From NCBI GenBank assembly GCA_964352425.1, contig CAYGRZ010000004.1, positions 2,647 to 66,646 on the forward strand: 64,000 bases of DNA, in the 5' to 3' direction. A program made the translations under genes and the position numbers. Below are positions 1 to 64,000 of this stretch, one piece after another. The notes beneath the pieces were generated by a model. The model was not told the origin of the DNA. It searched no databases and was given only the letters and a program-made list of their open reading frames with translations. This stretch comes from an uncultured Planctomycetia bacterium. Lineage in GTDB: Bacteria; Omnitrophota; Gorgyraeia; 2-01-FULL-45-10. Positions within the stretch are counted from its first letter, which is position 1; every line of letters starts with the position of its first letter.

Positions 1-424
1 CGGTGAAGAATTCGCCTCCCCAAACGCATCCGTCCCAGCCGGCCCCCGTCCCGTCGAACGCCACGCCGATCACGTCGGTCTTTATGCCGTTGTCGACGAT
101 CGCGCTCGCGACGTGCGCCTCATGATGCTGGACATCGCAGAGCTCTATGATGAAGCGCTCGAGCCCGTACATCTCGGCAAAGCGCGTTGAGTGGTACGAG
201 GGGTGATGGTCGCACGCAATCAGCTTCGGCCGGATGCCGGTCAGCCGTCCGCTCCGCCGAACGGCATCCTCGTATCTGGCAAGGTTGGCGAGGTCACTCA
301 GGTCGCCGAAGCCTTCGAACAGGAATGCCTTATCGGCCTTCGCGATCGCGAAAGCCCCCTTCAGGTCAGCGCCGGTGGCCAGGATCGGTTTTTTCAGCCT
401 GAACGGCAGATGGATGGTCTTCAC
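1..424 (-). CDS. hypF: Partial CDS (GTG start at 424, runs off the window at 1) encoding only the C-terminal Kae1-like carbamoyltransferase domain of a HypF-type [NiFe]-hydrogenase maturation protein. The N-terminal acylphosphatase, Zn-finger and YrdC parts are absent upstream.
   Basis: My translation of the reverse complement gives VKTIHLPFRLKKPILATGADLKGAFAIAKADKAFLFEGFGDLSDL...LIACDHHPSYHST...VQHHEAHVASA...FDGTGAGWDGCVWGGEFF with no stop down to coordinate 1. The HHxAH and LDG-G-G-WGGE motifs are typical of the HypF Kae1-like domain. There is an in-frame stop 3 codons upstream of the GTG, and a TATAAT box sits just upstream. Confidence 0.55.
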   Translation of the reverse strand, partial: MKTIHLPFRLKKPILATGADLKGAFAIAKADKAFLFEGFGDLSDLANLARYEDAVRRSGRLTGIRPKLIACDHHPSYHSTRFAEMYGLERFIIELCDVQHHEAHVASAIVDNGIKTDVIGVAFDGTGAGWDGCVWGGEFFT

Positions 425-505
425 AGGGTAATATTATATCAAATGGGCGCGCTTTGGGGGAGATTTTTCGGCAGCTACAAGAGCGGCGGTGACTTTTGGG
501 CACTC

Positions 506-539
506 GCCTCCGCCTGCCTGCCGGCAGGAAGGCGGAGGC
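506..539 (-). terminator. GC-rich near-perfect hairpin (gcctccgcctgcctgcc / ggcaggaaggcggaggc) downstream of the MetE-like gene. It is a possible terminator or attenuator but has a weak U-tract.
   Basis: A 17-bp inverted repeat with one mismatch lies between the stop of the 588..1607 CDS and the start of the hypF fragment. Confidence 0.4.
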
Positions 540-587
540 ACCTTCCGAAAGTAAACGCCCTCAGGTGAAGCAGAAAAATTTTCCTAT

Positions 588-1607
588 CTATTTCTGGAGA
601 TTTGCGGAGACGATGCGGGCGGTCTCGAGGACCTTCGTCGCGCGGTCTTCGTCGAGCGTGCCGACGCCGCAGCTCGGCGTGACGATCGACGATATGCCGT
701 CTCCGGGGATACCCTTATCGGTGAGGACGTTAAGCTCTGCCTTAAGCTTCTCGGCGAGCGCCTTGCCGGATTCCCTGTCGATAGCGTCCGAGCTCGGGAC
801 GATACCCCAGGCTATCGTAGAGCCCCTGGCCAGGAACGCCCTGATATCGGCGCTGTAGAGGAGGAACTCCTTTGAGAAGCCGTAGGCGTCGAAGTTCACT
901 ATGTCGAGGTTTCGCTTCAGGAGAAGCGACCAGTCGGTGTTGCCGCAGCAATGCAGGCCGGCCAGCGCCCCCTCTTCCTTGATCGCCGCTATGAGCTCGT
1001 CGAGCTTCGCGACCGCCTCCTGGAGATTGATATTCACGTAACTCGAGCCTATCGAGACCAGATATGGCTCATCGATGAATATGATTACCGCGCCAAACGC
1101 CTTCTTCAGCTTCCTGATCTGCCAGCGCGCGCGCATGCAGAGCATTTTGGTGAGGATCTCGAACAGGTCTTTATCGTATATGATCGAGCGCTTGTTCTCG
1201 TCGGTAACGGTCAGCGCGTAGCTTATCGGGCCCGTCACGTGACCCTTGACGTACTTGATGTCCCTGGGGGCGGTCTTGAGCTGCTCGAGGAACTCATAGA
1301 AACCTTCGGCAAAGCGCTCCGATATCCTGAAGAACTCGACGTTGCCGTCGAGGTAGTTCTTATAGACCTCCTCCGCGGTCTCGGCGACGCCTGCGGTCTC
1401 GAGATGTATGGTCTTATTACCCTCGTCGATGACGATCCCGGGAAGGTGCTCGGAGAACTGCGCGTACATGTTCTCGAGGAACGACCTGCGGGGAAGCTGG
1501 GGCCAGAACGGGATGGTCCTGAAATTATCGAAGACGACGCGGCATGCGGATTTCGCGTCCTTGAACGGGACGCTCCCGATGCCGGTGGCGTCGAAATTGA
1601 ACTTCAT
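588..1607 (-). CDS. Cobalamin-independent methionine synthase-like protein (MetE C-terminal domain / UroD-MetE fold, about 339 aa).
   Basis: A 339-aa ORF. IIFIDEPYL resembles MetE IQIDEPA, GLHCCGNTDW resembles the His-Cys Zn-ligand region, and VTPSCGVGT resembles the MetE C-terminal Cys ligand. The single-domain size matches short MetE-like proteins. Confidence 0.6.
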   Translation of the reverse strand: MKFNFDATGIGSVPFKDAKSACRVVFDNFRTIPFWPQLPRRSFLENMYAQFSEHLPGIVIDEGNKTIHLETAGVAETAEEVYKNYLDGNVEFFRISERFAEGFYEFLEQLKTAPRDIKYVKGHVTGPISYALTVTDENKRSIIYDKDLFEILTKMLCMRARWQIRKLKKAFGAVIIFIDEPYLVSIGSSYVNINLQEAVAKLDELIAAIKEEGALAGLHCCGNTDWSLLLKRNLDIVNFDAYGFSKEFLLYSADIRAFLARGSTIAWGIVPSSDAIDRESGKALAEKLKAELNVLTDKGIPGDGISSIVTPSCGVGTLDEDRATKVLETARIVSANLQK

Positions 1608-1632
1608 ACAATTCCCATGATTGATTGCAGAT

Positions 1633-1692
1633 GATTACACAGATTAAAATAGATTACACAGATTTCATTGGATAGCTTTAATCTGTGTAATC
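1633..1692. repeat. Three copies of the 13-nt motif GATTACACAGATT. Two are direct (1633-1645 and 1652-1664) and one is inverted (1680-1692). This is a candidate operator upstream of the MetE-like gene and a terminator-like hairpin for the htpX-like gene.
   Basis: Direct reading of the 96-nt intergenic region 1608..1703. The inverted copy can pair with either direct copy, giving a 12-13-bp stem. Confidence 0.6.
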
Positions 1693-1703
1693 ATTTCTAA
1701 ATT

Positions 1704-2666
1704 TTAACTTTTATTCCACTCGCTCAGGCGCTTTATCCTCTTGAGCATGTTCGGGTGGGTGCTCAAGAGCTCCAGGAGCCTGTCGCCGGTGCCGAGCTTC
1801 ACCGCGCGGCCCTGCAGCGCGGCGAGCTCGCCCTCCGAGATGGTGCCGCTCTTGTCGAGGTCGAGGTCGCGCAGGGATTTAAGTTCTTTCATCGCCCTCG
1901 AAGGGTCGTTGGCGAAGAACGCCTTCATCCCCTCGACATCCTTGATCGCGTCTTTCGGCATCCGCGCCGAGCCGTAGACGAGCTTATAGAGCGCCGAGGC
2001 CAGCCACGCCGGCTGGTTGCCGAGGTCCATCGAGCCCTTGTCGGCGAAATATTCCCTCACGCGAGAGCCATAGAGGACGAGCAGGTTCGTGATAAAGTAA
2101 AAAACGAGCGCGACCAGCCCGACGAGGGCGGTATTGCCCGAGTTCCTGTCGCGCCTGTTCCCGTAGAAGAGGAACTGCCAGGCAATCCTGTAGAGTATGA
2201 CCGGTATGACGGAAAGGAGAGTTATTGTGAGGACGTCCCTGTTCTTGATGTGGCTCATCTCGTGGCCGAGTACGGCCCTCAGCTCCTGCTGGTTCAGCAG
2301 GTTCATGACGCCCTCGGTTACGCATATCCTGCCGTCCTTTATCGAGCGGCCGAACGCGAACGCGTTCGGGATCGAGACCTGCGCGATGCCTATGCGCGGC
2401 ATCGGAATATTGGCTGCCGTGGCGAGGTTGCGCACCATCGCCTGCAGCTCCGGGTGTTCGCCCGGCTTCAGGTACCGCACGCGCATCGACCACTCGACGA
2501 TCGTCGGGCCGAGCATATACTGGACAAGCATCATCACCAGCGACACGACCAGGTAGAAATTGAAGTTCCTGACGCCGAGGGAGTAGCTTATCATCGATAC
2601 AACGGCGTAGATTATCGCAAAGAGCAGAGCCGTCAGGAGCCACATACGGAGTCGTAATCCTATCAT
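1704..2666 (-). CDS. htpX: HtpX-like M48 zinc metalloprotease (membrane) with an EF-hand-like Ca-binding loop in its C-terminal tail.
   Basis: There are N-terminal TM helices, a HEMSH zinc motif (HExxH) and additional TM helices as in HtpX. The C-terminal DLDLDKSGTISEGEL matches the EF-hand loop pattern DxDxDGxIxxxE. Confidence 0.7.
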   Translation of the reverse strand: MIGLRLRMWLLTALLFAIIYAVVSMISYSLGVRNFNFYLVVSLVMMLVQYMLGPTIVEWSMRVRYLKPGEHPELQAMVRNLATAANIPMPRIGIAQVSIPNAFAFGRSIKDGRICVTEGVMNLLNQQELRAVLGHEMSHIKNRDVLTITLLSVIPVILYRIAWQFLFYGNRRDRNSGNTALVGLVALVFYFITNLLVLYGSRVREYFADKGSMDLGNQPAWLASALYKLVYGSARMPKDAIKDVEGMKAFFANDPSRAMKELKSLRDLDLDKSGTISEGELAALQGRAVKLGTGDRLLELLSTHPNMLKRIKRLSEWNKS

Positions 2667-2681
2667 CGCATCACCTCTATG

Positions 2682-3911
2682 TTATGCCTGTATGAACACT
2701 TCCCGTGCCGCCAGGGACGCCGCGCCGAGCACGATCGCGTTCTCCCCCAGCAGGCTCGGGGTCATCTTCACGACGCTCATCGTCTCTTCGAACCCGTACT
2801 TCCTCACCGCTGCCCTGAGCGGGTCCATGAATATATCCCCCGCCTTCTCGACGCCGCCGCCGATGACGACCACATCCGGGTTGAAGAAGTTGACCAGGTA
2901 CGCCAGCTTTACGCCCAGCGTCCTGGCAGCACCGGCGACGAGCTCGATCGCCACCTTGTCGCCCTTCTTCGCCGCGGCGATGACCGTCTCCTTGGTTATC
3001 GCCTTTACATCGCCCTGGGCCAGCCCCAGGATCTCGGTCGATATGCCTTTTTCGATGGCCTTCCGCGTCTCGGAGACGATGCCGAGATCGACGCCCCACG
3101 GCCTCAGGTGCGTGAACTCTTTCGGGTAGTTCTTCTCATCGCGCTGGAGGCCCTCGAACAATATCTGTAATTCGCCCGCGCATCCGCTCGAGCCTATGTA
3201 GACGTCGCCGTGGACGACGAGCCCGCTCCCCACGTCCGAATACATGTAGAGCATGTTCTCGACATCCGCGCCCGGGTTCAAGGTCTTCTCGCCGAATGCG
3301 GCGCAGGAGGCGTCGTTACCGATATAGGCAGGCATATTGAACTTGTCCTCGAGCGTCTTGACGACCTTCAGGAAGCCGACCTTCGTCCTCCCGCGCACCG
3401 GATCGGTGTCGTGCATGGTGCCGGACGAGTAATCGACGATGCCGGAGAGGCCGATACCGATGCACTGTATCTGGCTGCGGTCGATCTTGCTCTTGGCTAT
3501 GACGTCGTCAATGATCGTGATCACGGACGGGACAAGCTCCTCCATATTCACGTGCGGCCTGACCATCCTGGCCAGGCTTATCGCCTTTATCTTCAGGTCG
3601 GCGATGATGGCGATGATATTGTCCGGCCCGATGTCGACGCCGACGATGTAAGCGCTCCTGGCGTTCAGCTCCAGCAGCTCCGCCCTCCTTCCTCCGGTCG
3701 ATACGTCGAGGCCGACTTCGAGGACCATCCTCTTATCGATATAATAGTCGAGGTAGTTGGTGATCGTGACGATATTATAGCCGAGGATCCTCGATATCTC
3801 CGCTTTCGAGATCGGGCTCTTCTTCCTGATCAACTCAAGGATGGCAAGGTTCTTTCGCTCCCTGTCATGCAGGATATGGTACGTGAACATGCCGTCCGAT
3901 TTTAAAGCCAT
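2682..3911 (-). CDS. ROK-family transcriptional regulator (N-terminal HTH plus ROK sugar-kinase-like domain; NagC/Mlc-like).
   Basis: N-terminal winged-helix segment (ILELIRKKSPISKAEISRILGYNIVTITNYLD), a glycine-rich ROK signature (GIGLSGIVD) and an actin-like ATPase fold pattern. Confidence 0.75.
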   Translation of the reverse strand: MALKSDGMFTYHILHDRERKNLAILELIRKKSPISKAEISRILGYNIVTITNYLDYYIDKRMVLEVGLDVSTGGRRAELLELNARSAYIVGVDIGPDNIIAIIADLKIKAISLARMVRPHVNMEELVPSVITIIDDVIAKSKIDRSQIQCIGIGLSGIVDYSSGTMHDTDPVRGRTKVGFLKVVKTLEDKFNMPAYIGNDASCAAFGEKTLNPGADVENMLYMYSDVGSGLVVHGDVYIGSSGCAGELQILFEGLQRDEKNYPKEFTHLRPWGVDLGIVSETRKAIEKGISTEILGLAQGDVKAITKETVIAAAKKGDKVAIELVAGAARTLGVKLAYLVNFFNPDVVVIGGGVEKAGDIFMDPLRAAVRKYGFEETMSVVKMTPSLLGENAIVLGAASLAAREVFIQA

Positions 3912-4711
3912 CGCATCTTCCTCGCTTTGGAAAGGTATATATCTTTCAGGAATATTGTGGCGCCGGCGCTGTTGCCGACGGTAAGGTTGCCGAACTCGAA
4001 TTTTACCGCGATGATGCTCGACAGGTCGACCGCCTTCCTGACCGGTATGAAATTTATCTTGTAGAGCTGCCAGTCCCTCGACAGCGTCGTCGAGGCGTCA
4101 TGCTCCATCCTGTACGAGCGCTTGTCGATATCGACGATCACAAGCCCAAGCAGCTCGCCGCCGGAATTGCCCCGCGCGACGAACTTCAGGTCGAGCTTGC
4201 CCAGGTCAACCGGCTCTTTCAGCTCTATCGCGTAATTCGCCCAGCCGCTGCCTTTGGCGTTCGAGAGCACGATATGCTCGTCGGTCGTGCTGCTGCCGGT
4301 CAGGGCGTCGCCCATGAACGACGTGCTCTTCACAATATCGCCGTTGGTGGACGTGCCCTTCAGCAGGAAGACGCCCTTATCCTTCAGGTTCTCGAAGTTT
4401 ATCCTGCCGCCCTCGACCGTCACCGACGGTATCTCACCCAGTATCCTGACCCTGACATCGACCTGGCTCTTCGTGAACATCGCTGTGACGGCGACCGCGA
4501 TCGAGAACGCGGCGATGAGCCACGGAAGCATCTTCAGGGTGAACATGCCCCTCAAGATCTCTTTTTTGGTCTTCTTCCGCGGAGCCGTCTTAAGGTAGGT
4601 GTTCGCTATCTCGTCGCGCAGCGACGCCTGCAGGTTCCTCTCTCGAAGAGGTTTTTCCGGGGCCTTCGCGTCGCACCCCGCGTCTTTTTTCTCAGCCATA
4701 GTGACCGCCAT
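3902..4711 (-). CDS. Membrane-anchored hypothetical protein carrying a CBM-like beta-sandwich domain (paralog 1 of 5 in this window).
   Basis: Single TM anchor (LPWLIAAFSIAVAVTAMF). Its C-terminal block GATIFLKDIYLSK is paralogous to GVIYVDNIRF (19177..19800), GTLYFDDIGF (6633..8699), KGVVYVDEMIF (16814..19105) and GIIYFDLNFY (8696..14938). Confidence 0.5.
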   Translation of the reverse strand: MAVTMAEKKDAGCDAKAPEKPLRERNLQASLRDEIANTYLKTAPRKKTKKEILRGMFTLKMLPWLIAAFSIAVAVTAMFTKSQVDVRVRILGEIPSVTVEGGRINFENLKDKGVFLLKGTSTNGDIVKSTSFMGDALTGSSTTDEHIVLSNAKGSGWANYAIELKEPVDLGKLDLKFVARGNSGGELLGLVIVDIDKRSYRMEHDASTTLSRDWQLYKINFIPVRKAVDLSSIIAVKFEFGNLTVGNSAGATIFLKDIYLSKARKMRWL

Positions 4712-4716
4712 CTCTT

Positions 4717-5598
4717 TTAGCCCTTCATGCCGGTGAGCTTGATGCCTTCGACAAAGAACCTCTGGTTAAACAGGAATATGATGATGACCGGGACCATGGT
4801 GACGAGCGACCCCGCCATGAGGAGCCCCCAGTCGGGCTGCGCGTACTGGTACAGCTCCTGGAAGTACGCCAGGCCGACCGGCAGCGTCCTCTTCTCTATC
4901 GAATTCGTCACGAGGAGCGGCCACATGAAGCTGACCCAGTTGCCGAGCGATACAAAGATCGTCAGTGTCGCGAGCGCCGTCTTCGAAAGCGGCAGTATCA
5001 CCTTCGTAAAGATGCCGAACAGCGTGCACCCGTCTATCGTGGCGGCGTCCTCGAGGTCGCGCGGTATCGTCATGAAGAACTGCCGTAAGAGGAACGTCCC
5101 GTAGGCGGAGAATATCGCCGGTATGATCAGCGCCTTGTACGTATCGATCCAGCCGAACGTCCTCATCAGCGCGAATACGGGTATCATCGTCACAGAGCCG
5201 GGTATCATCATCGTCGCGAGATACGCGAAGAATATCTTGTCCCTGCCGGGGAACTTAAGCCGCGCGAACGCGTACGCCGCGAGCGCGCTCGTCGCGACCT
5301 GGCCGAACGTGACGCACGTAACGACGAAGAGGCTGTTCAGGTAGAACCGCGCGAACGGCACGACCTTCCAGACATCTATGTAGTTCTTCCAGTACATGCT
5401 CTTCGGTATCCACTGGATGTCGGCGAGGTTGAATATGAATACGGACGAATAAGACTTCAGCGACGTCGAGAGCATCCACAGGAACGGGATCACCATCGTG
5501 GCGCCGCCGACGATCAGGAAGAGGTAGACCGCCGCCTTCTTCAGGAATCCGGCGAGCGTCTTATCCATCCCTACCTGTATCAGGTCATCCTGCTGCAT
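4717..5598 (-). CDS. Carbohydrate ABC transporter permease (MalG-like).
   Basis: Six TM helices and the EAA-loop motif DLEDAATIDGCTLFGIFTKVILPL. Confidence 0.8.
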   Translation of the reverse strand: MQQDDLIQVGMDKTLAGFLKKAAVYLFLIVGGATMVIPFLWMLSTSLKSYSSVFIFNLADIQWIPKSMYWKNYIDVWKVVPFARFYLNSLFVVTCVTFGQVATSALAAYAFARLKFPGRDKIFFAYLATMMIPGSVTMIPVFALMRTFGWIDTYKALIIPAIFSAYGTFLLRQFFMTIPRDLEDAATIDGCTLFGIFTKVILPLSKTALATLTIFVSLGNWVSFMWPLLVTNSIEKRTLPVGLAYFQELYQYAQPDWGLLMAGSLVTMVPVIIIFLFNQRFFVEGIKLTGMKG

Positions 5599-5611
5599 CC
5601 GCCCCGCCCCC

Positions 5612-6556
5612 TTAATAATGCGAATACTGGACTAACTTTCCGCCGAACCGCCAGTTGAACAGCGTGATGATAAAGACGACAATGAAGACGAACCACGCGA
5701 TCGAGGCCGCATAGCCGACGTGCTGCCAGCTGTACAGGTGGTTGTAGATCAGGTACTCGAGCGTCGTCGTCGAGCGGTCCGGGCCGCCGCCCGTCATGAT
5801 ATACGCCTGCATGAACCCTCCCTGGAAGCCGCCGATCACCGCCATGACGAATACGAAGAACGTGGTCGGGCTTATCATCGGCCAGGTGATGTTCCAGAAC
5901 TTGTGCCACGCGCCTGCCCCGTCCATCTCCGCGGCCTCGTAGAGCTCCCGCGGCACGCCCTGCAGCGCCGCCATAAACAGGATCATGTTATAGCCGCCGA
6001 CCATGATCCACAATCCCATCAGCATCAGCGACGGCTTGGCCCACGCCGTCGAGGTCAGCCACGGCACCTGCGCGAGCGGCAGCGAGAGAAATGTACCGAT
6101 CCTGACGATGATATTGTTCATCAGGCCGAAATCGTAGTTGTATATCCACGCCCAGAGGAGGCATATCGCGACACCGTTCGTGATCGTCGGCAGGAAAAAG
6201 ACGGCCCTGAAGAAGTTGATGAGTCTCACCTTCTGGTTCATCACCAGCGCAAGCGCAAGCGACGCCATGATCTCGACCGGTATGATGAGCATCAGGAAGA
6301 GCGTATTGGAGACGCATTTCCAGAATAGCGGATCGTTGGATACGACACACCCTGCCTCCCTGTGGAAGCCCAGCAGGCTGACGAAATTATGGAAGCCGAC
6401 GAACTTCGGCGCGGAGAGCATGTCCCAGCTCACGAAGCTTAAGACAAGCGAAAGCGCGACCGGCACCAGCGTGAAGACGAGGAACCCCAGAAAATTCGGC
6501 ATCACGAAGAGATACCCGGCAACAGCCTCCCTGTCGGCGCTCCTTATCCGTGCCAA
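5612..6556 (-). CDS. Carbohydrate ABC transporter permease (MalF-like).
   Basis: EAA-loop YEAAEMDGAGAWHKFWNITWPMISP and a polytopic profile. It lies 13 nt upstream of the MalG-like gene. Confidence 0.8.
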   Translation of the reverse strand: MARIRSADREAVAGYLFVMPNFLGFLVFTLVPVALSLVLSFVSWDMLSAPKFVGFHNFVSLLGFHREAGCVVSNDPLFWKCVSNTLFLMLIIPVEIMASLALALVMNQKVRLINFFRAVFFLPTITNGVAICLLWAWIYNYDFGLMNNIIVRIGTFLSLPLAQVPWLTSTAWAKPSLMLMGLWIMVGGYNMILFMAALQGVPRELYEAAEMDGAGAWHKFWNITWPMISPTTFFVFVMAVIGGFQGGFMQAYIMTGGGPDRSTTTLEYLIYNHLYSWQHVGYAASIAWFVFIVVFIITLFNWRFGGKLVQYSHY

Positions 6557-6632
6557 AACTGTCTCCTTTTAGAATGTCTGTAATATCAGGGCAAAAAACA
6601 ATTACGGCCGCTTCATTGTGAATATACCACAA

Positions 6633-8699
6633 TCAGTCGAAAAAGTCCTCTACTTTTAACAATTCTTCTGCCGTTTTTGCTATCGGGTCGTTGTGGAAGC
6701 GCTTCCGTATCGCGCCGTTATTGAGGTAGTTATTGAGCGCTACGAAGCTCATCGCCTGGTCGAGACAGAGGTACTTGACCGCCACCTTGCCGGTCTCGGG
6801 GTCGATCGCGTCGTAAAAACCGTATTCGCCGTAGGCATTGTACTTCTCGAGCATTGTCCGCAGGTTCCGAATGGCCTCTTTCGGGATGAACTCAAGGGCC
6901 AGGAACGTCGCATGGGGCGTGATCACGCCGCTCTTATATCCCTTCATACCGAGCGCCTTCACGCCGTATTCCGAATATCCCTCTCCCGGCACGCACGACG
7001 GCGACATGCCGAAGACCTGATAGCCGAGCTTGTCGAGCGCGTACTGCGCCTGGATCTTCGCGTGCACAAAATCGTTGGCGCCCAGACCCTTTGGAGCCAG
7101 GCCTTTCTCATCGATTATCAGCGTGGGCATCAGCGCCTCGAACATGCTGCCGCCCCAGCTCGGCACGAACTTCATGCCCTCATATTCGTAGTAGCCGCCC
7201 ATCGTCGTGCAGCCCAGATACGTCTTCTCGCGCCGGTCTTTCGGGGCCTGGGTCTGCCAGTACCAGTCTTCGGGGAACGTCCTGGCCAGGGAGAACCAGT
7301 GCTGTGTGGGCACATCGCCCTTGCCGATCGCGATGTAGCTTACGGCCCGGGGCTCGGTGTAGAACGCGCCGTAGCGGTACTCGGCGTAATAATCGATGTT
7401 CGTGTAGAACCCGTGGTACATGTACTCTTCGACCGGGTCATAGAAGAACGAGAAGTTCATGCTGTCGATGATGGTCTGGCACGCGGGCGCAAGTTCATCC
7501 GGGAACGCGTTCTTGGCAACGATGAGGCCGGCAACGAGCCACCCCGAGTCGACGAACGAGATGAAGTTCGACGTCCTCTGGAAGATGGTGATGTCGTAGT
7601 AATTGTACGGGAAGTTGTTGAACTTTTCGAGCTTCTGTATCGAATCGAGCGTGAGCTTAAGCCGTCGCACCGCCTCTTCCTTTGTGATAAATCCGAAGTC
7701 GCAGCCGGAGACGATGCACATCATGTAGACGCCGACATTCGTGATATTCGTGTAATCGCCGACCTTCGTATCCGCCGATATGGCCGCCTTCTCGCTGAAC
7801 TGGATATTGTCGAGCGGCAGGCCGTACTGCCTATCGACGATCTGGTCGAAATACTTCCACGTGTCCCTGGCGATCTCGAGGAGGAATTCACGGTCGCTGT
7901 TCGAGAACGTCTTCTTGACAAATACCGTGGAGGGAAAACCGCGGAGCCGCGCTATGAGGAACCTCGCGAACTCCTCGGGCGGGAGATCTTTGGGCGTCTT
8001 CTGCACCCTGTGGGGTACCGGGTCGCTGATGCTCGGGCCGGGCGCGCCGGTGCTGACGAAGCCGATGTCGTCGAAATAGAGCGTTCCCGACTTGTGGTCG
8101 GCGCGCTTTTTTTCGAACGTGATCACGAACTCCTTGATGTCGTGCCAGTCGAGGATACCGTTCATCACATTGAGCGGGATCGAGACTTTCCGCCAGTCTT
8201 TCGTTACGCCCCGCACGATGTAGTCGGCCCTGATCGTCTCATCCCGGCCCTCGGCGTCCTTCTGCGATTTCTTGAACTCGATCTTGAAGACCGTCGTGAA
8301 GCCTTTCGCCTCGTCGCCCTTCACCCAGAACTCGAAGTGGTCGTACGGTGAGGCGTCCAGGTTGCGCAGCTGCGTCCAGAAGCCGTTGGCGGCGTTCTGC
8401 GGGGAATTGACATTGTATTCGAGCTTCAGCGACGAGCCGACCGTGCCGTGCCGCTCGGTGCCGTCGAGCGATGCGGCGATCCCCTGCGCCCTGTCCTCGG
8501 GGTCTTTCTCCCACGCTCCCGACTCGCCGCCGACGTTGTTGTTGAGCGCGTTCGCGTTGAAATCGGCGACCACGATCGACGCGAGTTTCGGCTCCCCGGA
8601 CGCGCCCTTCGCGGGGTTACCCCGCGACACGTACGCGCCCAGCATCAACACCGCCGCCAGGACCGCGGCAAAGAACGTGAAACGGAATTTTTTCATCAA
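6633..8699 (-). CDS. Secreted protein with an N-terminal CBM-like domain and a C-terminal six-hairpin (alpha/alpha)6 glycoside hydrolase-like domain (GH144/DUF3131-like, putative endo-beta-1,2-glucanase family). The likely ATG is at 8696.
   Basis: Signal peptide (MKKFRFTFFAAVLAAVLMLGAYVS). The CBM block is GTLYFDDIGFV. The C-terminal region is paralogous to 16814..19105 and 25089..26366 (PYNYYDITIFQRTSNFISFVDSGWLVAGLIVAKNAF). The family call comes from my reading of motifs and needs HMM confirmation. Confidence 0.5.
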   Translation of the reverse strand: MMKKFRFTFFAAVLAAVLMLGAYVSRGNPAKGASGEPKLASIVVADFNANALNNNVGGESGAWEKDPEDRAQGIAASLDGTERHGTVGSSLKLEYNVNSPQNAANGFWTQLRNLDASPYDHFEFWVKGDEAKGFTTVFKIEFKKSQKDAEGRDETIRADYIVRGVTKDWRKVSIPLNVMNGILDWHDIKEFVITFEKKRADHKSGTLYFDDIGFVSTGAPGPSISDPVPHRVQKTPKDLPPEEFARFLIARLRGFPSTVFVKKTFSNSDREFLLEIARDTWKYFDQIVDRQYGLPLDNIQFSEKAAISADTKVGDYTNITNVGVYMMCIVSGCDFGFITKEEAVRRLKLTLDSIQKLEKFNNFPYNYYDITIFQRTSNFISFVDSGWLVAGLIVAKNAFPDELAPACQTIIDSMNFSFFYDPVEEYMYHGFYTNIDYYAEYRYGAFYTEPRAVSYIAIGKGDVPTQHWFSLARTFPEDWYWQTQAPKDRREKTYLGCTTMGGYYEYEGMKFVPSWGGSMFEALMPTLIIDEKGLAPKGLGANDFVHAKIQAQYALDKLGYQVFGMSPSCVPGEGYSEYGVKALGMKGYKSGVITPHATFLALEFIPKEAIRNLRTMLEKYNAYGEYGFYDAIDPETGKVAVKYLCLDQAMSFVALNNYLNNGAIRKRFHNDPIAKTAEELLKVEDFFD

Positions 8700-11600
8700 C
8701 GCACCTTTATGCCGGCAAGCGGGCTCTTATTGATATCCCGGCGCACGGCCTTTATCTTCAGGTCACCCCTCGGTTTGTCGAGGTCGGAAGGCAGATGGAG
8801 CTCGTTACCCGCCAGGGTTGCCCCCACCACGCCTTCCATCGCCTGGCGCAGCATCCACCCGGCGGCGCCGGTGTACCCGTGCCAGATCATGCGCCCCGGC
8901 TCGAAATTTGTCAGCATGTCGGCCGACTGCTTGTTCGGCTGCCCGCCGTAGATCTCCTGCTCCGGGCCCTTCACGTGCGGTATCGGCGAGATCTTGAGCC
9001 AGAGACGATAGGCTGTCGCACGGTACTCGTCCGCTTTCGCGCGGTCGCCCCGCCTCTCAAACTCTTCGGCAATAAGGCGGGCAGCCCTGACGAGCCACTG
9101 CACGCCGTGGCAGTACATGCCGTTCTCACGCACGCCTTCGGGATATTTGCTCGAGCGCCCGAGGTACGGCTTGGTATCCTCGCGCAGCGCCGGCCACCCG
9201 AGGAGGATCGCATTGTCCTTCTCGAGGATCTTGAGGGCCGTGTTAAATATGGTCAACCCCCGCTCGAAGTTGATGCCGCTGGTAACCGCCCATGAGGCGG
9301 TGAGCGCGTCTATCTCCCATATCCCGCTGCCCTTCATGCCGATCTCAGTTCCGTCGTCGTGGATCGCGCGCAGGTACCGGTCGCCCCTCCAGGTCTTTTC
9401 GAGCGCCTCCTCGAGGAGCTTCATCCTCTTCACATAATGTTCTTTGCGGGCCGCTCCGTCCTTCCGGCCGATACAATCGGCCATCCCTTTCAGGATGTAA
9501 TGAAGGAAAAACCCGAGCCATATGCTCTCGCCGCGGCCCTCGCTTCCGATCTCGTCGAGGCCGTCGTTCCAGTCTCCCATCTGTATAAGCGGAAGTCCGT
9601 GCTTTCCCATCCGGTCATTCAGGACAAGGTCGATCGAGCGCATGCAGTGCCGGTACACGGTGTCGGAGCGGGTCGTGCGGTGATAGAGGTGCCCCCACCC
9701 CTGCTTGTTCTTTGGGAGCTTCGCGAATGGGAACTCCGAGTACGCGTAAAAGGTCATCTCGTCAAGGATCGACCGGTCGCCCGTCATCCTGATGTACTCG
9801 GCGACGCCCCAGGCAAGCCATACGGGGTTATCGGAGGCATGCGTGCGGCAGGAAAACGCCATCCGGCCGTCAGTGAGGGTGAAGAACCAGTGAAAGACGT
9901 CGCCCTCGAGGAACTGCTGGGACGCGGCCAGTACGATATGCGTGCGCGCCAGCGCCGGGTCGACCCATATCAGGTTTATCGTATCCTGGAGCTGGTCGCG
10001 GAAGCCATAGGCGCCGCTCGTCTGGTAGAATCCGCGGCGCGCCCAAATACGCTCGGCGAGCGCCTGGTACTTAAGCCAGTTCTGGTACCGGTCGAACTCG
10101 GGCGAGCTCGTCTCGACCTTCACGGTCTCCATGAGGCCCAGCCACCATCTTCTGGTATCGGCGAGGCTCTTCTTGGCCGCTTCGATATCCTTATATTTCT
10201 TTATGATGCCGACGGCCTCTTTCATCCGGTCGGTCTGGCCGAGGATGATCGCCACCGAAGCTTGCCCGCGCGCGGGGACCTCCAGCGTCGCCAGAAATGC
10301 AGCCACCTGGCCGTCGTCGGTCAGCTGCGTGGCATCCGGGGAACCCATCTCGACCATGTACGGCCGCGCGACAGTGCGGCCGGTCCCGAAGAAACGCCCT
10401 CGCCGTATCTCGTGGGATTCCGACTGCACCGACATCGATACGAACGCAGGACCTGAACGGAAGATGTTGCGCGGGTTCTCGTAGAAGAGCGCGTCGAGCT
10501 TCTTATCATAGCGGGTGGGCAGCGGCCCCGACTTCTCGGGCATGAACCCGAGCACCATCTGGAAGTACGGCGCGACCCTCATCTTTCTCGGATGGTCGGC
10601 GCTATTCTTTATCGTCAGCAGGTACACCCCCGTCGGCTCGTCCGGCGGAACGAAGACGGCCAGTTCCGTCGAGATCGTCCCGTCCGTCATGCGGAAGACA
10701 GCACTGCCGTCGACCGAGAACGCGCACTCGTGCGCGGCACCCGGCTTATTCAGCGGGTGGTATGTCGGGGAGTACCATTCGTTGGTGTCCCGGTCATAGA
10801 GGTAGATCGCCTCGGACGGTATCTCGCGCGTCACCATATCGGCCCAGTCGGGCGTCAGGCGGTTCTGCTGCGAATTGCCGTTGCACGAGGTGTGTAAGCC
10901 CCGGTTCGTCACCATGACCGAATGTATGGCGTTGGAGACCGCGTGGTCGATCGGCCTGGGCGTGAACGGCGTCTTCACGACGAGCGTGTTGCCGTCCTTG
11001 GTAAAGTCCGAGTACGGCACCGGCGTCCCCAGGGGTATCTCGCCGTGGCCGATCAAGAGAGCCCTCTTCTTCTTTTCCGGCGGCGGCGTCTTCGGAACCT
11101 GAGCCTTGATATACTTTTTGGCGAGCTCAACAGCCTTCTCTTTGTTCTTGGCGTACCCGATTAAAAGCTGCATCGTCACGGATCCCTTCGCTCCCACTGC
11201 CGCGTTCAGCATGAGGCTGCCGATCGGATCGAAGGTCGGGTATTCGTCGGTGTCGCGCGGGCTTAAGAAATCGAGCGTCTCGAGGATGCGGGGCGACCAG
11301 ATGCTCCTGGCGCGGCCGATAAAATCGAAGCGTGACGTCGAGAACCCCTCCGGCGCGACATCGCTTGCGAGAACACCGGTCGACTTGGTGCTCTTCTGCG
11401 ACGAGACGATAGCGTTGACCGAGCTGTCATACCCCATCTCAGGATAGAGGCGCTGGTACTGCGTGTGGAACCTGTCGTGGAGGCCGCCATTCAGGACCCA
11501 CTCGAGATACGGTACGACTTTAAGCGCTCGCGGCTTGTCCGTCAGGTTCTCGATCTTTATCTTCCAGATCTCAGCGGTCGCGTCCTGGTCGGGCAGGCTG

Positions 11601-14600
11601 ATCTCGACGGTCGTCAGGATGCCGTTCGCGGAATTGATTACCTTGAGCGAGCCGTCGCACTGCTCGACGATCGAGGGGGCGAACTTCTCCGCCGGGCAAT
11701 TACCCACGACCGGCCAGAACCGCTTGGGGCTTGAGGCGCTCTGGGCCGTATCGACGACGAATATGATCCTGCCGCACGGATCGACCGTGTCATACGAGCG
11801 CCGCGTGATATCGCATTCCTTGCCGGTGAGCTCGCTGTAACCCGCGCCGTCTTCTCTCACGATCGTTTTGTATTCCCTGTTGCAAAGTTCGTAGCTCGCC
11901 AGGCGGCACTTGCGGTTTCTGAGGCTCAGGGTGCGAAGGATAAATGAGGCCGCGATACAGACGAGGAGAGCCACTATTATTAGGATGGCAACCTGGCCAG
12001 GCGACATCGCCTGCAGGGCCGGGACTATCCCCTTGCCCCTGGCGGCCTCCTGGATGGCCCCTGACGTTGTCCACGCGTAATCCCAATCCTTGCCGCGCGG
12101 CAGGTAAAAAGGTATGAGGAGCGGCGCCCATGTCGCGAAACGCTTGACGCCTTCGGGGATATATCGCTGTGCCGATGCCTTCCCTATAAAGCGGCCTATT
12201 CTTTCGTCGAGCCTGTCCATGCCGAGGAAGCTTAAGTTCACCAGTGTGGCGACTCTTAAGCCCATATGGTCCATCCATATGAGAACGCGGAACCAGTCGA
12301 AGGCCAGCACCCAGACAAAGACCTGGAGGCTCCACTGCCGGAATGCTTCCGGCGTCATCGCGAAATTATTAAAGATGCACGTGAAGGTGTGGATCATGCC
12401 GTCCTGGTTATACCAGGTCGGGTCCGGCATCATGCGCAGGAACGTGAAGATGATGGGCGACATCCAGAGGCCCCACCGGAGGACGTATATCATGTGCTCG
12501 ACCAGCTGCGCGAACCCCGCCTTCGAGAAGAAGAACTTGATAGGGGTCTTGTCTTTCTCAAAATACGCCTGCATGAAGACCTTGTTGATGGCAAAGAGCC
12601 ACGCGGCGATGGACCAGTTGATGACACCCGCCAGAGATTCAAGAAAAAGCAGCTTGGCTCCTCCGGTGCACTGCCCCAAATCCATGTGCCCCCATTTCAT
12701 AACCAAGGGCCACGTGTTATAAAAACCTTCCGAAGAAAAAGTCGCCGCATTGTACTGATTTAATCGAGCCGGTGCTAAAACGGTGCTTACATAAAGGTTG
12801 AACTTTTCCACGATCACCGGGACTTGTAGAGTATCCAGATAGAATGCCATGGCGCTTCCCAAAAATGCGCCCAGGCACGAATCGACGAAGTAGAGCCGCC
12901 ATGTCTGGATCTTGCCCTGGCGCTTCATTGCCCAGACGGCATCTCTTAGGAAGCTTACGCCGCCTGAGGACAGGACTCCTATAATAAGGCCGAAGAGGCA
13001 GCGGTGTCCCATCGGCCACTGAACCATACCCCTGGTCAGGGCGAAGGCAAATCCGAACCCGACGACCACTCCCCTGGCGTAGAGGCTCCCGTCACTGTAG
13101 CTATACTGCGCGCGTTCGAAGAACTTGAGGCTGCCGTCAAAGGTCTCGATTATGGTCTTGAGGAGCGGAAAGATTAGTGCGCCGCAGACGATGCCGATCA
13201 GTATCGGCATGCCGCCCATTATCTTCTGGGCCACGGGCCAGCTCACGATCATGTAGAGAGCGTACATAATCGCCACAAGGATGGCGCTGTAAGCCATACC
13301 CTTCTTCATGCCGGCGTTTACGTGCTTTGAGATCGTCTCAGCCGTAGGCGCGACGCTGTGGCCGCCGTCCAGGAGGCCGCCCGTTATGAGATAGACTTCC
13401 GCCCACAGGCCGCCGTATGAAAGCATCGTCGTTACTATCGCGGTGATTGCCCTCAAGCCGATCGGCAGTTTTGCGACGAAGGCAACCGAACCGAGGTTTG
13501 CGATGACCGGGGCAACGACGGCACCGAGCGAGACAAGAAATATCGAAAGGTGCGCCTTGGGGGCCTTGAGCAGCCTCGACTTCGTCACGAGGCCGATCCC
13601 GTTCATGACGATCTCGTTGAAGACGAACATGACGATGATCCTGCCGATGAATTCTGTTATGTGCGGCCACGCGGCGAGGAGCCCCGCGCTTATGGTGCCG
13701 CCCAACACTTTTAGGAGGCCGACGCTCTCCAGGAGCAGCAGCCAGTTGAAGATGTACGGCGCGGCAAAGATGAACGCGGCGCTTGCCGCTTTCAGGTGCC
13801 TGCCGGACGAGGCGATCGAGCGGGCATTGGCCGCATGATAGACGACGACGGTGATCGTCGCTACCCAGTTACTGAACATGAGAAGCTGCATCCACGAGGA
13901 CGGGGCCGCCAGGACGCCAAGCTTGCTCGAGGCGACCGCTAGTAACCCCGTGAAGAGAGTATTCTGGAAAGTCTCCGCCGGTGTCAGGTGCCTGCCGGTC
14001 AGCCCGCGCTTCAAAAGCTCTGCTATGGCTGCGCCCGCAAGCCCGGCTCCGAGAAAACCGAATGAGGTGGTGGCCTGCAGCGAGGGCGCAAAGCCCTGAG
14101 AATAAACGAAGAGAGCGACAGCTGCAATCAGCATGGCGACAATGCCGTAGAGGACGTCCCGTGCAAGCCTCGTGAGAAGCGTCGCCGGTGATGACGATAA
14201 TTTCGCTATTTCTCTCATGACCTCATTGCGCGTGCATACGACGCGGGGACGGAAGATCATGCCAAGGAGCGCAGCTATGAGCGCCAATAGCGCCGCGAGC
14301 GCCGCGGCCGCGGCTGCCTTTACGAAGATGATATTCTTCTGGAACAGCGACATCTTATAGAAGTTGAGGTCAAAATATATTATACCCTCGAGCTTCTTGG
14401 ACATATCCCGCGGGATGATGAGAATAACGACCTCCTTAAGCTCACCTATCCTGTTCCAGTCAACCGGTTCCCGGATATAGTTCCAGCCTGTGCTGACGGG
14501 AAGCGAGACGACCTGCGCGGAAGGCCTGTCCCCCTTGACCTCCAGCCTTATCGAGATCTGGCCCAGCTGTTCCGGGGTCGAGACCCTGGCAGCGGCCATG

Positions 14601-14938
14601 AAAGCGTCCACAACGTCAGCCTTGAATTTCGGCGGATACTTCTTTATTACGGGGCCGATGAGCCCTCCCGGCAATATCGTGTAGTCGAATTTTATGACAT
14701 CTTTCTTGAGGGATCCGTCAGCCTCGGAGGTCACGTCGCCCATGGCCGGGCCCTCATTGTACATGACCTTCTCTTCGGCTTCCAGGATGCTGAACCCCGT
14801 CGGATCGTTCACGATCGTGGCGCGCTCATCGGCACACTCGGCGATAGACGCCGAGGCAGCCGCCAGAACCGCCAGGGCCGCCATGATGCGAAGACCTCTC
14901 CGGAACATTCTTCCTCCCCACATGTTATCATGTGCCAT
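8696..14938 (-). CDS. 2080-aa fusion protein: signal peptide, periplasmic CBM-like domain, about 800-aa polytopic membrane region and a cytoplasmic GH94-family glycoside phosphorylase-like module (cellobiose phosphorylase / Cgs-NdvB C-terminal type).
   Basis: GH94 hallmarks appear in the last ~1050 aa: tandem N-terminal beta-sandwich domains, then an (alpha/alpha)6 region with GFRDQLQD, QMGDWNDGLDE and VRENGMYCHGVQW. No GT-A (DxD) glycosyltransferase domain is recognisable in the membrane part. It has a strong SD (AAAGAGGAG) and a 1-nt stop/start overlap (TGATG) with the downstream GH144-like gene. Confidence 0.6.
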   Translation of the reverse strand: MAHDNMWGGRMFRRGLRIMAALAVLAAASASIAECADERATIVNDPTGFSILEAEEKVMYNEGPAMGDVTSEADGSLKKDVIKFDYTILPGGLIGPVIKKYPPKFKADVVDAFMAAARVSTPEQLGQISIRLEVKGDRPSAQVVSLPVSTGWNYIREPVDWNRIGELKEVVILIIPRDMSKKLEGIIYFDLNFYKMSLFQKNIIFVKAAAAAALAALLALIAALLGMIFRPRVVCTRNEVMREIAKLSSSPATLLTRLARDVLYGIVAMLIAAVALFVYSQGFAPSLQATTSFGFLGAGLAGAAIAELLKRGLTGRHLTPAETFQNTLFTGLLAVASSKLGVLAAPSSWMQLLMFSNWVATITVVVYHAANARSIASSGRHLKAASAAFIFAAPYIFNWLLLLESVGLLKVLGGTISAGLLAAWPHITEFIGRIIVMFVFNEIVMNGIGLVTKSRLLKAPKAHLSIFLVSLGAVVAPVIANLGSVAFVAKLPIGLRAITAIVTTMLSYGGLWAEVYLITGGLLDGGHSVAPTAETISKHVNAGMKKGMAYSAILVAIMYALYMIVSWPVAQKIMGGMPILIGIVCGALIFPLLKTIIETFDGSLKFFERAQYSYSDGSLYARGVVVGFGFAFALTRGMVQWPMGHRCLFGLIIGVLSSGGVSFLRDAVWAMKRQGKIQTWRLYFVDSCLGAFLGSAMAFYLDTLQVPVIVEKFNLYVSTVLAPARLNQYNAATFSSEGFYNTWPLVMKWGHMDLGQCTGGAKLLFLESLAGVINWSIAAWLFAINKVFMQAYFEKDKTPIKFFFSKAGFAQLVEHMIYVLRWGLWMSPIIFTFLRMMPDPTWYNQDGMIHTFTCIFNNFAMTPEAFRQWSLQVFVWVLAFDWFRVLIWMDHMGLRVATLVNLSFLGMDRLDERIGRFIGKASAQRYIPEGVKRFATWAPLLIPFYLPRGKDWDYAWTTSGAIQEAARGKGIVPALQAMSPGQVAILIIVALLVCIAASFILRTLSLRNRKCRLASYELCNREYKTIVREDGAGYSELTGKECDITRRSYDTVDPCGRIIFVVDTAQSASSPKRFWPVVGNCPAEKFAPSIVEQCDGSLKVINSANGILTTVEISLPDQDATAEIWKIKIENLTDKPRALKVVPYLEWVLNGGLHDRFHTQYQRLYPEMGYDSSVNAIVSSQKSTKSTGVLASDVAPEGFSTSRFDFIGRARSIWSPRILETLDFLSPRDTDEYPTFDPIGSLMLNAAVGAKGSVTMQLLIGYAKNKEKAVELAKKYIKAQVPKTPPPEKKKRALLIGHGEIPLGTPVPYSDFTKDGNTLVVKTPFTPRPIDHAVSNAIHSVMVTNRGLHTSCNGNSQQNRLTPDWADMVTREIPSEAIYLYDRDTNEWYSPTYHPLNKPGAAHECAFSVDGSAVFRMTDGTISTELAVFVPPDEPTGVYLLTIKNSADHPRKMRVAPYFQMVLGFMPEKSGPLPTRYDKKLDALFYENPRNIFRSGPAFVSMSVQSESHEIRRGRFFGTGRTVARPYMVEMGSPDATQLTDDGQVAAFLATLEVPARGQASVAIILGQTDRMKEAVGIIKKYKDIEAAKKSLADTRRWWLGLMETVKVETSSPEFDRYQNWLKYQALAERIWARRGFYQTSGAYGFRDQLQDTINLIWVDPALARTHIVLAASQQFLEGDVFHWFFTLTDGRMAFSCRTHASDNPVWLAWGVAEYIRMTGDRSILDEMTFYAYSEFPFAKLPKNKQGWGHLYHRTTRSDTVYRHCMRSIDLVLNDRMGKHGLPLIQMGDWNDGLDEIGSEGRGESIWLGFFLHYILKGMADCIGRKDGAARKEHYVKRMKLLEEALEKTWRGDRYLRAIHDDGTEIGMKGSGIWEIDALTASWAVTSGINFERGLTIFNTALKILEKDNAILLGWPALREDTKPYLGRSSKYPEGVRENGMYCHGVQWLVRAARLIAEEFERRGDRAKADEYRATAYRLWLKISPIPHVKGPEQEIYGGQPNKQSADMLTNFEPGRMIWHGYTGAAGWMLRQAMEGVVGATLAGNELHLPSDLDKPRGDLKIKAVRRDINKSPLAGIKVR
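8699..11851 (-). other. GH94-like phosphorylase module (residues ~1030-2080).
   Basis: See the parent CDS. DWNDG and ENG-Y-H motifs lie in the (alpha/alpha)6 barrel. Confidence 0.6.
11939..14326 (-). other. Polytopic membrane region (about 15 predicted hydrophobic helices, residues ~205-1000) of the GH94 fusion protein. Its function is unknown.
   Basis: Repeated 18-25-residue hydrophobic stretches with short loops. I did not recognise any enzyme motif. Confidence 0.5.
14354..14830 (-). other. CBM-like beta-sandwich domain (paralog 3) at the periplasmic N-terminus of the GH94 fusion protein.
   Basis: Residues ~37-195 end in KLEGIIYFDLNFY, matching the shared C-terminal block of the other four copies. 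Confidence 0.45.
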
Positions 14939-14987
14939 GGTGAATGATACTCCTCTTTATGCTTCGACAGTGCTTGGTATAAATCTA

Positions 14988-16817
14988 TTATTTAACGACC
15001 ACGACCAGCGTCAGGTCCTTCGCCGCGTCTTTCCTTAAACCCTTATCCGGCGTGCGCACGAGCCCAAAATCATCCAGCTTCGCGGATATCTTGTAGGTTC
15101 CCGGCTCGGACGGCGCCTTCCAGGACTTGGACGGTGATTCCTTGTCGTCGGCGAAACTGCCGTTCTCAGAGGCCCAGTGCAGGACGAGCAGATCCGGCTC
15201 CGTCTCTTCCCTCAGCTCCTTCGGCAGGCGCGAGAGGTCCTCCTTGTCGAGTTGGTACTCATTGAACCGGTCTTTATCGTCCAGCCCCTCAAGGGCGACC
15301 TGTATCTGCGTGCCGGGGCCGACTTCGACCTGCAGCGAACCGTCGCCGGCAGTCGTCGTCTCGAGCTTCTGGCCGCCGGCCGTCGGAACGATCGCGCCGT
15401 TCGTCGGCATGTGAGGATCCCACACTTTGTACGAATCGCTGATGTCGCTGCCGAACTTGGGCGCGGCCTTCTGCTCCCGTATCTGCTTGATATCGTCGAG
15501 GATCGTCTGCGCCGCGAAGGAATACATGCTCGTCGGATCGACCTTCTGCAGCTTCTCGACAGCCGTCTCGTAATTCTTGGCTCTGTAATAGAGGAGTCCT
15601 ATCAGGACCTGGGCGAAATCGCCGGTGTTCTTCCTGTAATAGTTGTCGACGAGGCGCTGCAGCCCCTCTATCGCCTGCACCCTCGGCAGCTGCTCATAAT
15701 AGAGCTTCGCGAGCATCTCGAATGCCTTGTCGAACCAGACGCTGTTCTGATACTTTGTCAGGAAGCCTTCGAGCGCATCCTGGGCCTTCACGTAATCCTT
15801 CTCCAGGTTGTAGCACATCGCTATCTTGTAACTGCAGTAGTCGACGACCTTCGACTCGCCGTAGCTGGCGCAGTAGGCCTCATAATACCGCCTGGCCTCT
15901 TTATGCTTGCCCGCGGCGAAATACTTCTCGGCGATCTCCATCACCTTCGTCGCCATCTCTTCTTTCTCGAAATACGCGGGCGCGGAGGCCGCATACTGCT
16001 CATACAGGTACGTGGCGTTCTTCAGGTCGTGATTGGCAAAGCGGCCGTCGGCCGCCTTCTTTATTTCGTCGAGGACGCCGCGCGCGGTCGCCCTGTCAGC
16101 CTTTGCGGCAAAGATGATCTTCAGCTTCGTGCCGTATTGCACCAGCCCCATACGGTCCAGCTCGCCGCATACCCTGGCAAGCTCCCGCAGGTTCGCCCGG
16201 GGGTCGCTGCTGTACCGGGCTATCGCGGCCGCTATCCCGTCGAGTATCGCGTCCGACTTCTCCGACTGGAACTTCTCTTTGAAGACGAGGAACTTCAGCA
16301 GGTTCACGTCGATGATAAGGCTTTTCGACGCGGTCGCGGCCGCCCGATCCAGGTAGTGAAGCGCTTCGCTGTAATAACGGTCGTTCACCGACATGTAGAG
16401 CCGTCCGGCCTCCAGGTCGTTAGATTTTGAAAGGCAGAGCAGCTGCTCGATCCTGATCCTGCCCAGGCCATAATAGAGGACGTCCTTATTTTCTGCCGAG
16501 GCGTCCTGGGCCATGCTCTTCAGGTCGGAGGCGAGTTTTTCGTAATCGTCGTACGTCCTGCATTCCGAGCATGTCTCCTTGATCACGCCGAGCGCCGACT
16601 CCCCGTCCTTCGCCGCCAGGAGCCTCAACATGATATCGTTAAAGTCCAGCGTGTAGTTCGGCGCGTGGCCTGCGGCCGCATTTTCGGTTGCGGCGCTCCC
16701 GCCGCCGGCCGGCGAGGGGCCCTCGTCCTGCGTTGCTCGGGCCGCGCACCGGGTGTGCGCACACAGCGCAAAAATAATCACGGATACAGCAAGGTCTATC
16801 TTTCTCATCACGGTCAC
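14988..16817 (-). CDS. Secreted TPR-like repeat protein (609 aa) with a C-terminal beta-rich domain.
   Basis: Signal-peptide-like N-terminus. Helical-repeat segments such as AKLYYEQ and IGLLYYRAKNYETAVEKLQK. ATGA-type 4-nt overlap with the upstream gene. Confidence 0.45.
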   Translation of the reverse strand: MTVMRKIDLAVSVIIFALCAHTRCAARATQDEGPSPAGGGSAATENAAAGHAPNYTLDFNDIMLRLLAAKDGESALGVIKETCSECRTYDDYEKLASDLKSMAQDASAENKDVLYYGLGRIRIEQLLCLSKSNDLEAGRLYMSVNDRYYSEALHYLDRAAATASKSLIIDVNLLKFLVFKEKFQSEKSDAILDGIAAAIARYSSDPRANLRELARVCGELDRMGLVQYGTKLKIIFAAKADRATARGVLDEIKKAADGRFANHDLKNATYLYEQYAASAPAYFEKEEMATKVMEIAEKYFAAGKHKEARRYYEAYCASYGESKVVDYCSYKIAMCYNLEKDYVKAQDALEGFLTKYQNSVWFDKAFEMLAKLYYEQLPRVQAIEGLQRLVDNYYRKNTGDFAQVLIGLLYYRAKNYETAVEKLQKVDPTSMYSFAAQTILDDIKQIREQKAAPKFGSDISDSYKVWDPHMPTNGAIVPTAGGQKLETTTAGDGSLQVEVGPGTQIQVALEGLDDKDRFNEYQLDKEDLSRLPKELREETEPDLLVLHWASENGSFADDKESPSKSWKAPSEPGTYKISAKLDDFGLVRTPDKGLRKDAAKDLTLVVVVK

Positions 16818-19105
16818 CTCTTCTTTACGTTGGTAAAGCCCGCTTTCACAAGCGCTTCCTTTACATATGTGTTCTTCATGAAGTTCTTCCAGACGAACCC
16901 CGTCCGGAAGTTCTCTACCGGTATCAGGAACATCCCCACCCCTATGCCGTAGTAGGTCGGGGCGTACCAGTTCAGGTCGAGGTTATATGAGTCCTTGAGG
17001 CCGTACTGCCCCCAGAGGTTCGGATAGGTCACGTACATATATTTCAGCGCGGATATCGATAAGTACGGAGCGAAGACGATGGAGCCCGCGGGCCCCGTCG
17101 GCGAGATGGTGCCGTCGTACTGCGGCTCGCCGTTGCCCGCCGGCGGCGGCCCGAAATGCATGACATAGCCGCCCGGCCTCGCCATCGATGTGATGCCCCA
17201 GCTGTTCGGCCCGTATCCCTTGAACTTGTCGGCGTTATCGATGCAGAACTGCCGGTTGGCCAGCGTCGCGTTGGTGGAGTTCTCGAACCAGTTGACGCCC
17301 TTCCTGTCGGTCATGCCGCGGAAGTCGAACCAGAGGTTGGCATACTGGTAGGAGAAGAGCGCCCCGTGCCAGCTGTAGATGAAGCTCTTTCCGTTCTCGT
17401 AAGCGCCGGACTGCCGTGTCCACGCGTAAAAGGAGTCGGGGGTGACCGGGTGCGTCGGCGAGCCTATCGCCAGCAGCGATATCAGGATGACTTCGTCGGT
17501 GTAGTAGTCCCAGTATGAACCGAGGAAGCCCCGTTCGGGCGACCACCCCATCGAGAAGGTGTTGAGGTACGGCCCCGCGTCCTTCGAGAGGAATTTTTCC
17601 CACTCCACCCTCATGTATATCGCCTCCGCCCTCGTCTGCACGTCGCCGCCGAAATATTCACCGGCCGCCAGCGCCCCGGCGACGAGGATCGCGGTGTCGA
17701 CGGTAGATATCTCCGCCTTGCCGGCGCGGCGCGCCGTGTGCCTGTTCAGGAAATGATAAAAAAATCCGTATCTGCCTTCCGCGAGGCTCTCCTCGGCGCC
17801 CGGCAGGGGCAGGAAGGTGTCCAGCGTCATCAGGACCCTCTGCCTCGCCTCATCCTTATCGATCCATTTCCTCTCGGCGCCTATGCACAGCGCCGCGAGC
17901 CCCAGCCCCGTCGCCGCGATCGACGCGTCGCCGCCCCCGGAGGTATCGGCAAAGAGGCCCGTCTTCGGGTCCTGGTGGTCCCTGAAGAATTCGAACGCCT
18001 TCCTTTCGATGAGGTTAAGGAATTCGTCATCGGTGATCGATTCGACGCCGCACTCTATCAGCGCACCGGTCGGTTTCTCATTACCCCGTATGTCGGCGGC
18101 GAGGGCCCGCACCTGGTAGGTGTGAAGCTGCCTGACCGTATCCGGGGCCCAATCTATCTTGAAAACCCTCTTGTTGACATTGTAATCGGTGCCTATGGTC
18201 CGCCACGTGGCGCCCGTATCGGTGGAATATTCGAACCTGACGCTCTCGAGAAAATGGTTGTCGCGTATGCCGTCCGAGCGTATCTCGAGCTGGTTGGCGC
18301 CCTTGAAGACGGGGCACTGGGCCCCGGGCGCGCCGTTGACCTTAAAGCTGTTCGGGTCGGGCGCCTTTACGGGCTTGACATCCTCGTCTTTGGCGAACAA
18401 TACCTCATCCGGCCTGTAACCGAAGATCATCTCATCGACGTACACGACCCCTTTCTTGTTGCCCGCCTTGTTCTCGAAGACGAAGACCAGCTCCAGCAGT
18501 TTCGACCGGTCGGAGATCTTCGCAAAGGCCTTCAGCGGTATCGTCACCTTCCTCCAGTCCTGCCCCATGATCCCGCCTTTTATATAGGCGTTCATGTATA
18601 CATAAGTCGTGATGTCCCTGCCATACGTGAAGGCGCCGTCGCCGTCCGTATCCTCGTGCAGCTCGACCTTTATATTGCCGCCCTCCTCGAGGCCCCGCAC
18701 CCAGAACGAAAGGTAACTGTACTCCGTCAGGTCCAGCGTCTCGGTCGCGCCGGGCTTGCCCGTGACCTCTTTGCCGAGCTTTATCCAGTAGTAGGTGAAC
18801 TCGCCCGGGTTCTGCACATCGTAGTCGAGCCTTACCGCGTAGCCCGTATTGCCCAGCACGCAGCCGTCATCGTGCTCGACAGCCACAGAGAGCGTGCCCG
18901 GCCTGTTGTCGTCGCCGCCCGACATGCCGCCGAGTTCGGTGAACGCGGTGCCGTTCGAATAATCGGCCAGGAGAAGCGGTTTTACGAATTTTATCGGGAA
19001 GCGCTGTTCCTGCGCCAGAGAGTGCGTATGTAAAAAGAGGGTAAAAAGTGCGGGGACAAAAGCTGACAATGCAAGTTTTCGAAACGCGCCGTTCCAGGCT
19101 CCCAT
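16814..19105 (-). CDS. Secreted CBM-like plus GH144/DUF3131-like (alpha/alpha)6 hydrolase (paralog 2). Start corrected to ATG at 19105.
   Basis: The track ORF extends to 19330. However, the signal peptide (MGAWNGAFRKLALSAFVPALFTLFLHT) begins at the ATG at 19105, which has a GAGGA SD. The CBM block is KGVVYVDEMIF. The C-terminal region (GLFADTSGGGDASIAATGLGLAALCIG...FFYHFLNRHT...VDTAILVAGALAAGEYF) is paralogous to 25089..26366. Confidence 0.55.
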   Translation of the reverse strand: MGAWNGAFRKLALSAFVPALFTLFLHTHSLAQEQRFPIKFVKPLLLADYSNGTAFTELGGMSGGDDNRPGTLSVAVEHDDGCVLGNTGYAVRLDYDVQNPGEFTYYWIKLGKEVTGKPGATETLDLTEYSYLSFWVRGLEEGGNIKVELHEDTDGDGAFTYGRDITTYVYMNAYIKGGIMGQDWRKVTIPLKAFAKISDRSKLLELVFVFENKAGNKKGVVYVDEMIFGYRPDEVLFAKDEDVKPVKAPDPNSFKVNGAPGAQCPVFKGANQLEIRSDGIRDNHFLESVRFEYSTDTGATWRTIGTDYNVNKRVFKIDWAPDTVRQLHTYQVRALAADIRGNEKPTGALIECGVESITDDEFLNLIERKAFEFFRDHQDPKTGLFADTSGGGDASIAATGLGLAALCIGAERKWIDKDEARQRVLMTLDTFLPLPGAEESLAEGRYGFFYHFLNRHTARRAGKAEISTVDTAILVAGALAAGEYFGGDVQTRAEAIYMRVEWEKFLSKDAGPYLNTFSMGWSPERGFLGSYWDYYTDEVILISLLAIGSPTHPVTPDSFYAWTRQSGAYENGKSFIYSWHGALFSYQYANLWFDFRGMTDRKGVNWFENSTNATLANRQFCIDNADKFKGYGPNSWGITSMARPGGYVMHFGPPPAGNGEPQYDGTISPTGPAGSIVFAPYLSISALKYMYVTYPNLWGQYGLKDSYNLDLNWYAPTYYGIGVGMFLIPVENFRTGFVWKNFMKNTYVKEALVKAGFTNVKKR

Positions 19106-19127
19106 GGCAAGGCTTCCTCTACATAAA

Positions 19128-19162
19128 GCGGATAGGCGCTTCTGTGAGATGCGCCTATCCGC
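19128..19162 (-). terminator. Perfect 12-bp GC-rich hairpin (gcggataggcgc / gcgcctatccgc, 11-nt loop) 15 nt after the stop of the CBM-only gene. It is probably a partial terminator or an mRNA-stabilising stem-loop.
   Basis: Read directly. It is followed on the minus strand by a TTTATG context and the RBS of the next gene. Confidence 0.5.
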
Positions 19163-19176
19163 TGCGATACCGGTGC

Positions 19177-19800
19177 TTATTTGTTCTTCGTGAACCTGAT
19201 GTTGTCTACGTAGATAACGCCCTTCTTGTTCGATGCGATCCTGTCTTCGAACACGACGACGAACTCGGTCAGATTCGAGAAATCGGTCAACCCCTTGAAC
19301 TCCTTCAGCGGGATGACGATATCCTGCCACGTATCGGTGACGCTGGTCACGTAGTAGCGGCCGATCTGCTTCGCGGTGTTCTTTAGCTCCACCTTGAAGA
19401 CGGTGGTGTAACCGACTTTGCCGTCACCTTTGACCCACAAAGCGACGTTGTCATACTTCGACGCATCGAAGTTCTGGAGCATCATCCAGAAACCGTTGTA
19501 CGCCGGGTTCTTGGACTCGACCGAATAGTCGAGCTTCATCGCGAAACCCGTCGAACCCTGCCTGTTGACGCTGTCAAACGCTTCGTTGCACCCCTGCGAG
19601 AAATCTGTGGGGTCTTTGTTCCACGCTCCGAAGTCACCTCCGATATTGTTCGGCTTCTCACCGCTGTTGAAGTCAGCGATAATGAACTCGTTCCCGCTGG
19701 CCTTTGCGGCAGCAGGCGCATCGGCTGCGCACGCGATGCCGGCCACGAGCACGACCGTCATGACCACTATCATGGCGGCATAGATACATCTCTTAACCAT
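19177..19800 (-). CDS. Small secreted protein consisting only of a signal peptide and a CBM-like beta-sandwich domain (CBM11-like; paralog 5).
   Basis: Signal peptide VVMTVVLVAGIACAA, then a ~170-aa domain ending in KKGVIYVDNIRFTK. Confidence 0.55.
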   Translation of the reverse strand: MVKRCIYAAMIVVMTVVLVAGIACAADAPAAAKASGNEFIIADFNSGEKPNNIGGDFGAWNKDPTDFSQGCNEAFDSVNRQGSTGFAMKLDYSVESKNPAYNGFWMMLQNFDASKYDNVALWVKGDGKVGYTTVFKVELKNTAKQIGRYYVTSVTDTWQDIVIPLKEFKGLTDFSNLTEFVVVFEDRIASNKKGVIYVDNIRFTKNK

Positions 19801-20015
19801 AACCTCCTCCTTTCTTTTTCTTTTTAAACCCTTCGACGCATCCCTGAGCTTAACTCCGGGGTATTTGCTCAGGGTTTATACTGAGCCGTGTCGAAGTATA
19901 AGTCTTTCACCACAGAGTATACTACAGGGCCCATTAAAAACAGGTTAGAAGAATATTATAATTCTCTAATGTGGGGGGCGCCTTCAACCATATTTTTGGG
20001 ACAGTGCCTGACGTG
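19801..20015 (-). promoter_or_regulatory. 215-nt promoter/operator region upstream of the CBM-GH144-TPR-GH94 gene string. It contains an inverted repeat GCTCAG-N8-CTGAGC and three GTATA/TATAC half-sites spaced ~20 bp apart, making it a candidate response-regulator binding site.
   Basis: Direct reading. It lies immediately downstream of the histidine-kinase gene and upstream of 19177..19800. Confidence 0.35.
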
Positions 20016-21488
20016 CTAGGCTATAGGCAGGGTAACGGTGAACGTGGTGCCGGCGCTGTACCGGCTCTTCACCGTGATCGTGCCGCCGTGGGCGTCGACG
20101 ACCGACTTGACGATGCTGAGTCCCAGGCCGAACCCCTGGTCTGTCCTGGACTTGTCCGCGCGGTAGAAGCGGTCGAATACGTGGGCGAGGTGCTCTCCGG
20201 TCATGCCGATGCCGGTGTCCTGTATCTCTATCCTGGCCAGCCCGCCGTCCCGTGCGGCGCGTACCGTTATCATGCCGGAGGGGTTCGTGTACTTTACGGC
20301 GTTGTCGAGCAGGTTGAAGAAGAGCTGCTTCAGCTGCTGCTCGTCGGCCTTCACCATTATCCCGTCGGCTTTGATGACCCTTACCTCTATATCCTTCTTC
20401 AGGGCAAGCTTCCCGATCGTGTTGGCGATGCCCTGCACGAGGATGCCCAGGTCGAGGTCCCTGCGCTCCTGCAGGATCTTCTTCGATTCGAAGCTCGCCA
20501 GCATCAGCAGGTTGTCGACGAGGCGTATGATCTTGTTCGCTTCTTCAAGGCTCGACTTCAGGACCGCCTCATACTCTTCGGCTGAGCGCATCTTCTTCAG
20601 TATCACCTCGAACTCCCCCTTCATGACGGTGAGCGGCGTCTTCAGGTCATGGGAGAGGTCTTCGAACAGCCGTTTCTGCGAGGTGAAGGCGCTGTCGAGC
20701 CGTGCGAGCATATCGTTGAAGGTCTCGGCGAGCTTCTCTATCTCGTCGCGGGTGCCGGGCAGGGCGAGCTTCAGCTTCATATTCTCGGCGGTGATCGCGT
20801 GTATCGTCTTTATCATGCTGTCGACCGGCCGCAGCGTGATCGTCGCCAGGAGCGAGCCCATGATACCGGTCAGGAGCACCGTGAGCGGGAAGAGTATGAA
20901 GAGCGTGACCTTCATTGTATCGAGCGTCGTCTGGATCGAGGTTAAGGGGCTGGCGACCTCGACAACGTATTCGACGCGCTCATTCTGGACCGCGGGCGTG
21001 ATGAAAACGCGGAACCGGACGAGCTTCTTCGTCGGAAATGACGGCTCAAGCGTATCGAAGATCGATGTGCCGTCCAGGGCCGAGATAAAGACATCTTCGG
21101 AAATTCTCGCTATCCCCTGGGTATTCCTTGATGAGGCCACGACCGTACCGTCGGGGTCATAGATCTGGATGATGATGTCGAGGAGCTTCGGGTCCTTGTA
21201 GCGCTCCTGGACCCATTTCTGGGCTATCGTGGCGAAGTCTATCATCTCGTCCTTGGCGTACTGGTCCGGACCGGTGCCGTACCGCTTGGTGCCGAGCTTC
21301 TCGGTCGCCCAGTAGGTGTTGATAGCGTGGATGATGCCTTCGGCCTTTGAGCGCAGGAGCGTGTCCATGTTCTCGTGGAGGCTCATCCTGACGTAGTGGT
21401 GGAGGGCGGCGCTGAATACGGAAAGCGTCAGCGCCAGTATCGCCATATAGACGATCGTGATCTTGAAGCGGATGGATTTGTAGAACAT
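20016..21488 (-). CDS. Sensor histidine kinase (2 TM, periplasmic sensor, HAMP, HisKA, HATPase_c).
   Basis: H-box LSHDLKTPLTV. The N, G1 and G2 boxes are present (QLFFNLLDNAVKYT, IQDTGIGM, GFGLGLSIV). Confidence 0.85.
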   Translation of the reverse strand: MFYKSIRFKITIVYMAILALTLSVFSAALHHYVRMSLHENMDTLLRSKAEGIIHAINTYWATEKLGTKRYGTGPDQYAKDEMIDFATIAQKWVQERYKDPKLLDIIIQIYDPDGTVVASSRNTQGIARISEDVFISALDGTSIFDTLEPSFPTKKLVRFRVFITPAVQNERVEYVVEVASPLTSIQTTLDTMKVTLFILFPLTVLLTGIMGSLLATITLRPVDSMIKTIHAITAENMKLKLALPGTRDEIEKLAETFNDMLARLDSAFTSQKRLFEDLSHDLKTPLTVMKGEFEVILKKMRSAEEYEAVLKSSLEEANKIIRLVDNLLMLASFESKKILQERRDLDLGILVQGIANTIGKLALKKDIEVRVIKADGIMVKADEQQLKQLFFNLLDNAVKYTNPSGMITVRAARDGGLARIEIQDTGIGMTGEHLAHVFDRFYRADKSRTDQGFGLGLSIVKSVVDAHGGTITVKSRYSAGTTFTVTLPIA

Positions 21489-21512
21489 GCGAGGTGCTTA
21501 TGCCCTTTTCCT

Positions 21513-22181
21513 TTATTCTTTCAGAATGTATCCCCTGCCGCGGACCGTCTGGATCAGCTTCTTGTCGAAGTCAGAGTCTATCTTATTGCGCAGGTAATTT
21601 ATGTAAACGTCGATGACGTTCGTGAAGGTGTCGAAATCGATGTCCCAGACGTGCTCGGATATCATCGTCCTCGTGACGATCGTGTTCTTGTTGCGCATCA
21701 GATATTCGAGCAGGGAATATTCTTTGGCGGTCAGCTCGATCTGCCTGGCGCCGCGGGTGACCTTGTGCGTCAAAAGGTCGAGCGCCAGATCCCCCGCCAG
21801 GAGATTCGTGGCCGCCTGCGGGCCCTTCTTCCTTAATATGGCGCGGACGCGCGCCAGCAATTCTTCGAACGCGAACGGTTTCGTGATATAGTCGTCGGCG
21901 CCGGAATCGAGGCCGGTGACCTTGTCCTGGACGGAGGTCTTCGCGGTGAGCATGATGACGGGCGCGGCAGTTCTCTTCTCTTTGAGGGTTCTGCAGACGG
22001 CCATGCCGTCCATCTTCGGGAGCATCAGGTCGAGCAGGATGAGGTCGTAGTCGTTCGTCGTGGCCAGGAAGAGCCCCTGCTCGCCGTCATACGCCACGTC
22101 GACGGCGTAGCCCTCCTCTTTCAGGCCGCGCTTCACGAAATCGGCGATCTTCTTTTCGTCTTCGATGACAAGGATGCGCAC
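21513..22181 (-). CDS. OmpR-family response regulator (receiver domain plus winged-helix domain). The true start is GTG at 22181.
   Basis: VRILVIEDEKK...DLILLDLMLPKMDG...LTAKT for the receiver, and a C-terminal wHTH (TRGARQIELTAKEYSLLEYLM...VRGRGYIL). The longer track ORF (to 22406) overlaps the SBP gene and codes for a Arg/Gln-rich low-complexity N-extension. Confidence 0.8.
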   Translation of the reverse strand: MRILVIEDEKKIADFVKRGLKEEGYAVDVAYDGEQGLFLATTNDYDLILLDLMLPKMDGMAVCRTLKEKRTAAPVIMLTAKTSVQDKVTGLDSGADDYITKPFAFEELLARVRAILRKKGPQAATNLLAGDLALDLLTHKVTRGARQIELTAKEYSLLEYLMRNKNTIVTRTMISEHVWDIDFDTFTNVIDVYINYLRNKIDSDFDKKLIQTVRGRGYILKE

Positions 22182-22183
22182 TG

Positions 22184-23509
22184 CTAGTAACTCTTCTCGC
22201 CCTTCAGCAGGCTGTCGACTTTTCCCTTGAAAGCCTTCACGGCCTCTTCGACGGTCTTTGTGCCGCTGAAGACGAGGTCCCACTCCGGTATGATGTACAT
22301 CTCCCTGGCCTCCCGCCACGACCCGCTGAACGGCTCGTAGACGACGTAGCGCATGGCGTCGTTCAGCATCTTCTTGTTGTGGGGGACCTTGCCGTCGTAG
22401 GCCCACAGGTTCGACATCGCTATTGTCATGATCGCCGGCTGCGCCAGGCCCGTCTCCGCGAGCTTCATCTGCGCTGCCCGCCCGGTGAGCGCCTTGATGA
22501 CCTCAAAGGCCTCCTTCGGGTGTTTCGTATCCTTCAATATGCAGTAACCGGAGCCGCCCGTGCCGAAGCCGCGCTTGCCATTGGGGCCCCTCGGGAACAT
22601 CGCGACGTCCCAGTCGAATTCCGTTATCTTCCGCAGGCCCGGCGTCTCCCATATACCCGACGAGAACATCGCCAGGCGCCCCGTCATGAACATGCCCTGG
22701 ACCCCCATCGCCATATTGCTCATCGTCACCGACGACGGCTGGACTTTGTATTTGTTGATGAGGTCTGTGTAGAACTGCATGCCGGCGAGAGCCTCTTTCG
22801 AGCCGAGCGTGCACTCGGTCGGGTTCTTCACGTTGTTGACGAGCGTCCCGCCGAACGCGTAGACGAAGTTCTGCCAGGCCCACGCGTAGAAGCCGTACTG
22901 GGTGACGCGCCCATCCTTGTCGAGCCTGGTGAGCTTCTTTGCCTTATCGAGCATGTCGTTTACATCCCAACCGTCATCCGGATACGGGATGCCCGCTTCG
23001 TCGAAGAGCTTCTTGTTGTAGTAGACGCAGGCGAACGGCGCGGTGTCGCGCGGTATCGAATAGAGCTTCCCGCCGACGGTAAAACGGTTGATGATCTCAG
23101 GGTAGAACTCCTGGAGCTTGAAGTCGGGGTCGCCGGTGACATACGGGGTGAGGTCTAAGAGGACATCCTTGGTCTGGAACGTGACGAAGAGGTCGACCTC
23201 GGTGCAGATGATATCCGGCGCCGCGCGGCCGGCGATGCGTGTCAAGAGCTTATCGATGTAGCCGCGGTACGGTGTGTGCTCGAGCCGCACGATGATGCCG
23301 GGATGGGACGCCTGCCATGCGCTGATGATATCGCTTGTGATATTCACTTCGTCGGGCGCGCCCCAGAAGGCGACCTTTATCTCGACGGGGCCGGGGAGCC
23401 CTGCGCCGCCTTTCGGAGACGGAGCCTCTTTACTGCCGCATCCGGAAAAAACGAGCACCAGTGACAGCGCTGCCACCAGGAAGGACGCGTGCGACTTTCG
23501 TATTCTCAC
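22184..23509 (-). CDS. Extracellular solute-binding lipoprotein of a carbohydrate ABC transporter (SBP family 1).
   Basis: Lipoprotein signal (LVLVFSGCGS) and a periplasmic-binding fold of typical ~440-aa length. Its stop lies 2 nt before the RR start. Confidence 0.75.
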   Translation of the reverse strand: MRIRKSHASFLVAALSLVLVFSGCGSKEAPSPKGGAGLPGPVEIKVAFWGAPDEVNITSDIISAWQASHPGIIVRLEHTPYRGYIDKLLTRIAGRAAPDIICTEVDLFVTFQTKDVLLDLTPYVTGDPDFKLQEFYPEIINRFTVGGKLYSIPRDTAPFACVYYNKKLFDEAGIPYPDDGWDVNDMLDKAKKLTRLDKDGRVTQYGFYAWAWQNFVYAFGGTLVNNVKNPTECTLGSKEALAGMQFYTDLINKYKVQPSSVTMSNMAMGVQGMFMTGRLAMFSSGIWETPGLRKITEFDWDVAMFPRGPNGKRGFGTGGSGYCILKDTKHPKEAFEVIKALTGRAAQMKLAETGLAQPAIMTIAMSNLWAYDGKVPHNKKMLNDAMRYVVYEPFSGSWREAREMYIIPEWDLVFSGTKTVEEAVKAFKGKVDSLLKGEKSY

Positions 23510-23538
23510 CCCGTATGATCCTTTCCTTTATGCCGATG

Positions 23539-25017
23539 TTACATGAAGAAGTAGACTTTAAAATAAACCGTTGGCAGGAAATCGTCGATATTGTAGAAGT
23601 GGTTGCCGCGCACACCGACGTCGACCCGTATGACGCCGGGCGCATAATATTCGAGGCCCGCCAGCCATCCGATATTATCAAAATCAGACATATTGAGACC
23701 GGCGCTGAGATCGAACCCTGCCTGGACCCACAACTTGTCATAGACCCTGTACTGGGCTCTCGATTCCCAGGTAAGGGCCAGAGCCGTGACGTCGAACGGA
23801 GCCGGGAGCGGCATGCCACCTGCATACCCCGGAGGAGCAGCCCACCACGCATTATCCTGGGAATTAGTGTGGCCTAATGCGTATTTCAGCATGGTGTAGC
23901 CTTTGAACCTGTCATTGAAGTCGTGGCCGACACGGCCCGATATCTCGTATTTTTCATATATGTTGCTGAACGGCGAATAGACGTCGATCGAATAGCTGAA
24001 CCGGCCTGTGTAGCTGGTCTTCATGTCTTTCGATTTGAGCCTCAGCTCGCCGGCGATAAGATAATGGTCGGGCTTATACGCCCAATCGCAATTGTAATGA
24101 TTGGATTTAAAATACTCACCCTGAGCGAAGAGTTCGCAGCGGGGGTTCGGCGCGAGCGCCTGATTGATATAGTAGGTGCTTCTATATTCCGTCGACGAAT
24201 GGAAATCCCAGTTATGCAGGGTATCGAATGATTTTTGATTTATATTCGAGAACCGGTACCCTATATTGGACGTGTACATCCACCCGATGGGATCGATCTT
24301 GTCCATCGAGATTATCGAGATGTCGTGCTGGAACCAGTTTGAGGCTTTGAGGTCGGGATATTTCGGATAGTATTCCCTGTACACATCGCGGTAATCCAGG
24401 GTATACCGTATCTGGCCTTGCGTGTCACTCTTGGATGCATTCGGATCGCTTACCGTGAACTCGGTACCGTAGGCCCGCACGGCAAGCGGCACGATGATAC
24501 TTCGGTAATTAGCATGCGTCATCTCTACGCTATTTTGCCGCCAGCGATGGAAATCACTCCATATATACTGCATCTCTTTCGCCATGATCATATAGGCGTC
24601 GATCGGCTTCGGCTCGTTGTATATCTCGATCCTCTGGCCGACGCCTATCGATGGGCTCTTCAGGATCTTTTCGGGTATCTTCACACCGGCGAATGTCTCG
24701 TACGATACCTCGGTGCCTATCCTGTTGGGGTCTATCTTCTTAAGGACATATATCTCTTGCGGCTGTTCGACGGTGGGCAGGTCGATCTTCTCCGCCGGCT
24801 GGCTCAGGGTAAGCTCCTGCTTGGCGTCCGCAGGCTGGCGTGCGGGTTGGGACGGCGCCGGTTGACTCGGCGAGCTCTCTTGGGTGCTCTGAGCCGTCTT
24901 GGTCAGGTTGAGTTCGTCATAATTCTCGGCAGCTGCGAGAGTTATAAAAATAACGGCATACAGGCATGAGATGAAGGTAATGGCGTTGAAGATGGCGCGG
25001 TATTCCTGTCTTCCCAT
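23539..25017 (-). CDS. Putative outer-membrane beta-barrel (porin-like) protein, 492 aa.
   Basis: N-terminal signal-like segment. The sequence is very rich in Tyr/Trp/Gly/Asn with alternating amphipathic beta-strand patterns (LALTWESRAQYRVYDKLWVQAGFDLSAG), and the C-terminus is aromatic-rich (VYFKVYFFM). I recognised no enzymatic motif. Confidence 0.35.
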   Translation of the reverse strand: MGRQEYRAIFNAITFISCLYAVIFITLAAAENYDELNLTKTAQSTQESSPSQPAPSQPARQPADAKQELTLSQPAEKIDLPTVEQPQEIYVLKKIDPNRIGTEVSYETFAGVKIPEKILKSPSIGVGQRIEIYNEPKPIDAYMIMAKEMQYIWSDFHRWRQNSVEMTHANYRSIIVPLAVRAYGTEFTVSDPNASKSDTQGQIRYTLDYRDVYREYYPKYPDLKASNWFQHDISIISMDKIDPIGWMYTSNIGYRFSNINQKSFDTLHNWDFHSSTEYRSTYYINQALAPNPRCELFAQGEYFKSNHYNCDWAYKPDHYLIAGELRLKSKDMKTSYTGRFSYSIDVYSPFSNIYEKYEISGRVGHDFNDRFKGYTMLKYALGHTNSQDNAWWAAPPGYAGGMPLPAPFDVTALALTWESRAQYRVYDKLWVQAGFDLSAGLNMSDFDNIGWLAGLEYYAPGVIRVDVGVRGNHFYNIDDFLPTVYFKVYFFM

Positions 25018-25088
25018 CGGGTCTTCCCCCTTATCGGTTAGATACCAGTATAGTAATATTATGTTCTAATAACATACCTGCATTATCG

Positions 25089-26366
25089 CTATTTGTCAAA
25101 TTTATTTTCGGTTTTACCGGCACTCGTGTCTTTGACGGTGAGGCAGAGGGCTATCCACTTTTTTACGGCATCCAGCCGCATGAACTCGCTCCAGATAAGA
25201 GACGTCCTGTAGTTCTCGATCATGAGAAGCGTGATCCCCACGTCTATGCCGAGATACTCTTCCGCCCACCACCCCTTATCGAGGTTAAAGGCATCCTTGA
25301 AGCCGTATTTGCCGTACAGGAAGTTCTTATGTTGTTCGTGGAGGTTCTTCAGGCCGGCGATCGATGCCTGCCAGTCAAAGACGATCGAACCTGCCATCGC
25401 GCAGGGCGCGATCGTGCCGTCATTCAGGGCCGCGCCGGGTTTGGCGCCGTATCCCTTGTAGCCTTCCGGCCCGAGGCAGGCTGTCAGCCCCCACGAGTTC
25501 TCATCGTATGTCGTGTAGCTGACGGCATTGTCCGCGCAGAAGGCGCGGTTCGCCTTGACCGCGTTGACCGAATTCTCGAAATAGTTTATGCCGCCGTCGT
25601 AGAGGTTGCGGAAGTCGATGAAGGCGTGCGAATACTGGTACGTGAAGAGGCTCCCCGTATAGCAATAGACGACCTTGAAATCTTTGTACGTATCCACGGG
25701 CCGCGCCCACGCCTTCCATGACTCGGCCGGGATCGGATGGGTCGGGGAACCTATCGCGAGGGCGTAGAGTATCATCGCCTCGCTGTACGAGTCCCAGTAA
25801 TACCACAGGAAACCCGATTCCGGTCTCCAGCCCATACACAGGACGGACTTACCGTTCAGCATCCACGGCCAGTCGACCCGCTCGTAGATCTGCCGTGCTA
25901 TCAGCTGGGCCTCTGTCCCCTTAAAATGTTCGCCCGCGTAAAGCGCGCCGGCGATGAAGAGCGCGGTGTCGATCGATGAGACCTCGGAATTCCACGTCCT
26001 TGAGCCCGTACGCATATCGAGGAAATGGTAGAGAAAGCCGTGCTCGTTCGGGACGACGTCCCTGAAGGTCTTCAGCGTCGTTAAGATCCGCTCGTACGCC
26101 TTCTCGCGGTCTATCCAGCCGCGCGATTCGCCGACGCATATCGCGGCGAGGCCGAAGCCCACCGCCGCGACGCTGCAGGGCGCCCCGGGGCGGGAGCTGT
26201 CCTTGATAAGGCCGTTGGCGGGGTTCGCCTGCTGCGCGAAATAGAGGATCGAGTCGTACTCGAGCCGGTCGAGAAATCTTTCGTCGGGAGTGGAAGCTTC
26301 GAGAGGGCAGGCATATCCGAGTACGAGCGATACGGATACCAAAAGGGCTACGGTCTTCAGGGTCAT
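25089..26366 (-). CDS. Secreted GH144/DUF3131-like (alpha/alpha)6 glycoside hydrolase (paralog 3, no CBM). The start is ATG at 26366.
   Basis: The signal peptide MTLKTVALLVSVSLVLGYA starts at the internal Met. The 29-aa Arg/Gly-rich extension in the track ORF overlaps the upstream gene and is rejected. Domain motifs are EHGFLYHFLDMRTG and SIDTALFIAGALYAGEHF. Confidence 0.55.
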   Translation of the reverse strand: MTLKTVALLVSVSLVLGYACPLEASTPDERFLDRLEYDSILYFAQQANPANGLIKDSSRPGAPCSVAAVGFGLAAICVGESRGWIDREKAYERILTTLKTFRDVVPNEHGFLYHFLDMRTGSRTWNSEVSSIDTALFIAGALYAGEHFKGTEAQLIARQIYERVDWPWMLNGKSVLCMGWRPESGFLWYYWDSYSEAMILYALAIGSPTHPIPAESWKAWARPVDTYKDFKVVYCYTGSLFTYQYSHAFIDFRNLYDGGINYFENSVNAVKANRAFCADNAVSYTTYDENSWGLTACLGPEGYKGYGAKPGAALNDGTIAPCAMAGSIVFDWQASIAGLKNLHEQHKNFLYGKYGFKDAFNLDKGWWAEEYLGIDVGITLLMIENYRTSLIWSEFMRLDAVKKWIALCLTVKDTSAGKTENKFDK

Positions 26367-27031
26367 GTCTTGTACTTCGCCAGGACGGCGTCTATCTCCT
26401 TTATCGCCTGCCTCATCGCGTCGGCGTCCTGGCCCTTCACCTGGCCCAGACATGCGCCCATCTTTGATTCGAGCGCCGCGGTAGCCGCTTTTATCCTGCC
26501 AAAATCGCTCTGGAGCGAATCGACCATCGACTCCAGCGCGCCGGCCGTGTCCTTCATCTCGTCCGATTTCCGCAGGCGGAAACTGACGCGAAGGTCGCCG
26601 CCCTGTATGGCAGCGGCCGAGCGCTCTATCCGGTACATGGGGCCGGCGATCTTATGCGAGAAGAATATGCCGGCGATGAAGATGAGGACGAAGAGTATTA
26701 TTATCTTGGGAAGGAGCGACCGGTTGACCGAATGGAGCGCGTCCTTGATCGCCGCGCGTTCCCGCTCGCTCAGGAGCTCCGCCTCCCTGAATATCCGCTC
26801 GAGGCGGTAGTCGCCCTTCTGGTACCTGGCCTGCTCGTAGTCGGCAATGCGACGCGCGGTCTCGAGGTTCTGGGAGACCTTGAACTTCGAGAAATTCTCG
26901 ATGATCGAACCCCACATGCCCAGGTACAGGCCCAGGAAGCTTGCGGCCATCACGACCACGAGCATTCCCACGATCATGAAGGTATATTTGAGCTGGAACT
27001 CTTTCTTGATGAGATAATTCCTGCGCTTCAT
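26363..27031 (-). CDS. Small membrane protein with two TM helices and a HAMP-like domain but no output domain.
   Basis: TM1 and TM2 flank an ~80-aa periplasmic segment. It carries a HAMP-like amphipathic helix pair (HKIAGPMYRIERSAAAIQGGDLRVSF...DEMKDTAGALESMVDSLQ). ATGA overlap (TGA at 26363-5, ATG at 26364-6) couples it to the GH144-like gene. Confidence 0.5.
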   Translation of the reverse strand: MKRRNYLIKKEFQLKYTFMIVGMLVVVMAASFLGLYLGMWGSIIENFSKFKVSQNLETARRIADYEQARYQKGDYRLERIFREAELLSERERAAIKDALHSVNRSLLPKIIILFVLIFIAGIFFSHKIAGPMYRIERSAAAIQGGDLRVSFRLRKSDEMKDTAGALESMVDSLQSDFGRIKAATAALESKMGACLGQVKGQDADAMRQAIKEIDAVLAKYKT

Positions 27032-27086
27032 ATTCCCCTCCCGTATTTAGTGCTCATGATTATATCATACTGGCATAAATAAACAA

Positions 27087-27116
27087 GGGGTCAGGCCCCG
27101 CAATGGGCCTGACCCC
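27087..27116 (-). terminator. Rho-independent terminator following the 2656-aa giant gene.
   Basis: Perfect 12-bp GC stem (ggggtcaggccc / gggcctgacccc) with a 6-nt loop. On the minus strand it is followed by TTGTTTATTTAT. Confidence 0.75.
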
Positions 27117-27146
27117 TGTCAGTAGTGAACGGCCAGTCAGTATGTG

Positions 27147-30100
27147 TTACATGGACCGCAGCGCGGCGAGCTCGGCCTCGTATTTCGCGTGGGCGTCGTT
27201 CAGATTGGCCGGCGTGATGGAAGCAAGCCCCTCGAGCAGCATCTTTACCAGGTCGTCCTTCGTGAACATCTCACCGTTGCTATTCCGCCCTGCCCGGTTC
27301 AGCGCCATAAGGATCTTATCCGGATCCCGGTTGAACCCGATATTGAGCAATATGTTATAGAGGGCGGTCGGCGACATCGGCTTCTCGACCTTTATGATTG
27401 CACTCATGGGCCCGTCGAGCACATTCTTCCTCTTTTCGTCGCTCTTCGCCTTCATCGCATCGTTCACTCTCTTGATGATGGGCTTAAGCCTCGTCTCGAT
27501 TGCCGAGAACGTGTCATTCCCTGTCGCGGCGACGATCGCGAGCTTCTTGCCCGACTTCTCCGCGTCTTTGATAATTTCATTGATCTGGTCTTCGGTATCC
27601 TGGTCGAGAAGATTCGTGCCCTTTCCCCTGAACTCCGTGACCGAGCCGCCGAGGTATTTATTGATGACGACACCGACCTTCTGGACGACCTGCTGGGCAG
27701 CGGGATCGATCGCCGTATCATAGAGGAGTATGATTTTGGTATTGTCGGCGATCGACTTATCGAACCACATCGGCCCGATCGTATTACGGAGAGCGGCCGC
27801 GTCGTCGTCCGCTTCCTTCCGGAGCGCGGCCAGGCGGCCCGCTTCCGCAGGCGTCCGGGCAGGCGGTTCCGTCGAAGCGCCTATACCGATACCCGACAGT
27901 TCCCCGGGAGCCGGAAGCGCCGGTACCGAGGGCTGCGGAGTCTGGCCTGCTTCCTCATCATACGCGGGTTCTGCCGTTTCAGGCTTTACCTCTTCGGGCG
28001 TTTGGGCCTCGAGTCCCTTAAGCCTCGCTATCTCCTTATCGAGCGGGGCGACATTGACCGCGCCCTCCTGGCGCAGGCGTTCGGTGACCTCTTCAGTGAT
28101 GCTGACGAGATCCGCCGGCGTCCTGCCCTCGAATATCGTGGTGAGCTTTTCGCTCGTATTGGACCAGCGCACGAGCGCGGTCCTGCCGTCCTTGAGCTGT
28201 ATCTTGAAGCCTGAAACGGTCACAAATCCATCGTCTTTGGGCTGTATCGTATAATCGTTCTCTTTTTTCGCGTCGCTATAGGCCTTAAGGTCGTTCTTGA
28301 ACCGCTCCTTCATCCACGCGCCGATCTTTTTCGCCGTGGCTATTTTGATAGCATTCGGTATATCGGCCGTCACCTCGCGGCTTGAATACGCGGGCGGGAA
28401 CTTATCGAAAAGCTCCGCAAGCTCGTAGCGCTCCTTGCCGGGCTGAAGCTTGAGCGCAGGCGCCTCATAACGGCTTATCGTCTCGCGTATGTTCATGAGC
28501 GTCACGAAGCCGGAAATGGCGCAGTCGCATACCCTCGACGGATAAGCCTTTGATATGTGGAAGAAGTTGTGGCCCGACGCCTCCGCCGTGAAGTACGTGC
28601 GTTTCAGATTGTCAAAATTCTTCATGAACGCCGCATCGTTCCTGAGTTCCGGCTTACCTGCCACGAACTTTTCGAGCTCGGCGATCCGGTTCTGCATAAA
28701 ACCGAGCTGCGGCGGATAACCCGTCGTGATGAAGTACCCTTCGATGATATTCCTGTCCGTTATGCCTGCCCCGGCCTGCAGCTGGGCGTTGATAGTGTTG
28801 ATGAGGTTTAAGAGCTTCGAGTTTGCCCTGACATCGCAGACGATCCTGATGGGCTCGGCACCCGTCTGCACAAGCCGCATCATGACCTCCTGATTAGACG
28901 GGTTTATAAGGAAGCGCTGGTAATACGGCAGCGTCATCTCGAAGGCCGGGATAGCGCGGCCGGTCTCGTCGATGGCCGATATCCTGTCCGCGTCGCCGTC
29001 GAACACCGCGCCGAAGGCGCGCGGGGTGATCGGGCTGACAGGGTTCGCGTTAATGAGCTTCACCAGCCTCTGCGTCGGCTCAAGGGCTTCCGGAAGCGAC
29101 GGGTCCCATATGCCGCGCCCCATATTGCCGTCGGGAGCCATGTTCAGCATGACGGCTATCCTGCGCGCTCCGCCGTCCCACTCTTTCTTTATTGCCGCAA
29201 TAAGATCGGGCTCTTTCGTCTTGTCCATGTCGATGATCTTGAAACCTCTCTTTTCCAATAGCGCCGTGATGATAGGCCCCGCGGCGCCGGCCCTCGGATC
29301 GATGACCACTATCTCGTCCTTGAGGGTGGCGGGAAGCGTCTCGTTCAGCATATTCACGACGTACTGTTCTATACCGCCCGTCTGGGTTACAGAACCGGCC
29401 GGCACATCGGTACGGACGACCGACCTCTGCTTATACAGGTCTGCGAGCTTCTCCGCATAAAGGGGCTCGAGGACCTTGTTGCCGAGATCGACCTTTATCT
29501 TGAAACCGTTCTTCTCCTTAGGGCCGTGGCTGCCCGAAACCTGGACCATGAACTTGTAGCCGCCGCTGTTCTCGGTCGCCATAAGGTTGTGCGCGCCTGT
29601 CGTGAGGAGGTCCGGTGCATATTCGACATTAACGCCCACCGATGAGATGCCGAGCGCCATGCAATACCTTGATATAGGCGTGTGAAGACGTATGTCGCCG
29701 GTAAGGAGCGCCTTGTCGCCCGGTTTCGCATGATAGGTGCCGAGGAGCTTTCCGACAAGGTACATGTTGGCCGGAGTAAGGTTGGCCTCGATGGTCTTGC
29801 CCATTACTTTGATAGGCTGGGCATTACCCCTGACGTCATACCCATTGCCGAAGCCGAATATGTCCTCCGGCAGCTTCGCGGTGGTTTCACTCAGGTTAGA
29901 TTCGAAATATTTGATGAGGTCCTGTTTCGGCATCGCGACTATCGTCTTGTATGCCTGCGGCAACCCGTCTATAGCGAGCTTGAAATTCGCCTCTAATTCT
30001 GACATTCCGTCTCTCATCAGGAGTGCCTTTCTTACATCATACGTGGACCATTTCGCCTCGATCTGCGCTTCGGATAATTTTCGATTTTCAATATGCGCCT

Positions 30101-33100
30101 TCTCATGCCTGAGCGCTTGAACTATTTTACCCACGCCATCGGGTAAAGACAAGAGATATAATAGGTCCTCCTCGTCCAGATAGGCGACGCGCCTGCCGAT
30201 GCCGGGATGGAATACCATGTCCGTCGCAACCTCACGTTTTTCAAGTTCTTTCGTAAGCCCTTTCACGATAACAACGCCGATGTTGATCGCCGGCAGTTCG
30301 GCCATGAGTTTGCTCAAGTTCCTTTCCTGAATCTCGCTGAGCTGCTGCGTAGGCGCGGAGAAGGGGATATCTATCTCACCCGGCCCGGAAAGGTCGGGCT
30401 GTTTCGCCAGGTAAAGGGTATAGACACTGTCTCTTGCGCGGAACCGCGCGCCGAGGGCCGCGTTCGCGCTTCTTTCATCTTCGTTTATTGTGCCGGCCGT
30501 AAGGCCCCGCGTGCCATGCTCGGCTTCCGTCAGGGCGCCGCCGGCCCCGCGTATCGCGCCGACGGCGCCGGAGGCGATAAGTTCGCTCTGCGGCGCCCAA
30601 CTGCCGAAATACTTTTCCAGCATCGAATAGTCGCCCCGGCTCGCAGCATCTAAATCCATAAGATTCTTTCTCCTGCGCTCATCGGTACGCTTATAGTTTA
30701 TCCTCTTTTGGGCCTGCGAGAACGTGAATCCGCCCAGGCCGGGGTTGGGAAGGCTGAAGAATCCCCCCGGCACATTCTTGACCTTGCTCCACACCAATTC
30801 GGGATCGAGCAAGATATCTGAATGTTCATCGCGGAGGGCATTATACACCACTTCCGCTATGTTATCTTTCGCCGTATCGCTGAGCGCGGACAGATGGAGC
30901 GGGAGCGCTTTGACACCGTCTTTCCTGACTTCATTGGGTATCCCCGCACCATTCGCCAAATACCATCCGAGCGTATCATTGATATTGGGATAGACATCCA
31001 ACAATACTGCCCACCTGCCCATATCGCTCAGATAGTCATTGATCATCGCCTTTATCCCTTTGTCAAATTTAAAAGGCAGGAAGATGGAGCTTCTTGAGAT
31101 CATGACATTGTACCCTCCGCCCGGGGTACCGATGCGGACCGTATTGACATTTTCATCACTGCGCACATTGATGCTCGTCGTGCTCACTTCAGGGAAGAAG
31201 TTGGATATCCTTATATACCCCCGCTTATAGGCGCCCCTGCTGAATGTCACCCTGTCCCAGCGGAAAGCGGCATCCAACACATGCGTCCTGGGCGGCACTC
31301 TCCATACCTTTCCCTTCGGGACGTAGATGGCAACGTTGGACATCACGATCCGGTCAGAGTCTTCCGGTATCTCTATGCTTCCGCCCCCTATTACGCGAAC
31401 GTTGTCTATAAGGTATACCGCATTCCTATTCTTCACTATCAGGTTCTTGCCGACCTCGAGGTTCGTATTGATGAGGTTCTGGTTGGATTCTTTCGGGATC
31501 TGCATACTCATCCGGCCTTCCGGATTAAAAGCGATATACTCGAATAATTGATGGACGGGCGTCAGGTGGCCCGTATCCTGCCAGATATGGCCTTCGCCGA
31601 AATCGAAGCAATACAGCCTCGTCCTGTCTTCTTTCTCAATGTCAAACAAGTTGTCAAACACCTTCTTCAGCTCACGCCAGTCATCCAGATCGATCTTCCC
31701 CTTTTCGCCGGCGATCTCAACGGTAGGCACCATCCCTTCCCACGTCTTCATATCACAGAACCTCGACTGGTAGGCCACGGTCATGTAGCTTACAGGAAGG
31801 GCATCCAGGCCGCAGTAATCTAAGTTGTACCTGGCAAGGGTCTTGCTATTTCTCCTAGAAAATTCCTTCGTTACCTTGACCGCGAATTCTTTGTGAAGGA
31901 TCTCGCCGAATGGGTTCTTATAAAGAGAACCCTTGTCTTCATTCAAATGCGCGATCTGGATGATCTTGAGGTCATCCTTGCACTTCTCCCAGAAACCGCT
32001 CATTTCATAGGCCCTGCGATGGCCCTTCGGATATGCGGTGTATATGCCGAGCTCCTGCAGGTTCTCCGCCTTGATGCGTTGCCTGATCTTCGCCAGCCCC
32101 TCGGAGTTAAGTACGTCCGAAAGCTTTTTCCTCAATGCCTCGTTTGCCATAATTGTATTCCACGCTTCTTTGAGATCACTCTTTCCTGAGATCTCCTGAA
32201 CCGCCTGATCCAGCATCTGCAGCTCTGTCGCTGTATCGATGAGCTGAACACGGGAACCTGAAGTGAGGACGGCGAACTTACCCGCTATCGCCGGATCCTG
32301 CAGAAGTTCCGGAAGATTTGACTTGCCGAGCCACGTGTAATTATCCGACGCGGACCATATCAGCACTTGATCCCGCAATTCTTTGGGCATCATCTTGAGC
32401 ATGGTGAGGTCGACTATGAGGTTAAGCATCCTGGCATCGAGCCCCCTGACAAAGGTCCAGAGGCCTGAATGGAGTCTCCCCAGGGTCTCATTCCCTGCGC
32501 GTGTCTTAAGACCGCCGTCCGTGATGACAACAACGATCTCATTGAGCATCTGCTTATAGAATGCCGCCCACTCATCGTCCGTCAATGAGGGAACCTTCTT
32601 CATCAGGAAATCCTCATACCTGGCGATACCCATCTTCTCCAAGGCGGCTTTATTAAGTTCAAAATACATGCGCAACATATTATTTGTGAACGCGGGGAAG
32701 TCGTGCTTGCGTTCTTCACTGTCCTCAACGGCGAGAACCGGCCGTATTCTGCCTTTCGATATTCTCAGAAGTTCGGCATCTGCCCTGGCATAGAGGTCGG
32801 GGGATTCTTCGTTCATCTGCTTAATATTGGTAAGCGAGTAGGCTTCTACCGTCCCCTCGTAGATCTGGTTCAATGTCGCGTAGACTTCCGCTATGAACTG
32901 ACCAATGTTCTCCACCTTGATCTGCGGGCTGTCCTTGACCGCGTCCCAACCAAGCCGTTTCTGGCCTGCCCTATCGGGTTCCGCTAGATCAGGCATACTG
33001 ACGCCACCCGCTGCTATGTCCCATTTGCCGTTGTTCTTATACGCGACAACTGATGGATTTCCTCTATTACGCATCATGAAGCCGTTCACCCTCTCCCACT

Positions 33101-35117
33101 CGGCCCAGTCAACTTGTGCTCCGCCAGAGAAATATTCGTCCGCCGGCTGCACTATCCCGATCTCCGGCGCCTGAGCAGCTAACGCGTACGTTTCGTTGAA
33201 AGCCCGCTTGAACGGGCTCGAGGACATGATAGCGTCGATGCGAGTCTTGCGCACCTCCGGCTCCACGTTGAGCGTGGCAGCCAGATTTTCGCACGCGACC
33301 TTGTACGCGTTAGACATGAAGTCCCTGTCGTGCGGGATATGTTGCTCGCTGGCATACTTGATCTTCTTCTGCAGCCATAGTTTCACCTGCAGGTAGACAG
33401 CTTCCTCTATAAACCTGTCCATCCTCCCTTTGAGGTAGGGCCCATAAACCTGTTCGAAGCCTTCGGGGTCCGCTTGCTCGAACGCGACGCCGTATGTCGC
33501 CGGCAGCGGCGCGAGCATCCCCTGCTTCGTATCCTGCGGGGCGCCGACGAGGATCTCCTCGAACGGCGTGCGCTGGTTGGTCAGTATCTGGATATAGTTG
33601 GTCGGGACGTCCTTGGTGATCGACGGGCAGACGACGATATATGAGACATCCTGTTTTTCCAGGAGCTTCGCGATGCCTTCCGAGTGGAACCCTCCGGTGA
33701 CGAGCACCGCTATTTTCTGGCCGGCCTTCTCCATACCGTTCAACGTATTTTCGACGAGCGCCTTGTCGCGCTTGATCGCGATATAGTAGAACTCTTCCAG
33801 CTTCGAAACGGCATCCGCGACGGTATCGCTCGGCTCATCGAGTTCGTAGGCCAGGCCGTACTGGATGATCTTGTCCTTTATAAAGGAGCCGAATGCCTCA
33901 TGGGTAAACTCCTCCTTGTGGGTCTTGTAATATTCGAAATCGTCATTGAGGAGCTTTATGCTGACGAGGCCCAGCAGGGTATCTATGTGGCGGGAAAGCT
34001 TCTCGAGGGTGCGCTGGTCGTCATTCTGGAAGAGCTTCTCCTTGATGGCCGTCTCCAGTTTTTTGATCTCCTTGAAGAGCTCTTCGTTCTCTATCTTTGA
34101 ATAGACGCTGTTGTAGATGATATAGTTGTAGAGGTTCGGGTAATCCTTCATCAGGTCGATACCGTTCCTGGTGGCGAGGTTCCTTACGTATACGTAGTAT
34201 TCGGCGGACGACACCTTGCCGACCTTGAACGCGATAGACTGGTTGACGAGTTCCGTGAGGACATCCTTGGTTATACGTTTCGACAGGTCATCGATGAGGG
34301 CGCTGCGCTCCTTGTCGGTCACGTCAAAATCGATCTTCTTCTCGTAGACAAGGACATTGATGAGCTTGAAGAGGTTATCGTACTCGCGCAGGTTTATCCT
34401 GTACTTCTCGGCCTCTGCCTGCAGAAAGCGGATATAGTCGTTGAACGGCAGCTTCTTGGATTCATATTCCGCGGCTTTCGCGTCCATCGCCCTGAGGTCT
34501 TCATTATAGATATAGCCTTTGAGCGTATTGAGGAGCGACTTGATCTGGTTAAAATATTTTTCGGTCTGTTCTTTGAGAGGATAGCTGGAGGTGAACGCGT
34601 TCAGGTTCTCGATGTAATATTCGCGCGTTTCGGCGCCGAAAAGCTTGATTGGAAGGTCAGTGGTGATCGAAAGGAATTCGGGGCCGGTGATCTCGCCCTT
34701 CTTCATGAAGTAGCTGGCGACCTCCTTGCGGACCTCGGCATCGGGGAATGACTTGAACCACGACGTGTCGATGAGCCCGTCCGCACCCTCAACCGATACA
34801 AAGCTCAAATTGTCGTTCTTTATCAGCGTTTCGATGATCTTCGCGATATTTGACTGTGCCTCGAAATTGCAATGGGCGTCCTGGATATGGACTATGAGCA
34901 TGCCGCTCTTTCCGGTGAACTTGGACTTGACGAGGCCGCAATCCCTCGGAATGATGATCTTTTCCGGATCGGTAACACCCTCTTTGGAGGCAGCCGTCTC
35001 GCTCTCAGTCCCTGCCGGGACCGCGAACGCTATGCTCGAAAGGACAAATGACTGCACGATCACGACGCTGATAATCTTCAATAATACTTTACGCGTGCGC
35101 ATTGATTCGATCACCAT
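27147..35117 (-). CDS. Giant secreted multidomain protein (2656 aa) with an embedded alpha-D-phosphohexomutase (phosphoglucomutase/phosphomannomutase) domain and two HExxH-type motifs. The rest is of unknown function.
   Basis: Uninterrupted 7971-nt ORF with an AGGGG SD 5 nt upstream and N-terminal signal peptide MRTRKVLLKIISVVIVQSFVLSSIAFA. The PGM hallmarks appear in the correct order: the phosphoserine loop SGSHGPKEKNGFKIKV (cf. TASHNPKEDNGFK), the metal loop FDGDADRISAIDETG, and the sugar loop TAEASGHNFF (cf. GEESGH). Confidence 0.8.
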   Translation of the reverse strand: MVIESMRTRKVLLKIISVVIVQSFVLSSIAFAVPAGTESETAASKEGVTDPEKIIIPRDCGLVKSKFTGKSGMLIVHIQDAHCNFEAQSNIAKIIETLIKNDNLSFVSVEGADGLIDTSWFKSFPDAEVRKEVASYFMKKGEITGPEFLSITTDLPIKLFGAETREYYIENLNAFTSSYPLKEQTEKYFNQIKSLLNTLKGYIYNEDLRAMDAKAAEYESKKLPFNDYIRFLQAEAEKYRINLREYDNLFKLINVLVYEKKIDFDVTDKERSALIDDLSKRITKDVLTELVNQSIAFKVGKVSSAEYYVYVRNLATRNGIDLMKDYPNLYNYIIYNSVYSKIENEELFKEIKKLETAIKEKLFQNDDQRTLEKLSRHIDTLLGLVSIKLLNDDFEYYKTHKEEFTHEAFGSFIKDKIIQYGLAYELDEPSDTVADAVSKLEEFYYIAIKRDKALVENTLNGMEKAGQKIAVLVTGGFHSEGIAKLLEKQDVSYIVVCPSITKDVPTNYIQILTNQRTPFEEILVGAPQDTKQGMLAPLPATYGVAFEQADPEGFEQVYGPYLKGRMDRFIEEAVYLQVKLWLQKKIKYASEQHIPHDRDFMSNAYKVACENLAATLNVEPEVRKTRIDAIMSSSPFKRAFNETYALAAQAPEIGIVQPADEYFSGGAQVDWAEWERVNGFMMRNRGNPSVVAYKNNGKWDIAAGGVSMPDLAEPDRAGQKRLGWDAVKDSPQIKVENIGQFIAEVYATLNQIYEGTVEAYSLTNIKQMNEESPDLYARADAELLRISKGRIRPVLAVEDSEERKHDFPAFTNNMLRMYFELNKAALEKMGIARYEDFLMKKVPSLTDDEWAAFYKQMLNEIVVVITDGGLKTRAGNETLGRLHSGLWTFVRGLDARMLNLIVDLTMLKMMPKELRDQVLIWSASDNYTWLGKSNLPELLQDPAIAGKFAVLTSGSRVQLIDTATELQMLDQAVQEISGKSDLKEAWNTIMANEALRKKLSDVLNSEGLAKIRQRIKAENLQELGIYTAYPKGHRRAYEMSGFWEKCKDDLKIIQIAHLNEDKGSLYKNPFGEILHKEFAVKVTKEFSRRNSKTLARYNLDYCGLDALPVSYMTVAYQSRFCDMKTWEGMVPTVEIAGEKGKIDLDDWRELKKVFDNLFDIEKEDRTRLYCFDFGEGHIWQDTGHLTPVHQLFEYIAFNPEGRMSMQIPKESNQNLINTNLEVGKNLIVKNRNAVYLIDNVRVIGGGSIEIPEDSDRIVMSNVAIYVPKGKVWRVPPRTHVLDAAFRWDRVTFSRGAYKRGYIRISNFFPEVSTTSINVRSDENVNTVRIGTPGGGYNVMISRSSIFLPFKFDKGIKAMINDYLSDMGRWAVLLDVYPNINDTLGWYLANGAGIPNEVRKDGVKALPLHLSALSDTAKDNIAEVVYNALRDEHSDILLDPELVWSKVKNVPGGFFSLPNPGLGGFTFSQAQKRINYKRTDERRRKNLMDLDAASRGDYSMLEKYFGSWAPQSELIASGAVGAIRGAGGALTEAEHGTRGLTAGTINEDERSANAALGARFRARDSVYTLYLAKQPDLSGPGEIDIPFSAPTQQLSEIQERNLSKLMAELPAINIGVVIVKGLTKELEKREVATDMVFHPGIGRRVAYLDEEDLLYLLSLPDGVGKIVQALRHEKAHIENRKLSEAQIEAKWSTYDVRKALLMRDGMSELEANFKLAIDGLPQAYKTIVAMPKQDLIKYFESNLSETTAKLPEDIFGFGNGYDVRGNAQPIKVMGKTIEANLTPANMYLVGKLLGTYHAKPGDKALLTGDIRLHTPISRYCMALGISSVGVNVEYAPDLLTTGAHNLMATENSGGYKFMVQVSGSHGPKEKNGFKIKVDLGNKVLEPLYAEKLADLYKQRSVVRTDVPAGSVTQTGGIEQYVVNMLNETLPATLKDEIVVIDPRAGAAGPIITALLEKRGFKIIDMDKTKEPDLIAAIKKEWDGGARRIAVMLNMAPDGNMGRGIWDPSLPEALEPTQRLVKLINANPVSPITPRAFGAVFDGDADRISAIDETGRAIPAFEMTLPYYQRFLINPSNQEVMMRLVQTGAEPIRIVCDVRANSKLLNLINTINAQLQAGAGITDRNIIEGYFITTGYPPQLGFMQNRIAELEKFVAGKPELRNDAAFMKNFDNLKRTYFTAEASGHNFFHISKAYPSRVCDCAISGFVTLMNIRETISRYEAPALKLQPGKERYELAELFDKFPPAYSSREVTADIPNAIKIATAKKIGAWMKERFKNDLKAYSDAKKENDYTIQPKDDGFVTVSGFKIQLKDGRTALVRWSNTSEKLTTIFEGRTPADLVSITEEVTERLRQEGAVNVAPLDKEIARLKGLEAQTPEEVKPETAEPAYDEEAGQTPQPSVPALPAPGELSGIGIGASTEPPARTPAEAGRLAALRKEADDDAAALRNTIGPMWFDKSIADNTKIILLYDTAIDPAAQQVVQKVGVVINKYLGGSVTEFRGKGTNLLDQDTEDQINEIIKDAEKSGKKLAIVAATGNDTFSAIETRLKPIIKRVNDAMKAKSDEKRKNVLDGPMSAIIKVEKPMSPTALYNILLNIGFNRDPDKILMALNRAGRNSNGEMFTKDDLVKMLLEGLASITPANLNDAHAKYEAELAALRSM
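28098..29780 (-). other. Phosphoglucomutase/phosphomannomutase-like four-domain module (residues ~1780-2340) inside the 2656-aa protein.
   Basis: The Ser loop at residues 1861-1866 is encoded around nt 29520-29537 and the metal loop FDGDADR at nt 28983-29003. Confidence 0.7.
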
Positions 35118-35172
35118 AAACCCCTCTCTTATAATATATACAGTGAATATACCATAGATAGCATATCAGTAC

Positions 35173-35276
35173 AATTTATGTAGCCCACCCCCGCCCTCTA
35201 AAAGGCTGCTTGGCGGGCCCTAAAGAAGGCGGAGGCGGCTTGGGGGGTAATCTCCATTTCCCCTGCTACATAAATT
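35173..35276 (-). promoter_or_regulatory. Structured element in the 239-nt spacer between the two giant genes. A 12-bp long-range inverted repeat (aatttatgtagc at 35173-84 and gctacataaatt at 35265-76) encloses three copies of GCTTGG(C/G)GG and G/C-complementary tracts.
   Basis: Direct reading of 35118..35356. It could be a transcript-processing site, an attenuator, or the promoter/leader of the 2656-aa gene. Confidence 0.4.
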
Positions 35277-35356
35277 CCGCGCTCAGGGGTGCTTGGCGGC
35301 TCCCTGACGCGTCAAAGATCAATATCAAACTGCTGACTCCCGAATGCCGACCAATC

Positions 35357-38300
35357 TTATGCCGAGCTACGGATCAAGGCTATGCCGTCCCAGTATGCCC
35401 TGAGCTCCGTTCCGTAGTTGAGCGGCAGTATCGGCGGCATGAAGTTATATATATCGCCATTCTTGGTGACGCCCGGAGGCAGCTGGCCTTCCGCGACTGC
35501 ACCCGTTACCATCAGGAAGAGCGCCTCGTACGAATTGATCGCCGGCACGACCTTCACGCCGTTCATCTCGATCTCTTCGGCGACGAGCACCTTTTCTCCG
35601 GCGGACGTGGGCTTTCCAAGTTCTGAGGCCTCTGCAGTGATACCGATATTGCCCATACTCTTCTCGTCCAGGCCTGCGGCATCTACTACATCCGCCCTGA
35701 TGTCGGCGTATGACCGGTCCTTCTTATTGATGAGTTTGATATCATTGACATTGCCCGTGTAACCGGATGCCGCGATAAAGGAGCGCGCTGCTTCCTCTGT
35801 CTTATATATATCTCCATAGATGAAGCAATTGACGACCTCTCCTCCGGCCTGTTTGCCTAGCGCTTCGGCCCTGTTCATGCCCTTGCCGAAGCGTATGTTG
35901 GACATGGCCATCTTCTCTGTCGTCGCCATGGCGAATTTCTTAACCGCGCTCCGGGCCATCAAGCTCTTGAGGGAGGAGGCGTCCGGAAGCTCCATAGGCC
36001 TGTATGCCTTCGTCTTCGTAGCGAGCTCGTCCCTCCGCTTCTCGACGATCGACGTTACTGTGTCGTGTAACCGCTGCCGCAGGGCAGGGTCCTTGGCTGC
36101 TGCCATGCTCGCTGCATCCAGGAGATTGTCCCAGTCCATCTTTTCTGTTCCCGGCAGCATGGCCTTGATCGCCTCGGCGATCTCCTGCCTCGTCGCATCA
36201 TCGATACCGGCCATCGCGAATATCACGTCATAGGCGCGGGCCAGCCTGATCGAGGCGATGTCCTGCTTGAATTCCGCGGATGTTATCTGGCTTACGGGCA
36301 TCGTACCGTCAAGGAGTATGCGGGCGGGGCTTCCTTCTGAAGCCATCTTCCTGAGCTCTTCCTCGCCCGTAACACTGACGACCCTGGTCCCGGTGCCGTA
36401 CGCGCGCCCAACCGCCTCCACCGTTTCGGCGGACGCGCCAGCCAGGCCGATGATGAATGCCGCAGCGCTGACTTTCGCCGGCTTCGGGAGCGGGAGGCCT
36501 TCGGCGGGTTCTTTCATCTCAACTGTCTCTTCCAACCGGTGTATGAGATCGCCGACATATCCTTCGCCCGATGGCTCCCGCGCAGATTCCATCATAAGCG
36601 CCGTTTTGACCGCCTGGTCGGTGATGTACCTTTCATTCACCGTCACGGGCGCAGGGCGCATCCTGTCAAGCTGTTTCCATATGACGTATGCCGCGGCGGC
36701 CGCGGCACCGATCGCAAGCACCATCCACGGCGGGAGCGCCAGATAGACGAATATCCCGAGAAGAATGAACGAACCGGCTTCCACGAGCCTCGGCGTGGTC
36801 GTCGTGGTGGTGGACTGGCCCATCCTCGCGGTGAACTCGGCAATAAATTCCGGCTCATTCTCTATCCTCTCGACGACGACCTGCGTCTTATTTCTGACGA
36901 TCTTATTGATCTCATCGTCCGTTTTCGCCTGCCAGTTTTCGAGCAGGTCGCCGCAGGCAGCGGCAGAGCACTGCCCCGCAACCGTCTTCAGCTCGGGTAT
37001 CATGCCGTATATGACGCCCGGTATCATGAATATATTATATTTTTTCTGCAGGTACAGGCTGAACATGAGCGTTTTATGATACCGCGCCGCGTCGCCGCAG
37101 ATCGTGACCGGCAACCCCCGCTGCGCTGCCTCTTTCACAACGCCTTCGATGATCCCGAGTATCTGTTTGTCATAATCATGGGCGGTGATCCCGCTCCTGT
37201 CCTTCTCCTTGACGCTCGCCGTCATGTCGTTCGAGCCGATACTCAGGAACCGTATCGGCACGAGCCCGTTATCGAGGATCAGCATGAGATTCTCGAACGT
37301 CAGGTTGCCGGCCTTGTCCATAACGAGGTCCCGGTGCTCGACCATGATGCCGATGGGCATCTCGTCCAGCAGCCTGACCACCTCCGCTTTCTCTTTGCGG
37401 GCACTTCTGAACATCTTGTGGTGCTGCGCGGCGAGTTCGTCCATGAACTGCTCGGTCTTTATCTCTTTCAGGAGGTCGCTGATGAAGACGATATCATCCA
37501 TCGTCTTCACCATCGGGAACATCATCCTCAGGTTGTGATAGTCGGATAACATCTGGGCCCGCAGGATCGCGGTTATCTGCGTCTTCAGCGCCTCGCGGCC
37601 TGTCTTCGTCCTGTAGTAATCGAAGCTGTACGGCTTGCCATTCACGCCGGCCAGGCGCTCCGTATCGGGCAGGGCGGGGCATGCTTTATCATCCTGCTTG
37701 TCGAACGTCCTTATCGTGACGGTCTTGTTGGCGAGATTCGCCAGGCCCATATACAGCCGCTCCTGATGAGCAGCGTCAGGCGCCTGGCTTCTGCCGTACA
37801 TAAATTCCGTCCTCGCCAGCGCATTGCCGTTCGCCCCGCTGCTATATGCCGTTCTCAGCGCGCCGAGAGCCCCTTCATCCTCGATGCCGAATTCACCCTT
37901 CTCGAGGTTGTAACCGACGTTGATGTTGGCATAGACCGGGGTTTCGACGCCGTCGAGGGTCCTGACCACCTCATCCGGTTCTTTACTCTGTTTGGAGAGG
38001 TAGTAATCTTTGAGCGCCTTCGCCCTTGCTACCTTGACCGCCATCGCGGCGCCCTGATCGCTCGTCGCGGGTCCGGCATAGAAGTAGGCCTCGAAACCGG
38101 CCTCCGACACGTAGAAAGAGCAGGACGCGTTCGTGTGGGCGAGCTTTGCCAGGACGATCTTCGGCGGGCCCAGCAGCAGCGTCGCGCCCCGCGCCGTAGC
38201 GACGAGGGCGGCATGCTGCGAGGTCGAGCCGCCGGACGAGACGAATGCCTTGACTTTGTATTTCTCCGTGAGCGCGCGCAGGATAAGCTCGTCTTCGATG

Positions 38301-41300
38301 AGGCCCGCGGACACGACGACGATCTCCCTCTTCTCCTGCCTCGCCCTTTCCGCCACTTCGTCGATATCCTCGAGCCTGACCTCTTCGATATCGAGCTTGA
38401 GGCATATATTCTTCACGATCTCCTCGGCAAGCCGGCCCTCGTCGCTCCGCTTGCCTTGCGCATCCACAGGATAATTTGCTTCGAGCCATTGCCACAGGGC
38501 GAAATGCGCGGTATGGCGGGCCGTCTTTATCGTTTCGCTGACACCGCGGAACATGCGCTCGGCGACCTGGGCGGCGGTTGTAGAGGGCGACATCTCCGCC
38601 ATAGCCGCCGTGTGGCAGGCAAAATACTTGCCCTGTTCCGCCTCGACCCCGTCCTCGCTTATCACGTATCCTTCGTCAACGGCTTTTATGACGCGGATGA
38701 TCCTGCTCTTCGTGTCAGGCCTGGCGAACACAGGCACCTTCAGGAGCATTTCACAGGCTTTCCTTACCTGGGCCGCTGCGCTGTCACTGCCGTTCTCGAC
38801 CCTGACATTCTCCAGGATGTGGTCATACAGGGCGATCATCGCCTTGAACACTTCCGCCATCTCTCCCGTCGCCGTCTTGAGATCTTTCTCAACCCGGTAG
38901 ACCTGCGGACGTATCCTGCTTATCAGGTGCGTCATCTCGTCGGCGGGTGATGTCCTGATGTGTTTGACCCGGTCGCCGACCTTGTACCCCGACTTCAGGC
39001 CATCGAGCGTGAGGCTGTCTTCAACATAGTTCAATATGATGCCGTTCCATACGCCGCCGGGCACACCGTTCGTCGCGCACTTATGTATGCCGCGCAGTTT
39101 TTCGTAACAGAGCCCGTACGCCTTATCGGACAGGGCCTTGGCGCCTTCAAGATTAACGGCGTTGGCCCTGCCAAGCAGCTCGGCCGCCGTCTCGGCGGAA
39201 AGCTCTTCCGCTACCGCAGGCGATTTCTGGAGCTGGAGCAATTCGATATACACGCCGTCGTAGATAAGGTCGAGCGTCCTGGCCCTTTCTATCCCGCGGT
39301 CGCCGACCATTGTTACAAATTCCTTATCGGCGCCGATCCTGTTCGGCGTGGCGATCAGGACCTGCGTCACCGGCACGTCGTGGGACGTGACCCTCTTCAG
39401 GTCATTCAGCGCAACGTGGGTAGCCGTCTGGCCGGCTTCTTTCGTCTTGCGTGCCAGCAGATACAGCTGCCACAGCTCGAATATCTCGTTATACAACTTG
39501 CTCTTGTTCTTGGGATCGACGACGTGGTTTTCCGTGAACATCTCGGTCAGGCATTTCTGCACAAAATCGACAGGCATGGGCTCTAAGCCGCGCAGCTCAT
39601 CGGGCAGCGTCTCTTTGAATACTTCATAGACATCGCGCTCTTCCCTTGCCCTGTCAAGCATCGCCTTCTCAATGCCTTCGCGGCCTGTCGCTTCGCCGAC
39701 AACGTCTTCGCCGACGGCCCTTGAGATGTAAGGAGCTGTCGCGCCTTCGGGAGGAGCCCCGACGGCGCCTTCCTGTCCGGCGGTGACCATGCCGAGCATC
39801 ATGCCTGCCGCCGCTATATTCATGGAGCTGATCTCGTGCCCAAAGGCTATGGAGGCAAGCGTACCGATGCCGGCAAGGAGCATCATCTTCGTCGTAGCAC
39901 TGAGGCTCTTGGACCTCTTTGTGAACCTTTCCACCACGCGGCTAACCCTGTCTTTAAGAGGCGCCGCTGCTGTAACGGCCTCTGCCGGAATAAACGACTG
40001 TTCGTTGATATCCACACCGACATCGAGATCGTTATTAAGCTTTTCGAGCAGGAGGTTGACATTATTCTCGTACACATTGCAGGACGGGCATTTATGTATG
40101 TCGAAATCTTTTCTGGCGCGCGTCGTCCCTACCAATATGTCATGGAGCCGCTTGCCGCCCGTGCTCAGATCACCTATCTGGAAGATCCTGTCTTCGAATG
40201 TCGGCTGGGCAGTGAGACAGCACCTGTATACTTCGCCCCACGGGTTGATGACGATCTTGGTCAGGGTGGCCCAGCAATCCCTGGGCATCTTGACCGGCTT
40301 GGCCGATTTTACAAGGCCTCCGGCCAATACGTTGAAACGCTCGGCTATATCTATCCTCATATTCCCGAACTCCCCGAGCCTCTGCATCTTCCTTATCTTG
40401 AATATCATCTTGAGGAGCCCTTTCATCTCCTCCTCGCTGAAGTCTCCGATCTTTCCTATGATGTCGGCCCTTATATCGAAGAAGTCCGCTCCCATGAGGT
40501 GTGCGAGCTTGATGGCCATGTAAAGCTCTTTATAATTCTGGGACATCGCGAGGAAGCTCACGCCGATGCTGACGTCGCTCTTAGTCTTCCTCTTTATCTC
40601 CACCATACCTCTTATATTGCTCTTTATCCACTCGACATCCGAGCCGGGCCTGCGGTAGACCGCCTCATAGGTTTCCGGCGTGGCCGCGTTGAAGCTGACT
40701 CGGATCTGTTTTGCGTGAGTGACGACCTCCTGAGCCCTGGCGGTATCAAGGAACGTACCTTCGGTATATATGTAGACATTCAGCCCTTTCCCTGCGGCAT
40801 ACTGCACGACATCTACACTATCCTTATTTGTAAACGGCTCTCTGCCGCCGGAGAAATAGATGTCTCTCACGCCGTTTGCTGCAAAATCGTCTATCAGGGC
40901 GAAGAGCCTCTCCTTATCAATGGCGGGCTTGCCCTGCCTGTCGGCATAGTCCCGGCCCTGGCTATAGCAGAAGATGCAATTGCTCGGACACTTCAGGCCA
41001 AGATGCAGCTCCACGATCTTCGGATATACCGGCTCACCATTAAGGATCTTCCTGACGTAATCCTCATCCTCCATGAGCAGCCGCGCTATCTTGATAAAGG
41101 TGGCGTTCGGCGACTCCATGGCGAGCATCTCCTGCATGAACTGGCTCGACTTCACTATCTTATACAGCTCCTTCAGGTCGCCTATATCGAGCCCTGTCTT
41201 TTTCATCACCTCATGGGAGGAGCTATACGGATAGAGCAACAACTCCCGCAATAGCCGCAGGAGCGGGATCCTCAGCCTGTCTCTCACCTCTATCCCATCC

Positions 41301-44300
41301 GCCTTCAATGCCTCCATGGCAAGTTCAAGTGCCTTATTATCCTGCGTTATGTCGACACGGGCATCCTTCAGCCGGCGTGCGAGGTTGCCGACAGGCTCAT
41401 ATAGCGAATGTATGTAGTCTTCGAGGTAAGTGGATGACCTGCTGATGCCGTAATCCCGGGCATACTGCAGCACCTTGTGGAATTTGAAATCATCCAGGTC
41501 ATCGCTGTTTTTGAGAGCACTGAGTATATTGTCCTGTGTCTTTTGCGGGAATGCGAGGAACAGCTCTACTTCTTTGGAGGTGATATACATCTCTTCTTCC
41601 ATGGGAGAAAGAGGCGGCGCGTTCGTCGGCATGCTGCGGAGCCTGGCGTGCATGAGCTCATGGATAAATTCCATGAATAAGAGCTCGTTATTCGCCGCCA
41701 ATGAGTCGACATCGAGCGTTATACTATCAGCACCTTCCGTGAAATGCATGAGGCGGTCGTTCCCCTCGACGATCCGGATAGATTTTTCTTTCATGAGCGC
41801 CTTTCTCTTTATGGCTGCGGCATCTCCGCTTCCCATTTCCAGGAGCTCCTCTACCTTTTCCCTGGCGGATTCGCTTAAATCATGGAGCGTGATAACTCTC
41901 TGCAGCAATGCTTCCAGAGCCGCCTTCATGCCGTTATCTATACCTTTGTAATTCTCGACCTGTCCATCGATGATGGTGGCCCAGGCCAGGTCGTGCCTGC
42001 CGCCGAGGACACCTGCCTTCATCGCTATGGGCGACGGCGCGAGTGCAGCGGGGGCCGCCGGAGCCGCAGCCGGCGCAGGAAGATCTAACAATCGCTCTAA
42101 GCCTGTCGCGCCGCTCTTTGTTACGACCGCCTGCCTTTTCGCGATATCCAAGTCGGGCCAGTATTTTTCAAAAAACCGCCGCGGGCCGGCAGCTTCCAGG
42201 ACCTCCATTATTCTGTTGATACGCTCCAGTTTTACGGCATCGACCTGTCCGGCCAGAAGGCCGCCCTTCTGCCGTTTAACTATTTCATTCAGTACCCGCA
42301 CCCTGGCGAATTCATTCAGCTGATCCCATGCGCCCTTCCATTCCGTCTCGGTCCACGCCTTTATTTTCTTATGCTGCAGTTCTATTTCGGAGAGATCCAT
42401 CATCTTCATCGCATCAGCGACCTCGTTGCGCAGATCCTGCTTATCGGTACCGGCCAGGTCCAGTTCTGTGAGATAAAGTATATAGAGCCTTAACGCGTGC
42501 CTGTCCTTATTGTATATCGTCTCATTTTTTGTAAGCTCTTTTATCTTTTGTATGGCCGCGCCGTCCGACAGCGCCGCTTTCCCCATCACCGTACCCGTCT
42601 CTTTCATCCAGGCGTTCAGTTCGTGTATCATGAACTGGAAAGGCTGGGTCCTGTGCTCCCTGGTCCCGCCGTACTTCGCCGTATACCAGGCGGCATATGG
42701 CCCGAATACCCATGACAGGATAAATATCGGGAAGCCCTTGAAGACAAAAGCCGGGTCAAATATTCTGAAAAGGAAATAGTCGCTCGGGAAGAATACCCCC
42801 ACAAGGACAAGGACAAGCAGCGTGATCCCGGCTATCGGCGCCCATTTAAACTCTTTATACGCCTGCCAGACAGTCATTCCCTTTTCCAGTCTGGCCTCGA
42901 CTGCTGTAAGCGTATCCCACCTGAATTCTCTTCCTTGTATGACAGCCTTTGTAGATTTTTTAAGATCGAGAGGGCCGTATATCAGGTTCATCATCATGAT
43001 CGAGGTATGCAGGAAGGTCTCGACAGCTAGGCGCTTTGTCGTCAGATAGACCTTATTCACCATGCCAAAAAAGTCTTTGACAAATAAGGCCGGTCCTGAT
43101 GCGGCGCGTGCCATGGCGTGTTGTAACATACCCGCAAGCGTCGCGATCCCGACGTAGATTATAGTATATGCACAGATACCGAAGTTGTGCTTAAGCAGGT
43201 CTTCCGTAAGGTAAGCCGCTGACGGCACACTCCTTAAACATAGCTCGATATACGGCGTGGCGGCCCAGAACATGGCCACCAATCCGGCGGGCATACCGAT
43301 CTTAACCGGTATCTCCGTCCACTTCATGCCGACGCTAATAAGTTTCTTGACCGGATTCCGCAAGATCACGATGAGCAATACTACGACTGCCGCCCAGACC
43401 GCCAATGCCGGTGCCGCTATTATTATCTTCGGCAAGGCGACCAATAACGCCACGGACGCGAGACCGCCCGCTACGTTTGCCCAGGTCTTCAGGCTCCGGG
43501 GGCCTCTTTCGAACGTCTCTCGCAGTATAGGACTGCCTTTCTGGCCTATCAGTATGAGCATCACGATCGCGAAGAGGTCGCGTGCTGTGACCGGATGAGT
43601 TCCGGTAAGGACAGCGGGAATCTGTGTAGCAATCAATCCTAAGACGACGAGCCATATTGTAAAGACCGGAGTGGACAGCATCCCCCGTATTATGCCTGAA
43701 ATGTGGTGTTCCGATTCAAGGTTCACGTTTGCGCTTCCCAGTACCGATTCTCGTATCTGTTTTTTCGCGGCGATCATAGCCTCTATGCCATGGCCCTGAG
43801 CATACGCGAACATGGCTTTTGCCGCGTTCCATTCCCTGCGCAGCGCCTCGACATCGCCCGGCACCCACCGCCTCATCCTTATGATCATTGAGGAGAAACT
43901 GGTCACCGTCTCTTCGAGTATATATATCGGCGCTAAGAGCGTCCCTACAAGATATGCGGTCGCCGTCCACATCGCCTCCCAGAAATCATGGCTTCTGACC
44001 GTCCAGGGAAGGACCTGCTTCTTGATAACATCGTTCAGATACTTTGGACCGTAAAACGTCATCTTGCCGACTGCCGAGCCCTTGCCGAAGATCCAGAAAA
44101 AGACAAGGGAGATATAACTGAGCATGCTCTGCGCCCAGCTCTGCAGCCGTGCGAACAGGGACTTACCGATATTGGGGTATTGTATCTGCGGCTGGTACAT
44201 CCCCCAAAGCTCCTTGCCCAATATGTCATACGCGGCCCTGCTGCCTATCCGCTTGGCCACTCCCGAGATGACCTCATTCTTATTATCTATCTCTATCGGT

Positions 44301-47300
44301 AACTGTATATATATATCCGGTTCCACCTCATTACCCAGCATATCTTTGGCATACACGTATCCGGCGTCTCTCTTCACTAAAATATAGGTCCCGACCCGCG
44401 CTATCCTGTTCTTGCCGTTATCTATCGCCCACCCCTCTTCATCGATATCAAAACCGTCTTTTTGCTGTAAGGTCCTCTCGACAATGAGATCGCCCGTCTT
44501 CTCATCGACCGCGACCTCTCCGGCGCCGAATGTCCCGTTCATATTTATGACAGGATCGCCGGCGTCAACGGCTATCCTGCGTAAATTATTATCTTCATCT
44601 AAAACGAATTCGCCGCTGGCTGCCAGCTCCCCGTCCGTAGTCTTCAGATGAGCATTCCCGTAGCCGTCAAAATAGACATCGTCATATTGCGCGAGGAGCC
44701 TTCGCGTCCTGTAGATGCCGTTGTTGTCCTTGGCGAATGTTCCGTATCTGGCAAGCCGCTGCGATTGTTTCAGGGCCTCCGTCTTCTGGTCCAGTATAAT
44801 GTTATCCTGCACAACGCTCGTGATGCCATCCTTAGCGAGATCCCACCTTCTCAGGGGTTCCTTATCATACCGTGACACGCTGCCATCCATGGGATACTGT
44901 AGAAGTTCTCCGCCTTTTATTACAAACCCGTCTTTTTCATTTGCAAGATAGCCGTCCTCGACCTCTCTCAACCTCAATGCGCTCGTGTCTGCTATTAACA
45001 TTCCGCCTGCGTCCCTGGTGAGCGAATGAGCGCGATCGGCTATAAAGTAAGTGGTCTCCCTGCCGGTCTTGCCGAGCCCAAGCTCAAAGAAGTCGGTTAT
45101 GGCGCCCTCGCGCGCGTATAACTTTGCCTCTTGCTTGGTTATCCCTCCTGCGTACAGGTCGCCTTTCAGGTCTTTCTTCCATGTCCCGTATTTTGCGAGT
45201 ATACGGCCGCTTGCAGTATGTATGGCATCTCCTGTGGCCTTCTCTACGTGCCATGAGCCGGCCAGGGCTTTCAACCCCTCGTCCACGATCAGGTTGCCAT
45301 CCGCATCCGCAGACCACCACCCGACGGGAACGAGGACATCGCCCGTAATTGTAACGGCGTTGCCTGTTTCAGGATCACGCTTCCATTCGCCTTCTTTTGC
45401 CCTTGTCTTTACAAAGGCTCCGCCCCTCTCTGTAATGACGCCGTTGGCGTCCAGCGTATCTATGAATGTCTCCAAGTTCTCCGGAATGATCGGCCTCTGC
45501 CCGTCGAACTCGGCCGCGCGGGTCAGGAGATATTCGCCGCCATATTCGTTTACAGCGGGGGTAATCTTGCCGTCCGCGCCTAATATATATTTCTTATATG
45601 CTACACCTTGATCGATATGCCCTATCTCATCTATCGACGCGAAATATGCCCCTGTCGCGGCATCCAACAGCTTGCCGTCTTTCGTCAATATCAGCGTATG
45701 CCGTATCGCGCCGCTTTTATCCTTCAGATAGATATGCTGGTCATATATAGTGGCGACCCTGTCCGGCAGCTCCTGGCCGTCCTTTCCCTTGGCCCTCTGC
45801 GTACTGTCATTCCTGTCCCTGAGCAGGCCTGACTTGGGAAGCTCGTCATACATATCCTTTGTCGCGATAAGTTTTCCCGTCGCGTCATCATAGATGTCCC
45901 CCTTAAGGAGCCTGTAACGGCGGGCCGGATTATCCGCGTCAATATAGTATACCTCTGACTCGGCGCTGACCTGCCACTCACGGTCATCTATCTTGATCGT
46001 GCGCCTTTCTATAGCATACTCGCCCTTAAGTAGCTCCACCGCAAAGTCTGTTACCAGCTCAAACCCTTCATTCTCTTCATCATATACGGGACTGCGCGTG
46101 TATGTGCCGCGCGGGAACCTCTTCACTTCGGTAGTCTTGCTGGTGTCGCTGTATACGATCGCCTCTCCGGTCACGCCGTCTATGGTATATGTTCCCGGCT
46201 CTGCCAGGATACCCTGCCTGAGAGTGCCGGAGGCGTCTTCCGCTACTGTGATCTTAGGCCTGTCATCATCCAGTCTTGTGACATAGAGATGCGGGTGGGT
46301 CCAGCACTCCAACATCCACTCAAAATCCGACCTGTAAGAGCCGGGCTTCATCATATGCGTCGGATTATACACGTGTTTCTGGAAATTTCTGTGCGCATAG
46401 GTAACCTTGTCGCGGCCCCACAGCCTTCTCGCATTTAATATCTGGGCTATCTCTTCCATTATAAGCCCGGCTTCCTTCAGCGCCGTATCGCTGTGCATCC
46501 ATGCGCCGAGATTATCCTGCTCATCAGGAACAAATTTATTGCCGGCTGAATCCTCATAGAGATATTTCGCCTTGTCCGCGCCGACCCTCTCCATCTTCAC
46601 GCTGTTTATCATGGAATCAAACAATGTTTTCGCGATAAGTTTTACGTCAAGCGGCCCTTCCTGGCGGCCGATGTCATAGATGACGGCCTTATATTTTTTG
46701 GCTATCCTCTGCGTCTTTTCGACAAGTTTATATTTTGGCAGGTCCCACGGCGCTCTTTCCTTAAATAGGCCTACCATGTTGCCTAGGAATAATGCGCCAT
46801 TTGCCACTGTAAGGGTACCGATGGCGACAAATAGCTCTGCCATGCAGTAATTGCAATAGGTATACAGGACCGCTGCCACGGCTATAATGCCGAGCAGGGA
46901 CGTGTCCGCGTTTATGGTGCTTAATGCGTAAATAGCCGTAACTGAGGTGGCGGCCGTGGTTATCGCCAGTTTCGCCAGGCGCGCGAAGAAGGTGTGGGTC
47001 AGCTCTCTCTGATTGCCTCTTCCTGTAATGGCTGTGGCCGCCAATTTCAAGGTATCCCGTCCGAAATCGACCGCGGCGGATATAGTGATATATACCAGGA
47101 TGCCGGACGCAAGCGCCATTAATGTATAATTTAATCCCGGGATCCCCGATATATAAATACACGAGAAGACCGCCAGGGGGACCGCCCACTTTATGACAGG
47201 CCGTATAGGAGGCTTTGTCGCTTTATCGATAAAATAATTCCACCACACCAATACTGGCGCGAGCAGTATGAAGAGCCAGCTTGAATATGTACCCAGCACC

Positions 47301-50300
47301 GTAAAGTGGGTTATGTCATTAAAGTGGTAGAGCGTAAGCCCGGTAAGCACCAATTTTGAGATAAATACCATAGCGCGGAAAAGCCCCATCAACGCTTCGA
47401 TCGTTACGGCTCCTGCCTGGCCGGAGGTGTCTTTCGGGGCCGCGGCAGGCTTCGCGCCGGCTACCGGCGGCGTGGGCGCCGCGGGAGCTGTACCAGGCGC
47501 CGGTACGTTGGCGTTGGGTCCGTATAATATCTTCTTATTTTTACGGATCTCTCTGCGGTGGCGGTAGAGGGCTATCTTGTAGAATCCCATAATGCTAAGG
47601 ATAGAGATAAGCATATAGGTAAGGCCGGCTATAAGCTTGTGCTTCGGTTCCGGCGCTATTTTCCCCAATTCCATTTCAATGATGCTCCGGATGACTTTCT
47701 GCAGCCGCGCATCCTGATCTGCGGAAAAAGCGCGAACAGCGCGGGGCCGAATTATCGCCGTGTCGCCCTTTCCTTCTTTGACATAGTCTATCTTTACAAG
47801 GCCCCGGCTTATGATCCTGTCTTTGATCCGCGCTGTCATCTTCTCTCTGTCCCTACGCGACATCCCTTCGATCTTCTCCTGAGCTTCAAGAGATAGCTTT
47901 ACGTCAGACAGCGGGTCTTTGCCTTTGAATACGTTATCGTCCAGATAATTCTTTAACGTCTCATGCAGTGACAGGAGGCGATCATTCTGAAAATCGTTCC
48001 AGGTGACATCCATGGGCGCCTTGACATCCTGTATCAATAATTTCTCCCGAGGAGAACCGGTTTTTATGCCCAGGGCCTTGAGCTCCATGATGCCTATGAC
48101 CTTATCCTTATCAAACCCGTCTTTATCGAGCACGGCCAATATCTCAAGATCCCCCCTTTCGATACGTATCTTTTCGAGCCTTCCGAGCATCGTCGGGTCC
48201 TTGATACTCTGGCTGATCGCGGCATTGGCTTCCTTCACCTCTATGAGCCTGTTAACAAGCTTCACGAAATTTGCGGGGTGTATATTCCTTGCTTTAAGTT
48301 TCTGCGAGATCTCTCGTATGATGCTATCGCGGTCCTTTTCGAATTTCCCGAGCTCGATCCTGCCATCCTCGAACTGGGAAGCCACGATCTTCTGTATCTT
48401 GTCCGCCTCTATGTCAACTATCTCTGCTTCCGGCGGTTCGATGATATTTGTGTTGAGAGAAAGGCCGATGATATAGAAAAGATCTTCCCGGGTCTTTTTA
48501 TCCAGCGTGTACTTTTCGCTCGCCAGCTTATCCGTCATCTCCTTAACCATTTTTATGGTCCTGCTCACGGGCAGGTCCATGCCCTGAAGATCTTCCACCG
48601 TAAGCGTATCGGCCCTCCTGCCGAAAACCTCGTAGTAGTCGGTTCCCGGCGCTTTCATCGGCACCGGCATGATGCCGTTATATATCATGTGGCTGACGAG
48701 TATTTCCAGGGCGTCCTCATTAAGCGTTACGCCCAGTTTTTCCATCTCCCCTTTCAGGTATATGCCGTAGAGCAATTGCACCCTGATATAGTCGATCGGC
48801 CATCCGTCCATATCTATTTGCGTGACGTAATACTTTAACTTTTTCTCCATGGGAGGCGTCAGTTTGCTCTTACTGTAAATATTCTTTAACAGCTCCCGCA
48901 CCTCGAGCGGATGGACAAACGTCTTGGTCAGGTAGTCGCTGGCTGTCATGCCGCTTAAATATATCTGCCTCTGGATATCCCATATACTGTTTTCATCCGC
49001 GGGATCTATCCTCTTCTCAGGCGGCAGTTGCTCGTTAATGCCGGGCAGCACCGCTTCAATATCTTCCCTTATGGCAGCCAGATCCTGATCCTTGAGCGCC
49101 TTGTCGGCTGTCCGCGTCTTGTAAGCGGAAATTTTTCCCTGCCGCTCATCCTTAACCGGTTCGCGGAGATCGATCCACTTATCGATCTGCTGTTTGTTGG
49201 CTATGGTCCATTCTTTATTTCTTTCGCTCAGTTTAAGGTTGATGTTCCTGATGATATCCGGGAATATCATCGAGTCCAGGGACTTGACATCACCGGCTAT
49301 CTTTTCCCCGGGTACATCCTGTGTCTTCAGCAGCATATAGGTTATCTGCTTATGAAAACTGCCCAATTTTTCAATGGCCTCGGCCCTGGCTTTTCTCATA
49401 TAGCCGGGCCTGGTCTCCGTGATGGCCTTCAGTTGCTCCATATGCTCATTGTAACGCTGGATATCTATATCGCTGAACTGATCCTGGTCGTTAAAGAGGT
49501 CATTCCTCTCCTCTTCGATCGACGGGCCGAGGTTCGTGTAATATTGTCTCTGGGACTGGAACTCTATATTGATCCTCCTCTGCATCTTATCTCTCTGGGT
49601 CATCACGCCGGTCTCGCTTTGAGCCATCTCCCGTATAGTGTTTCTCAGCATCTTCTGCCCGAGATAATAACCAAGCGGTGAATTATTGGCCCATTCCTGG
49701 ATAAGCGAGGCATCATAGAAGTCGCGCCGGATCCTTGCCGTTTCCCGCTCCTCGCCTTTTCCTGCCTCATCCAGCTCCATGAACGTGCCGGTTATCTGGC
49801 CGTAACTTAAACGGGGAACGCCGTTGGGGTCTGTCTGGTTCTTGACCATCGCCTCTTCTTCTCTCTTTATGAGGGCTTCAAACCGTATATATTTTGCTAT
49901 CTTATTCCTGATGAACCAGTCCCCGGTCTCCTTGCGCTCCGGCTGGCTCAGGTTCTTGAACCGCGGTTGTGAAAGATATTTCTCCTTTGCATCCTGCAGA
50001 TAATTCCCGAACCTGATGGCCGCCTGCAGGAATCCCAGCTCGCCTATCTCTATCTCCTGGCCGCTCGCCCTGGATATCGCTTTGAGATAAACGGCATTCA
50101 CCAGCTCTCCCTTCGCCTCCGCCATCTTTTCCTTCATCAGATCAGCCGGCTCCTTCCCCTGCTTGGCGGCAAGAGCCTGCATCTTCTTATACATTATCTG
50201 CGCTCCGGAGGTCGCCAGAGTATCCTTGACTTTTTCCCGGTACGTGTCCAGGCTATAGAACAACCGTGCGTTATACACCGCCTTGACAAGGCCTTCCCAT

Positions 50301-53300
50301 TCTTCTCTCTGGGTGGACACCGGGCTAAAGATATTTTTTATCCGCTGCCGCATCCTCGGGAAGAACCATTCTTTAGCGAACGGAGAGGCCGCTTTTTCCG
50401 CGAGCCTTAATTTTTCTCCGAGGGCCTTCTCCCGATCGGCTACCGCATCCCGCAGCCGCTCTCTGAGCTTGAGTTCTTCTTTCCTGGCATTAGCCGCCTT
50501 CTTCCTAACCTCATCGAACTTTTTTAACAGGCTGTCGGCCTTTATAAACGAGCTCTCGAGCGGTTCCTCCTTCGCGAACTCCTCTATGTCTGCATCGTTG
50601 TCCCGCAAGTCGGCCGCGAGCTCCTCAAGCTCCCGGATCAGATTGAATTCCGCCATCCCCCGCATCTTCGGGTCACTGCGATATGCGTCCGTCAATTCCT
50701 TGATGTCCGATAATATCTGGCGTAACTTTGCGGGCTTTTCTTTGGTGAATCTCTCCTGCTGGTACACGTCGTTCGCTTTCGCCACTTTTTCTATGCTGCC
50801 GCGCAGGGCCTCCCATGCGATGAATTTCGGATCTTTTACGGACTTCCGCAATTTCTGTATCTTGCCGTCCAGGACACCCGCCTTCTCCAAAGCGATGAAT
50901 AGATCATTAAAAGTTTTTTTGTCATCCATGCCCTCGACCTGCTTGAGGCGCTTCTTTATGCTGTCTACGGCCGCTATATATCCGTTTTGTTCAAAATATA
51001 TCAATGTATACACGTTGGTGATATCGCGGATCGCCTTTCCAACGGTGCCGGTATAATTCCCGGTGACCGCCAGCATCTGCTTGACGTTATCCTGCCATAT
51101 GCTGAGATCTGCGGGGTCCGCCATCCTCCCTGTCAGAATCTTATATTTTTCGTCATCCGGCAGGTCTTTCTCGGCGGGGCTTACATATATGAAATTCAGC
51201 AGCACCTGAGCCCAGTTTGCCACTTCTTCGCCGTTGAGCGGCCTCCAATGATGTTTCGCAAGCGCGTCAACGATAAATTCGGCGGAGAGCCTCTTCTCAA
51301 TCGTAGCGGCGTCCGTTACGCCTTCGTCGTAGAAGTTGTCTACCCGTGAATTTATTACGCCCTGGCGGTGGACCAGATAGAAATCCTTCCTGAACGCCTC
51401 CATGTAGCTGCTCACCGTCCGGGGATCAAGGGCCACGCCATATCTATCCGCCTTCTTCTCCAGCTCCTTGATCTTCTTGTCGACCTCATGGTCCCTCACC
51501 ATCTCAAAATCGGTTCCCTTCCTGGAGATGGCAACGACCCTTTTATCGGCGAGGTCCGACACAAGCTCCCGCAGGTTCAGTTTAACCGCTATATCTTTCA
51601 GGGGGACGGGCTTTCGAATGCCGGACAGTCTCCTGTAATTATCATCGACTATGAACGGATCGGCTACGGACGAAAGATATCCGTCCCTGTAGATATCGGC
51701 AAATTCTTCCTCCGCGCGGTCCCGTATCAGCTTCTTCTCCTCTTCGGGGAGTGCCGCGCCGAATGCCGCTTCTTTCTGCTTGATCTTTATTGCGACGAAC
51801 AGTTCCTTCTCGGCCTGATTTGCCGCTATCGGTTTGTCCAGTATTAACCTGTTCACCTCGTTGCGGTACGCGATGATATCGTCCATCAACGTCGTATCGC
51901 TTTCTTCTATGACCTCTTTCCCCAGCAGCTCTACAAAATCCCGTGCCATGGCCATATGCTTCCCGAACATCACGGCATCGCTGTACCCGGCGAGGTTCTT
52001 GAAATTCTTTGCCGCGGGGTAGGCCTTTGTAAAAAGGAGCCTTATATTATCTTTCTGCTCATCGGCCGGAGCGAGCCCGTCGCTATTTAAGAACCGGCCG
52101 ACCCACGTGTTCTTATTGATAAGCACATCTATGGTTATGGCGAGCCTGAGACCTTCTCTCTCCTCCTCGCTCCCTGTTATGAGGTGTATATAGGGCTCTA
52201 TTGTTTTGGATACGTTTGCCAGTATGGTTAAAACACGTTCCACCTGAGATGCCGAGAGGTCTCTGTCGCTGGCGAACTGCGTCCACCACATCGTCTTGCC
52301 CATCAGGATGGTGTCGGTCACCTTGGCCAATTCCTGCCTGTACGCAGGGGTCTCGCGCTTGCCCATGAGCTTCAATACCATGAGGCGCGCGCCCTCCGGC
52401 ATCTTAAGCACCGCCTCTTCGTTCAGGTTATAAAAGCCTTTGATGAACGGCGCGATCGCGTTCATGAGTTCCACGTTTTTCGCCAACTGGGCGCCGGTCC
52501 AGTCATTCCGTATGGGCAGAGCCGCAACGGCTCCCAATACTCCGGAGTCGAGGGCATCCCCCTGTTCATATACGGCTCTTCCGTGGATCAGCTGGGCTAT
52601 GTCGCGCGACCGGTTGGCGGCGTCTATCCTTTCATCGGTCGATAATTTTGCCCATTCAGCACGGTCGAGGCGCCTGGTCACGGCGTCCTCCCACGCCAGA
52701 TACTGCCGGCTCGGCTCCAGTTTATTTGCCAGGTCAGCATCGAACCGGTTATACAGGCCGATGTTCTCAAGATCCTCCCTGGCCTCTTTTGCCATGATCC
52801 TGTCCCTGGCCTGCGCTCTGGTCATGCCAGGGTTCTCGGCCATAAGGAAAGCGACCCTGCGCGCGTAATAGGCCGGCAGCCCTATCTTCGCGTAGCTCAG
52901 GTCGTCTTCCCAGCTTAACGGCTTCAGGTGGTCTTCGAAGAAGCTGGGCAGTTTGGGGATCTTTGCCATCTCACCCTTCAGAACATCCGAAAAATACGCC
53001 AGATCTTCAACGAACTCCCCGAAATCTTTGTCGGCGGGATTCAACTTATGCGCGATACCATACCTGTACAGCATATTGGCGACGCTGACCGCCTGCTTTT
53101 CCTTTATGCCCAGGGCGCCCATTATCTTCGAAACCTCGTCGCTGTTAACGGCCTTCCGGGCCTCCGCGGAAACGGCATTTTCGATCTTTTTCCTGTACAG
53201 GTTGTTTTCGCCCTTTTCGAGAGCCTTGGCCAGGTTCATATCGGGTGCTATGCGCGATTTTATCCTGGCGGCATCTCCATCTAATTCCTTCATCCTGCCC

Positions 53301-56300
53301 TTGAGGATATCCACCTTCTGCCGTGCAATGGCAAGCTCGGCGGAGACGGCCGCAAGTCTTTCGGCGTCCGCGGCCGGCGCCGGCTTTTCGGCGACCTCTG
53401 CCGGCATCCCGGCAGCCGGCAGCGCTTCGGCCTCTTTCTTTTTCTCAAACGCCTCGCTGTCTTCCTTGGTGATGAGGTTATTGAACAGCATCTCTATCCG
53501 CATATCGATCGCGCTGATCTTCGCGATGGTATCCGCAAGGGTCATCTCGTCACGCCGCAGCCACTCTTCCTGCTCTTTAAGCTGCGTTATCCCGATCTTC
53601 CCCTCAAGATACGCCTTCCTCATGTGCGCAACGATCTTCGGCCTGTCATGATACGCTTTTTGCGCCGCCTCGAGCTCCTTCAGCGCGCCGGTCCGCTCTT
53701 TCATAAGATCGTCTAGTTGCTTCCTGAGGTCCTTTAAGGCCTGCGCTATGTCGCGCTTGAGCTGGTTGGCGGTCTCTTTAGCCTTTGCTCCTCCGCCGAA
53801 CCAGCTGAACAGCCGGAACTTGTTGAGCTTAATATTCAGATTGATGCTCCACGCCAGGTCAACCTTGTTGACGAACTTTTTGGCCGCCTGATCGTACGAT
53901 TTGTCAAATCTCGAGGCGCTCAGAGAGAGCCATATGTTCTCCCATCTTCCCATCGCCGCCTCTATCAGGGCCGCCTTCTGCCGGTTTTCCAGCTCCCTGA
54001 TATGCGGGTTATTTTTAACGATATCCGCCCATATCGCATCAAGGTCCACGGGCAGCTTCATTTCCGGTTCTTTAGTAAGGGCCGCGAGCAGTTGGTTAAC
54101 ATCTGCGGGCTTCCCTTCCTTTTCGTCCTTGCCGGCTGCGGTTATCGACGTTATGTCTCCGACCTCCTTCAGGTCGTACAGTATGCTAAGCTGCAACAAA
54201 CGGATCCTGCTCTCGGCCGCGCGCTTTATCTCTTTGGTTTTATCGATGAGCGCCTTATATTCGTCAAGGCGGGTATCGTTCAGGACGGGGTTGTGGGCAT
54301 TATACTCCTCGATCTTGCGGAGCTGGGACTCCTGCTCATTCAGCATGACCAGCAGCGATGCGACCTTCCCGCGCTCGCCGGCCAGCTGCGCGTATAATTG
54401 CTCTATCTCCATCCTCTTGTTGAATTCGACGCCTTTTCTGCTCCATACGTCCGCTTCTTTATCAAGATTTGCCTTTCTCAGGCCCCTGAAGAAGATATCA
54501 GGCTCGCTGACCGCCTTGAAGCCGTATCGCTCGGCATCCTCTGCCCGGTAATTTATCTTCCAGAGCGTCGCAGCCTCCTTTTTTTCTATCTCCTTATTCA
54601 CGTTATCTGCTCCGCCGTACTTCTCGTAGGCGGGACCAACATCTATATTGAACGTCCTCCACCACGCGCTTTGCACGTCGATATTCGCTTTATCGACCGC
54701 CGCCTGCGCAGCCGCAACCTCTTCGGATCTCTGTATCGCATCTTCCTTGACCGCCTTCCCGTCAAGCGCCGTAATCGCGTCCTTTTTGGCAAGGGCCGCT
54801 TCTACATACTTCCTGAATTTGATTATCTCTTTGGATTCGCCGTCTCTCGGCGCCGTCTGTTGTTCAAGAGCCTTGATCCTGTCGCCCGACCGCTCAAGGG
54901 CCGCCGTCACCTCCTGAAGGACGAGTTCCGCCTCTACGACCCTCTTCGAGGCATCGGCGAGTTCCGCCCGTTTCCCCGTTATGGCGGCCGGCGTCGAAAC
55001 CGTCGAGGCCTCCAGGTCGGCCAGCCCTTTTGCTATTTTGTTTTTGTGCTCTTTCGCGGCATCAAGGCCGGCCGTAGCGCTTATTACCTCGTCCCGGTCG
55101 GCCCTGTATCCATTGATCCAGCCGATAACCACCCGTTCGGCCCCGCCGATTGCCATTTGCTGGTCCTTCTTCGTCCTGGCGACATCCGGCTTGAACTTGC
55201 CTACTGTCACATTATGGAAGAACGGTATGAGGCTCGTGAACGCGCCAAAGCTCCACGTATCCTCAAGGATGTTATATTCGCCCGTCAGTGATATGTCATA
55301 CGGCTCGCCGGTCCTCGCTGCCGCCACCGCATATTCCCATGCCTCCAGGTAGCGCAGAAGCGCCATTATCGCGGCCGCGTCCGCCTCGGCCTTGTCATAC
55401 TTGCCGGCGGCCTTCAGGTCGCTGATCTCTTTGGCGATGCTTTGCAGGCTTTCGATCTCTACGGCAAGGTCCGCCCCCTCGGCCTGGAGCCTCAAGAGCT
55501 CATCCTCAGAGCTCTTTATCTGCCTGTTAACCACGTTTACTTCATCGGGGGCCACGCCTGCATACACCCCTTCTTTTTGCTGGTACTCCAGCGAGCTCTC
55601 GAGCTGTTTTTTTAATTCCTGCTCGAGCTCTATCCTGTCTCTTAACGCGGCTATCCTTTTTGTGTTCGCTTCAAGCGCCGCCCCGGCAGCCTCCTCCCTG
55701 TGCATAAGCTCATTCTTCGCGGCGACCAGCTCCCGTTCTTTCATCAGCAGGAAGGCAACCCTCTGCATGACCATGGGCTTCTTTTTGCTCGGCAATCCCT
55801 CTATCCGTATATCGAGGCCCGCGCCTATAGGCTTCGATTCCCAATCGTACACGAAATTGAGGACTTTACGGTCTTTCGGCGGAATAGCGCGCGTTTCCGG
55901 CGTAAGACGCCCTTCCGCTTCGGCCATGAACTGCTCCCGCGCATCTTTAACAGACTGCGGCAGGGGCCCTTCCTTCTGACTGGTCAAGGTTACGCTGTAT
56001 CGCATCGCGTCTTTTGCCTTAGTGCCGTAAGGAGCTGCTGAAACCGACATGCCCGGCACCATTACCGTCTTCCAGATCTTGTATTTATTATTGATCTCGT
56101 CGATGTGCGCCTGCTGTATCGCACCTGCCACCGTGATCCGCTCCAGCGCCCTTCTGTTCTGCTCGGCCCTGGCCCTGGCATCCTGGCCCTCCTTCAGCCT
56201 CTCCATATCCTGCTCGAGGGTATCGGCCGCCTGTTTCAGCCTGTCAGCATATTCTCTGGTGTTCTGGAATAAAAGCCACGTCTTCTCGGCGCCTATCTTT

Positions 56301-59300
56301 TCGCTTAAAGCGCGCAGATATGCGACCACTTCCCTGCTCATCGTGTCTATGCGTTTATCGACGATCGCGTCTATGGTTTCATCATTCAGCGCGCCTGCCG
56401 GTATAGCCGCCCTGTCAAAACCCATCTCCTCCAGCGCGCTCAGGATGTTTTCGATTGTCGCTGCGATGCGCGCGGCATCTCCCCTGCTCGAGACGGCTAT
56501 CATTTCTGCCTTCACATAATCGACCTGAGAGATGATTCCTTTGTCCGCTCTCTCCTTAGCTATCTTGGCGGAGGCGGCGGCATCGGCCTCGATCCCCTGT
56601 AAAACTTCAAGCCTGGCACGGCTTAGCGACAGCAATTTCATGAGGCGCACGCTATTCACATATCTCGCCCCCAGCTCCTCCATCAGGTCCGTCCTGGAAA
56701 GAGCCGTGTTCAGCTTCTGTATCTCTGCCGTTGAGGTGGTCGGGAATTTTATAGTAAGGCCCACCCCGAGCGGCGTCGTTGTCGTAACGGAGTATGCCTT
56801 TTCCGTGGCTGTCGCGTCAACGTCTCTGGTTGTCGTGCTGAATTTTGCGTGTAATGCCAGCCTGAAATTGCTGTTCTTATCGGCAAATATCTCATTCAAT
56901 ATGCTGCTCTGTATCCCGAATGCCTTAAGCAGCGCCCTGGCATCCCCGCCGCTTTCTTTTCCCCTTGACCGCACGGCCTTTTCTTTCAGGGCAAGAAGTT
57001 CGCTTTGCAGGGCCTGGTTCACAGCCGTCATATCGTCCGTGTCTATCGCTACGGCGTCCGCGCCGTCGTAATCACCCAGGTCCCGTATCATGGCGAGAGA
57101 CCGCTCCCGCGCTTGCCTGGCGACCTCGTAGAGCCGCTTGGCGTCTTCTTTTCTGGCCGTCAGGTCCTGTATGGGCCACGCTTTGGAAGGCCGGGCTCTC
57201 GCCTGTTTATATGCCTCCCCGAGCGCCCGGAGATTCTTCTCGTAGGCATCTTTTGCCAGCGCTTCGGCGGTCCCGGCCGCCTTGTAAATATCCATCGCCT
57301 TCCTGATGTTTAACAGGAGATCGTAACAGTAGAGATACTCTTCGAGCTCTCCGCCTTCCATGTTCTGTCTGGCGATGACCCGGCTTATATCTCTCGTGGC
57401 ATCCCATACGACCCAATCGAGCTGGGCTCCGTACGATACGAAATTCCCCGTCGCTGACGAACCTATGCCGGCGCTCAGCGTAAGCTCCGGAGCATACTGC
57501 GCCCACTTGCTCTGCTTCTTCGCCAGTATCCGCTGTATCCTTGTATTCGACCTCGTGGCCTCCGCCCGTGCCGATTCCATACCATGCCTGTACACATCTC
57601 CGAGCGTGACTTTTTTCTGAGCCTCGACAGCGCCCGTCGTAAGAAGCCCGAGCTCGCTGTTCACGGATTCTATTTCGGAATCTACGGACCTTTGCAGCTC
57701 TTTCTGCTCTCCTTCAAGGCGCAGGCTCTCGGCTTCCTTCCTCTTCAGTTCCTCTGCGGCTCTGGTACGCTTCGCGTTAAGCTCATTTTCAGAGGCCTTG
57801 ATCATGAACGCAAACTCTTTTTCGGCGGCCTCTTTGGCTGCGGCGCGCGCGGCGGCGAGATCGGGTTTCTGTCTGACTATGCCCCGTATGCCGGCCTTGA
57901 CGCGGTCGAGCATCGAGGGCGCCGGCGCGGGGATGGTTGTAGCCGGCAGTTGCACCGAAGGCTTCGGCATTGAAAGCGCGGGTGCCGTCGGTACCGGCGC
58001 TGTCGGTACCGGCGCCGGCGCTGCCTTCTCAGGCAGTATATTCTCGGGCTTTACCCCGGCAAAATCGAACTTCTGAGCGCCATAGATCTCGGCCAGGAGG
58101 CTGTATTTACCGACCGATTTTAAATACTTTTCGACATATTCCGAGTTCTTCGATCCTGCGAGCCCCAATACGAGCATTCCCTGGTCAAACGCGAGTATGG
58201 TCCTGCCCTTTGTCCCTTCTTTCGTTATGACATCGACCCATCCTTGCGGCGTCATTACACTGGGATACGCCGCCTTCAGGCTGTTGATAAGGCTGGATCC
58301 GACCCGCGGGATCACAAGGCCTGTAAGCGCGGAAGCATGAGGCGATCCTGCGCTGGTAAAGACATCCTTAGTATTATTGAATACTGCTACCGTCTCGGCT
58401 ATCGCGGGAACGCCGAATACCGGATATGTGCCGCGCTTGAGCCCGCTTGCCGTAGACAGGAGGGCCGGCAATCCCCTGACGTTAAGCGCATAATCGATGT
58501 GAATTGCAATAGTGTTGAGGTTGGCCTTCGCATAGCCTTCGGGCGATAAGGCGCTTTCGTTGATCCAGGCGTTCGGCAGCAAGGCCTGGAAGACCGTCCC
58601 GTCCCACGTATAGACGGCGTATATCTCCTCGCCCTCCCGCGTAATGTATGGAGTCTTGGTTACCGGTAATTCCATGTTAGTGAACGCCTTGACCGGTACC
58701 TGGCCGTCGCTGAACAGGATCGCCCACAGGGGTGCTATCCTGCTCTCATTGTACCTTCTGTCCAGGTGATATTCGGTTTTCAGTTTATAGCCGGCCCGCA
58801 GCAATCCGCTGCCTATTGTGGTCTTTTTGTTTCCATCATACAATGCCGCCCAACCCTTCTTCTGCGCATCTATGATCTTTTGTGCGGCCGCGGCTATATC
58901 TTTATTCTTCCCGTCATCCTGGAATCTTCCTATCAAAGCGGCCAGGGACCAGCAGAGGTTCCCGTTATCTACCGCGGACACGCCGCGCGCCTCATCCTTG
59001 ACCGCTGTGCCGTGTTTAAACTGGTACCACCAGAACAAGCCGCTGATATTTTGGCTCTTATCCGCCTGCAGTTCCTGCAGGGACCCTAAGGCTTTTCTTA
59101 TTCTGGTGAGGGCCTCGGCAGGCGTAACGCCTTCCATCTCGGCGTCGCCCGAGGCGACCAGCATCATGCAGTTCAGGTATACACCCGCATCCGTCGGGTT
59201 AAAATATTTCCCGGTACTGTCAATGGACTTCCTGCTGCTGTCCAGCAGGATGTGGTTGTACGGCAGGCCCGTAGAACTGTCTATGTTGTCCTTAAAATAC

Positions 59301-62300
59301 CTCAGGTTCTCTTTTATTGCTGCTTTTCTGCCGTTCTCTTCTATCTGTGCCGTATCAAGCGTCTTCACTTCGCTGGGAAGCTGCTCGCGCGAAGGGATCG
59401 CTGCCGCAGGCGGGGCGACTCCGGTGTGCGGCGCGGCCTCCGGCTTAGTGATCGCAACCTGCGGCGCTTGCGGCACAACGAGTTCGCTCTTCTCGAGAGC
59501 GTCAAATATGATACGTACATTTTTCCTCAGCCGCTTGAATCCGTCAAGCTCCTGAGGAGAATACTTCGATATCACTTTAAGCATGGCGGCCTGGGCTTCA
59601 TTCAGCTTTTCGCCGCGCGCCTGCGCAACCAGCGCTTCCGCTCTAAGCCTGTACTCTTCCTGCGGATACACGAGCGTCGGCGTAATGCCTGCGGATATTG
59701 CCACTGCCATGCCGAGCATCCGCGATAAGGATTGCGTAAACTCCCTTCCTGTGCGTTTTTCGATATTCATGTTATACGCGTAGATCACGCACGCCGCGAT
59801 GACCGTGACCGTAGCCGCGATCAGGTAGATGCCCAGGGCTGTGAGCGTAGCGCCCATGGCGCCGAAGAGGAAGTACGCCGAACCGCCGATCGTGAAGGCG
59901 TACATTATCACACTTCTCGAATTCGGTATAAAAGACATGAAGAACTGCCTCCAGAATCCCTGTCCCAGCTTCTCCGTCTCGCGGCCTATGCGCACGGCCA
60001 GCAGCGTCTGCATGGTGAGCATCGCTATGCCTATGATCGCTATCGGAAGCCCTATCATCCCTCCCATTATGGCGGTGGGAGTAACGACCGACAGGAGTCC
60101 GACAAGCCCGATACCTGCGGCCAGGCCCAGCACGCCTCCGGCCAGGACCGGCCATTTTGCCCTGTCGGCCTCGGCCTTCTGGGACATCGTGCTGGCACCC
60201 AGCATCACGGCCATGGACGCGCCTGCCGCGCCTTTAGCCGCGATCGAGGCGGCGATCTCGTCCGCCCCGAACTGAACCAGGAACATCACTACAACTGAAA
60301 CGGTAAGCGCCATTATAAAAGCATTGACGGCCCTGCCGAACCTGCCGGGGGCTATATCCTTTGCCTTTGACTCGAAATCTTTATTATAAATCATCGCGAG
60401 CATGATACTGGATATCAAAGCAAACAGGCTCGACCCGAATGCCAGGACGATGATGGGTATGCCGCCCAGGGCGATGCCGGGATGCGCGACCGCGATAGCG
60501 AGCGCGCCTATCGATGCCGGGATCCCCATCTGCGCCAGTACCTGCGCGACCATCATGCCGATCCATTTTATGGCGGCCACCGTGCCGCCCGTGAAGCCGC
60601 CCTTGCCTCTGCCCTGTACATATGCCATGAAGTGGTCGCTGGTCCTGTCGAGGGCCGATATCTTCAGTCCGGTCGCAAGGCGAAGCACCAGGGCCGGTAT
60701 CAGCATAGCACCTATGGAAAGGCCCGCGCCCATAAGATCGCTGTTCAACGTCGCAGTAAAAGGCGTAATAAGAGAATCTGTCAAAGGCCGTACGCCGTAA
60801 TAAGAGAATATGATGCCGACCCCCAGAATGAAAGTTATCATGGCTATCGACTTTATAAAGTTCGCCAGGAATGGGCTCAGGAAACCGGGCCTCGGAACAT
60901 CTTTGACATCCGCGACACTGCCCTTTAGAGCACCCGCCATATTATCGGCCGCGCCACGCCACAGACCATCTAAAATCGCCCTGAATTCTACCGCCACGGC
61001 ATCAAACTCCGTAAACTCTGTCGGCGGCTGGGCGAGCTGTATGCCGCGGGCGAGCTTCTGGGACAAATACCCCATCCGCTTTCTTATCTTCTGCTGACCT
61101 GTCTGGAATTTGGCGACCGCGCGTACCGCCTTCTCATTCGTGACCTGCCTGGCCGTTTCAAGCTCCACCGGATTCAGGCCGGCTTTTACCTTCTCGTATA
61201 CCGATTCCCCCTTCTCGTCTTTTCCTAACGATGCCTCAACAAGCCACTTGAATTTTTCCGGTGTGCTGGTGCCGTCTATGATATGCGCGATCCGTTTCTG
61301 TAAGTCGAAGATCTCTTTCTCTTTTTCGCGGCGCCTCTCGTCGTTCCTGTTCTCGGCGCTCACTATCATGTCCCACGCCGTGCCAACAAGCCCGCTTAAA
61401 TACGCTTTGTCCTCTGCAGAGCCTGTCGCCCTCGCTTTTCGGGCCGCATCCGCAAGCTCGTCGTATACCGACTTCAGCGTCTCTTTATTCTCCTTAAAGA
61501 CCGACTCGTCGAACGAGAAGAGGCACTCGTAGGTGCCTTCGTTTATTCCTCTGTCCGCACGCAATTTAGTCTGCGTCGCGAGGGCCCGGTATTTGTCGAG
61601 GTCAAGTGACAGGACAGCAAGCCCGGGGGCAAGCTTTCCTACTGGCGGCACCTCTACGGGGACCTGCTTACCGTCGGCAGCCGTTTCGGTCCGCTCGACA
61701 GGGTTGCCCTCAGGATCCAATACGGCTTTGCCGTCAGCGCCTTTTTCAAGATACCGTCCTTTTATACCTATATTTATAGCGCGGTGGAGTACGTTAGTGG
61801 CGATCGTGATCACATTGGCATACCCGCCCATGGCCACCGCCCTGCGCAGCTCTTCCGGATTTTCTCCGCTCGCCATGTTTATGATTATTCCGCGGGCCTC
61901 CAGCTCATTGTGCAGATTTTTCTCTATATAGTCCCTGAAGTCTTTGGCTTCCTCATCATCCCCCAGCTTTATGAGGATCGGCCGATTGTTCGCAAGCCTG
62001 TCACGAAGCTTTGCGAGAGACGCCGACCACTTCTCATCCCGCGTAGCGAAGCCCTCGTGGCCGAGATCCTTAAGCGTTATCTTCACGCCCTCGACGCGCC
62101 GCACCTCTCTTCCGAATATAGCCTTAAAGCGCGAGCCCTCCAGGGTACCGCTGGTGGCCGCAAAACCATCCGTCATCTCATTCTGGGTAAGGTACTGCAC
62201 TATGTTCTGGGCCGCCAGCGTCTCTGTCTCAGGCGAGATCTTCTCCGCTTTCAGCGCTATTTCGATAGCCTGCTGGAGCCCTTCGCCGAAATTCATCCCG

Positions 62301-63910
62301 ATCTTCTCGAACCCCGTAACCTCGTCGCGGACCGTAATCTTGCGGGTCGTTGGATCAATATACAGGTTCCGCCCGGAACCGTAGCGGACATAGAACCTGT
62401 GGGCCCTCAGGGCATCTACCGCGAACTCTTCCCACATGTCGTCTATTAACGCCGTAAGGTCGGGATATTTTGCCGTAAGCTTCCCTATCTCATCTTTGAC
62501 CCCCGGGCTCTTCAACCACGTTTCCATAAATAACGCCTGCTGCGGGTCGTCGTTGGGTTCCATAAAGGAGCTCCCGTTCTCCATCCATTTTTGCACAAGC
62601 GCATCTATCTCTTTCCGGATACGTATCCTGTCCTCGGAATCCGGGAGCGCGTCACCGGAGATTATGCAGGGCGTGGCAGACCCGAATACCAGCATGAGGT
62701 CCGCCTCATCGAACAGATCGAAATATTTGGTATTGCGCAGCGCCTTGGGCGCCCTGCCGAGCATCTCTCGTAAGTCCCTGTGGAGGAACCAATCCCATTT
62801 ACCATATATGATCGCGCATTTTTCGAATACATCTTCGATGGACGCCTTGTCTGTCACAAGCCGGCCATTCTCAAATATGACCCCCCGCTCTTCGCCGTCG
62901 GGACCGGTCAGTATGAAGCCGATGACACCGCCCTTCAACGTACCGCTCAGGATCTCGCCATAATGTTCATCTATAGCCTGCTGGACAGCGCTCTCTTCAT
63001 GGAGCATGATGATCGACTTCTTGCCCTGCTCTTCAAATTTCATAAGGCCGGCGCCTCCGAGGACGAGCGCCTTGCCGCCTCCTGCTCTCAGCTCTGTGGA
63101 CTCGCCGTCTTTCAGCGCGTTCATGGTCGGGATCTGACCTTCCCTGTAGCCTGTCCTCTTATCTGTGGGAATATTGTTTGCGTCCGCGAATCTCTCGTAT
63201 AGAACGCTTTGTAATTCTGTCAGTTTGATACCTTCCGGCGACAAGCGCATATAGCCTTTAACCGCCGGCGCTGCTGCTGGCGCCTCTTCTTTACGTGTTT
63301 CTTCGACTTTCCTTGCTTCATCCGTTATCCGCACTTCTTCCTTGCGTTTTTCCTCGGTTATCCGCGCCGCTTCCTTACGGGTCTCTTCGGCTTTGCGTGC
63401 CGCTTCGGCTATTTCTGCTTCCTCCGCGGCCTTCTTCGCGGCAGCCGCAGCTATTCGCGCTTCCTCAGCATTGCGCCGTTCCTCGGCTTTCTGCGCTATT
63501 TCTCTGGCTGCCTCTTCTGCCTTCCTTGTCTCTTCAGCTACCCGCTCTGCTTCGATCTTCTGCGCAATGACTTCCCGGGCTCTTTTGATATACGCGGCGA
63601 TACGCTCGGCCTCTTCGGGAGGCCTTTTGCTGATATTGCTAAGGAGGACGCCGAGCGCATGCTCTGCTCTCTCCTTGGTGACATTTTTATCCTCAATCGT
63701 AGCCATGGCAGCCGCGATTATATCCGGGGAAGCAACTTCTGCCGGCGGAGTGATGGCGGCCTTTTCCGTGGTAATCAACAGGGCGTTAGCAAGGTCAGAA
63801 ACTTTATTCATAAAATCTTTATAGCTATTTATTTCGGCGCTCGCTAGATAGTAGTCTTTCCCCTCCTTTATCGACTTTTGTACTATAGGGGCATTAATAA
63901 GATACGACAT
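35357..63910 (-). CDS. Giant 9517-aa composite protein (28,554-nt ORF). In order it contains a coiled coil, a SecA-like motor, 3 TM clusters, a GH144-like domain, TolC/OEP-like repeats, a YD-like beta-repeat region, an HExxH motif, a radical-SAM domain with SPASM/twitch extension and a PtsI-like PEP-utilising module.
   Basis: Single uninterrupted frame. I counted the residues in full and the count matches 9517. I verified an anchor: the CxxxCxxC motif at residues 7641-7648 maps exactly to nt 40967-40990. An in-frame stop lies 5 codons upstream of the ATG at 63910. Domain calls come from motif-level reading and are listed as separate features. Confidence 0.9.
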   Translation of the reverse strand: MSYLINAPIVQKSIKEGKDYYLASAEINSYKDFMNKVSDLANALLITTEKAAITPPAEVASPDIIAAAMATIEDKNVTKERAEHALGVLLSNISKRPPEEAERIAAYIKRAREVIAQKIEAERVAEETRKAEEAAREIAQKAEERRNAEEARIAAAAAKKAAEEAEIAEAARKAEETRKEAARITEEKRKEEVRITDEARKVEETRKEEAPAAAPAVKGYMRLSPEGIKLTELQSVLYERFADANNIPTDKRTGYREGQIPTMNALKDGESTELRAGGGKALVLGGAGLMKFEEQGKKSIIMLHEESAVQQAIDEHYGEILSGTLKGGVIGFILTGPDGEERGVIFENGRLVTDKASIEDVFEKCAIIYGKWDWFLHRDLREMLGRAPKALRNTKYFDLFDEADLMLVFGSATPCIISGDALPDSEDRIRIRKEIDALVQKWMENGSSFMEPNDDPQQALFMETWLKSPGVKDEIGKLTAKYPDLTALIDDMWEEFAVDALRAHRFYVRYGSGRNLYIDPTTRKITVRDEVTGFEKIGMNFGEGLQQAIEIALKAEKISPETETLAAQNIVQYLTQNEMTDGFAATSGTLEGSRFKAIFGREVRRVEGVKITLKDLGHEGFATRDEKWSASLAKLRDRLANNRPILIKLGDDEEAKDFRDYIEKNLHNELEARGIIINMASGENPEELRRAVAMGGYANVITIATNVLHRAINIGIKGRYLEKGADGKAVLDPEGNPVERTETAADGKQVPVEVPPVGKLAPGLAVLSLDLDKYRALATQTKLRADRGINEGTYECLFSFDESVFKENKETLKSVYDELADAARKARATGSAEDKAYLSGLVGTAWDMIVSAENRNDERRREKEKEIFDLQKRIAHIIDGTSTPEKFKWLVEASLGKDEKGESVYEKVKAGLNPVELETARQVTNEKAVRAVAKFQTGQQKIRKRMGYLSQKLARGIQLAQPPTEFTEFDAVAVEFRAILDGLWRGAADNMAGALKGSVADVKDVPRPGFLSPFLANFIKSIAMITFILGVGIIFSYYGVRPLTDSLITPFTATLNSDLMGAGLSIGAMLIPALVLRLATGLKISALDRTSDHFMAYVQGRGKGGFTGGTVAAIKWIGMMVAQVLAQMGIPASIGALAIAVAHPGIALGGIPIIVLAFGSSLFALISSIMLAMIYNKDFESKAKDIAPGRFGRAVNAFIMALTVSVVVMFLVQFGADEIAASIAAKGAAGASMAVMLGASTMSQKAEADRAKWPVLAGGVLGLAAGIGLVGLLSVVTPTAIMGGMIGLPIAIIGIAMLTMQTLLAVRIGRETEKLGQGFWRQFFMSFIPNSRSVIMYAFTIGGSAYFLFGAMGATLTALGIYLIAATVTVIAACVIYAYNMNIEKRTGREFTQSLSRMLGMAVAISAGITPTLVYPQEEYRLRAEALVAQARGEKLNEAQAAMLKVISKYSPQELDGFKRLRKNVRIIFDALEKSELVVPQAPQVAITKPEAAPHTGVAPPAAAIPSREQLPSEVKTLDTAQIEENGRKAAIKENLRYFKDNIDSSTGLPYNHILLDSSRKSIDSTGKYFNPTDAGVYLNCMMLVASGDAEMEGVTPAEALTRIRKALGSLQELQADKSQNISGLFWWYQFKHGTAVKDEARGVSAVDNGNLCWSLAALIGRFQDDGKNKDIAAAAQKIIDAQKKGWAALYDGNKKTTIGSGLLRAGYKLKTEYHLDRRYNESRIAPLWAILFSDGQVPVKAFTNMELPVTKTPYITREGEEIYAVYTWDGTVFQALLPNAWINESALSPEGYAKANLNTIAIHIDYALNVRGLPALLSTASGLKRGTYPVFGVPAIAETVAVFNNTKDVFTSAGSPHASALTGLVIPRVGSSLINSLKAAYPSVMTPQGWVDVITKEGTKGRTILAFDQGMLVLGLAGSKNSEYVEKYLKSVGKYSLLAEIYGAQKFDFAGVKPENILPEKAAPAPVPTAPVPTAPALSMPKPSVQLPATTIPAPAPSMLDRVKAGIRGIVRQKPDLAAARAAAKEAAEKEFAFMIKASENELNAKRTRAAEELKRKEAESLRLEGEQKELQRSVDSEIESVNSELGLLTTGAVEAQKKVTLGDVYRHGMESARAEATRSNTRIQRILAKKQSKWAQYAPELTLSAGIGSSATGNFVSYGAQLDWVVWDATRDISRVIARQNMEGGELEEYLYCYDLLLNIRKAMDIYKAAGTAEALAKDAYEKNLRALGEAYKQARARPSKAWPIQDLTARKEDAKRLYEVARQARERSLAMIRDLGDYDGADAVAIDTDDMTAVNQALQSELLALKEKAVRSRGKESGGDARALLKAFGIQSSILNEIFADKNSNFRLALHAKFSTTTRDVDATATEKAYSVTTTTPLGVGLTIKFPTTSTAEIQKLNTALSRTDLMEELGARYVNSVRLMKLLSLSRARLEVLQGIEADAAASAKIAKERADKGIISQVDYVKAEMIAVSSRGDAARIAATIENILSALEEMGFDRAAIPAGALNDETIDAIVDKRIDTMSREVVAYLRALSEKIGAEKTWLLFQNTREYADRLKQAADTLEQDMERLKEGQDARARAEQNRRALERITVAGAIQQAHIDEINNKYKIWKTVMVPGMSVSAAPYGTKAKDAMRYSVTLTSQKEGPLPQSVKDAREQFMAEAEGRLTPETRAIPPKDRKVLNFVYDWESKPIGAGLDIRIEGLPSKKKPMVMQRVAFLLMKERELVAAKNELMHREEAAGAALEANTKRIAALRDRIELEQELKKQLESSLEYQQKEGVYAGVAPDEVNVVNRQIKSSEDELLRLQAEGADLAVEIESLQSIAKEISDLKAAGKYDKAEADAAAIMALLRYLEAWEYAVAAARTGEPYDISLTGEYNILEDTWSFGAFTSLIPFFHNVTVGKFKPDVARTKKDQQMAIGGAERVVIGWINGYRADRDEVISATAGLDAAKEHKNKIAKGLADLEASTVSTPAAITGKRAELADASKRVVEAELVLQEVTAALERSGDRIKALEQQTAPRDGESKEIIKFRKYVEAALAKKDAITALDGKAVKEDAIQRSEEVAAAQAAVDKANIDVQSAWWRTFNIDVGPAYEKYGGADNVNKEIEKKEAATLWKINYRAEDAERYGFKAVSEPDIFFRGLRKANLDKEADVWSRKGVEFNKRMEIEQLYAQLAGERGKVASLLVMLNEQESQLRKIEEYNAHNPVLNDTRLDEYKALIDKTKEIKRAAESRIRLLQLSILYDLKEVGDITSITAAGKDEKEGKPADVNQLLAALTKEPEMKLPVDLDAIWADIVKNNPHIRELENRQKAALIEAAMGRWENIWLSLSASRFDKSYDQAAKKFVNKVDLAWSINLNIKLNKFRLFSWFGGGAKAKETANQLKRDIAQALKDLRKQLDDLMKERTGALKELEAAQKAYHDRPKIVAHMRKAYLEGKIGITQLKEQEEWLRRDEMTLADTIAKISAIDMRIEMLFNNLITKEDSEAFEKKKEAEALPAAGMPAEVAEKPAPAADAERLAAVSAELAIARQKVDILKGRMKELDGDAARIKSRIAPDMNLAKALEKGENNLYRKKIENAVSAEARKAVNSDEVSKIMGALGIKEKQAVSVANMLYRYGIAHKLNPADKDFGEFVEDLAYFSDVLKGEMAKIPKLPSFFEDHLKPLSWEDDLSYAKIGLPAYYARRVAFLMAENPGMTRAQARDRIMAKEAREDLENIGLYNRFDADLANKLEPSRQYLAWEDAVTRRLDRAEWAKLSTDERIDAANRSRDIAQLIHGRAVYEQGDALDSGVLGAVAALPIRNDWTGAQLAKNVELMNAIAPFIKGFYNLNEEAVLKMPEGARLMVLKLMGKRETPAYRQELAKVTDTILMGKTMWWTQFASDRDLSASQVERVLTILANVSKTIEPYIHLITGSEEEREGLRLAITIDVLINKNTWVGRFLNSDGLAPADEQKDNIRLLFTKAYPAAKNFKNLAGYSDAVMFGKHMAMARDFVELLGKEVIEESDTTLMDDIIAYRNEVNRLILDKPIAANQAEKELFVAIKIKQKEAAFGAALPEEEKKLIRDRAEEEFADIYRDGYLSSVADPFIVDDNYRRLSGIRKPVPLKDIAVKLNLRELVSDLADKRVVAISRKGTDFEMVRDHEVDKKIKELEKKADRYGVALDPRTVSSYMEAFRKDFYLVHRQGVINSRVDNFYDEGVTDAATIEKRLSAEFIVDALAKHHWRPLNGEEVANWAQVLLNFIYVSPAEKDLPDDEKYKILTGRMADPADLSIWQDNVKQMLAVTGNYTGTVGKAIRDITNVYTLIYFEQNGYIAAVDSIKKRLKQVEGMDDKKTFNDLFIALEKAGVLDGKIQKLRKSVKDPKFIAWEALRGSIEKVAKANDVYQQERFTKEKPAKLRQILSDIKELTDAYRSDPKMRGMAEFNLIRELEELAADLRDNDADIEEFAKEEPLESSFIKADSLLKKFDEVRKKAANARKEELKLRERLRDAVADREKALGEKLRLAEKAASPFAKEWFFPRMRQRIKNIFSPVSTQREEWEGLVKAVYNARLFYSLDTYREKVKDTLATSGAQIMYKKMQALAAKQGKEPADLMKEKMAEAKGELVNAVYLKAISRASGQEIEIGELGFLQAAIRFGNYLQDAKEKYLSQPRFKNLSQPERKETGDWFIRNKIAKYIRFEALIKREEEAMVKNQTDPNGVPRLSYGQITGTFMELDEAGKGEERETARIRRDFYDASLIQEWANNSPLGYYLGQKMLRNTIREMAQSETGVMTQRDKMQRRINIEFQSQRQYYTNLGPSIEEERNDLFNDQDQFSDIDIQRYNEHMEQLKAITETRPGYMRKARAEAIEKLGSFHKQITYMLLKTQDVPGEKIAGDVKSLDSMIFPDIIRNINLKLSERNKEWTIANKQQIDKWIDLREPVKDERQGKISAYKTRTADKALKDQDLAAIREDIEAVLPGINEQLPPEKRIDPADENSIWDIQRQIYLSGMTASDYLTKTFVHPLEVRELLKNIYSKSKLTPPMEKKLKYYVTQIDMDGWPIDYIRVQLLYGIYLKGEMEKLGVTLNEDALEILVSHMIYNGIMPVPMKAPGTDYYEVFGRRADTLTVEDLQGMDLPVSRTIKMVKEMTDKLASEKYTLDKKTREDLFYIIGLSLNTNIIEPPEAEIVDIEADKIQKIVASQFEDGRIELGKFEKDRDSIIREISQKLKARNIHPANFVKLVNRLIEVKEANAAISQSIKDPTMLGRLEKIRIERGDLEILAVLDKDGFDKDKVIGIMELKALGIKTGSPREKLLIQDVKAPMDVTWNDFQNDRLLSLHETLKNYLDDNVFKGKDPLSDVKLSLEAQEKIEGMSRRDREKMTARIKDRIISRGLVKIDYVKEGKGDTAIIRPRAVRAFSADQDARLQKVIRSIIEMELGKIAPEPKHKLIAGLTYMLISILSIMGFYKIALYRHRREIRKNKKILYGPNANVPAPGTAPAAPTPPVAGAKPAAAPKDTSGQAGAVTIEALMGLFRAMVFISKLVLTGLTLYHFNDITHFTVLGTYSSWLFILLAPVLVWWNYFIDKATKPPIRPVIKWAVPLAVFSCIYISGIPGLNYTLMALASGILVYITISAAVDFGRDTLKLAATAITGRGNQRELTHTFFARLAKLAITTAATSVTAIYALSTINADTSLLGIIAVAAVLYTYCNYCMAELFVAIGTLTVANGALFLGNMVGLFKERAPWDLPKYKLVEKTQRIAKKYKAVIYDIGRQEGPLDVKLIAKTLFDSMINSVKMERVGADKAKYLYEDSAGNKFVPDEQDNLGAWMHSDTALKEAGLIMEEIAQILNARRLWGRDKVTYAHRNFQKHVYNPTHMMKPGSYRSDFEWMLECWTHPHLYVTRLDDDRPKITVAEDASGTLRQGILAEPGTYTIDGVTGEAIVYSDTSKTTEVKRFPRGTYTRSPVYDEENEGFELVTDFAVELLKGEYAIERRTIKIDDREWQVSAESEVYYIDADNPARRYRLLKGDIYDDATGKLIATKDMYDELPKSGLLRDRNDSTQRAKGKDGQELPDRVATIYDQHIYLKDKSGAIRHTLILTKDGKLLDAATGAYFASIDEIGHIDQGVAYKKYILGADGKITPAVNEYGGEYLLTRAAEFDGQRPIIPENLETFIDTLDANGVITERGGAFVKTRAKEGEWKRDPETGNAVTITGDVLVPVGWWSADADGNLIVDEGLKALAGSWHVEKATGDAIHTASGRILAKYGTWKKDLKGDLYAGGITKQEAKLYAREGAITDFFELGLGKTGRETTYFIADRAHSLTRDAGGMLIADTSALRLREVEDGYLANEKDGFVIKGGELLQYPMDGSVSRYDKEPLRRWDLAKDGITSVVQDNIILDQKTEALKQSQRLARYGTFAKDNNGIYRTRRLLAQYDDVYFDGYGNAHLKTTDGELAASGEFVLDEDNNLRRIAVDAGDPVINMNGTFGAGEVAVDEKTGDLIVERTLQQKDGFDIDEEGWAIDNGKNRIARVGTYILVKRDAGYVYAKDMLGNEVEPDIYIQLPIEIDNKNEVISGVAKRIGSRAAYDILGKELWGMYQPQIQYPNIGKSLFARLQSWAQSMLSYISLVFFWIFGKGSAVGKMTFYGPKYLNDVIKKQVLPWTVRSHDFWEAMWTATAYLVGTLLAPIYILEETVTSFSSMIIRMRRWVPGDVEALRREWNAAKAMFAYAQGHGIEAMIAAKKQIRESVLGSANVNLESEHHISGIIRGMLSTPVFTIWLVVLGLIATQIPAVLTGTHPVTARDLFAIVMLILIGQKGSPILRETFERGPRSLKTWANVAGGLASVALLVALPKIIIAAPALAVWAAVVVLLIVILRNPVKKLISVGMKWTEIPVKIGMPAGLVAMFWAATPYIELCLRSVPSAAYLTEDLLKHNFGICAYTIIYVGIATLAGMLQHAMARAASGPALFVKDFFGMVNKVYLTTKRLAVETFLHTSIMMMNLIYGPLDLKKSTKAVIQGREFRWDTLTAVEARLEKGMTVWQAYKEFKWAPIAGITLLVLVLVGVFFPSDYFLFRIFDPAFVFKGFPIFILSWVFGPYAAWYTAKYGGTREHRTQPFQFMIHELNAWMKETGTVMGKAALSDGAAIQKIKELTKNETIYNKDRHALRLYILYLTELDLAGTDKQDLRNEVADAMKMMDLSEIELQHKKIKAWTETEWKGAWDQLNEFARVRVLNEIVKRQKGGLLAGQVDAVKLERINRIMEVLEAAGPRRFFEKYWPDLDIAKRQAVVTKSGATGLERLLDLPAPAAAPAAPAALAPSPIAMKAGVLGGRHDLAWATIIDGQVENYKGIDNGMKAALEALLQRVITLHDLSESAREKVEELLEMGSGDAAAIKRKALMKEKSIRIVEGNDRLMHFTEGADSITLDVDSLAANNELLFMEFIHELMHARLRSMPTNAPPLSPMEEEMYITSKEVELFLAFPQKTQDNILSALKNSDDLDDFKFHKVLQYARDYGISRSSTYLEDYIHSLYEPVGNLARRLKDARVDITQDNKALELAMEALKADGIEVRDRLRIPLLRLLRELLLYPYSSSHEVMKKTGLDIGDLKELYKIVKSSQFMQEMLAMESPNATFIKIARLLMEDEDYVRKILNGEPVYPKIVELHLGLKCPSNCIFCYSQGRDYADRQGKPAIDKERLFALIDDFAANGVRDIYFSGGREPFTNKDSVDVVQYAAGKGLNVYIYTEGTFLDTARAQEVVTHAKQIRVSFNAATPETYEAVYRRPGSDVEWIKSNIRGMVEIKRKTKSDVSIGVSFLAMSQNYKELYMAIKLAHLMGADFFDIRADIIGKIGDFSEEEMKGLLKMIFKIRKMQRLGEFGNMRIDIAERFNVLAGGLVKSAKPVKMPRDCWATLTKIVINPWGEVYRCCLTAQPTFEDRIFQIGDLSTGGKRLHDILVGTTRARKDFDIHKCPSCNVYENNVNLLLEKLNNDLDVGVDINEQSFIPAEAVTAAAPLKDRVSRVVERFTKRSKSLSATTKMMLLAGIGTLASIAFGHEISSMNIAAAGMMLGMVTAGQEGAVGAPPEGATAPYISRAVGEDVVGEATGREGIEKAMLDRAREERDVYEVFKETLPDELRGLEPMPVDFVQKCLTEMFTENHVVDPKNKSKLYNEIFELWQLYLLARKTKEAGQTATHVALNDLKRVTSHDVPVTQVLIATPNRIGADKEFVTMVGDRGIERARTLDLIYDGVYIELLQLQKSPAVAEELSAETAAELLGRANAVNLEGAKALSDKAYGLCYEKLRGIHKCATNGVPGGVWNGIILNYVEDSLTLDGLKSGYKVGDRVKHIRTSPADEMTHLISRIRPQVYRVEKDLKTATGEMAEVFKAMIALYDHILENVRVENGSDSAAAQVRKACEMLLKVPVFARPDTKSRIIRVIKAVDEGYVISEDGVEAEQGKYFACHTAAMAEMSPSTTAAQVAERMFRGVSETIKTARHTAHFALWQWLEANYPVDAQGKRSDEGRLAEEIVKNICLKLDIEEVRLEDIDEVAERARQEKREIVVVSAGLIEDELILRALTEKYKVKAFVSSGGSTSQHAALVATARGATLLLGPPKIVLAKLAHTNASCSFYVSEAGFEAYFYAGPATSDQGAAMAVKVARAKALKDYYLSKQSKEPDEVVRTLDGVETPVYANINVGYNLEKGEFGIEDEGALGALRTAYSSGANGNALARTEFMYGRSQAPDAAHQERLYMGLANLANKTVTIRTFDKQDDKACPALPDTERLAGVNGKPYSFDYYRTKTGREALKTQITAILRAQMLSDYHNLRMMFPMVKTMDDIVFISDLLKEIKTEQFMDELAAQHHKMFRSARKEKAEVVRLLDEMPIGIMVEHRDLVMDKAGNLTFENLMLILDNGLVPIRFLSIGSNDMTASVKEKDRSGITAHDYDKQILGIIEGVVKEAAQRGLPVTICGDAARYHKTLMFSLYLQKKYNIFMIPGVIYGMIPELKTVAGQCSAAACGDLLENWQAKTDDEINKIVRNKTQVVVERIENEPEFIAEFTARMGQSTTTTTTPRLVEAGSFILLGIFVYLALPPWMVLAIGAAAAAAYVIWKQLDRMRPAPVTVNERYITDQAVKTALMMESAREPSGEGYVGDLIHRLEETVEMKEPAEGLPLPKPAKVSAAAFIIGLAGASAETVEAVGRAYGTGTRVVSVTGEEELRKMASEGSPARILLDGTMPVSQITSAEFKQDIASIRLARAYDVIFAMAGIDDATRQEIAEAIKAMLPGTEKMDWDNLLDAASMAAAKDPALRQRLHDTVTSIVEKRRDELATKTKAYRPMELPDASSLKSLMARSAVKKFAMATTEKMAMSNIRFGKGMNRAEALGKQAGGEVVNCFIYGDIYKTEEAARSFIAASGYTGNVNDIKLINKKDRSYADIRADVVDAAGLDEKSMGNIGITAEASELGKPTSAGEKVLVAEEIEMNGVKVVPAINSYEALFLMVTGAVAEGQLPPGVTKNGDIYNFMPPILPLNYGTELRAYWDGIALIRSSA
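36941..38353 (-). other. PtsI (PTS Enzyme I) / PEP-utilising-enzyme-like module: phosphohistidine swivel domain plus PEP-binding TIM barrel (residues ~8520-8990).
   Basis: Colinear matches to E. coli PtsI as I recall it:
- KAFVSSGGSTSQHAALVATARGATLLLG vs [27 protein letters not shown] (His shifted by one position);
- ALARTEFMYGR vs GLYRTEFLFMDR;
- VTIRTFD vs VIVRTMD;
- LRMMFPMVKTMDDI vs LRIMFPMIISVEEV;
- IGIMVEHR vs IGVMVETP;
- FLSIGSNDMTA vs FFSIGTNDLTQ;
- TICGD vs GMCGE. Confidence 0.65.
40061..41038 (-). other. Radical-SAM domain with a SPASM/twitch-like C-terminal extension (residues ~7625-7950).
   Basis: CPSNCIFC (CxxxCxxC) at nt 40967-40990, verified on DNA. A glycine-rich SAM-binding segment IYFSGGREPF follows. 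Downstream lie CWATLTKIVINPWGEVYRCC (C-x13-G-x4-CC) and CPSC. Confidence 0.75.
41648..41662 (-). other. HExxH zincin-like motif (HELMH, residues 7417-7421) in a helical region upstream of the radical-SAM domain.
   Basis: Local context LFMEFIHELMHARLRS. The motif alone is weak evidence for a metalloprotease. Confidence 0.25.
42641..44143 (-). other. Transmembrane cluster 3 (about 10-12 helices, residues ~6590-7090).
   Basis: Helices such as SYISLVFFWIFG, TIWLVVLGLIATQIPAVL, LAVWAAVVVLLIVIL, ITLLVLVLVGVFF and PIFILSWVFGPYAAW. Confidence 0.55.
44231..46273 (-). other. Beta-hairpin repeat region (residues ~5880-6560) with recurring xDxxTGxxI / YDxxG units (YD/RHS-like, low confidence).
   Basis: Units such as DIYDDATGKLIATKDMYDE, TKDGKLLDAATGAYFASIDEIG, YDDVYFDGYGNAHLKTTDGELAASGEF and DEKTGDLIVERT. 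Confidence 0.35.
46751..47638 (-). other. Transmembrane cluster 2 (residues ~5425-5720), containing a Pro/Ala-rich linker (APGTAPAAPTPPVAGAKPAAAP).
   Basis: Hydrophobic helices, e.g. LIAGLTYMLISILSIMGFYKIAL and WLFILLAPVLVWWNYFI. Confidence 0.55.
53411..57763 (-). other. Region containing several TolC/outer-membrane-efflux-protein (OEP)-like repeats (beta-strand pairs followed by long helices), residues ~2050-3500. It is preceded by a Pro-rich linker (PAPVPTAPVPTAPA).
   Basis: Pattern matches to the OEP family: LSAGIGSSATGNFVSYGAQLDWVVWDATRDISRV..., ARLEVLQGIEADAAASAKIAKERADKGIISQVDYVKAEMIAVSSRGDAARIAATIENILS, and DLAWSINLNIKLNKFRLFSWFGGGAKAKE...LEGKIGITQLKEQEEWLRRDEMTLADTIAKISAI. Confidence 0.45.
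58061..59353 (-). other. GH144/DUF3131-like (alpha/alpha)6 domain (residues ~1520-1950), paralogous to the three standalone hydrolase-like proteins of this window.
   Basis: STGLPYNHILLDSS...GVYLNCMMLVASGD matches NGLIKDSS...VAAVGFGLAAICVG. GLFWWYQFKHG...VSAVDNGNLCWSLAALIG matches GFLYHFLDMRTG...VSSIDTALFIAGALYAGE. YTWDGTVFQALLPNAWIN matches CYTGSLFTYQYSHAFID. Confidence 0.5.
59651..60883 (-). other. Transmembrane cluster 1 (about 10 hydrophobic helices, residues ~1010-1420).
   Basis: Repeated 20-25-residue Ala/Gly/Ile/Leu-rich stretches (e.g. MITFILGVGIIFSYYGV, GIPIIVLAFGSSLFALISSIMLAMIY). Confidence 0.6.
61481..63148 (-). other. SecA-like preprotein-translocase motor module (NBD1, preprotein-binding domain and NBD2; residues ~255-810) with degenerate catalytic motifs.
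   Basis: Colinear matches to SecA from my memory of its sequence:
- ELRAGGGKALVLGG vs EMRTGEGKTLTATLP (Walker A: GK kept, T replaced by A);
- AIIYGKWDWFLHRDLRE vs DITYGTNNEYGFDYLRDN;
- LFDEADLMLVFGSATPCIISG vs [21 protein letters not shown];
- ALRAH identical;
- GLQQAIE vs GLHQAVE;
- VITIATNVLHRAINIG vs VTIATNMAGRGTDI (motif VI);
- LRADRGINEGTYECLFSFDE vs [22 protein letters not shown]. Confidence 0.65.
63281..63628 (-). other. N-terminal Lys/Glu/Ala-rich coiled-coil segment with degenerate tandem repeats (residues ~95-210).
   Basis: The protein repeats (RKAEETRKEAARITEE / KRKEEVRITDEARKVEETRKEEA). A matching ~24-36-nt periodicity (cttcc...gcg units) is visible in the DNA. Confidence 0.6.
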
Positions 63911-64000
63911 ATTAGCTGCGAGCGATTTTAATAGCTTTATGACTATTTCTCTATCTTCGGCCGGTATCGTTCTAAGCTCTTTAAATTGTAAAGAAAGATT

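Follow-up and report, generated by a model that had tools for sequence, protein, structure and literature searches.

The window, i.e. the whole stretch of 64,000 nt analysed here, carries a glucan locus of which every gene lies on the minus strand (Table 1). The genes listed in the original prediction were found to be real and to lie on this strand at the coordinates given there, including the end at nt 26366, where the last GH144 gene has the ATG of its start with a signal peptide (425 aa from Met30 of a 454-aa ORF). The predicted ROK protein, the OmpR-type response regulator with its HAMP/HisKA kinase, the sugar ABC parts (two BPD_transp_1 permeases and an SBP_bac_1 protein) and a GH94 module (PF06165 and PF17167 in a 2080-aa protein) were all recovered. 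The N-termini of the glucanases and CBM proteins are hydrophobic, consistent with signal peptides.

Table 1. Genes and domains of the glucan locus (positions in the window; res, residues)
Feature	Position (nt)	Strand	Basis
ROK-family protein, 409 aa	2682..3911	-	PF00480 E 3.8e-36; weak N-terminal HTH_24 match
269-aa protein, one TM helix (res 61-79) and extracytoplasmic CBM11/CBM30-like jelly-roll	3902..4711	-	hydrophobicity, AF2, Foldseek
jelly-roll of 269-aa protein, res ~105-265	3917-4399	-	
ABC sugar permease, MalG-like	4717..5598	-	PF00528 E 3.9e-16
ABC sugar permease, MalF-like	5612..6556	-	PF00528 E 6.9e-14
688-aa secreted protein: signal peptide, CBM-like domain, GH193-type (DUF3131) (alpha/alpha)6 domain	6633..8699	-	PF10091, PF11329
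GH193-type domain, res 261-688	6636-7919	-	
CBM-like domain of 688-aa protein, res 40-218	8046-8582	-	
2080-aa membrane phosphorylase (CBM-TM-GH94)	8696..14938	-	Pfam, PDB sequence search, hydropathy, AF2
cytoplasmic Cgs-type GH94, res ~1020-2080	8699-11881	-	
predicted catalytic Asp1792	9563-9565	-	
polytopic membrane domain, ~17 helices, res ~203-1003	11930-14332	-	hydropathy, AF2
periplasmic CBM11-like domain after signal peptide, res 46-200	14339-14803	-	
TPR protein, 609 aa, N-terminal signal or anchor	14988..16817	-	TPR_6 E 1.1e-11
GH144 beta-1,2-glucanase (putative), secreted, N-terminal CBM-like domain	16814..19105	-	PF10091 E 1.5e-63 (838-aa ORF)
catalytic domain of 838-aa ORF	16817-18058	-	
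CBM-like domain of 838-aa ORF	18419-18985	-	
207-aa secreted stand-alone CBM-like protein	19177..19800	-	PF03425 CBM_11, E 3.4e-7
CBM-like domain of 207-aa protein	19180-19692	-	
Sensor histidine kinase, HAMP-HisKA-HATPase_c	20016..21488	-	Pfam
OmpR-type response regulator	21513..22181	-	Response_reg, Trans_reg_C
CUT1-type oligosaccharide-binding protein of ABC importer	22184..23509	-	SBP_bac_1 E 8.5e-41
492-aa protein, N-terminal hydrophobic segment	23539..25017	-	no family match
GH144 endo-beta-1,2-glucanase (putative), secreted, without CBM	25089..26366	-	PF10091 E 1.3e-70

The ROK protein is probably a NagC/Mlc-type regulator of the locus; its gene shares a 10-nt overlap with that of the 269-aa protein and keeps its position in two further loci (L001 and L004). 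A similar overlap joins the stop of the TM-GH94 gene, i.e. the gene of the 2080-aa protein, to the start of the 688-aa gene. For the response regulator, the ORF as listed reaches nt 22406, and a start near nt 22181 is likely. The best solved relatives of the binding protein bind oligosaccharides (6RJY, E 2e-45), while the sophoro-oligosaccharide binder Lin1841 was matched with E 5e-14 only. The 609-aa TPR protein gave weak BamD/YbgF-like matches, and its gene is conserved beside the TM-GH94 gene, being present in L004 and in 11 of 80 genome loci. No match to the 492-aa protein was obtained from Pfam or NCBIfam; its homologs occupy the same locus in L012, L013 and L033, and any role in the outer membrane is guesswork. 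Neither an ABC ATPase nor a GH3 or GH1 beta-glucosidase for residual sophorose was detected in the 64-kb window. Synteny is kept in another Omnitrophota MAG (L004, ~70% identity) and in about 10 further genome loci, and in an independent locus of Ca. Ancaeobacter 4 copies of the CBM-like domain occur together with a GH144, a GH35 and a GH193-type enzyme.

Three GH144/DUF3131 paralogs had been predicted, and PF10091 was indeed present in three proteins (E 7e-23, 1.5e-63 and 1.3e-70); these split into two CAZy families, with the 454-aa and 838-aa ORFs belonging to GH144 and the 688-aa protein being of GH193 type. Among solved structures, the transglycosylase domain of Cgs (GH189) is nearest to these proteins in sequence, but the nucleophile of that family is missing. 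Residue roles were taken from the literature on these glucanases (PMC10834661, PMC12102758). The 454-aa ORF matched XcSGL (8XUL) with E 8e-75 and 39% identity and CpSGL (5GZH) with E 5e-49; E225 takes the position of the general acid (XcSGL E239, CpSGL E211) and D162 that of the candidate base (CpSGL E142), and F270 and Y335 align with the clan-defining Phe (XcSGL F286) and the Tyr of subsite -3 (Y367). The corresponding values for the 838-aa ORF were E 3.4e-64 and 36% identity to XcSGL and E 3e-40 to CpSGL, with E613 at the general acid, D545 at the candidate base and F659 at the clan Phe; in a gapped alignment the column of Y367 holds Phe726, with a Tyr three residues upstream. This ORF reaches nt 19330 mechanically, and translation likely starts at Met76 (nt 19105), followed by a signal peptide; the L004 ortholog has 763 aa. 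A middle beta domain separates its CBM-like and catalytic domains.

Across its whole length, the catalytic domain of the 688-aa protein is nearer in sequence to SkSGL and Group 2 than to GH189, GH144 or GH192. It aligned with SkSGL over the full length (phmmer E 9e-72, 33% identity) and with Group 2 members at 3e-87 to 1e-55, as compared to GH189 at best 1e-51 and in two pieces, GH144 at best 5e-20 and GH192 1e-18. E449 (acid) and D384 (base) are invariant in 118 family members, and the clan-defining F520 and Y578 are conserved. Hallmarks of GH189 are a nucleophile Glu and a long helical insertion between helices alpha-4 and alpha-5 (PMC10834661, PMC12102758). Assignment to this family was rejected on both counts: the nucleophile (TiCGS E1442) is replaced by Pro567, as in SkSGL, and ~164 TiCGS residues (chain positions 143-306) have no counterpart. 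The 688-aa protein is predicted to be an inverting endo-beta-1,2-glucanase.

Of the five copies of one CBM-like domain that had been proposed, those of the 207-aa, 688-aa and 838-aa proteins are clear paralogs (phmmer E 4e-47 and 1e-15; 46/37/34% pairwise identity, with 46% between the first two), and the other two, at the N-terminus of the 2080-aa protein and in the 269-aa protein, are alike at fold or superfamily level only. These two were undetectable against the other copies in pairwise searches; hhalign of the 688-family against the TM-GH94-family domain gave E 8.5e-5 over 125 collinear columns, and the 269-family HMM matched the 207-aa protein with i-E 2e-4. Their AlphaFold models retrieved CBM11/CBM30 jelly-rolls as best Foldseek matches (E 1.6e-4 and 1.3e-7, respectively; TM 0.55-0.58 for CBM11 and 0.53-0.62 for CBM30), so that both divergent copies have the CBM11/CBM30 beta-jelly-roll fold as modelled. 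For the 269-aa protein the jelly-roll has a pLDDT mostly >90 (AF2) and matched CBM30 2c24/1wzx with E 1.3e-7 and CBM11 with 3e-7; its homologs (n=108) are all from Omnitrophota, and Pfam gave no match. Among the remaining Pfam results, CBM_11 narrowly passed on the 207-aa protein (30.9 bits, cutoff 27), CBM30 matched the 838-aa protein weakly (22.3, cutoff 27), and neither CBM11 nor CBM30 matched the domains of the 688-aa, 2080-aa and 269-aa proteins. Sequence identity of the domains to CBM11/CBM30 is 10-20%, a likeness at fold level only, and no beta-1,2-glucan-specific CBM family was found in the searched literature.

The C-terminal motif proposed for all copies, G-x-[IL]-[YF]-[VFL]-D-x-[IM]-x-[FL], occurs literally in 2 proteins (0.005 expected by chance) and in a relaxed form in 4, with the 269-aa protein fitting neither form. 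A further copy had been placed inside a giant protein of 9,517 aa, tying it to the glucan locus. No such copy was found: three family HMMs (--max) returned nothing from the giant, 291 sliding-window hhalign comparisons gave nothing significant (best E 0.0047 over 20 columns), and neither motif regex matched the giant or a 2656-aa protein, leaving the proposed tie unsupported.

The GH94 module of the 2080-aa protein is, by sequence, a Cgs-type phosphorylase with an intact active site. PF06165 was matched twice (E 1.2e-66) and PF17167 over positions 1-420 of 420 (E 2e-62); the Cgs phosphorylase domain was matched with E 7e-109 versus 1.6e-35 for cellobiose phosphorylase and only 0.0095 for LpSOGP (5H3Z). 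The GDWND motif aligns with GDWND of 8RF0, which places Asp1792 at D2528, the catalytic acid of Cgs GH94 (PMC10901819, PMC11842490), and the GFRD, ENG..H and YTGxAGW blocks are kept. We infer beta-1,2 specificity from the sequence similarity, which is far greater to the Cgs domain than to phosphorylases of cellobiose, chitobiose or laminaribiose.

Because the catalytic modules are two of GH144, one of GH193 type and one Cgs-type GH94, each from a family of which the characterised members are specific for beta-1,2-glucan, the predicted beta-1,2-glucan system is supported and strengthened. None of the hydrolase-type proteins fell into GH8, GH15 or GH63, and the CBM-like domains did not match a non-carbohydrate-binding fold. 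The observation behind the original prediction was partly confirmed and largely holds, and its interpretation is partly supported. That the family names mislead and the locus acts on another beta-glucan (cellodextrin, laminarin or mixed-linkage) is very improbable. Known CBM11/CBM30 members do bind beta-1,4 and beta-1,3-1,4 glucans, the best solved relative of the binding protein binds arabino-oligosaccharides, and Group 4 of the SGL clan has no known substrate (PMC12102758); however, every characterised GH144 or GH193 enzyme is active on beta-1,2-glucan only, as is the GH94 domain of Cgs (PMC12102758, PMC10901819), identity to such enzymes is 31-39% over whole domains with the catalytic residues kept, the E-values of cellobiose phosphorylases are worse by 70 orders of magnitude, and the likeness to those CBMs is one of fold only, with 10-20% identity.

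The least ordinary feature of the locus is the ~800-aa membrane domain of the 2080-aa protein. The original prediction had overlooked that the fusion partner of GH94 is mainly this domain. The charge after the first and last TM helices is positive-inside. Pfam, NCBIfam, PDB sequences and Foldseek-PDB gave no match, residues 200-1010 did not match Cgs chains, and neither a transporter family nor internal repeats nor a known channel fold could be detected. The TM-GH94 family comprises 645 representatives and occurs in 183 species genomes; its membrane domain is large and highly conserved (45-64% identity across phyla), has many invariant polar residues and was seen in intact members only with GH94 and no other domain. 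Databases label the family "cyclic glucan synthetase", a misnomer, since it has neither a GT84 nor a cyclase domain: no GT domain of any kind was detected in the 2080-aa protein, and likewise none in five homologs (Pfam, NCBIfam), and no internal GH189 cyclisation domain was found, Cgs aligning by its GH94 part alone. Among 46 loci with at least 15 kb, GH144/GH193 genes adjoin the TM-GH94 gene in 10 and no glucanase or importer is nearby in 36; it stands alone in Hyphomicrobiales and in a cluster holding a 'Deltaproteobacteria' MAG protein. The function of the TM-GH94 gene therefore does not depend on this locus.

Taken together, nt 2682-26453 probably represent a conserved Omnitrophota locus for the use of beta-1,2-glucan, linear or cyclic, a sugar polymer that is stored in the periplasm of other bacteria and presumably originates from them, and a catabolic rather than another role is most likely. 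The sequences hold three signal-peptide-bearing endo-glucanase-type enzymes, CBM11/30-like modules, a CUT1 importer, GH94 and regulators. The glucanases, held to their substrate by the CBM-like domains, would cleave the polymer on the far side of the inner membrane from the cytoplasm, CBM proteins, both free and tethered, would capture glycan, and the ABC system would take in sophoro-oligosaccharides, of which the cytoplasmic GH94 would convert non-reducing-end glucose units to glucose-1-phosphate for glycolysis. A plain cytoplasmic phosphorylase needs neither an 800-aa membrane domain nor a periplasmic CBM, so that the mechanism is incomplete; preferred, though unproven, is that the membrane domain positions the glucan or conducts it over the inner membrane to the phosphorylase. 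Counting against catabolism, the window lacks a beta-glucosidase and an ABC ATPase, the TM-GH94 gene mostly occurs with neither glucanase nor importer nearby, the binding protein shows no specific relationship to the sophoro-oligosaccharide binder already known, and periplasmic glucanases also serve glucan biosynthesis, e.g. OpgG/OpgD in E. coli (PMC10514313).

On a biosynthetic reading, the CBM-TM-GH94 protein would be a self-contained glucan synthase and exporter without glycosyltransferase, which by reverse phosphorolysis converts glucose-1-phosphate to beta-1,2-glucan and threads it via the membrane domain into the periplasm as an OPG-like osmoprotectant, with GH144 and GH193 trimming or remodelling the product and the ABC system recycling fragments. 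We regard this as unlikely. The GH94 is of the type found inside a synthase, the gene is usually alone as expected of an autonomous machine, the invariant polar residues make the large membrane domain channel- or enzyme-like more than an anchor, the periplasmic CBM could hold product, and a neighbouring 2656-aa protein with phosphoglucomutase domains could supply glucose-1-phosphate. Against this, phosphorylases normally run degradatively in cells, where phosphate far exceeds glucose-1-phosphate. Moreover, the Cgs GH94 domain trims chains and does not build them (PMC10901819). Neither the protein nor its conserved neighbours showed a glycosyltransferase or primer-forming module, and the presence of three endo-glucanases beside an importer and its oligosaccharide-binding protein is a catabolic signature. 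Similarly doubtful is a non-conducting membrane domain that tethers the phosphorylase beside the ABC importer for channelling, or senses periplasmic glucan via the CBM and regulates the enzyme. With an ABC importer in the locus a second import route is not required, and the negative searches for a transporter family, repeat or channel fold agree with this, but ~17 helices at such cross-phylum identity far exceed the needs of an anchor, the gene mostly lacks an importer nearby and no signalling output domain is present.

In comparison to known systems, the GH94 module has its nearest solved relative in Cgs, from which the 2080-aa homologs take their database name; both are large inner-membrane proteins whose C-terminal half is GH94, with the catalytic Asp aligned. 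Unlike Cgs, the 2080-aa protein has no GT84, GH189 cyclase domain or Rossmann-like insert, its membrane part has ~17 helices versus 6 without detectable sequence similarity, it has a periplasmic CBM-like domain, and the GH189-related protein of the locus is separate, secreted and devoid of the nucleophile. The 688-aa protein shares with GH193 (Group 2 of the SGL clan; SkSGL of Sanguibacter keddieii) the acid Glu, candidate base Asp, clan Phe and Tyr and, with SkSGL, Ser-Pro at the GH189 nucleophile position; it differs by its N-terminal CBM-like domain and by its occurrence in Omnitrophota, whereas Group 2 is described as mainly Gram-positive (PMC12102758). CBM11/CBM30 of Clostridium thermocellum cellulases, which matched both modelled domains best in structure, have the same beta-jelly-roll, but the domains here, at 10-20% identity, are joined to beta-1,2-glucanase families and not to cellulases or lichenases. 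The characterised beta-1,2-glucan catabolic clusters are the SGL cluster of Chitinophaga pinensis and the clusters of SOGP, ABC transporter and beta-glucosidase in Listeria innocua and Lachnoclostridium phytofermentans. Unlike in these, the GH94 here is membrane-embedded and belongs to the Cgs and not the SOGP clade, the window holds no GH3/GH1 beta-glucosidase, the binding protein is not of the Lin1841 type, a GH193-type enzyme is added, five CBM-like modules occur (two of them as non-catalytic proteins), and the host phylum is Omnitrophota. Both share an extracytoplasmic GH144 endo-beta-1,2-glucanase, import by an ABC system that includes an oligosaccharide-binding protein, and an intracellular GH94 that would release glucose-1-phosphate.

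[quoted passage not shown] The G+C content of the window is 57% and all long genes lie on the minus strand. Sequencing run ERR3804374 holds an identical contig, and close homologs are annotated as Candidatus Omnitrophota. The mechanical open reading frames (ORFs) at 16814-19330, 21513-22406 and 25089-26453 (minus strand) overrun the likely starts and overlap the preceding genes; translation probably starts at Met76 (nt 19105) in the 838-aa ORF, near nt 22181 in the response regulator gene and at Met30 (nt 26366) in the 454-aa GH144 ORF, the last position agreeing with the locus end of the original prediction.

Genes of the putative glucan locus in order of transcription
Feature	Position (nt)	Strand	Basis
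GH144-type protein (454-aa ORF)	26366-25089	-	Pfam
492-aa protein	25017-23539	-	no family match (Pfam, NCBIfam)
Solute-binding protein	23509-22184	-	SBP_bac_1 (Pfam)
OmpR-type response regulator, then HAMP/HisKA kinase	after solute-binding protein gene	-	Pfam
207-aa secreted beta-sandwich protein	19800-19177	-	Pfam CBM_11, just above threshold
838-aa ORF: beta-sandwich and PF10091	19330/19105-16814	-	Pfam
609-aa TPR protein	between 838-aa and 2080-aa genes	-	Pfam
2080-aa protein, C-terminal GH94	14938-8696	-	Pfam
688-aa protein: beta-sandwich and PF10091/DUF3131	8699-6633	-	Pfam
Two BPD_transp_1 permeases, 269-aa single-pass membrane protein, ROK protein	after 688-aa gene	-	Pfam for permeases and ROK

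The 492-aa protein has a hydrophobic N-terminal segment and homologs at the equivalent locus in three other genomes (L012, L013 and L033); an outer-membrane role would be only a guess. Downstream of the ROK gene, the genes at 588-2666 (minus strand) encode an M48 peptidase and a MetE/MtaA-like protein of 339 aa. The position of the M48 gene is kept in the compared loci L001 and L004 (Omnitrophota MAG GCA_026387175.1) and in seven genome loci, and the 339-aa gene is found in L001 and L004.

For the 454-aa and 838-aa proteins the best solved relatives were the characterised beta-1,2-glucanases XcSGL (8XUL, E 8e-75 and 3e-64, respectively) and CpSGL (5GZH, 5e-49 and 3e-40), and both align with these at the positions of general acid, candidate base and clan-defining Phe. 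The residues of the 454-aa protein are E225, D162, F270 and Y335, the subsite -3 Tyr being aligned here; the roles of GH144 residues were taken from PMC12102758. The best PDB matches of the 688-aa protein were to the transglycosylase (cyclisation) domain of cyclic glucan synthase (Cgs), namely TiCGS (8WY1, 1e-47) and Agrobacterium Cgs (5e-40), and because of the former the protein was once considered a GH189 member. A secreted Cgs-type cyclase was rejected, since nucleophile and family insertion are missing and Group 2/GH193 gives better full-length scores. A stretch of about 164 TiCGS residues, the GH189-defining helical insertion, was left unaligned, and the GH189 nucleophile E1442 corresponds to a Pro that is conserved over 118 family members, in which the acid/base Glu (E449 of the 688-aa protein) is invariant. 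Compared with the sequences published with PMC12102758, the domain aligns end-to-end with Group 2, i.e. GH193 (SkSGL, 33% identity, E 9e-72; a Sulfobacillus Group 2 member, 36% identity, E 3e-87), and Ser-Pro at the nucleophile column is common to the 688-aa protein and Group 2/GH193 members. The locus therefore encodes two GH144 proteins and one GH193-type protein, so that of the three GH144/DUF3131 paralogs originally proposed two are retained as GH144 and the third is reassigned by its full-length alignment with SkSGL. All characterised GH144 and GH193 members are inverting beta-1,2-glucanases (PMC12102758). The 838-aa ORF carries an extra beta-rich domain between its CBM-like and GH144 domains (residues ~305-420, window 17990-18420); it contains an Asp-box-like motif, STDTGATW, and weakly matches a Reelin subrepeat.

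Residues ~1020-2080 of the 2080-aa protein comprise two supersandwich domains and a complete GH94 catalytic domain (Pfam). Among solved sequences the Cgs phosphorylase domain is nearest (E 7e-109), as compared with 1.6e-35 for cellobiose phosphorylases and 0.0095 for LpSOGP. The blocks GFRDQLQD, GVRENG..H and YTGxAGW, which we take to contain the Arg, His and Thr used by GH94 enzymes in phosphate binding, are conserved. The GDWND motif is likewise aligned with that of Cgs, in which D2528 is the catalytic acid (PMC10901819, PMC11842490). The protein was rejected as a true Cgs, as searches of Pfam, NCBIfam and PDB sequences revealed no GT84, GH189 or Rossmann-like insert; the database name 'cyclic glucan synthetase' of the TM-GH94 family is a misannotation.

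The signal peptide and periplasmic sandwich (residues 46-200) are separated from the GH94 module by about 800 residues, in which about 17 helices are predicted. The first and last helices are each trailed by Lys/Arg clusters, and therefore the sandwich is predicted to be extracytoplasmic and GH94 cytoplasmic. Across homologs from Omnitrophota, Elusimicrobia and Planctomycetes the membrane region is 45-64% identical and contains many invariant polar residues, with motifs including FNE..NG, GLWAEVYLITG, KTIIETFDGS, RWGLWMSPI, PTWYNQDG and DHMGLRV. That this domain is a mere anchor or sensor is considered improbable; the favoured reading is that it positions or conducts glucan to the phosphorylase. 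No relatives of the membrane domain were found in Pfam, NCBIfam or PDB sequences (phmmer), and no internal repeat was found by profile self-comparison. With the AlphaFold model (mean pLDDT 74.5; helical core 85-93), Foldseek found no credible PDB match for the membrane part; only the N-terminal sandwich matched, to CBM11.

A TM-GH94 profile search of 1.84 billion representatives, performed with a trimmed alignment, yielded 645 proteins (297 at E <1e-30), and all intact family members scanned combine the membrane domain with GH94. With one genome scanned per species, relatives were present in 183 species, mainly Omnitrophota, the other lineages being Planctomycetota, Elusimicrobiota, Auribacterota, Chlamydiota, FCPU426 and Desulfobulbales; the family is also represented in a 'Deltaproteobacteria' MAG (MEF3169293.1) and in Hyphomicrobiales (MFO1088716.1), and it spans at least five phyla. 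The N-terminal sandwich is present in 71 of the 80 kept TM-GH94 loci, with two or three in tandem in some homologs. In Hyphomicrobiales and in the cluster holding the 'Deltaproteobacteria' MAG protein (family proteins P0252-P0412, compared loci L005-L008) the gene stands alone, and both profile matches start only at position ~246-372. No description of the CBM-TM-GH94 architecture was found in the literature searched.

The gene order GH144, TPR, TM-GH94, GH193-type, two permeases, 269-aa protein, ROK, M48 peptidase and 339-aa protein recurs in GCA_026387175.1 at ~70% identity and, whole or partial, in about 16 of 80 genome loci. GH144 or GH193 genes lie beside the TM-GH94 gene in 10 of the 46 loci covered by 15 kb or more (8 of 27 from named Omnitrophota and 2 of 14 from other named lineages). 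In the remaining loci no recurrent functional neighbour was found, glycosyltransferases included. All-against-all clustering of flank ORFs over the 80 genome loci, with clusters partly polluted by antisense shadow ORFs, revealed no conserved partner besides the glucanase-locus genes. As the TM-GH94 gene is autonomous in most genomes, the activity of the protein appears to be complete on its own. The same autonomy keeps alive the alternative that CBM-TM-GH94 is a glucan synthase and exporter working by reverse phosphorolysis, which is nevertheless judged quite unlikely.

The beta-sandwich had been described as one domain in five copies. Those of the 207-aa, 688-aa and 838-aa proteins are clearly paralogous (phmmer E 4e-47 and 1e-15; 46, 37 and 34% identity), and Pfam gave a weak CBM30 match for the 838-aa protein. 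The N-terminal domain of the 2080-aa protein and the domain of the 269-aa protein showed no detectable pairwise similarity to the other copies and are linked to them only via profiles and fold. The 688-aa and TM-GH94 N-terminal families were aligned by hhalign over 125 collinear columns (E 8.5e-5), the HMM of the 269-aa family detected the 207-aa protein when run against the six-frame translated window (i-E 2e-4), and alignment of the 269-aa and 688-aa families (hhalign E 3.7e-3) covers the C-terminal block originally proposed to mark the domain. The best Foldseek matches were CBM30 (2c24/1wzx, E 1.3e-7), followed by CBM11 (3e-7), for the 269-aa model (domain pLDDT mostly >90) and CBM11 (1.6e-4) for the 2080-aa N-terminal model. 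On these profile links and fold matches, the five-copy claim therefore holds at the level of superfamily and fold. The motif of the C-terminal block occurs literally in two proteins (0.005 expected) and in relaxed form in four, the 269-aa protein matching neither form. The locus of Ca. Ancaeobacter aquaticus has four copies, of which two are stand-alone proteins and the others are joined to a GH193-type and a GH144 protein, respectively; given this recurrence on GH144 and GH193 enzymes, the domain is a candidate for a new CBM family.

A further copy had been predicted inside the 9,517-aa giant protein. Three family HMMs (hmmsearch --max), a six-frame translation of the window, two motif regexes and 291 sliding-window hhalign runs gave nothing significant either there or in the 2656-aa protein, and the giants are not tied to the glucan locus via the CBM-like domain. 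Both fall into a class of very long Omnitrophota proteins that is known from the literature. The 9,517-aa ORF (35357-63910, minus strand) has four hydrophobic-helix clusters, weak SecA DEAD/P-loop matches (residues ~364-807), an OEP/TolC-like match (~3290-3475), radical SAM and SPASM domains (~7640-7945) and a PEP-utilising domain (~8685-8950). The 2,656-aa protein (27147-35117, minus strand), directly upstream of the glucan locus, has a hydrophobic N-terminal segment and phosphoglucomutase/phosphomannomutase domains I, II and IV (residues 1773-2345); this putative phosphoglucomutase could process glucose-1-phosphate made by GH94.

The solute-binding protein is closest to an arabino-oligosaccharide binder (2e-45) and is predicted to be a generic CUT1 oligosaccharide binder; orthology to the sophoro-oligosaccharide binder Lin1841 was unsupported, with an E-value of only 5e-14. 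Family memberships, catalytic residues, hydrophobic N-termini and membrane segments, and synteny are supported at the sequence level. In the proposed pathway, secreted and CBM-targeted GH144 and GH193-type enzymes would cleave beta-1,2-glucan outside the cytoplasm, free and tethered CBM proteins would capture the glycan, the ABC system would import oligosaccharides and the cytoplasmic GH94 would convert these to glucose-1-phosphate, while the ROK protein and the two-component system may regulate the locus.

The periplasm of Proteobacteria is rich in beta-1,2-glucans (cyclic glucans and OPGs), polymers with a role in symbiosis and infection, and the enzymes for their degradation were discovered only within the last decade. 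Omnitrophota are tiny bacteria thought to be predators or parasites of other microbes. Neighbouring or prey bacteria are the likely source of the substrate, which would be their cyclic glucan or OPG. Omnitrophota have been proposed to be predatory or host-dependent (bioRxiv 10.1101/2023.11.21.568195), and it may be speculated that a glucan substrate is consistent with such a lifestyle; a conserved Omnitrophota beta-1,2-glucan locus would provide a concrete, testable nutrient link to the periplasm of prey or host.

A bolder and doubtful reading combines a one-polypeptide glucan conduit, run inward or reversed, with the five sandwiches as the first CBM family dedicated to beta-1,2-glucan. Run inward, a periplasmic glucan chain would be pulled through the protein's own membrane domain of about 17 helices by cytoplasmic phosphorolysis, a group translocation of polysaccharide with glucose-1-phosphate as the imported product; reversed, the protein would be a glucan synthase and exporter without a glycosyltransferase. 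In either direction the membrane domain would constitute a glycan conduit of a new kind. With a known enzyme fused to a large conserved membrane domain for which no relatives were detected, the TM-GH94 family is a well-defined structural and biochemical target, and work on it could expose a new route of glycan transfer across the inner membrane.

[quoted passage not shown] In Ca. Ancaeobacter aquaticus, a region at 9302-17291 of the compared contig (L003), with no TM-GH94 gene, encodes a stand-alone CBM-like protein, CBM plus GH193-type and CBM plus GH144 proteins, a second stand-alone CBM-like protein and GH35. This locus resembles the cluster of Ignavibacterium album, whose GH35 is a beta-1,2-glucosyltransferase. 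The logic of the locus described here corresponds to that of the known beta-1,2-glucan catabolic clusters.

Follow-up and report, generated by a model that had tools for sequence, protein, structure and literature searches.

A widespread family of inner-membrane proteins joining a Cgs-type GH94 phosphorylase module to a large polytopic membrane domain

Cgs, the synthase of cyclic beta-1,2-glucan, is a protein of the inner membrane whose C-terminal GH94 module (GP) is cytoplasmic and composed of three subdomains, GP1, GP2 and GP3. The role of this module is the trimming of chain length, and its catalytic acid is D2528, as studied with the D2528A mutant (PMC10901819). The 1,2-beta-oligoglucan phosphorylases of GH94, or SOGPs (Lin1839; LpSOGP, PDB 5h3z/5h42), also have three subdomains in ∼1100 aa but are soluble and cytoplasmic, and their gene clusters include an ABC importer that takes up beta-1,2-oligosaccharides; PMC3960220 assigns them a role in catabolism, by phosphorolysis, and describes GH94 reactions as reversible. 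In the BcsA-BcsB-BcsZ and OpgH-OpgG systems a cytoplasmic sugar-polymer enzyme, a GT2 glycosyltransferase using UDP-glucose, is joined to a polytopic membrane part, with a periplasmic carbohydrate-binding module and a periplasmic endo-glucanase encoded alongside. The endo-glucanase partner in the OpgH-OpgG system, OpgG/OpgD, is a beta-1,2-glucanase of family GH186.

The window (the whole stretch of DNA that was analysed, 64,000 nucleotides) contains one uninterrupted ORF of 2080 aa, with an ATG start, a TGA stop and an AGGAG found ∼12 nt 5′ of the ATG. The ORF lies on the minus strand, and the three-part fusion that was proposed, of a CBM-like domain, a membrane region and GH94, is borne out by the ORF, Pfam and an AF2 model. 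The protein is a member of a widespread, uncharacterised family of putative inner-membrane beta-1,2-glucan phosphorylases, and its features are the following.

8696..14938, minus strand: the complete 2080-aa ORF, which runs from the signal peptide through the CBM11-like and polytopic membrane domains to the GH94 module
14834..14938, minus strand: predicted signal peptide or anchor at the N-terminus (aa 1-35), with a basic n-region and hydrophobic IMAALAVLAAASASIA (from the sequence)
14351..14806, minus strand: CBM11-like beta-sandwich, predicted periplasmic, aa 45-196 (Foldseek match to CBM11)
11900..14332, minus strand: polytopic membrane domain (aa 203-1013), entirely helical with ∼17-19 TM helices and outside any known family or fold
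13130..13159, minus strand: near-invariant motif KTIIETFDGS, aa 594-603 (family alignments)
12059..12721, minus strand: aa 740-960, where conservation is the highest in the protein, rich in Trp, Tyr, Arg, Asp and Asn (conservation profile, invariant columns), with the motifs RWGLWMSP (821-828), PTWYNQDG (840-847), DHMGLRVATLVN (890-901) and TWAPLLIPFY (936-945)
11090..11887, minus strand: GP1, first supersandwich-like subdomain, aa 1018-1283 (aligns to Cgs 1544-1782; second PF06165 stretch; Foldseek coverage of Cgs and LpSOGP)
10238..11014, minus strand: GP2, GH94 beta-supersandwich, aa 1309-1567 (PF06165 at 1327-1567; Cgs alignment)
8822..10147, minus strand: GP3, GH94 (alpha/alpha)6 catalytic domain, aa 1598-2039 (PF17167, E 2e-62; Cgs alignment)
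9560..9577, minus strand: GDWNDG motif, aa 1788-1793 (near-invariant in the family; Cgs alignment)

The GH94 assignment holds at the profile level: PF06165 scores 225 bits (cut-off 23) over two stretches and PF17167 212 bits (cut-off 27), with no other domain in the protein by Pfam at E<=1 or by NCBIfam. The best match among PDB sequences is Cgs (8rf9; phmmer E 7e-109), which is also the best fold match to the AF2 model of the module (Foldseek E 1e-58, TMq 0.74). Rather than a GH94 catalytic domain alone, as had been predicted, the C-terminal part is a ∼1060-aa module of GP1, GP2 and GP3, in which D1792 of the GDWNDG motif aligns with Cgs D2528 and is near-invariant across the family. The SOGPs share the three-subdomain fold (Foldseek TMq 0.62 over ∼1150 columns) and the expected chemistry, phosphorolysis to glucose-1-phosphate, but their sequence similarity to the module is marginal (E 0.0095), far below that of Cgs, and they are not fused to a large membrane domain. 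Here, a Cgs-type module with its catalytic Asp intact is tied covalently to a helical membrane domain of ∼800 aa. The similarity to Cgs GP and the nature of the partner genes point to beta-1,2 specificity. The signal peptide ahead of the N-terminal domain and the basic RTLSLRNRKCR after the last TM helix would place the N-terminal domain in the periplasm and the GH94 module in the cytoplasm, where phosphate is.

The N-terminal beta-sandwich is preceded by a low-pLDDT helix (aa 10-28 in the AF2 model). Foldseek matches it to CBM11, whereas Pfam CBM_11 stays below threshold, with no match at E<=1. It had been described as the same CBM-like domain as in the neighbouring secreted enzymes; the CBM-like fold is confirmed but ‘the same’ overstates the relationship, as hhalign gives a probability of 95.5% (E 1.4e-8) at 19% identity and neither phmmer nor jackhmmer finds direct similarity. 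The two are of the same fold class and remotely homologous. In contrast with other beta-sandwiches of the CBM11 (PDB 1v0a) and CIA30 types, the domain forms the N-terminal part of a membrane protein, with 0-4 copies in tandem, and it is a periplasmic module attached in the present lineage, beyond the family's core of GH94 and membrane domain.

In the AF2 model covering aa 1-1020 (pLDDT 89.2, pTM 0.88) only helices follow the N-terminal beta-sandwich, and there is no alpha/beta Rossmann-like domain; in a second model the membrane-proximal helices are of low confidence. Model and topology give ∼17-19 candidate TM helices in place of the ∼15 first counted, compared with six in Cgs, to which similarity is undetectable. 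Searching with the membrane region's profile gives no match among PDB sequences at E<=10, in a library that includes Cgs, and none of relevance among Pfam families at the same cut-off (two single-member matches are at chance level). Neither PDB chains nor folds match the domain, GT-A, GT-B and GT-C folds are absent from the matches listed in both fold searches, no similarity to the fold of BcsA-type channels was found and no internal repeat is detectable in the sequence. The domain is nevertheless more conserved than most of the protein, with invariant Trp, Tyr, Arg, Asp and Asn motifs in or adjoining TM helices, a pattern typical of sugar channels. By positive-inside reasoning, KTIIETFDGS would sit where a TM helix ends on the cytoplasmic side.

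At least 546 species-level genomes, from Omnitrophota, Elusimicrobiota, Planctomycetota, Verrucomicrobiota and Desulfobulbales, and at least 471 protein clusters at 50% identity share the architecture of this protein. The claim of a new architecture is supported in that a literature search found no description of a CBM-like/membrane/GH94 fusion, but the protein is not a one-off and the family is already in databases, as JGI's ‘cyclic beta-1,2-glucan synthetase’ and NCBI's ‘glycosyl transferase family 36’. Both names are misleading for the family, the first being assigned automatically. All 24 full-length relatives carry PF06165 and none a further Pfam domain; a TM-core profile has 218 matches, and among the 120 listed PF02653, borne by a single 376-aa fragment, is the sole other precomputed Pfam label. 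In these relatives and listed matches the membrane domain is seen solely together with GH94.

The neighbouring genes of the window that bear on function are also on the minus strand.

6633..8699, minus strand: g688, translationally coupled downstream gene (TGATG overlap), with a signal peptide, a CBM-like domain and an (alpha/alpha)6 SGL-clan domain
16814..19330, minus strand: g838, secreted CBM-like domain plus GH144-type beta-1,2-glucanase (PF10091, E 1.5e-63; 8xul XcSGL, E 3.4e-64)
25089..26453, minus strand: g454, the cluster's third SGL-clan protein (PF10091)
22184..23509, minus strand: solute-binding protein (SBP) of an ABC sugar importer (PF01547, E 8.5e-41)
4717..6556, minus strand: pair of ABC importer permeases (PF00528 in both) immediately downstream of g688
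2682..3911, minus strand: ROK-family protein, sugar kinase or regulator (PF00480)

In the window and its closest relatives, the SBP, the two permeases, the ROK protein, the GH144 enzyme (g838, two genes upstream of the 2080-aa ORF within one gene string) and a two-component system all run in one direction, and the gaps between the genes are short or overlapping. In the window the gene is part of a utilisation-type operon; synteny of the importer genes is confined to close relatives. Recurrent in the family is a downstream gene of beta-1,2-glucanase type with a secreted product, and a glucanase gene is nearby in 33 of the 62 loci with enough flank, by an automatic tally that counts two questionable ‘fused’ calls (L010 and L028). 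The SGL clan (GH144, GH162, GH189, Groups 1-4) is the home of these partners, not of the membrane GH94 protein, and their genetic coupling or fusion to such a protein is not described in PMC12102758 or PMC10834661. g688 is nearest to the Cgs cyclase (GH189)/Group 2 and keeps the acid and base candidates, but the GH189 nucleophile Glu is P, S or A in g688 and its orthologues and the GH189 family-specific insertion is missing, which argues for a hydrolase-type enzyme, in the case of g688 probably one that is secreted. As in Cgs, the system includes an SGL-clan enzyme with an (alpha/alpha)6 fold, but here it is separate, secreted and without the cyclase nucleophile. In PVC and Desulfobulbales loci, g688's position is taken by another, Group-1-like SGL group (‘D730’; E 3.9e-8 to EeSGL1, 8xuj, both catalytic residues conserved), and in locus L074 D730 is fused onto the C-terminus via an extra TM helix.

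With phosphate, the 2080-aa protein may cut or build a glucan chain as it carries the chain through the membrane. Import coupled to phosphorolysis is tentatively favoured over synthesis and export, at somewhat short of an even chance, because of the utilisation-type operon, with its co-oriented SBP-dependent importer, ROK protein and GH144 enzymes, and the recurrent hydrolase-type partner. Beta-1,2-glucan would be cut in the periplasm by the cluster's secreted endo-beta-1,2-glucanases (g688, g838 and g454), captured by the CBM-like module and passed over the inner membrane by the membrane domain's conserved core, which is rich in aromatic and polar residues. The GH94 module would then release alpha-glucose-1-phosphate by phosphorolysis from the non-reducing end, and the products would enter glycolysis through phosphoglucomutase and the ROK glucokinase. 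If so, uptake and conservation of bond energy would be coupled without ATP, with a logic like that of group translocation. However, the SBP-dependent importer of the same operon already offers an uptake route, making a second conduit partly redundant, only about half of the loci with enough flank show a glucanase, and importer synteny is confined to close relatives. Known synthases, too, come with periplasmic hydrolases (BcsA/BcsZ, OpgH/OpgG), so the partner hydrolase does not fix the direction and leaves room for a synthase. There, GH94 would extend beta-1,2-glucan from glucose-1-phosphate, the membrane domain would extrude it and the CBM-like module and glucanase would guide and trim it, in parallel to BcsA/BcsB/BcsZ or OpgH/OpgG with a phosphorylase replacing the nucleotide-sugar glycosyltransferase. 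The layout of cytoplasmic polymerising-type enzyme, polytopic domain, periplasmic binding module and hydrolase partner is that of synthase-translocases, the GH94 module is much nearer to biosynthetic Cgs than to catabolic SOGP, g688 is nearest to the Cgs cyclase domain, the chemistry is reversible and most loci are without linked catabolic genes; an ABC exporter-type gene lies just upstream in one Isosphaeraceae locus, although it is not conserved. Synthesis is nonetheless rather unlikely: cytoplasmic phosphate is normally far above glucose-1-phosphate, which drives phosphorolysis, a primer or initiation function is not evident, and the gene in the window is co-transcribed with an SBP-dependent importer and coupled to a hydrolase-type enzyme. 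The GP domain of Cgs, moreover, trims and does not build (PMC10901819).

That the protein is a conventional Cgs, as its database names would have it, is very nearly discounted: the absence of a GT-A signature, predicted at the outset, is upheld, since neither Pfam, NCBIfam and PDB sequence searches nor fold comparison show a GT84 or GT-A, Pfam gives no match to a GT family at E<=1, here or in the 24 relatives, and the AF2 model has nothing but helices between the CBM-like domain and GH94. The NTD, the RFL subdomain and the in-chain cyclase domain of Cgs are absent too, and a periplasmic CBM-like domain is present. The membrane domain might itself be an enzyme of new fold, such as a membrane glycosyltransferase or transglycosylase acting on lipid- or protein-linked glucan, with GH94 controlling length as in Cgs, where that module is accessory to another catalytic centre. 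The invariant E598, D601, D702, D846 and D890, with His and Arg in conserved motifs, would suit such a role, which is quite improbable given the matches listed in the fold searches and the lack of conserved lipid-carrier or nucleotide-sugar genes nearby. It is also unlikely, if less so, that GH94 degrades oligosaccharides imported by the ABC system while the membrane domain and CBM-like module anchor it beside the importer, sense periplasmic glucan or scaffold the secreted glucanase. The importer encoded in the same gene string and the lack of the sequence-detectable internal repeat that many transporters have are consistent with an anchor, but ∼800 aa with the protein's highest conservation and invariant charged and aromatic TM residues go far beyond what an anchor needs, and across phyla the domain is inherited strictly together with GH94, mostly without the importer. 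In L074 the extra TM helix of the fusion keeps the glucanase partner periplasmic, which argues for a working unit that spans the membrane.

The TM-GH94 gene encodes a GH94 phosphorylase whose membrane architecture is widespread but undescribed in the literature searched. The gene is a single ORF, with AGGAG ∼12 nt 5′ of the start codon, and lies on the same strand as every large ORF in the window:

Window 8696–14938, minus strand: TM-GH94 gene, 2080 codons, ATG to TGA.

Two Pfam families match the protein at E ≤ 1, and only these two: the PF06165 supersandwich (225 bits, cut-off 23; two stretches, best 1327–1567) and the PF17167 catalytic domain (212 bits, cut-off 27; aa 1598–2039). There is no matching NCBIfam model. 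Both scores are far above the curated thresholds, and the GH94 assignment of the original prediction holds at the profile level.

The phosphorylase module is closest to the GH94 half of the Agrobacterium cyclic β-1,2-glucan synthase, Cgs. Two stretches align in sequence, residues 1018–1256 with Cgs 1544–1782 and residues 1309–2058 with Cgs 2031–2767; according to the Cgs cryo-EM paper these are the subdomains GP1 and GP2-GP3 of a phosphorylase half that begins at residue 1536. The Rossmann-like RFL insert of Cgs (1847–2012) falls in the stretch skipped by the query and is absent from the TM-GH94 protein. In a PDB sequence search, cellobiose and chitobiose phosphorylases rank after Cgs, at E 1e-35 or weaker. 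Structural comparison also ranks Cgs first, with an AF2 model of aa 840–2039 as Foldseek query (pLDDT 81.7 overall and ∼90 in the GH94 part, with low confidence in the membrane-proximal helices of the membrane/GH94 interface). For GH94 structures overall, E ranges from 1e-34 to 1e-58, the match to Cgs having E 1e-58 and a TMq of 0.74 over ∼1260 columns; the catabolic 1,2-β-oligoglucan phosphorylase (SOGP) LpSOGP (5h42/5h3z) is matched at E 1e-27 with a TMq of 0.62 over ∼1146 columns, and disaccharide phosphorylases at a TMq of 0.52.

The catalytic-acid Asp of the DWND motif is present: GDWNDG at aa 1788–1793 aligns with the Cgs motif. The catalytic acid of Cgs, D2528, is matched by the second Asp of this motif, D1792, a near-invariant residue of the TM-GH94 family. 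The sequence FRDQLQD (aa 1646–1652) is identical to that of Cgs. R1647 and H1944, also near-invariant, may correspond to the phosphate-binding Arg and His of CBP/ChBP structures. By profile score, fold and catalytic Asp, the protein is a GH94 member of clan GH-Q. The Cgs alignment, the Foldseek matches and the conserved GDWNDG together indicate that the C-terminal ∼1060 residues form a complete Cgs-type module that is apparently active. Its kinship with the Cgs GP domain and the β-1,2-glucanases encoded beside it suggest a β-1,2 phosphorolytic specificity. The three-subdomain GP1-GP2-GP3 fold is common to this module and to SOGP, and at least in part the protein would work like the Cgs GP domain or a SOGP. 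However, SOGPs are soluble and cytoplasmic, whereas the TM-GH94 protein is membrane-fused and its sequence kinship to LpSOGP (5h3z) is marginal (phmmer, E 0.0095), so that it departs from the typical SOGP.

The membrane domain has no known counterpart and no match among solved structures. Residues 203–1013 are confidently modelled and wholly helical in the AF2 model except for two tiny hairpins, with ∼17–19 candidate transmembrane helices in ∼800 residues as judged by length and hydrophobicity. This region contains no α/β domain, which rules out a GT-A fold. Searched as a profile, it matches no relevant Pfam family and no PDB sequence at E ≤ 10, hhalign self-comparison detects no significant internal repeat, and fold similarity to GT-C, the BcsA-type GT2 channel, MFS, MOP flippase or ABC proteins is not seen among the fold matches listed. 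A hidden GT84 or GT2-like domain is also rejected: none is detected by Pfam (24 relatives included), by NCBIfam or by PDB sequence search, and no Cgs or GT2 structure is listed among the fold matches. The absence of a GT-A signature, noted from the sequence in the original prediction, is thereby borne out at every level searched.

Conservation peaks at aa 500–960 of the membrane domain, where five segments are invariant or nearly so.

Conserved segments of the membrane domain
aa 594–603: KTIIETFDGS
aa 821–828: RWGLWMSP
aa 840–847: PTWYNQDG
aa 890–901: DHMGLRVATLVN
aa 936–945: TWAPLLIPFY

Together they make up a signature rich in aromatic and polar residues, as would suit a surface that binds or translocates sugar. 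The periplasmic N-terminal domain and a basic stretch past the last helix place the GH94 module, by inference, in the cytoplasm.

These features separate the protein from a conventional Cgs, a reading that is essentially excluded. The likeness is restricted to the C-terminal GP half. Cgs carries a GT84 (GT2-like) domain, flanked by a small 6-helix transmembrane domain, and an in-chain GH189 cyclisation domain with a nucleophile Glu (E1442 in TiCGS); in contrast, the TM-GH94 protein has neither GT84 nor the PF10091 region of a cyclase, and its far larger membrane part shows no Cgs similarity.

The original prediction also assigned to the N-terminus the same CBM-like domain as in secreted proteins encoded nearby. 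Four neighbouring genes bear on this claim:

Window 3902–4711, minus strand: g269, no Pfam match, CBM11-like domain at the C-terminus (aa 152–262) after a membrane anchor.
Window 6633–8699, minus strand: g688, signal peptide, N-terminal CBM11-like domain, DUF3131 and PF10091 regions.
Window 16814–19330, minus strand: g838, GH144-type (match to 8xul, E 3.4e-64).
Window 19177–19800, minus strand: g207, small CBM11-like ORF overlapping the listed start of g838 by 154 nt.

The N-terminal domain has the CBM11 β-jelly-roll fold; the CBM_11 Pfam profile does not match the protein at E ≤ 1. A link to the CBM11-like domain common to g207, g688, g838 and g269 exists at the profile level (hhalign probability 95.5%, E 1.4e-8, 19% identity), but it is a remote one, and direct sequence similarity to other window proteins is absent; the shared domain thus stands as a distant relationship only. 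Among relatives of the TM-GH94 protein the domain occurs in 0–4 tandem copies, and variable tandem copy number is typical of binding modules. Relatives without it are ∼1830 aa long, and their N-terminus falls within the membrane domain. In the locus L050 (3–2111) and in the related proteins P0013, P0029, P0092 and P0153, the membrane domain is preceded by two to four tandem copies. As for g838, the first ∼90 residues resemble non-coding read-through, and translation probably begins downstream of the listed start; the two-gene arrangement of g207 and g838 recurs in L001, L002, L003, L006 and L048.

The nearest partner is g688, whose start overlaps the TM-GH94 stop (TGATG). Among PDB entries it is matched best by the T. 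italicus CGS cyclisation domain (8wy1, GH189, E 1.2e-47) and the Agrobacterium Cgs cyclase domain (E 4.7e-40), which would suggest a ‘split Cgs’ with g688 as periplasmic cyclase. This possibility is rejected. The cyclase nucleophile (TiCGS E1442) is replaced by Pro567 in g688 and by Pro, Ser or Ala in every orthologue, and the alignment skips chain positions 143–306, an insertion that is GH189-specific according to the SGL-clan paper. Two residues are retained, the acid/base Glu (E449, equivalent to E1356) and the VDSG-motif Asp. Because the nucleophile is replaced and the GH189-specific insertion absent, g688 is predicted to be hydrolase-type (Group-2-like) and not a cyclase. It looks intermediate in type, with GH189 on one side and the Group 2 β-1,2-glucanases on the other.

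A different protein holds this place elsewhere. The gene directly downstream in loci of Verrucomicrobiota, Planctomycetota and Desulfobulbales encodes D730, a secreted protein or lipoprotein of ∼700 aa without a Pfam or NCBIfam model (L079 13384–15573; L071 14085–16202; L078 14004–16091; L073 13228–15423; others). Its profile matches at E 3.9e-8 the characterised Group 1 endo-β-1,2-glucanase EeSGL1 (8xuj), whose two catalytic residues with mutational support are both conserved; by sequence, D730 is a remote Group 1 relative with ∼150 extra C-terminal residues. One locus (L074 6923–13927) holds a candidate fusion of TM-GH94 and D730, a 2335-aa stop-to-stop ORF joined via an extra hydrophobic helix, RKRWLSIVLATAAAAGLFVL, which would hold D730 on the periplasmic side. 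An automatic tally over the 62 loci whose downstream flank reaches 1.5 kb or more gives 33 with an SGL-type gene adjacent or nearby and 29 with none, a count in which two of the three ‘fused’ loci (L010 and L028) are partial matches in upstream ORFs and perhaps miscounted. That two unrelated SGL groups take up one and the same place suggests a functional connection of the membrane GH94 protein with periplasmic β-1,2-glucan cleavage, and the recently defined SGL-clan glucanase groups gain a conserved genomic partner.

In the window, the gene belongs to a co-oriented, tightly spaced string, whose make-up is that of a β-1,2-glucan utilisation cluster. In order, it comprises the PF10091 protein g454, a 492-aa protein without Pfam match, a solute-binding protein, a response regulator with a histidine kinase, a CBM11-like protein, the GH144-type g838, a TPR protein, the TM-GH94 gene, g688, two ABC permeases, a CBM-like protein and a ROK protein. 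The second of these is:

Window 23539–25017, minus strand: g492, no Pfam match, between g454 and the solute-binding protein gene.

Known SOGP genes adjoin an ABC importer (PMC3960220). Importer synteny with TM-GH94 is confined to the closest relatives (∼11 of 80 loci). Neighbour clustering and Pfam scans of the 80 related loci, covering glycosyltransferases, ABC exporters and any other recurrent partner, find only SGL-clan genes to recur. In a single Isosphaeraceae genome the TM-GH94 gene is directly preceded by an ABC exporter-type half-transporter (L071 5877–7811; ABC_membrane and ABC_tran, 645 aa); this recalls the chvA/ndvA exporter beside cgs, but is not conserved in other loci.

What, then, does the membrane domain do? 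Probably it conducts glucan in concert with the phosphorylase, a judgement that takes together the import and export readings already raised in the original prediction; should this hold, the system would belong to a new category whichever way it runs. Import-coupled phosphorolysis is tentatively favoured, because the local operon is catabolic, the known physiological roles of GH94 are all phosphorolytic, and phosphate greatly exceeds glucose-1-phosphate in the cytoplasm. Such β-1,2-glucan import coupled to processive phosphorolysis would be a new kind of group translocation. A true conduit run inward would make this the first glycoside phosphorylase mechanically coupled to membrane translocation, providing ATP-free uptake with the glycosidic bond energy conserved, an attractive trait for ultra-small cells and for anaerobes limited in energy.

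The opposite direction is less probable, yet a serious alternative: GH94 would polymerise β-1,2-glucan from glucose-1-phosphate and pass it through the ∼18-helix translocation domain to the periplasm, where the secreted SGL-clan enzymes would process it. This would be a polysaccharide synthase independent of nucleotide sugar. The layout, periplasmic hydrolase partner included, copies that of synthase-translocases, parts of the biosynthetic Cgs are the nearest match for the GH94 module as well as for g688, and catabolic genes are absent from most loci; the three considerations that favour import-coupled phosphorolysis weigh on the other side. For the membrane domain, a role as anchor or sensor without a conduit is unlikely, and an enzymatic role highly improbable.

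The TM-GH94 protein is not singular to the window. A word-indexed search with aa 1–1020 retrieves four fragments only, whereas a profile searched exhaustively against 1.84 billion cluster representatives finds 471 clusters at E ≤ 1e-3, many of 1700–2250 aa. Full-length relatives contain PF06165 (24/24) and PF17167 (22/24), and any other Pfam domain in 0/24. The membrane-core profile matches 218 proteins; among the 120 listed, one 376-aa fragment bears PF02653, the sole other Pfam label precomputed for them. In these 24 full-length relatives and 120 listed proteins, the membrane domain co-occurs exclusively with GH94. At least 546 genomes encode relatives in a scan of one genome per GTDB species. 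The best 80 of these are mostly Omnitrophota, with Elusimicrobiota, Planctomycetota, Verrucomicrobiota/Kiritimatiellota, Sumerlaeota, Auribacterota and Desulfobulbales, the last including the isolate Desulfopila sp. IMCC35006; among the membrane-core matches listed, Nevskia, Caulobacteraceae, Hyphomicrobiales and Burkholderiales are further labels. Known β-1,2-glucan biology is thereby extended past Proteobacteria and Firmicutes.

No paper describing a membrane-fused GH94 was found in the literature, and the source names of the relatives are ‘cyclic beta-1,2-glucan synthetase’ or ‘glycosyl transferase family 36’. This is a large mis-annotated family: in hundreds of genomes a gene labelled ‘cyclic glucan synthase’ cannot be one, and cyclic glucan synthesis inferred from the label is wrong.

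Short ‘TM-only’ homologues on megabase contigs were considered as a stand-alone membrane protein, an idea rejected on inspection of one case. In a 4.1-Mb genome (L081 9001–14462, CP187161.1) the homologue is called in pieces, 890 aa of transmembrane region followed downstream by GH94 pieces of 210 aa (PF06165) and 363 aa (PF17167), the split being either a pseudogene or the result of indel errors in a long-read assembly. Judging from this one case, such splitting may explain many of the short entries on long contigs.

Two very large ORFs complete the window:

Window 27147–35117, minus strand: 2656-aa ORF, N-terminal signal/anchor, phosphoglucomutase/phosphomannomutase domains I, II and IV at aa 1773–2345.
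Window 35357–63910, minus strand: single 9517-aa ORF, sole Pfam matches being isolated radical SAM, PEP-utilising enzyme, SecA-like P-loop and outer-membrane efflux (OEP) islands.

The phosphoglucomutase domains of the first were set aside as a glucose-1-phosphate link, being reportedly common in Omnitrophota giant proteins; a giant-gene preprint describes glycolytic domains of this kind in them (bioRxiv 10.1101/2023.11.21.568195). The second ORF resembles the Omnitrophota giant genes of the same preprint, which agrees with the Omnitrophota affinity seen in the best related loci.

Follow-up and report, generated by a model that had tools for sequence, protein, structure and literature searches.

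We propose that the 2,656-residue protein encoded in the DNA analyzed here, a stretch of 64,000 nucleotides (henceforth the window), is a modular multi-enzyme protein from a large family found almost only in Omnitrophota, that its gene is the downstream neighbor of a giant gene, and that it acts as a Sec-exported nucleotide-sugar line. We put the probability of this reading at about one half. The protein consists, in order, of a Sec signal peptide, a domain that we call the head, a nucleotidyltransferase with a left-handed beta-helix, an adapter with an HExxH motif, a phosphohexomutase of the PMM/PGM type, a linker rich in Pro and Glu, and a tail (Table 1). Some 1,750 N-terminal residues, left unassigned by the initial annotation, are now largely accounted for by the signal peptide, head, nucleotidyltransferase and adapter, and searches of curated Pfam and NCBIfam profiles and of PDB sequences returned nothing above the curated cut-offs for this part. 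A phosphohexomutase interconverts hexose-6-P and hexose-1-P, and a nucleotidyltransferase interconverts hexose-1-P plus NTP and NDP-hexose plus PPi. Since these are consecutive steps, we infer from established enzymology that the two cargo enzymes form a fused nucleotide-sugar line.

Table 1. Features of the 2,656-aa protein, its gene and the flanking DNA (positions in the window)
Feature	Residues	Positions	Strand	Remarks
Whole ORF		27147..35117	(-)	2,656 aa plus stop codon, ATG start
Sec-type signal peptide	1-32	35022..35117	(-)	n-region MVIESMRTRKVLLK, h-region IISVVIVQSFVL, predicted cleavage between A32 and V33
Head, TIKI/ChaN/erythromycin-esterase-fold alpha/beta domain	~50-560	33438..34970	(-)
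Sugar-1-phosphate nucleotidyltransferase (NDP-sugar pyrophosphorylase), FKP/GFPP type	725-1395	30933..32945	(-)
Adapter	1515-1715	29973..30575	(-)	GAIR..G, FHPGxxR..Y.DE.D, single HExxH, then conserved E residues
HEKAH (HExxH)	1671-1675	30093-30107	(-)
Four-domain alpha-D-phosphohexomutase (PMM/PGM type)	~1770-2350	28068..29810	(-)
Pro/Glu/Ala-rich linker	~2361-2439	27801..28037	(-)	direct sequence reading
Conserved C-terminal tail (~215 residues)	2440-2656	27150..27800	(-)	ends ..ALRSM; family consensus ALRSL
Intrinsic-terminator-like hairpin		27086..27117	(-)	13 bp, 10 GC, then TGTTTATTTA
Upstream partner gene, 9,517-aa giant		35357..63910	(-)	~19 hydrophobic helices, radical SAM domain, PEP-utilizers_C

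The N-terminal segment and predicted topology

By applying the n/h/c and -3/-1 rules by hand, we found a positively charged n-region, an h-region of only ~13 residues (within the 7-15 residues of a Sec signal cleaved by SPase I), and a polar c-region (SSIAFA / S-N-I-A-F-A) in which -3 and -1 are occupied by small residues; there is no lipobox Cys. The classical signal peptide of the initial annotation is thus borne out, and its pattern extends across the family: of 110 homologues, 109 have A or G at -1, every one has A, S, G, V, T or C at -3, 84 have F at -2 and 107 have K or R at position 14. A lipoprotein reading was rejected for want of a Cys at +1, and a Tat signal for want of a twin-arginine motif. 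This N-terminal segment is the sole strongly hydrophobic stretch of the protein, no further transmembrane segment reaching a Kyte-Doolittle mean of 1.6. At the threshold used, a later hydrophobic segment is absent from 108 of 118 homologues, while each of the other 10 has one borderline segment. The charge flanking the hydrophobic segment is +3.6 before it and net negative after it, a distribution that predicts an N-in/C-out orientation, so that even an uncleaved anchor would place the enzymes outside.

A signal anchor with a cytoplasmic PGM had been put forward as the alternative. In its fuller form, the uncleaved N-terminal segment would be a monotopic or re-entrant tether, or would be docked in the transmembrane bundle of the giant, and the enzymes would form a metabolon on the cytoplasmic face that makes NDP-sugars for glycosyltransferases from hexose phosphates that are imported or come from phosphorolysis. 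The cargo enzymes of the family do use NTPs and sugar phosphates, in several genomes the gene adjoins sugar ABC transporters or importers and ROK proteins, Q, S and N occur within the hydrophobic segment, whose sequence is unusually conserved, and West-Roberts et al., in the available passages of their preprint, themselves suspected mislocalization of such domains. Against this, a ~13-residue h-region is too short for a bilayer, a polar c-region of the A-x-A type with a small -1 residue is present in ~99% of homologues, the charges predict the opposite orientation, and the second segment needed to return the cargo to the cytoplasm is lacking in nearly all homologues. Many characterized TIKI-superfamily proteins work outside the producing cell, which suits an extracytoplasmic head. 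Judged by sequence rules, topology speaks against a signal anchor that leaves the PGM in the cytoplasm, the cytoplasmic-face metabolon is possible but doubtful, and export of the 2,656-aa protein is favored. The strongly conserved F..SN(I/V)xFA could signify something besides generic Sec targeting.

The head-bearing family and its giant neighbor

The signal peptide and head are common to all of the best 120 homologues (head identity 32-71%, mostly 42-71%). The tail is found again in part of the head family. The middle is made up of swappable sugar-phosphate and nucleotide-sugar enzymes: PGM is carried by about 80 of the best 120 homologues, and the variable enzyme Pfams among them are PGM, UDPGP, PFK, PGI, transaldolase, PGK, CofD, NTP_transferase and ROK. 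A genome scan confirmed 161 sites encoding relatives in GTDB species genomes, nearly all of them from Omnitrophota, and 80 listed loci are labeled as Omnitrophota, as unclassified or "Planctomycetia" MAGs and, in one case, as Actinomycetes.

The head has the core parallel beta-sheet alpha/beta fold of the TIKI/TraB/ChaN/erythromycin-esterase superfamily, interrupted by a helical insertion of ~300 residues (~165-465). Its residues D80 and H82 (a D-x-H in IQDAHCN), E110 (VEGA) and H478 (GGFH) are the same in all 24 sequences compared, and a predicted core beta-strand immediately precedes each of them. In TIKI enzymes the active site is a 2His/2Glu set close to the core strands (PMC6254334); in a comparison by sequence rather than in 3D, the first acidic residue of the D-x-H/E/H set of the head is Asp instead. 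Matches to PF04187 stay below threshold in 14 of 24 members (best E 0.013), the head of the 2,656-aa protein has no curated profile match of the PF04187 or PF01963 type, and we found no description of a TIKI/ChaN-type domain in Omnitrophota in the literature. We speculate that a head with this D-x-H/E/H set is most likely a peptidase or esterase.

The adapter is present in ~34 of the best 120 homologues, two of which (P0015 and P0016) have two copies each. In 21 copies, H157, E158, E169, D119, G125, R128 and Y132 of the adapter are invariant and H161 is nearly so. It has no sequence match in Pfam, NCBIfam or the PDB, and a homology search with the adapter profile returned one protein against ~34 copies known, a result that we do not take as rarity. 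Only one of the two HExxH motifs previously listed exists in the protein, HEKAH at residue 1671; the chance expectation for HExxH in 2,656 residues of this composition is 0.025. Speculatively, the adapter may serve in processing or as a hinge, as a small element resembling zinc peptidases. In 34 homologues the tail lies at the C-terminus or at most 83 residues from it, and in 23 it forms the very end. Its sequence pattern looks alpha/beta, and it has no PDB match and no Pfam or NCBIfam match at curated thresholds. Assignment of the tail to the HAD phosphatases was rejected, as matches were weak, came from 5 of 18 members and lacked the DxD motif.

The head family is almost always the conserved downstream neighbor of giant multi-transmembrane ("Archaeovorin-like") genes. 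In the window, 239 nt separate the gene from the 9,517-aa ORF that precedes it on the same strand, and we saw no terminator-like site between the two. The transcriptional pairing that had been read from this arrangement is not upheld, several relatives having near-consensus promoters directly 5' of their own copy. In most related loci a long same-strand ORF immediately precedes the head-family gene. Among 31 loci with ~10 kb of upstream flank, this upstream ORF comprises at least 2,800 aa and runs off the edge of the locus in 17, and most of the remaining 14 have one of at least 1,000 aa on the same strand. By BLAST, the 2,656-aa protein and its 9,517-aa neighbor share no module, and in 85 loci the head, adapter and tail profiles hit head-family ORFs only and left the upstream giants, as far as visible, without a match. 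Two regions of the giant resemble export components at sub-threshold Pfam scores, residues 615-807 the SecA P-loop (21.1 versus 27 bits) and residues 3290-3475 OEP/TolC (20.9 versus 22 bits). Other neighbors include signal-peptide-bearing glucan enzymes, namely GH144-like glucanases and a GH94 phosphorylase-family protein; the GH94 protein of the window also has a classical signal peptide.

This tight, conserved linkage to a giant gene with SecA-like and OEP-like regions might also mean that the proteins are effectors, whose constant head and tail would deliver and process variable metabolic enzymes inside an attached prey or host cell that can supply NTPs and sugar phosphates. The dedicated translocon would be the giant, equipped with a SecA-like motor, membrane helices and a TolC-like region, in an arrangement like that of MARTX or polymorphic toxins. 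Constant ends around variable cargo would fit, Omnitrophota have been described as epibionts or predators, and both RRSP, a MARTX effector, and HopBA1, a type III effector, are relatives with the TIKI fold. Yet we found no translocation domain or autoprocessing protease, the SecA and OEP matches lie under the Pfam cut-offs, housekeeping-type enzymes would be odd toxins, and nothing evidences delivery directly. We consider such prey delivery improbable.

The enzyme modules and the reading frame

The Ser, metal and sugar loops of the PGM type noted at first do occur in canonical order (SHGPKEKNGFK at residues 1863-1873, FDGDADR at 2039-2045 and EASGH at 2179-2183), and they are followed by a phosphate loop, RWSNTSE (2317-2323). 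Their expected alignment to three Pfam domains held for two, PF02878 (PGM_PMM_I; E 1e-8, 35.4 bits against a cut-off of 22.5) and PF02879 (PGM_PMM_II; E 1.8e-7, 32.1 bits against 29.3). For PF02880 (domain III), Pfam gave no match in the 2,656-aa protein, though many family members match, and PF00408 (domain IV) remained below its cut-off (17.5 versus 23.1 bits); domains III and IV are thus divergent as judged by Pfam. In an alignment to solved PMM/PGM chains (the 3uw2 and 1k35 group), SGSHGP (residues 1861-1866), the phosphoserine loop (T/S)-x-S-H-x-P, corresponds to TGSHNP of 3uw2 and 4mrq, FDGDADR, the metal loop D-x-D-x-D-R, to FDGDGDR, and VRWSNTSE, within which RWSNTS pairs with RSSNTT/RASNTT, to ARSSNTT and VRASNTT, the phosphate loop R-x-S-x-T. 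All four loops, the sugar loop as TAEASGHNFFH, are at least 90% conserved across 15 family PGM modules with just 51-71% overall identity. The module is apparently competent.

The beta-helix-like stretch suspected around residues 1240-1350 proved real: it is the left-handed beta-helix that forms the C-terminal part of the nucleotidyltransferase module, where it follows a GT-A-like nucleotidyltransferase fold. The module contains TDGGLKTRAG (866-875) and GFWEK (1041-1045). We take TDGGLKTR and GFWEK to be the G-G-x-x-(T/S)-R NTP-binding loop and the (F/V)-x-E-K sugar-phosphate motif of RmlA, GlgC and GMPP. Across 14 sequences with ~25% identity, the D, G, G and R of the first and the F and K of the second are invariant, and the E of the second is at least 90% conserved. 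Neither residues 651-1500 nor the A2 profile matched Pfam (NTP_transferase, UDPGP, Fucokinase), NCBIfam or PDB sequences, and membership of residues 725-1395 in the nucleotidyltransferases is at the level of the fold only. Relatives of the module are very rare, numbering 16 among 1.84e9 representatives. A separate homology search with residues 651-1500 was empty even of the identical protein, and we do not take this emptiness as rarity. Signal-peptide-like N-termini also occur on the rare relatives of this module.

The divergence of PGM domains III and IV and the lack of any Pfam match for the nucleotidyltransferase could mean that the enzyme-like modules are non-catalytic and would serve a surface protein by binding sugar phosphates or glycans or as a scaffold, their catalytic-looking loops being relics. 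The conservation of all four PGM loops, and of the GGxKTR and FxEK motifs (invariant or nearly so), amid low overall identity argues instead for selection on catalysis, and makes relic loops very improbable.

ORF calling and translation returned an intact reading frame. As first annotated, the gene ends in a clean intrinsic terminator, a hairpin with a T-tract ~30 nt past the stop codon. Although head, cargo and tail are separate consecutive ORFs in a few relatives (L014, L019), it is scarcely credible that the contig is a chimera or that a sequencing error fused separate genes, and the misassembly mooted at the outset falls away, as a separate, independent Logan assembly of one run (ERR3804374) encodes the same protein, full-length relatives such as P0002, P0003 and P0006 are co-linear with it, the GC content is uniform, and the RBS, start codon and terminator of the gene are clean.

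Proposed role and relation to known systems

Under the preferred reading, a Sec-exported nucleotide-sugar line, sequence rules suggest that the precursor would be exported and cut after A32, and the enzymes would be active beyond the cytoplasmic membrane, either in the periplasm or in the cell coat, with the protein probably kept beside the giant by its head or tail. The exported enzymes would work together with the neighboring GH144-like glucanases and GH94 phosphorylase-family protein: phosphorolysis, which needs only phosphate, could yield extracellular hexose-1-P without ATP, and the mutase could convert it. Several observations run counter to export. In the synthetic direction the nucleotidyltransferase requires NTP, PFK, PGK and ROK-type kinases occur elsewhere in the family, and the neighboring sugar ABC importers and ROK proteins would also suit a cytoplasmic pathway for imported sugars. 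We know of no NTP source outside the cytoplasmic membrane. The functions given here to head, adapter and tail are ones that we infer. It is unlikely that matters go further still, part of the sugar-phosphate and nucleotide-sugar metabolism of Omnitrophota running outside the cytoplasmic membrane (periplasm or cell coat) or in attached prey. Signal-peptide-bearing phosphorylases such as the GH94 protein would then form hexose-1-P from glucans with phosphate alone and pass it to the exported PGM and nucleotidyltransferase, the giant would be a dedicated machine for export and docking, and the unusually conserved signal peptide, the head and the tail would serve for recognition and processing.

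The Omnitrophota giants are too large for experimental handling. The partner family is much smaller (1.5-4 kaa) and is found in well over a hundred species genomes, almost always beside a giant gene. Its discrete, expressible parts (head, adapter, FKP-like nucleotidyltransferase, PGM and tail) therefore offer a tractable handle on two questions: whether cytoplasm-type sugar-phosphate enzymes are really outside the membrane, and how the giants are serviced. If export is confirmed, the assumed confinement of sugar-phosphate and nucleotide-sugar chemistry to the cytoplasm would be challenged; if it is refuted, signal-peptide and topology predictions would prove systematically misleading for Omnitrophota, and published interpretations of giant proteins would be affected.

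Among known systems, the phosphohexomutase module shares its four-domain order and its Ser, metal, phosphate and putative sugar loops with PMM/PGM (P. aeruginosa 1k35; 3uw2). Whereas the classical enzymes are soluble and cytoplasmic, this one is embedded in a large exported-type protein, and its domains III and IV are divergent, with insertions. The nucleotidyltransferase module is ~10% identical to FKP, the bifunctional L-fucokinase/L-fucose-1-P guanylyltransferase (PDB 9iis, 9iit), and to GMPPB and GlgC/AGPase; unlike FKP it has no kinase domain, and unlike all of these it is embedded in a signal-peptide protein. With the TIKI/TraB/ChaN/Ere superfamily (ChaN 2g5g, HopBA1 5t09, EreC 6xcq, RRSP 5w6l), many members of which act outside the producer's cytoplasm, the head has in common the parallel beta-sheet core and, by sequence, an acidic-x-His, a Glu and a His after predicted core strands. 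MARTX and polymorphic toxins are an analogy of architecture only: conserved ends flank swappable enzymatic cargo and a TIKI-fold domain occurs in both, but the cargo here consists of central-metabolism enzymes rather than toxins, and repeat regions, a CPD protease and evidence of translocation are lacking.

The closest comparison is with the Omnitrophota giants ("Archaeovorins" and related proteins). The available passages of two preprints, which set size thresholds of >30,000 aa (West-Roberts et al. 2023, bioRxiv 10.1101/2023.11.21.568195) and at least 10,000 aa (10.64898/2026.06.07.730766), already describe large Omnitrophota proteins with PGM and further glycolytic domains for which an extracellular location is predicted. 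The initial annotation had found a signal-peptide-bearing large protein with a phosphohexomutase unexpected; its core reading holds, and does so family-wide, but the surprise is reduced, since this Omnitrophota family trait, the oddity of an exported PGM, had been touched on there. In those passages and in a full-text term search of the two preprints we found no mention of the head, adapter and tail, and the family that they define is not reported in the parts covered. An Archaeovorin exceeds 30,000 aa and has a divergent SecA DEAD domain besides numerous transmembrane helices; the protein described here has 2,656 aa, a single signal peptide as its one hydrophobic segment, no transmembrane helices and no SecA match. 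Its upstream neighbor is similar to the Archaeovorin type but shorter, with ~19 helices in 9,517 aa and a SecA P-loop that scores below threshold. As far as the available passages go, the giants and the 2,656-aa protein share a phylum, their loci and sugar-metabolic domains including PGM/PMM, and both are predicted extracytoplasmic enzymes with glycoside hydrolase and sugar-import genes as neighbors.

A phosphohexomutase and a candidate nucleotidyltransferase in one protein

The ORF of 2,656 codons is intact, starts with an ATG preceded by GAGAGGGG, and ends before the terminator that the initial annotation had placed there; 10 of the 13 bp in the terminator stem are GC, and a T-tract is present. 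The three phosphohexomutase (PGM) loops described in that annotation were all located (residues 1863-1873, 2039-2045 and 2179-2183). The module aligns with PMM/PGM enzymes of solved structure, pairing SGSHGP with TGSHNP, FDGDADR with FDGDGDR, and VRWSNTS with ARSSNTT and VRASNTT. The expected agreement with Pfam held for PGM_PMM_I and PGM_PMM_II, which pass their cut-offs, but not for domain III, which found no Pfam match in the protein, or for domain IV, which is weak (17.5 bits against a cut-off of 23.1). The NCBIfam models GlmM and PgmG match the module in part, and all four PGM loops are at least 90% conserved among 15 family modules, whose overall identity to this one is 51-71%. The phosphohexomutase is, judged by these alignments, real.

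When 1.84 billion representatives were searched exhaustively with HMMER, the module preceding it had only 16 relatives at E <= 1e-3, none of them with a Pfam match to the region. Its list of structural relatives is headed by the GDP-fucose pyrophosphorylase half of FKP (21.1, 383 aligned residues), followed by GMPPB (12.6), ADP-glucose pyrophosphorylase and VTC1 (both 12.1), UDP-glucose pyrophosphorylases (11.7 and below) and, for the C-terminal strands, hexapeptide acyltransferases (~8). The FKP half, GMPPB and the pyrophosphorylases thus identify the middle module, at the level of predicted structure, as a sugar-1-phosphate nucleotidyltransferase with a left-handed beta-helix, and this helix accounts for the parallel beta-helix-like stretch noted initially around residues 1240-1350. 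An alignment of the module (A2) retains DGGxKTR, SDN, FxEK and LYKNPF. Together with the PGM it would catalyze two consecutive steps, hexose-6-P <-> hexose-1-P <-> NDP-hexose, and the same pairing (PGM with UDPGP or NTP_transferase) occurs elsewhere in the head family, the Omnitrophota proteins that share the N-terminal head. Seven relatives of the FKP-like module have signal-peptide-like N-termini (P0123, P0124, P0126, P0128, P0129, P0132 and P0135), and some relatives carry strongly diverged heads, for example VVLIQDLHAHLDTQ.

Features of the 2,656-aa protein and its surroundings
Feature	Window position	Strand	Residues	Details
2,656-aa ORF	27147..35117	-		
Head			~50-560	
Middle module			725-1395	predicted nucleotidyltransferase
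Adapter			1515-1715	
PGM_PMM_I			1773-1895	Pfam, 35.4 bits (cut-off 22.5)
PGM_PMM_II			1919-2053	Pfam, 32.1 bits (cut-off 29.3)
Pro/Glu-rich linker			~2361-2439	directly before tail
Tail			2440-2656	family consensus ending ...ALRSL
Terminator	27117-27086			
Spacer	35118..35356	-		239 nt
Giant	35357..63910	-		9,517 aa, ~19 hydrophobic helices
SecA P-loop-like region of giant	61490-62068	-	615-807	sub-threshold
OEP/TolC-like region of giant	53486-54043	-	3290-3475	sub-threshold
Radical SAM domain of giant	40586-40993	-		
PEP-utilizers_C of giant	37061-37855	-		
Putative beta-1,2-glucan utilisation locus	588..27031	-		
GH94-family protein	8696..14938	-		2,080 aa; two GH94 supersandwich domains and catalytic domain

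A shared head with variable cargo

All named homologues belong to Candidatus Omnitrophota. The best 120 homologues are ~1,500-4,000 aa long and every one aligns with residues ~1-540/650 (identity 32-71%, mostly 42-71%), while residues ~1515-1703, the PGM and residues ~2440-2656 are each aligned by subsets only, and residues 650-1450 by none of the 120. Precomputed Pfam content differs between homologues: PGM/PMM is present in ~80 of the 120, and other cargo comprises UDPGP, PFK, two kinds of PGI, transaldolase, PGK, CofD, NTP_transferase, ROK and an epimerase. Pattern scanning across GTDB, with one genome for each species, confirmed 161 sites encoding relatives; the 80 loci listed are labelled Omnitrophota, unclassified or 'Planctomycetia' MAGs, plus one Actinomycetes. 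A homologue search with internal segments missed an identical protein and dozens of known relatives, so its negatives do not equate to rarity.

The head has no above-threshold match in any sequence library. Its AlphaFold model (pLDDT 81.5, pTM 0.67) has an alpha/beta core broken by a helical insertion of ~300 residues, and the listed structural comparators are ChaN (10.5), HopBA1 (10.4), two EreA-like 'succinoglycan biosynthesis' proteins (10.2 and 9.9), a TraB protein (9.4), EreC (9.3) and the MARTX effector RRSP (8.6), all seven from the TIKI/TraB/ChaN/erythromycin-esterase superfamily. Sub-threshold matches to PF04187 (the ChaN/Tiki model) in 14 of 24 head members were counted as independent support. 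Active enzymes of this superfamily carry a 2His/2Glu set near the core strands (PMC6254334). In the head, D80-x-H82, E110 and H478 do not vary, and each comes just after a strand predicted for the core (24-member alignment and AlphaFold model), which makes a hydrolase function, either peptidase or esterase, plausible. Invariant motifs across the 24 diverse members (A1 alignment) are IQDAHCNxEAQ, VEGAxGxxDTxWF, YFMKKGEITGxEF, GGFH, ITK and LTNQ. Within the helical insertion, PF23202 (ZNF598 PAH domain) matched 21 of 24 sequences (best E 3.7e-6) and DUF1722 matched 13 of 24; these matches may reflect generic helical similarity.

Head-only ORFs of ~525-710 aa occur at several loci (L014, L019, L032, L077, L083, L084 and L085), with lengths of ~530-560 aa in some genomes, and at L014 and L019 head, cargo and tail are consecutive same-strand ORFs, which argues that the head is an autonomous unit; the split ORFs could stem from gene fission or from frameshift errors. 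The adapter is found in ~34 of the best 120 homologues, with two copies each in P0015 and P0016, and has the conserved pattern GAIR..GG.LT..EH ... FHPGxxR..Y.DE.D ... HExxH ... E (A3 alignment) without matches to known families. A single HExxH was found in the protein, at residue 1671 (chance expectation from composition 0.025), where two had been claimed. Our guess from the pattern is that the adapter might be a small zinc-peptidase-like or metal-binding hinge. The tail lies at the C-terminus or at most 83 residues from it in 34 homologues, at the very end in 23, and gives weak HAD-like hints. Adapter and tail profiles match head-family ORFs only (85 loci examined).

Upstream giant and downstream glucan locus

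The upstream giant shares no module with the 2,656-aa protein by BLAST. Its N-terminus has no signal peptide, a low-complexity stretch around residues 100-210 is rich in Glu, Ala, Arg and Lys, and the hydrophobic helices cluster at residues ~1018-1376, 5426-5690, 6749-7041 and 9049. The head-family gene likewise comes after a gene of 3,700 to over 6,400 aa, and before genes for sugar ABC transporters and glycoside hydrolases, in GCA_026387175.1, GCA_014728045.1 and an ENA contig. Upstream flank of ~10 kb is available at 31 loci; at 17 of them an upstream ORF on the same strand extends over at least 2,800 aa and past the edge, and most of the others have an upstream ORF of at least 1,000 aa. 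Immediately before the head-family gene at L006, L008, L009 and L015 (70 nt before the start) are sigma-70 promoters close to consensus (TTGACA-17-TATAAT-like), which suggests that in several relatives the gene is transcribed independently of the giant gene. The adjacency is thus conserved, but does not of itself show co-transcription. In the spacer between the two genes, a GCC(C)GCCAAGCA motif occurs twice; there is also a G+C-rich inverted repeat (GCCCGCC...GGCGGGG) that lacks a T-tract, and an AT-rich stretch with TATATT and TATTAT immediately ahead of the RBS.

The putative glucan locus downstream encodes three PF10091 'Glycoamylase' (GH144-type) proteins, CBM11-like and CBM30-like proteins, a lipoprotein solute-binding protein, two ABC permeases, a HAMP protein, a two-component system (histidine kinase and response regulator), a ROK protein and an M48 peptidase. 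The order HAMP-GH144-SBP-RR-HK-CBM also lies behind the homologue in GCA_026387175.1 (L002). GH94 phosphorylases are cytoplasmic as a rule; the GH94 protein of this locus has a classical signal peptide at its N-terminus (MFRRGLRIMAALAVLAAASASIA|E), and Pfam matches nothing in its first ~1,000 residues.

N-terminus, localisation and relation to described giant proteins

Residues 15-33 form a hydrophobic segment (Kyte-Doolittle mean 2.38, at most 1.53 elsewhere in the protein), and 88 of 118 homologues have exactly one such N-terminal segment and none later, a further 20 falling just below threshold. Column statistics over 110 homologues give a classical tripartite signal peptide: K or R at position 14 (107 of 110), an h-region of ~13 residues, a polar c-region S-N-(I/V)-(A/S/G)-F-A, A or G at -1 (109), F at -2 (84), and A, S, G, V, T or C at -3 (all 110). 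The N-terminus has neither a lipobox Cys nor a twin-arginine motif. With signal-peptide and topology rules applied by hand, the pattern favours SPase-I cleavage after A32. Mean charges in the homologues are +3.6/-0.4 in the n-region and +1.9/-2.8 in the 20 residues past the segment. Even if uncleaved, the segment would by these charges lie N-in/C-out, which topologically disfavours the signal anchor with a cytoplasmic PGM that had been proposed as an alternative.

Identity and architecture of the protein are well supported. As to localisation, sequence rules and family-wide conservation favour export. Nucleotidyltransferases, PFK, PGK and kinases use NTPs, so the chemistry of the cargo points to a cytoplasm, that of the producer or of a prey. 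We assign a probability of about 0.5 to a model in which the protein would be exported, its signal peptide cleaved, and the mature form would act in the envelope alongside the giant and the exported glucan enzymes, with GH94 phosphorolysis supplying hexose-1-P without ATP to a mutase that is likewise ATP-free. A tether at the cytoplasmic face would suit the NTP chemistry and runs against the charge-based topology; we consider it unlikely, though the foremost of the rivals. MARTX-like delivery would place the enzymes in the prey's cytoplasm and is improbable. Modules devoid of catalysis, set beside PGM loops so conserved, are a still poorer prospect. An artefact is scarcely credible: the ORF is genuine, since the same protein came from an independent Logan assembly (one sequencing run).

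In the available text of their preprint, West-Roberts et al. met the same conflict between export and chemistry and left it open (10.1101/2023.11.21.568195), and that of a 2026 preprint leans towards periplasmic or extracellular placement (10.64898/2026.06.07.730766). Both texts already describe large Omnitrophota proteins with PGM and other domains of glycolysis, and the puzzle of where these are predicted to lie; the size thresholds of the two studies are >30,000 aa and at least 10,000 aa, respectively. Neither the available text nor a full-text term search yielded a mention of a family of 1.5-4 kaa that has a TIKI-fold head, or of the HExxH adapter, the tail or an FKP-type module. The main interest of the head family is that it offers a tractable way into giant-protein biology. 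The 9,517-aa neighbour agrees with the giant proteins described for Omnitrophota in the available text, with their numerous transmembrane helices, pyruvate phosphate dikinase domains and divergent SecA domains (10.1101/2023.11.21.568195).
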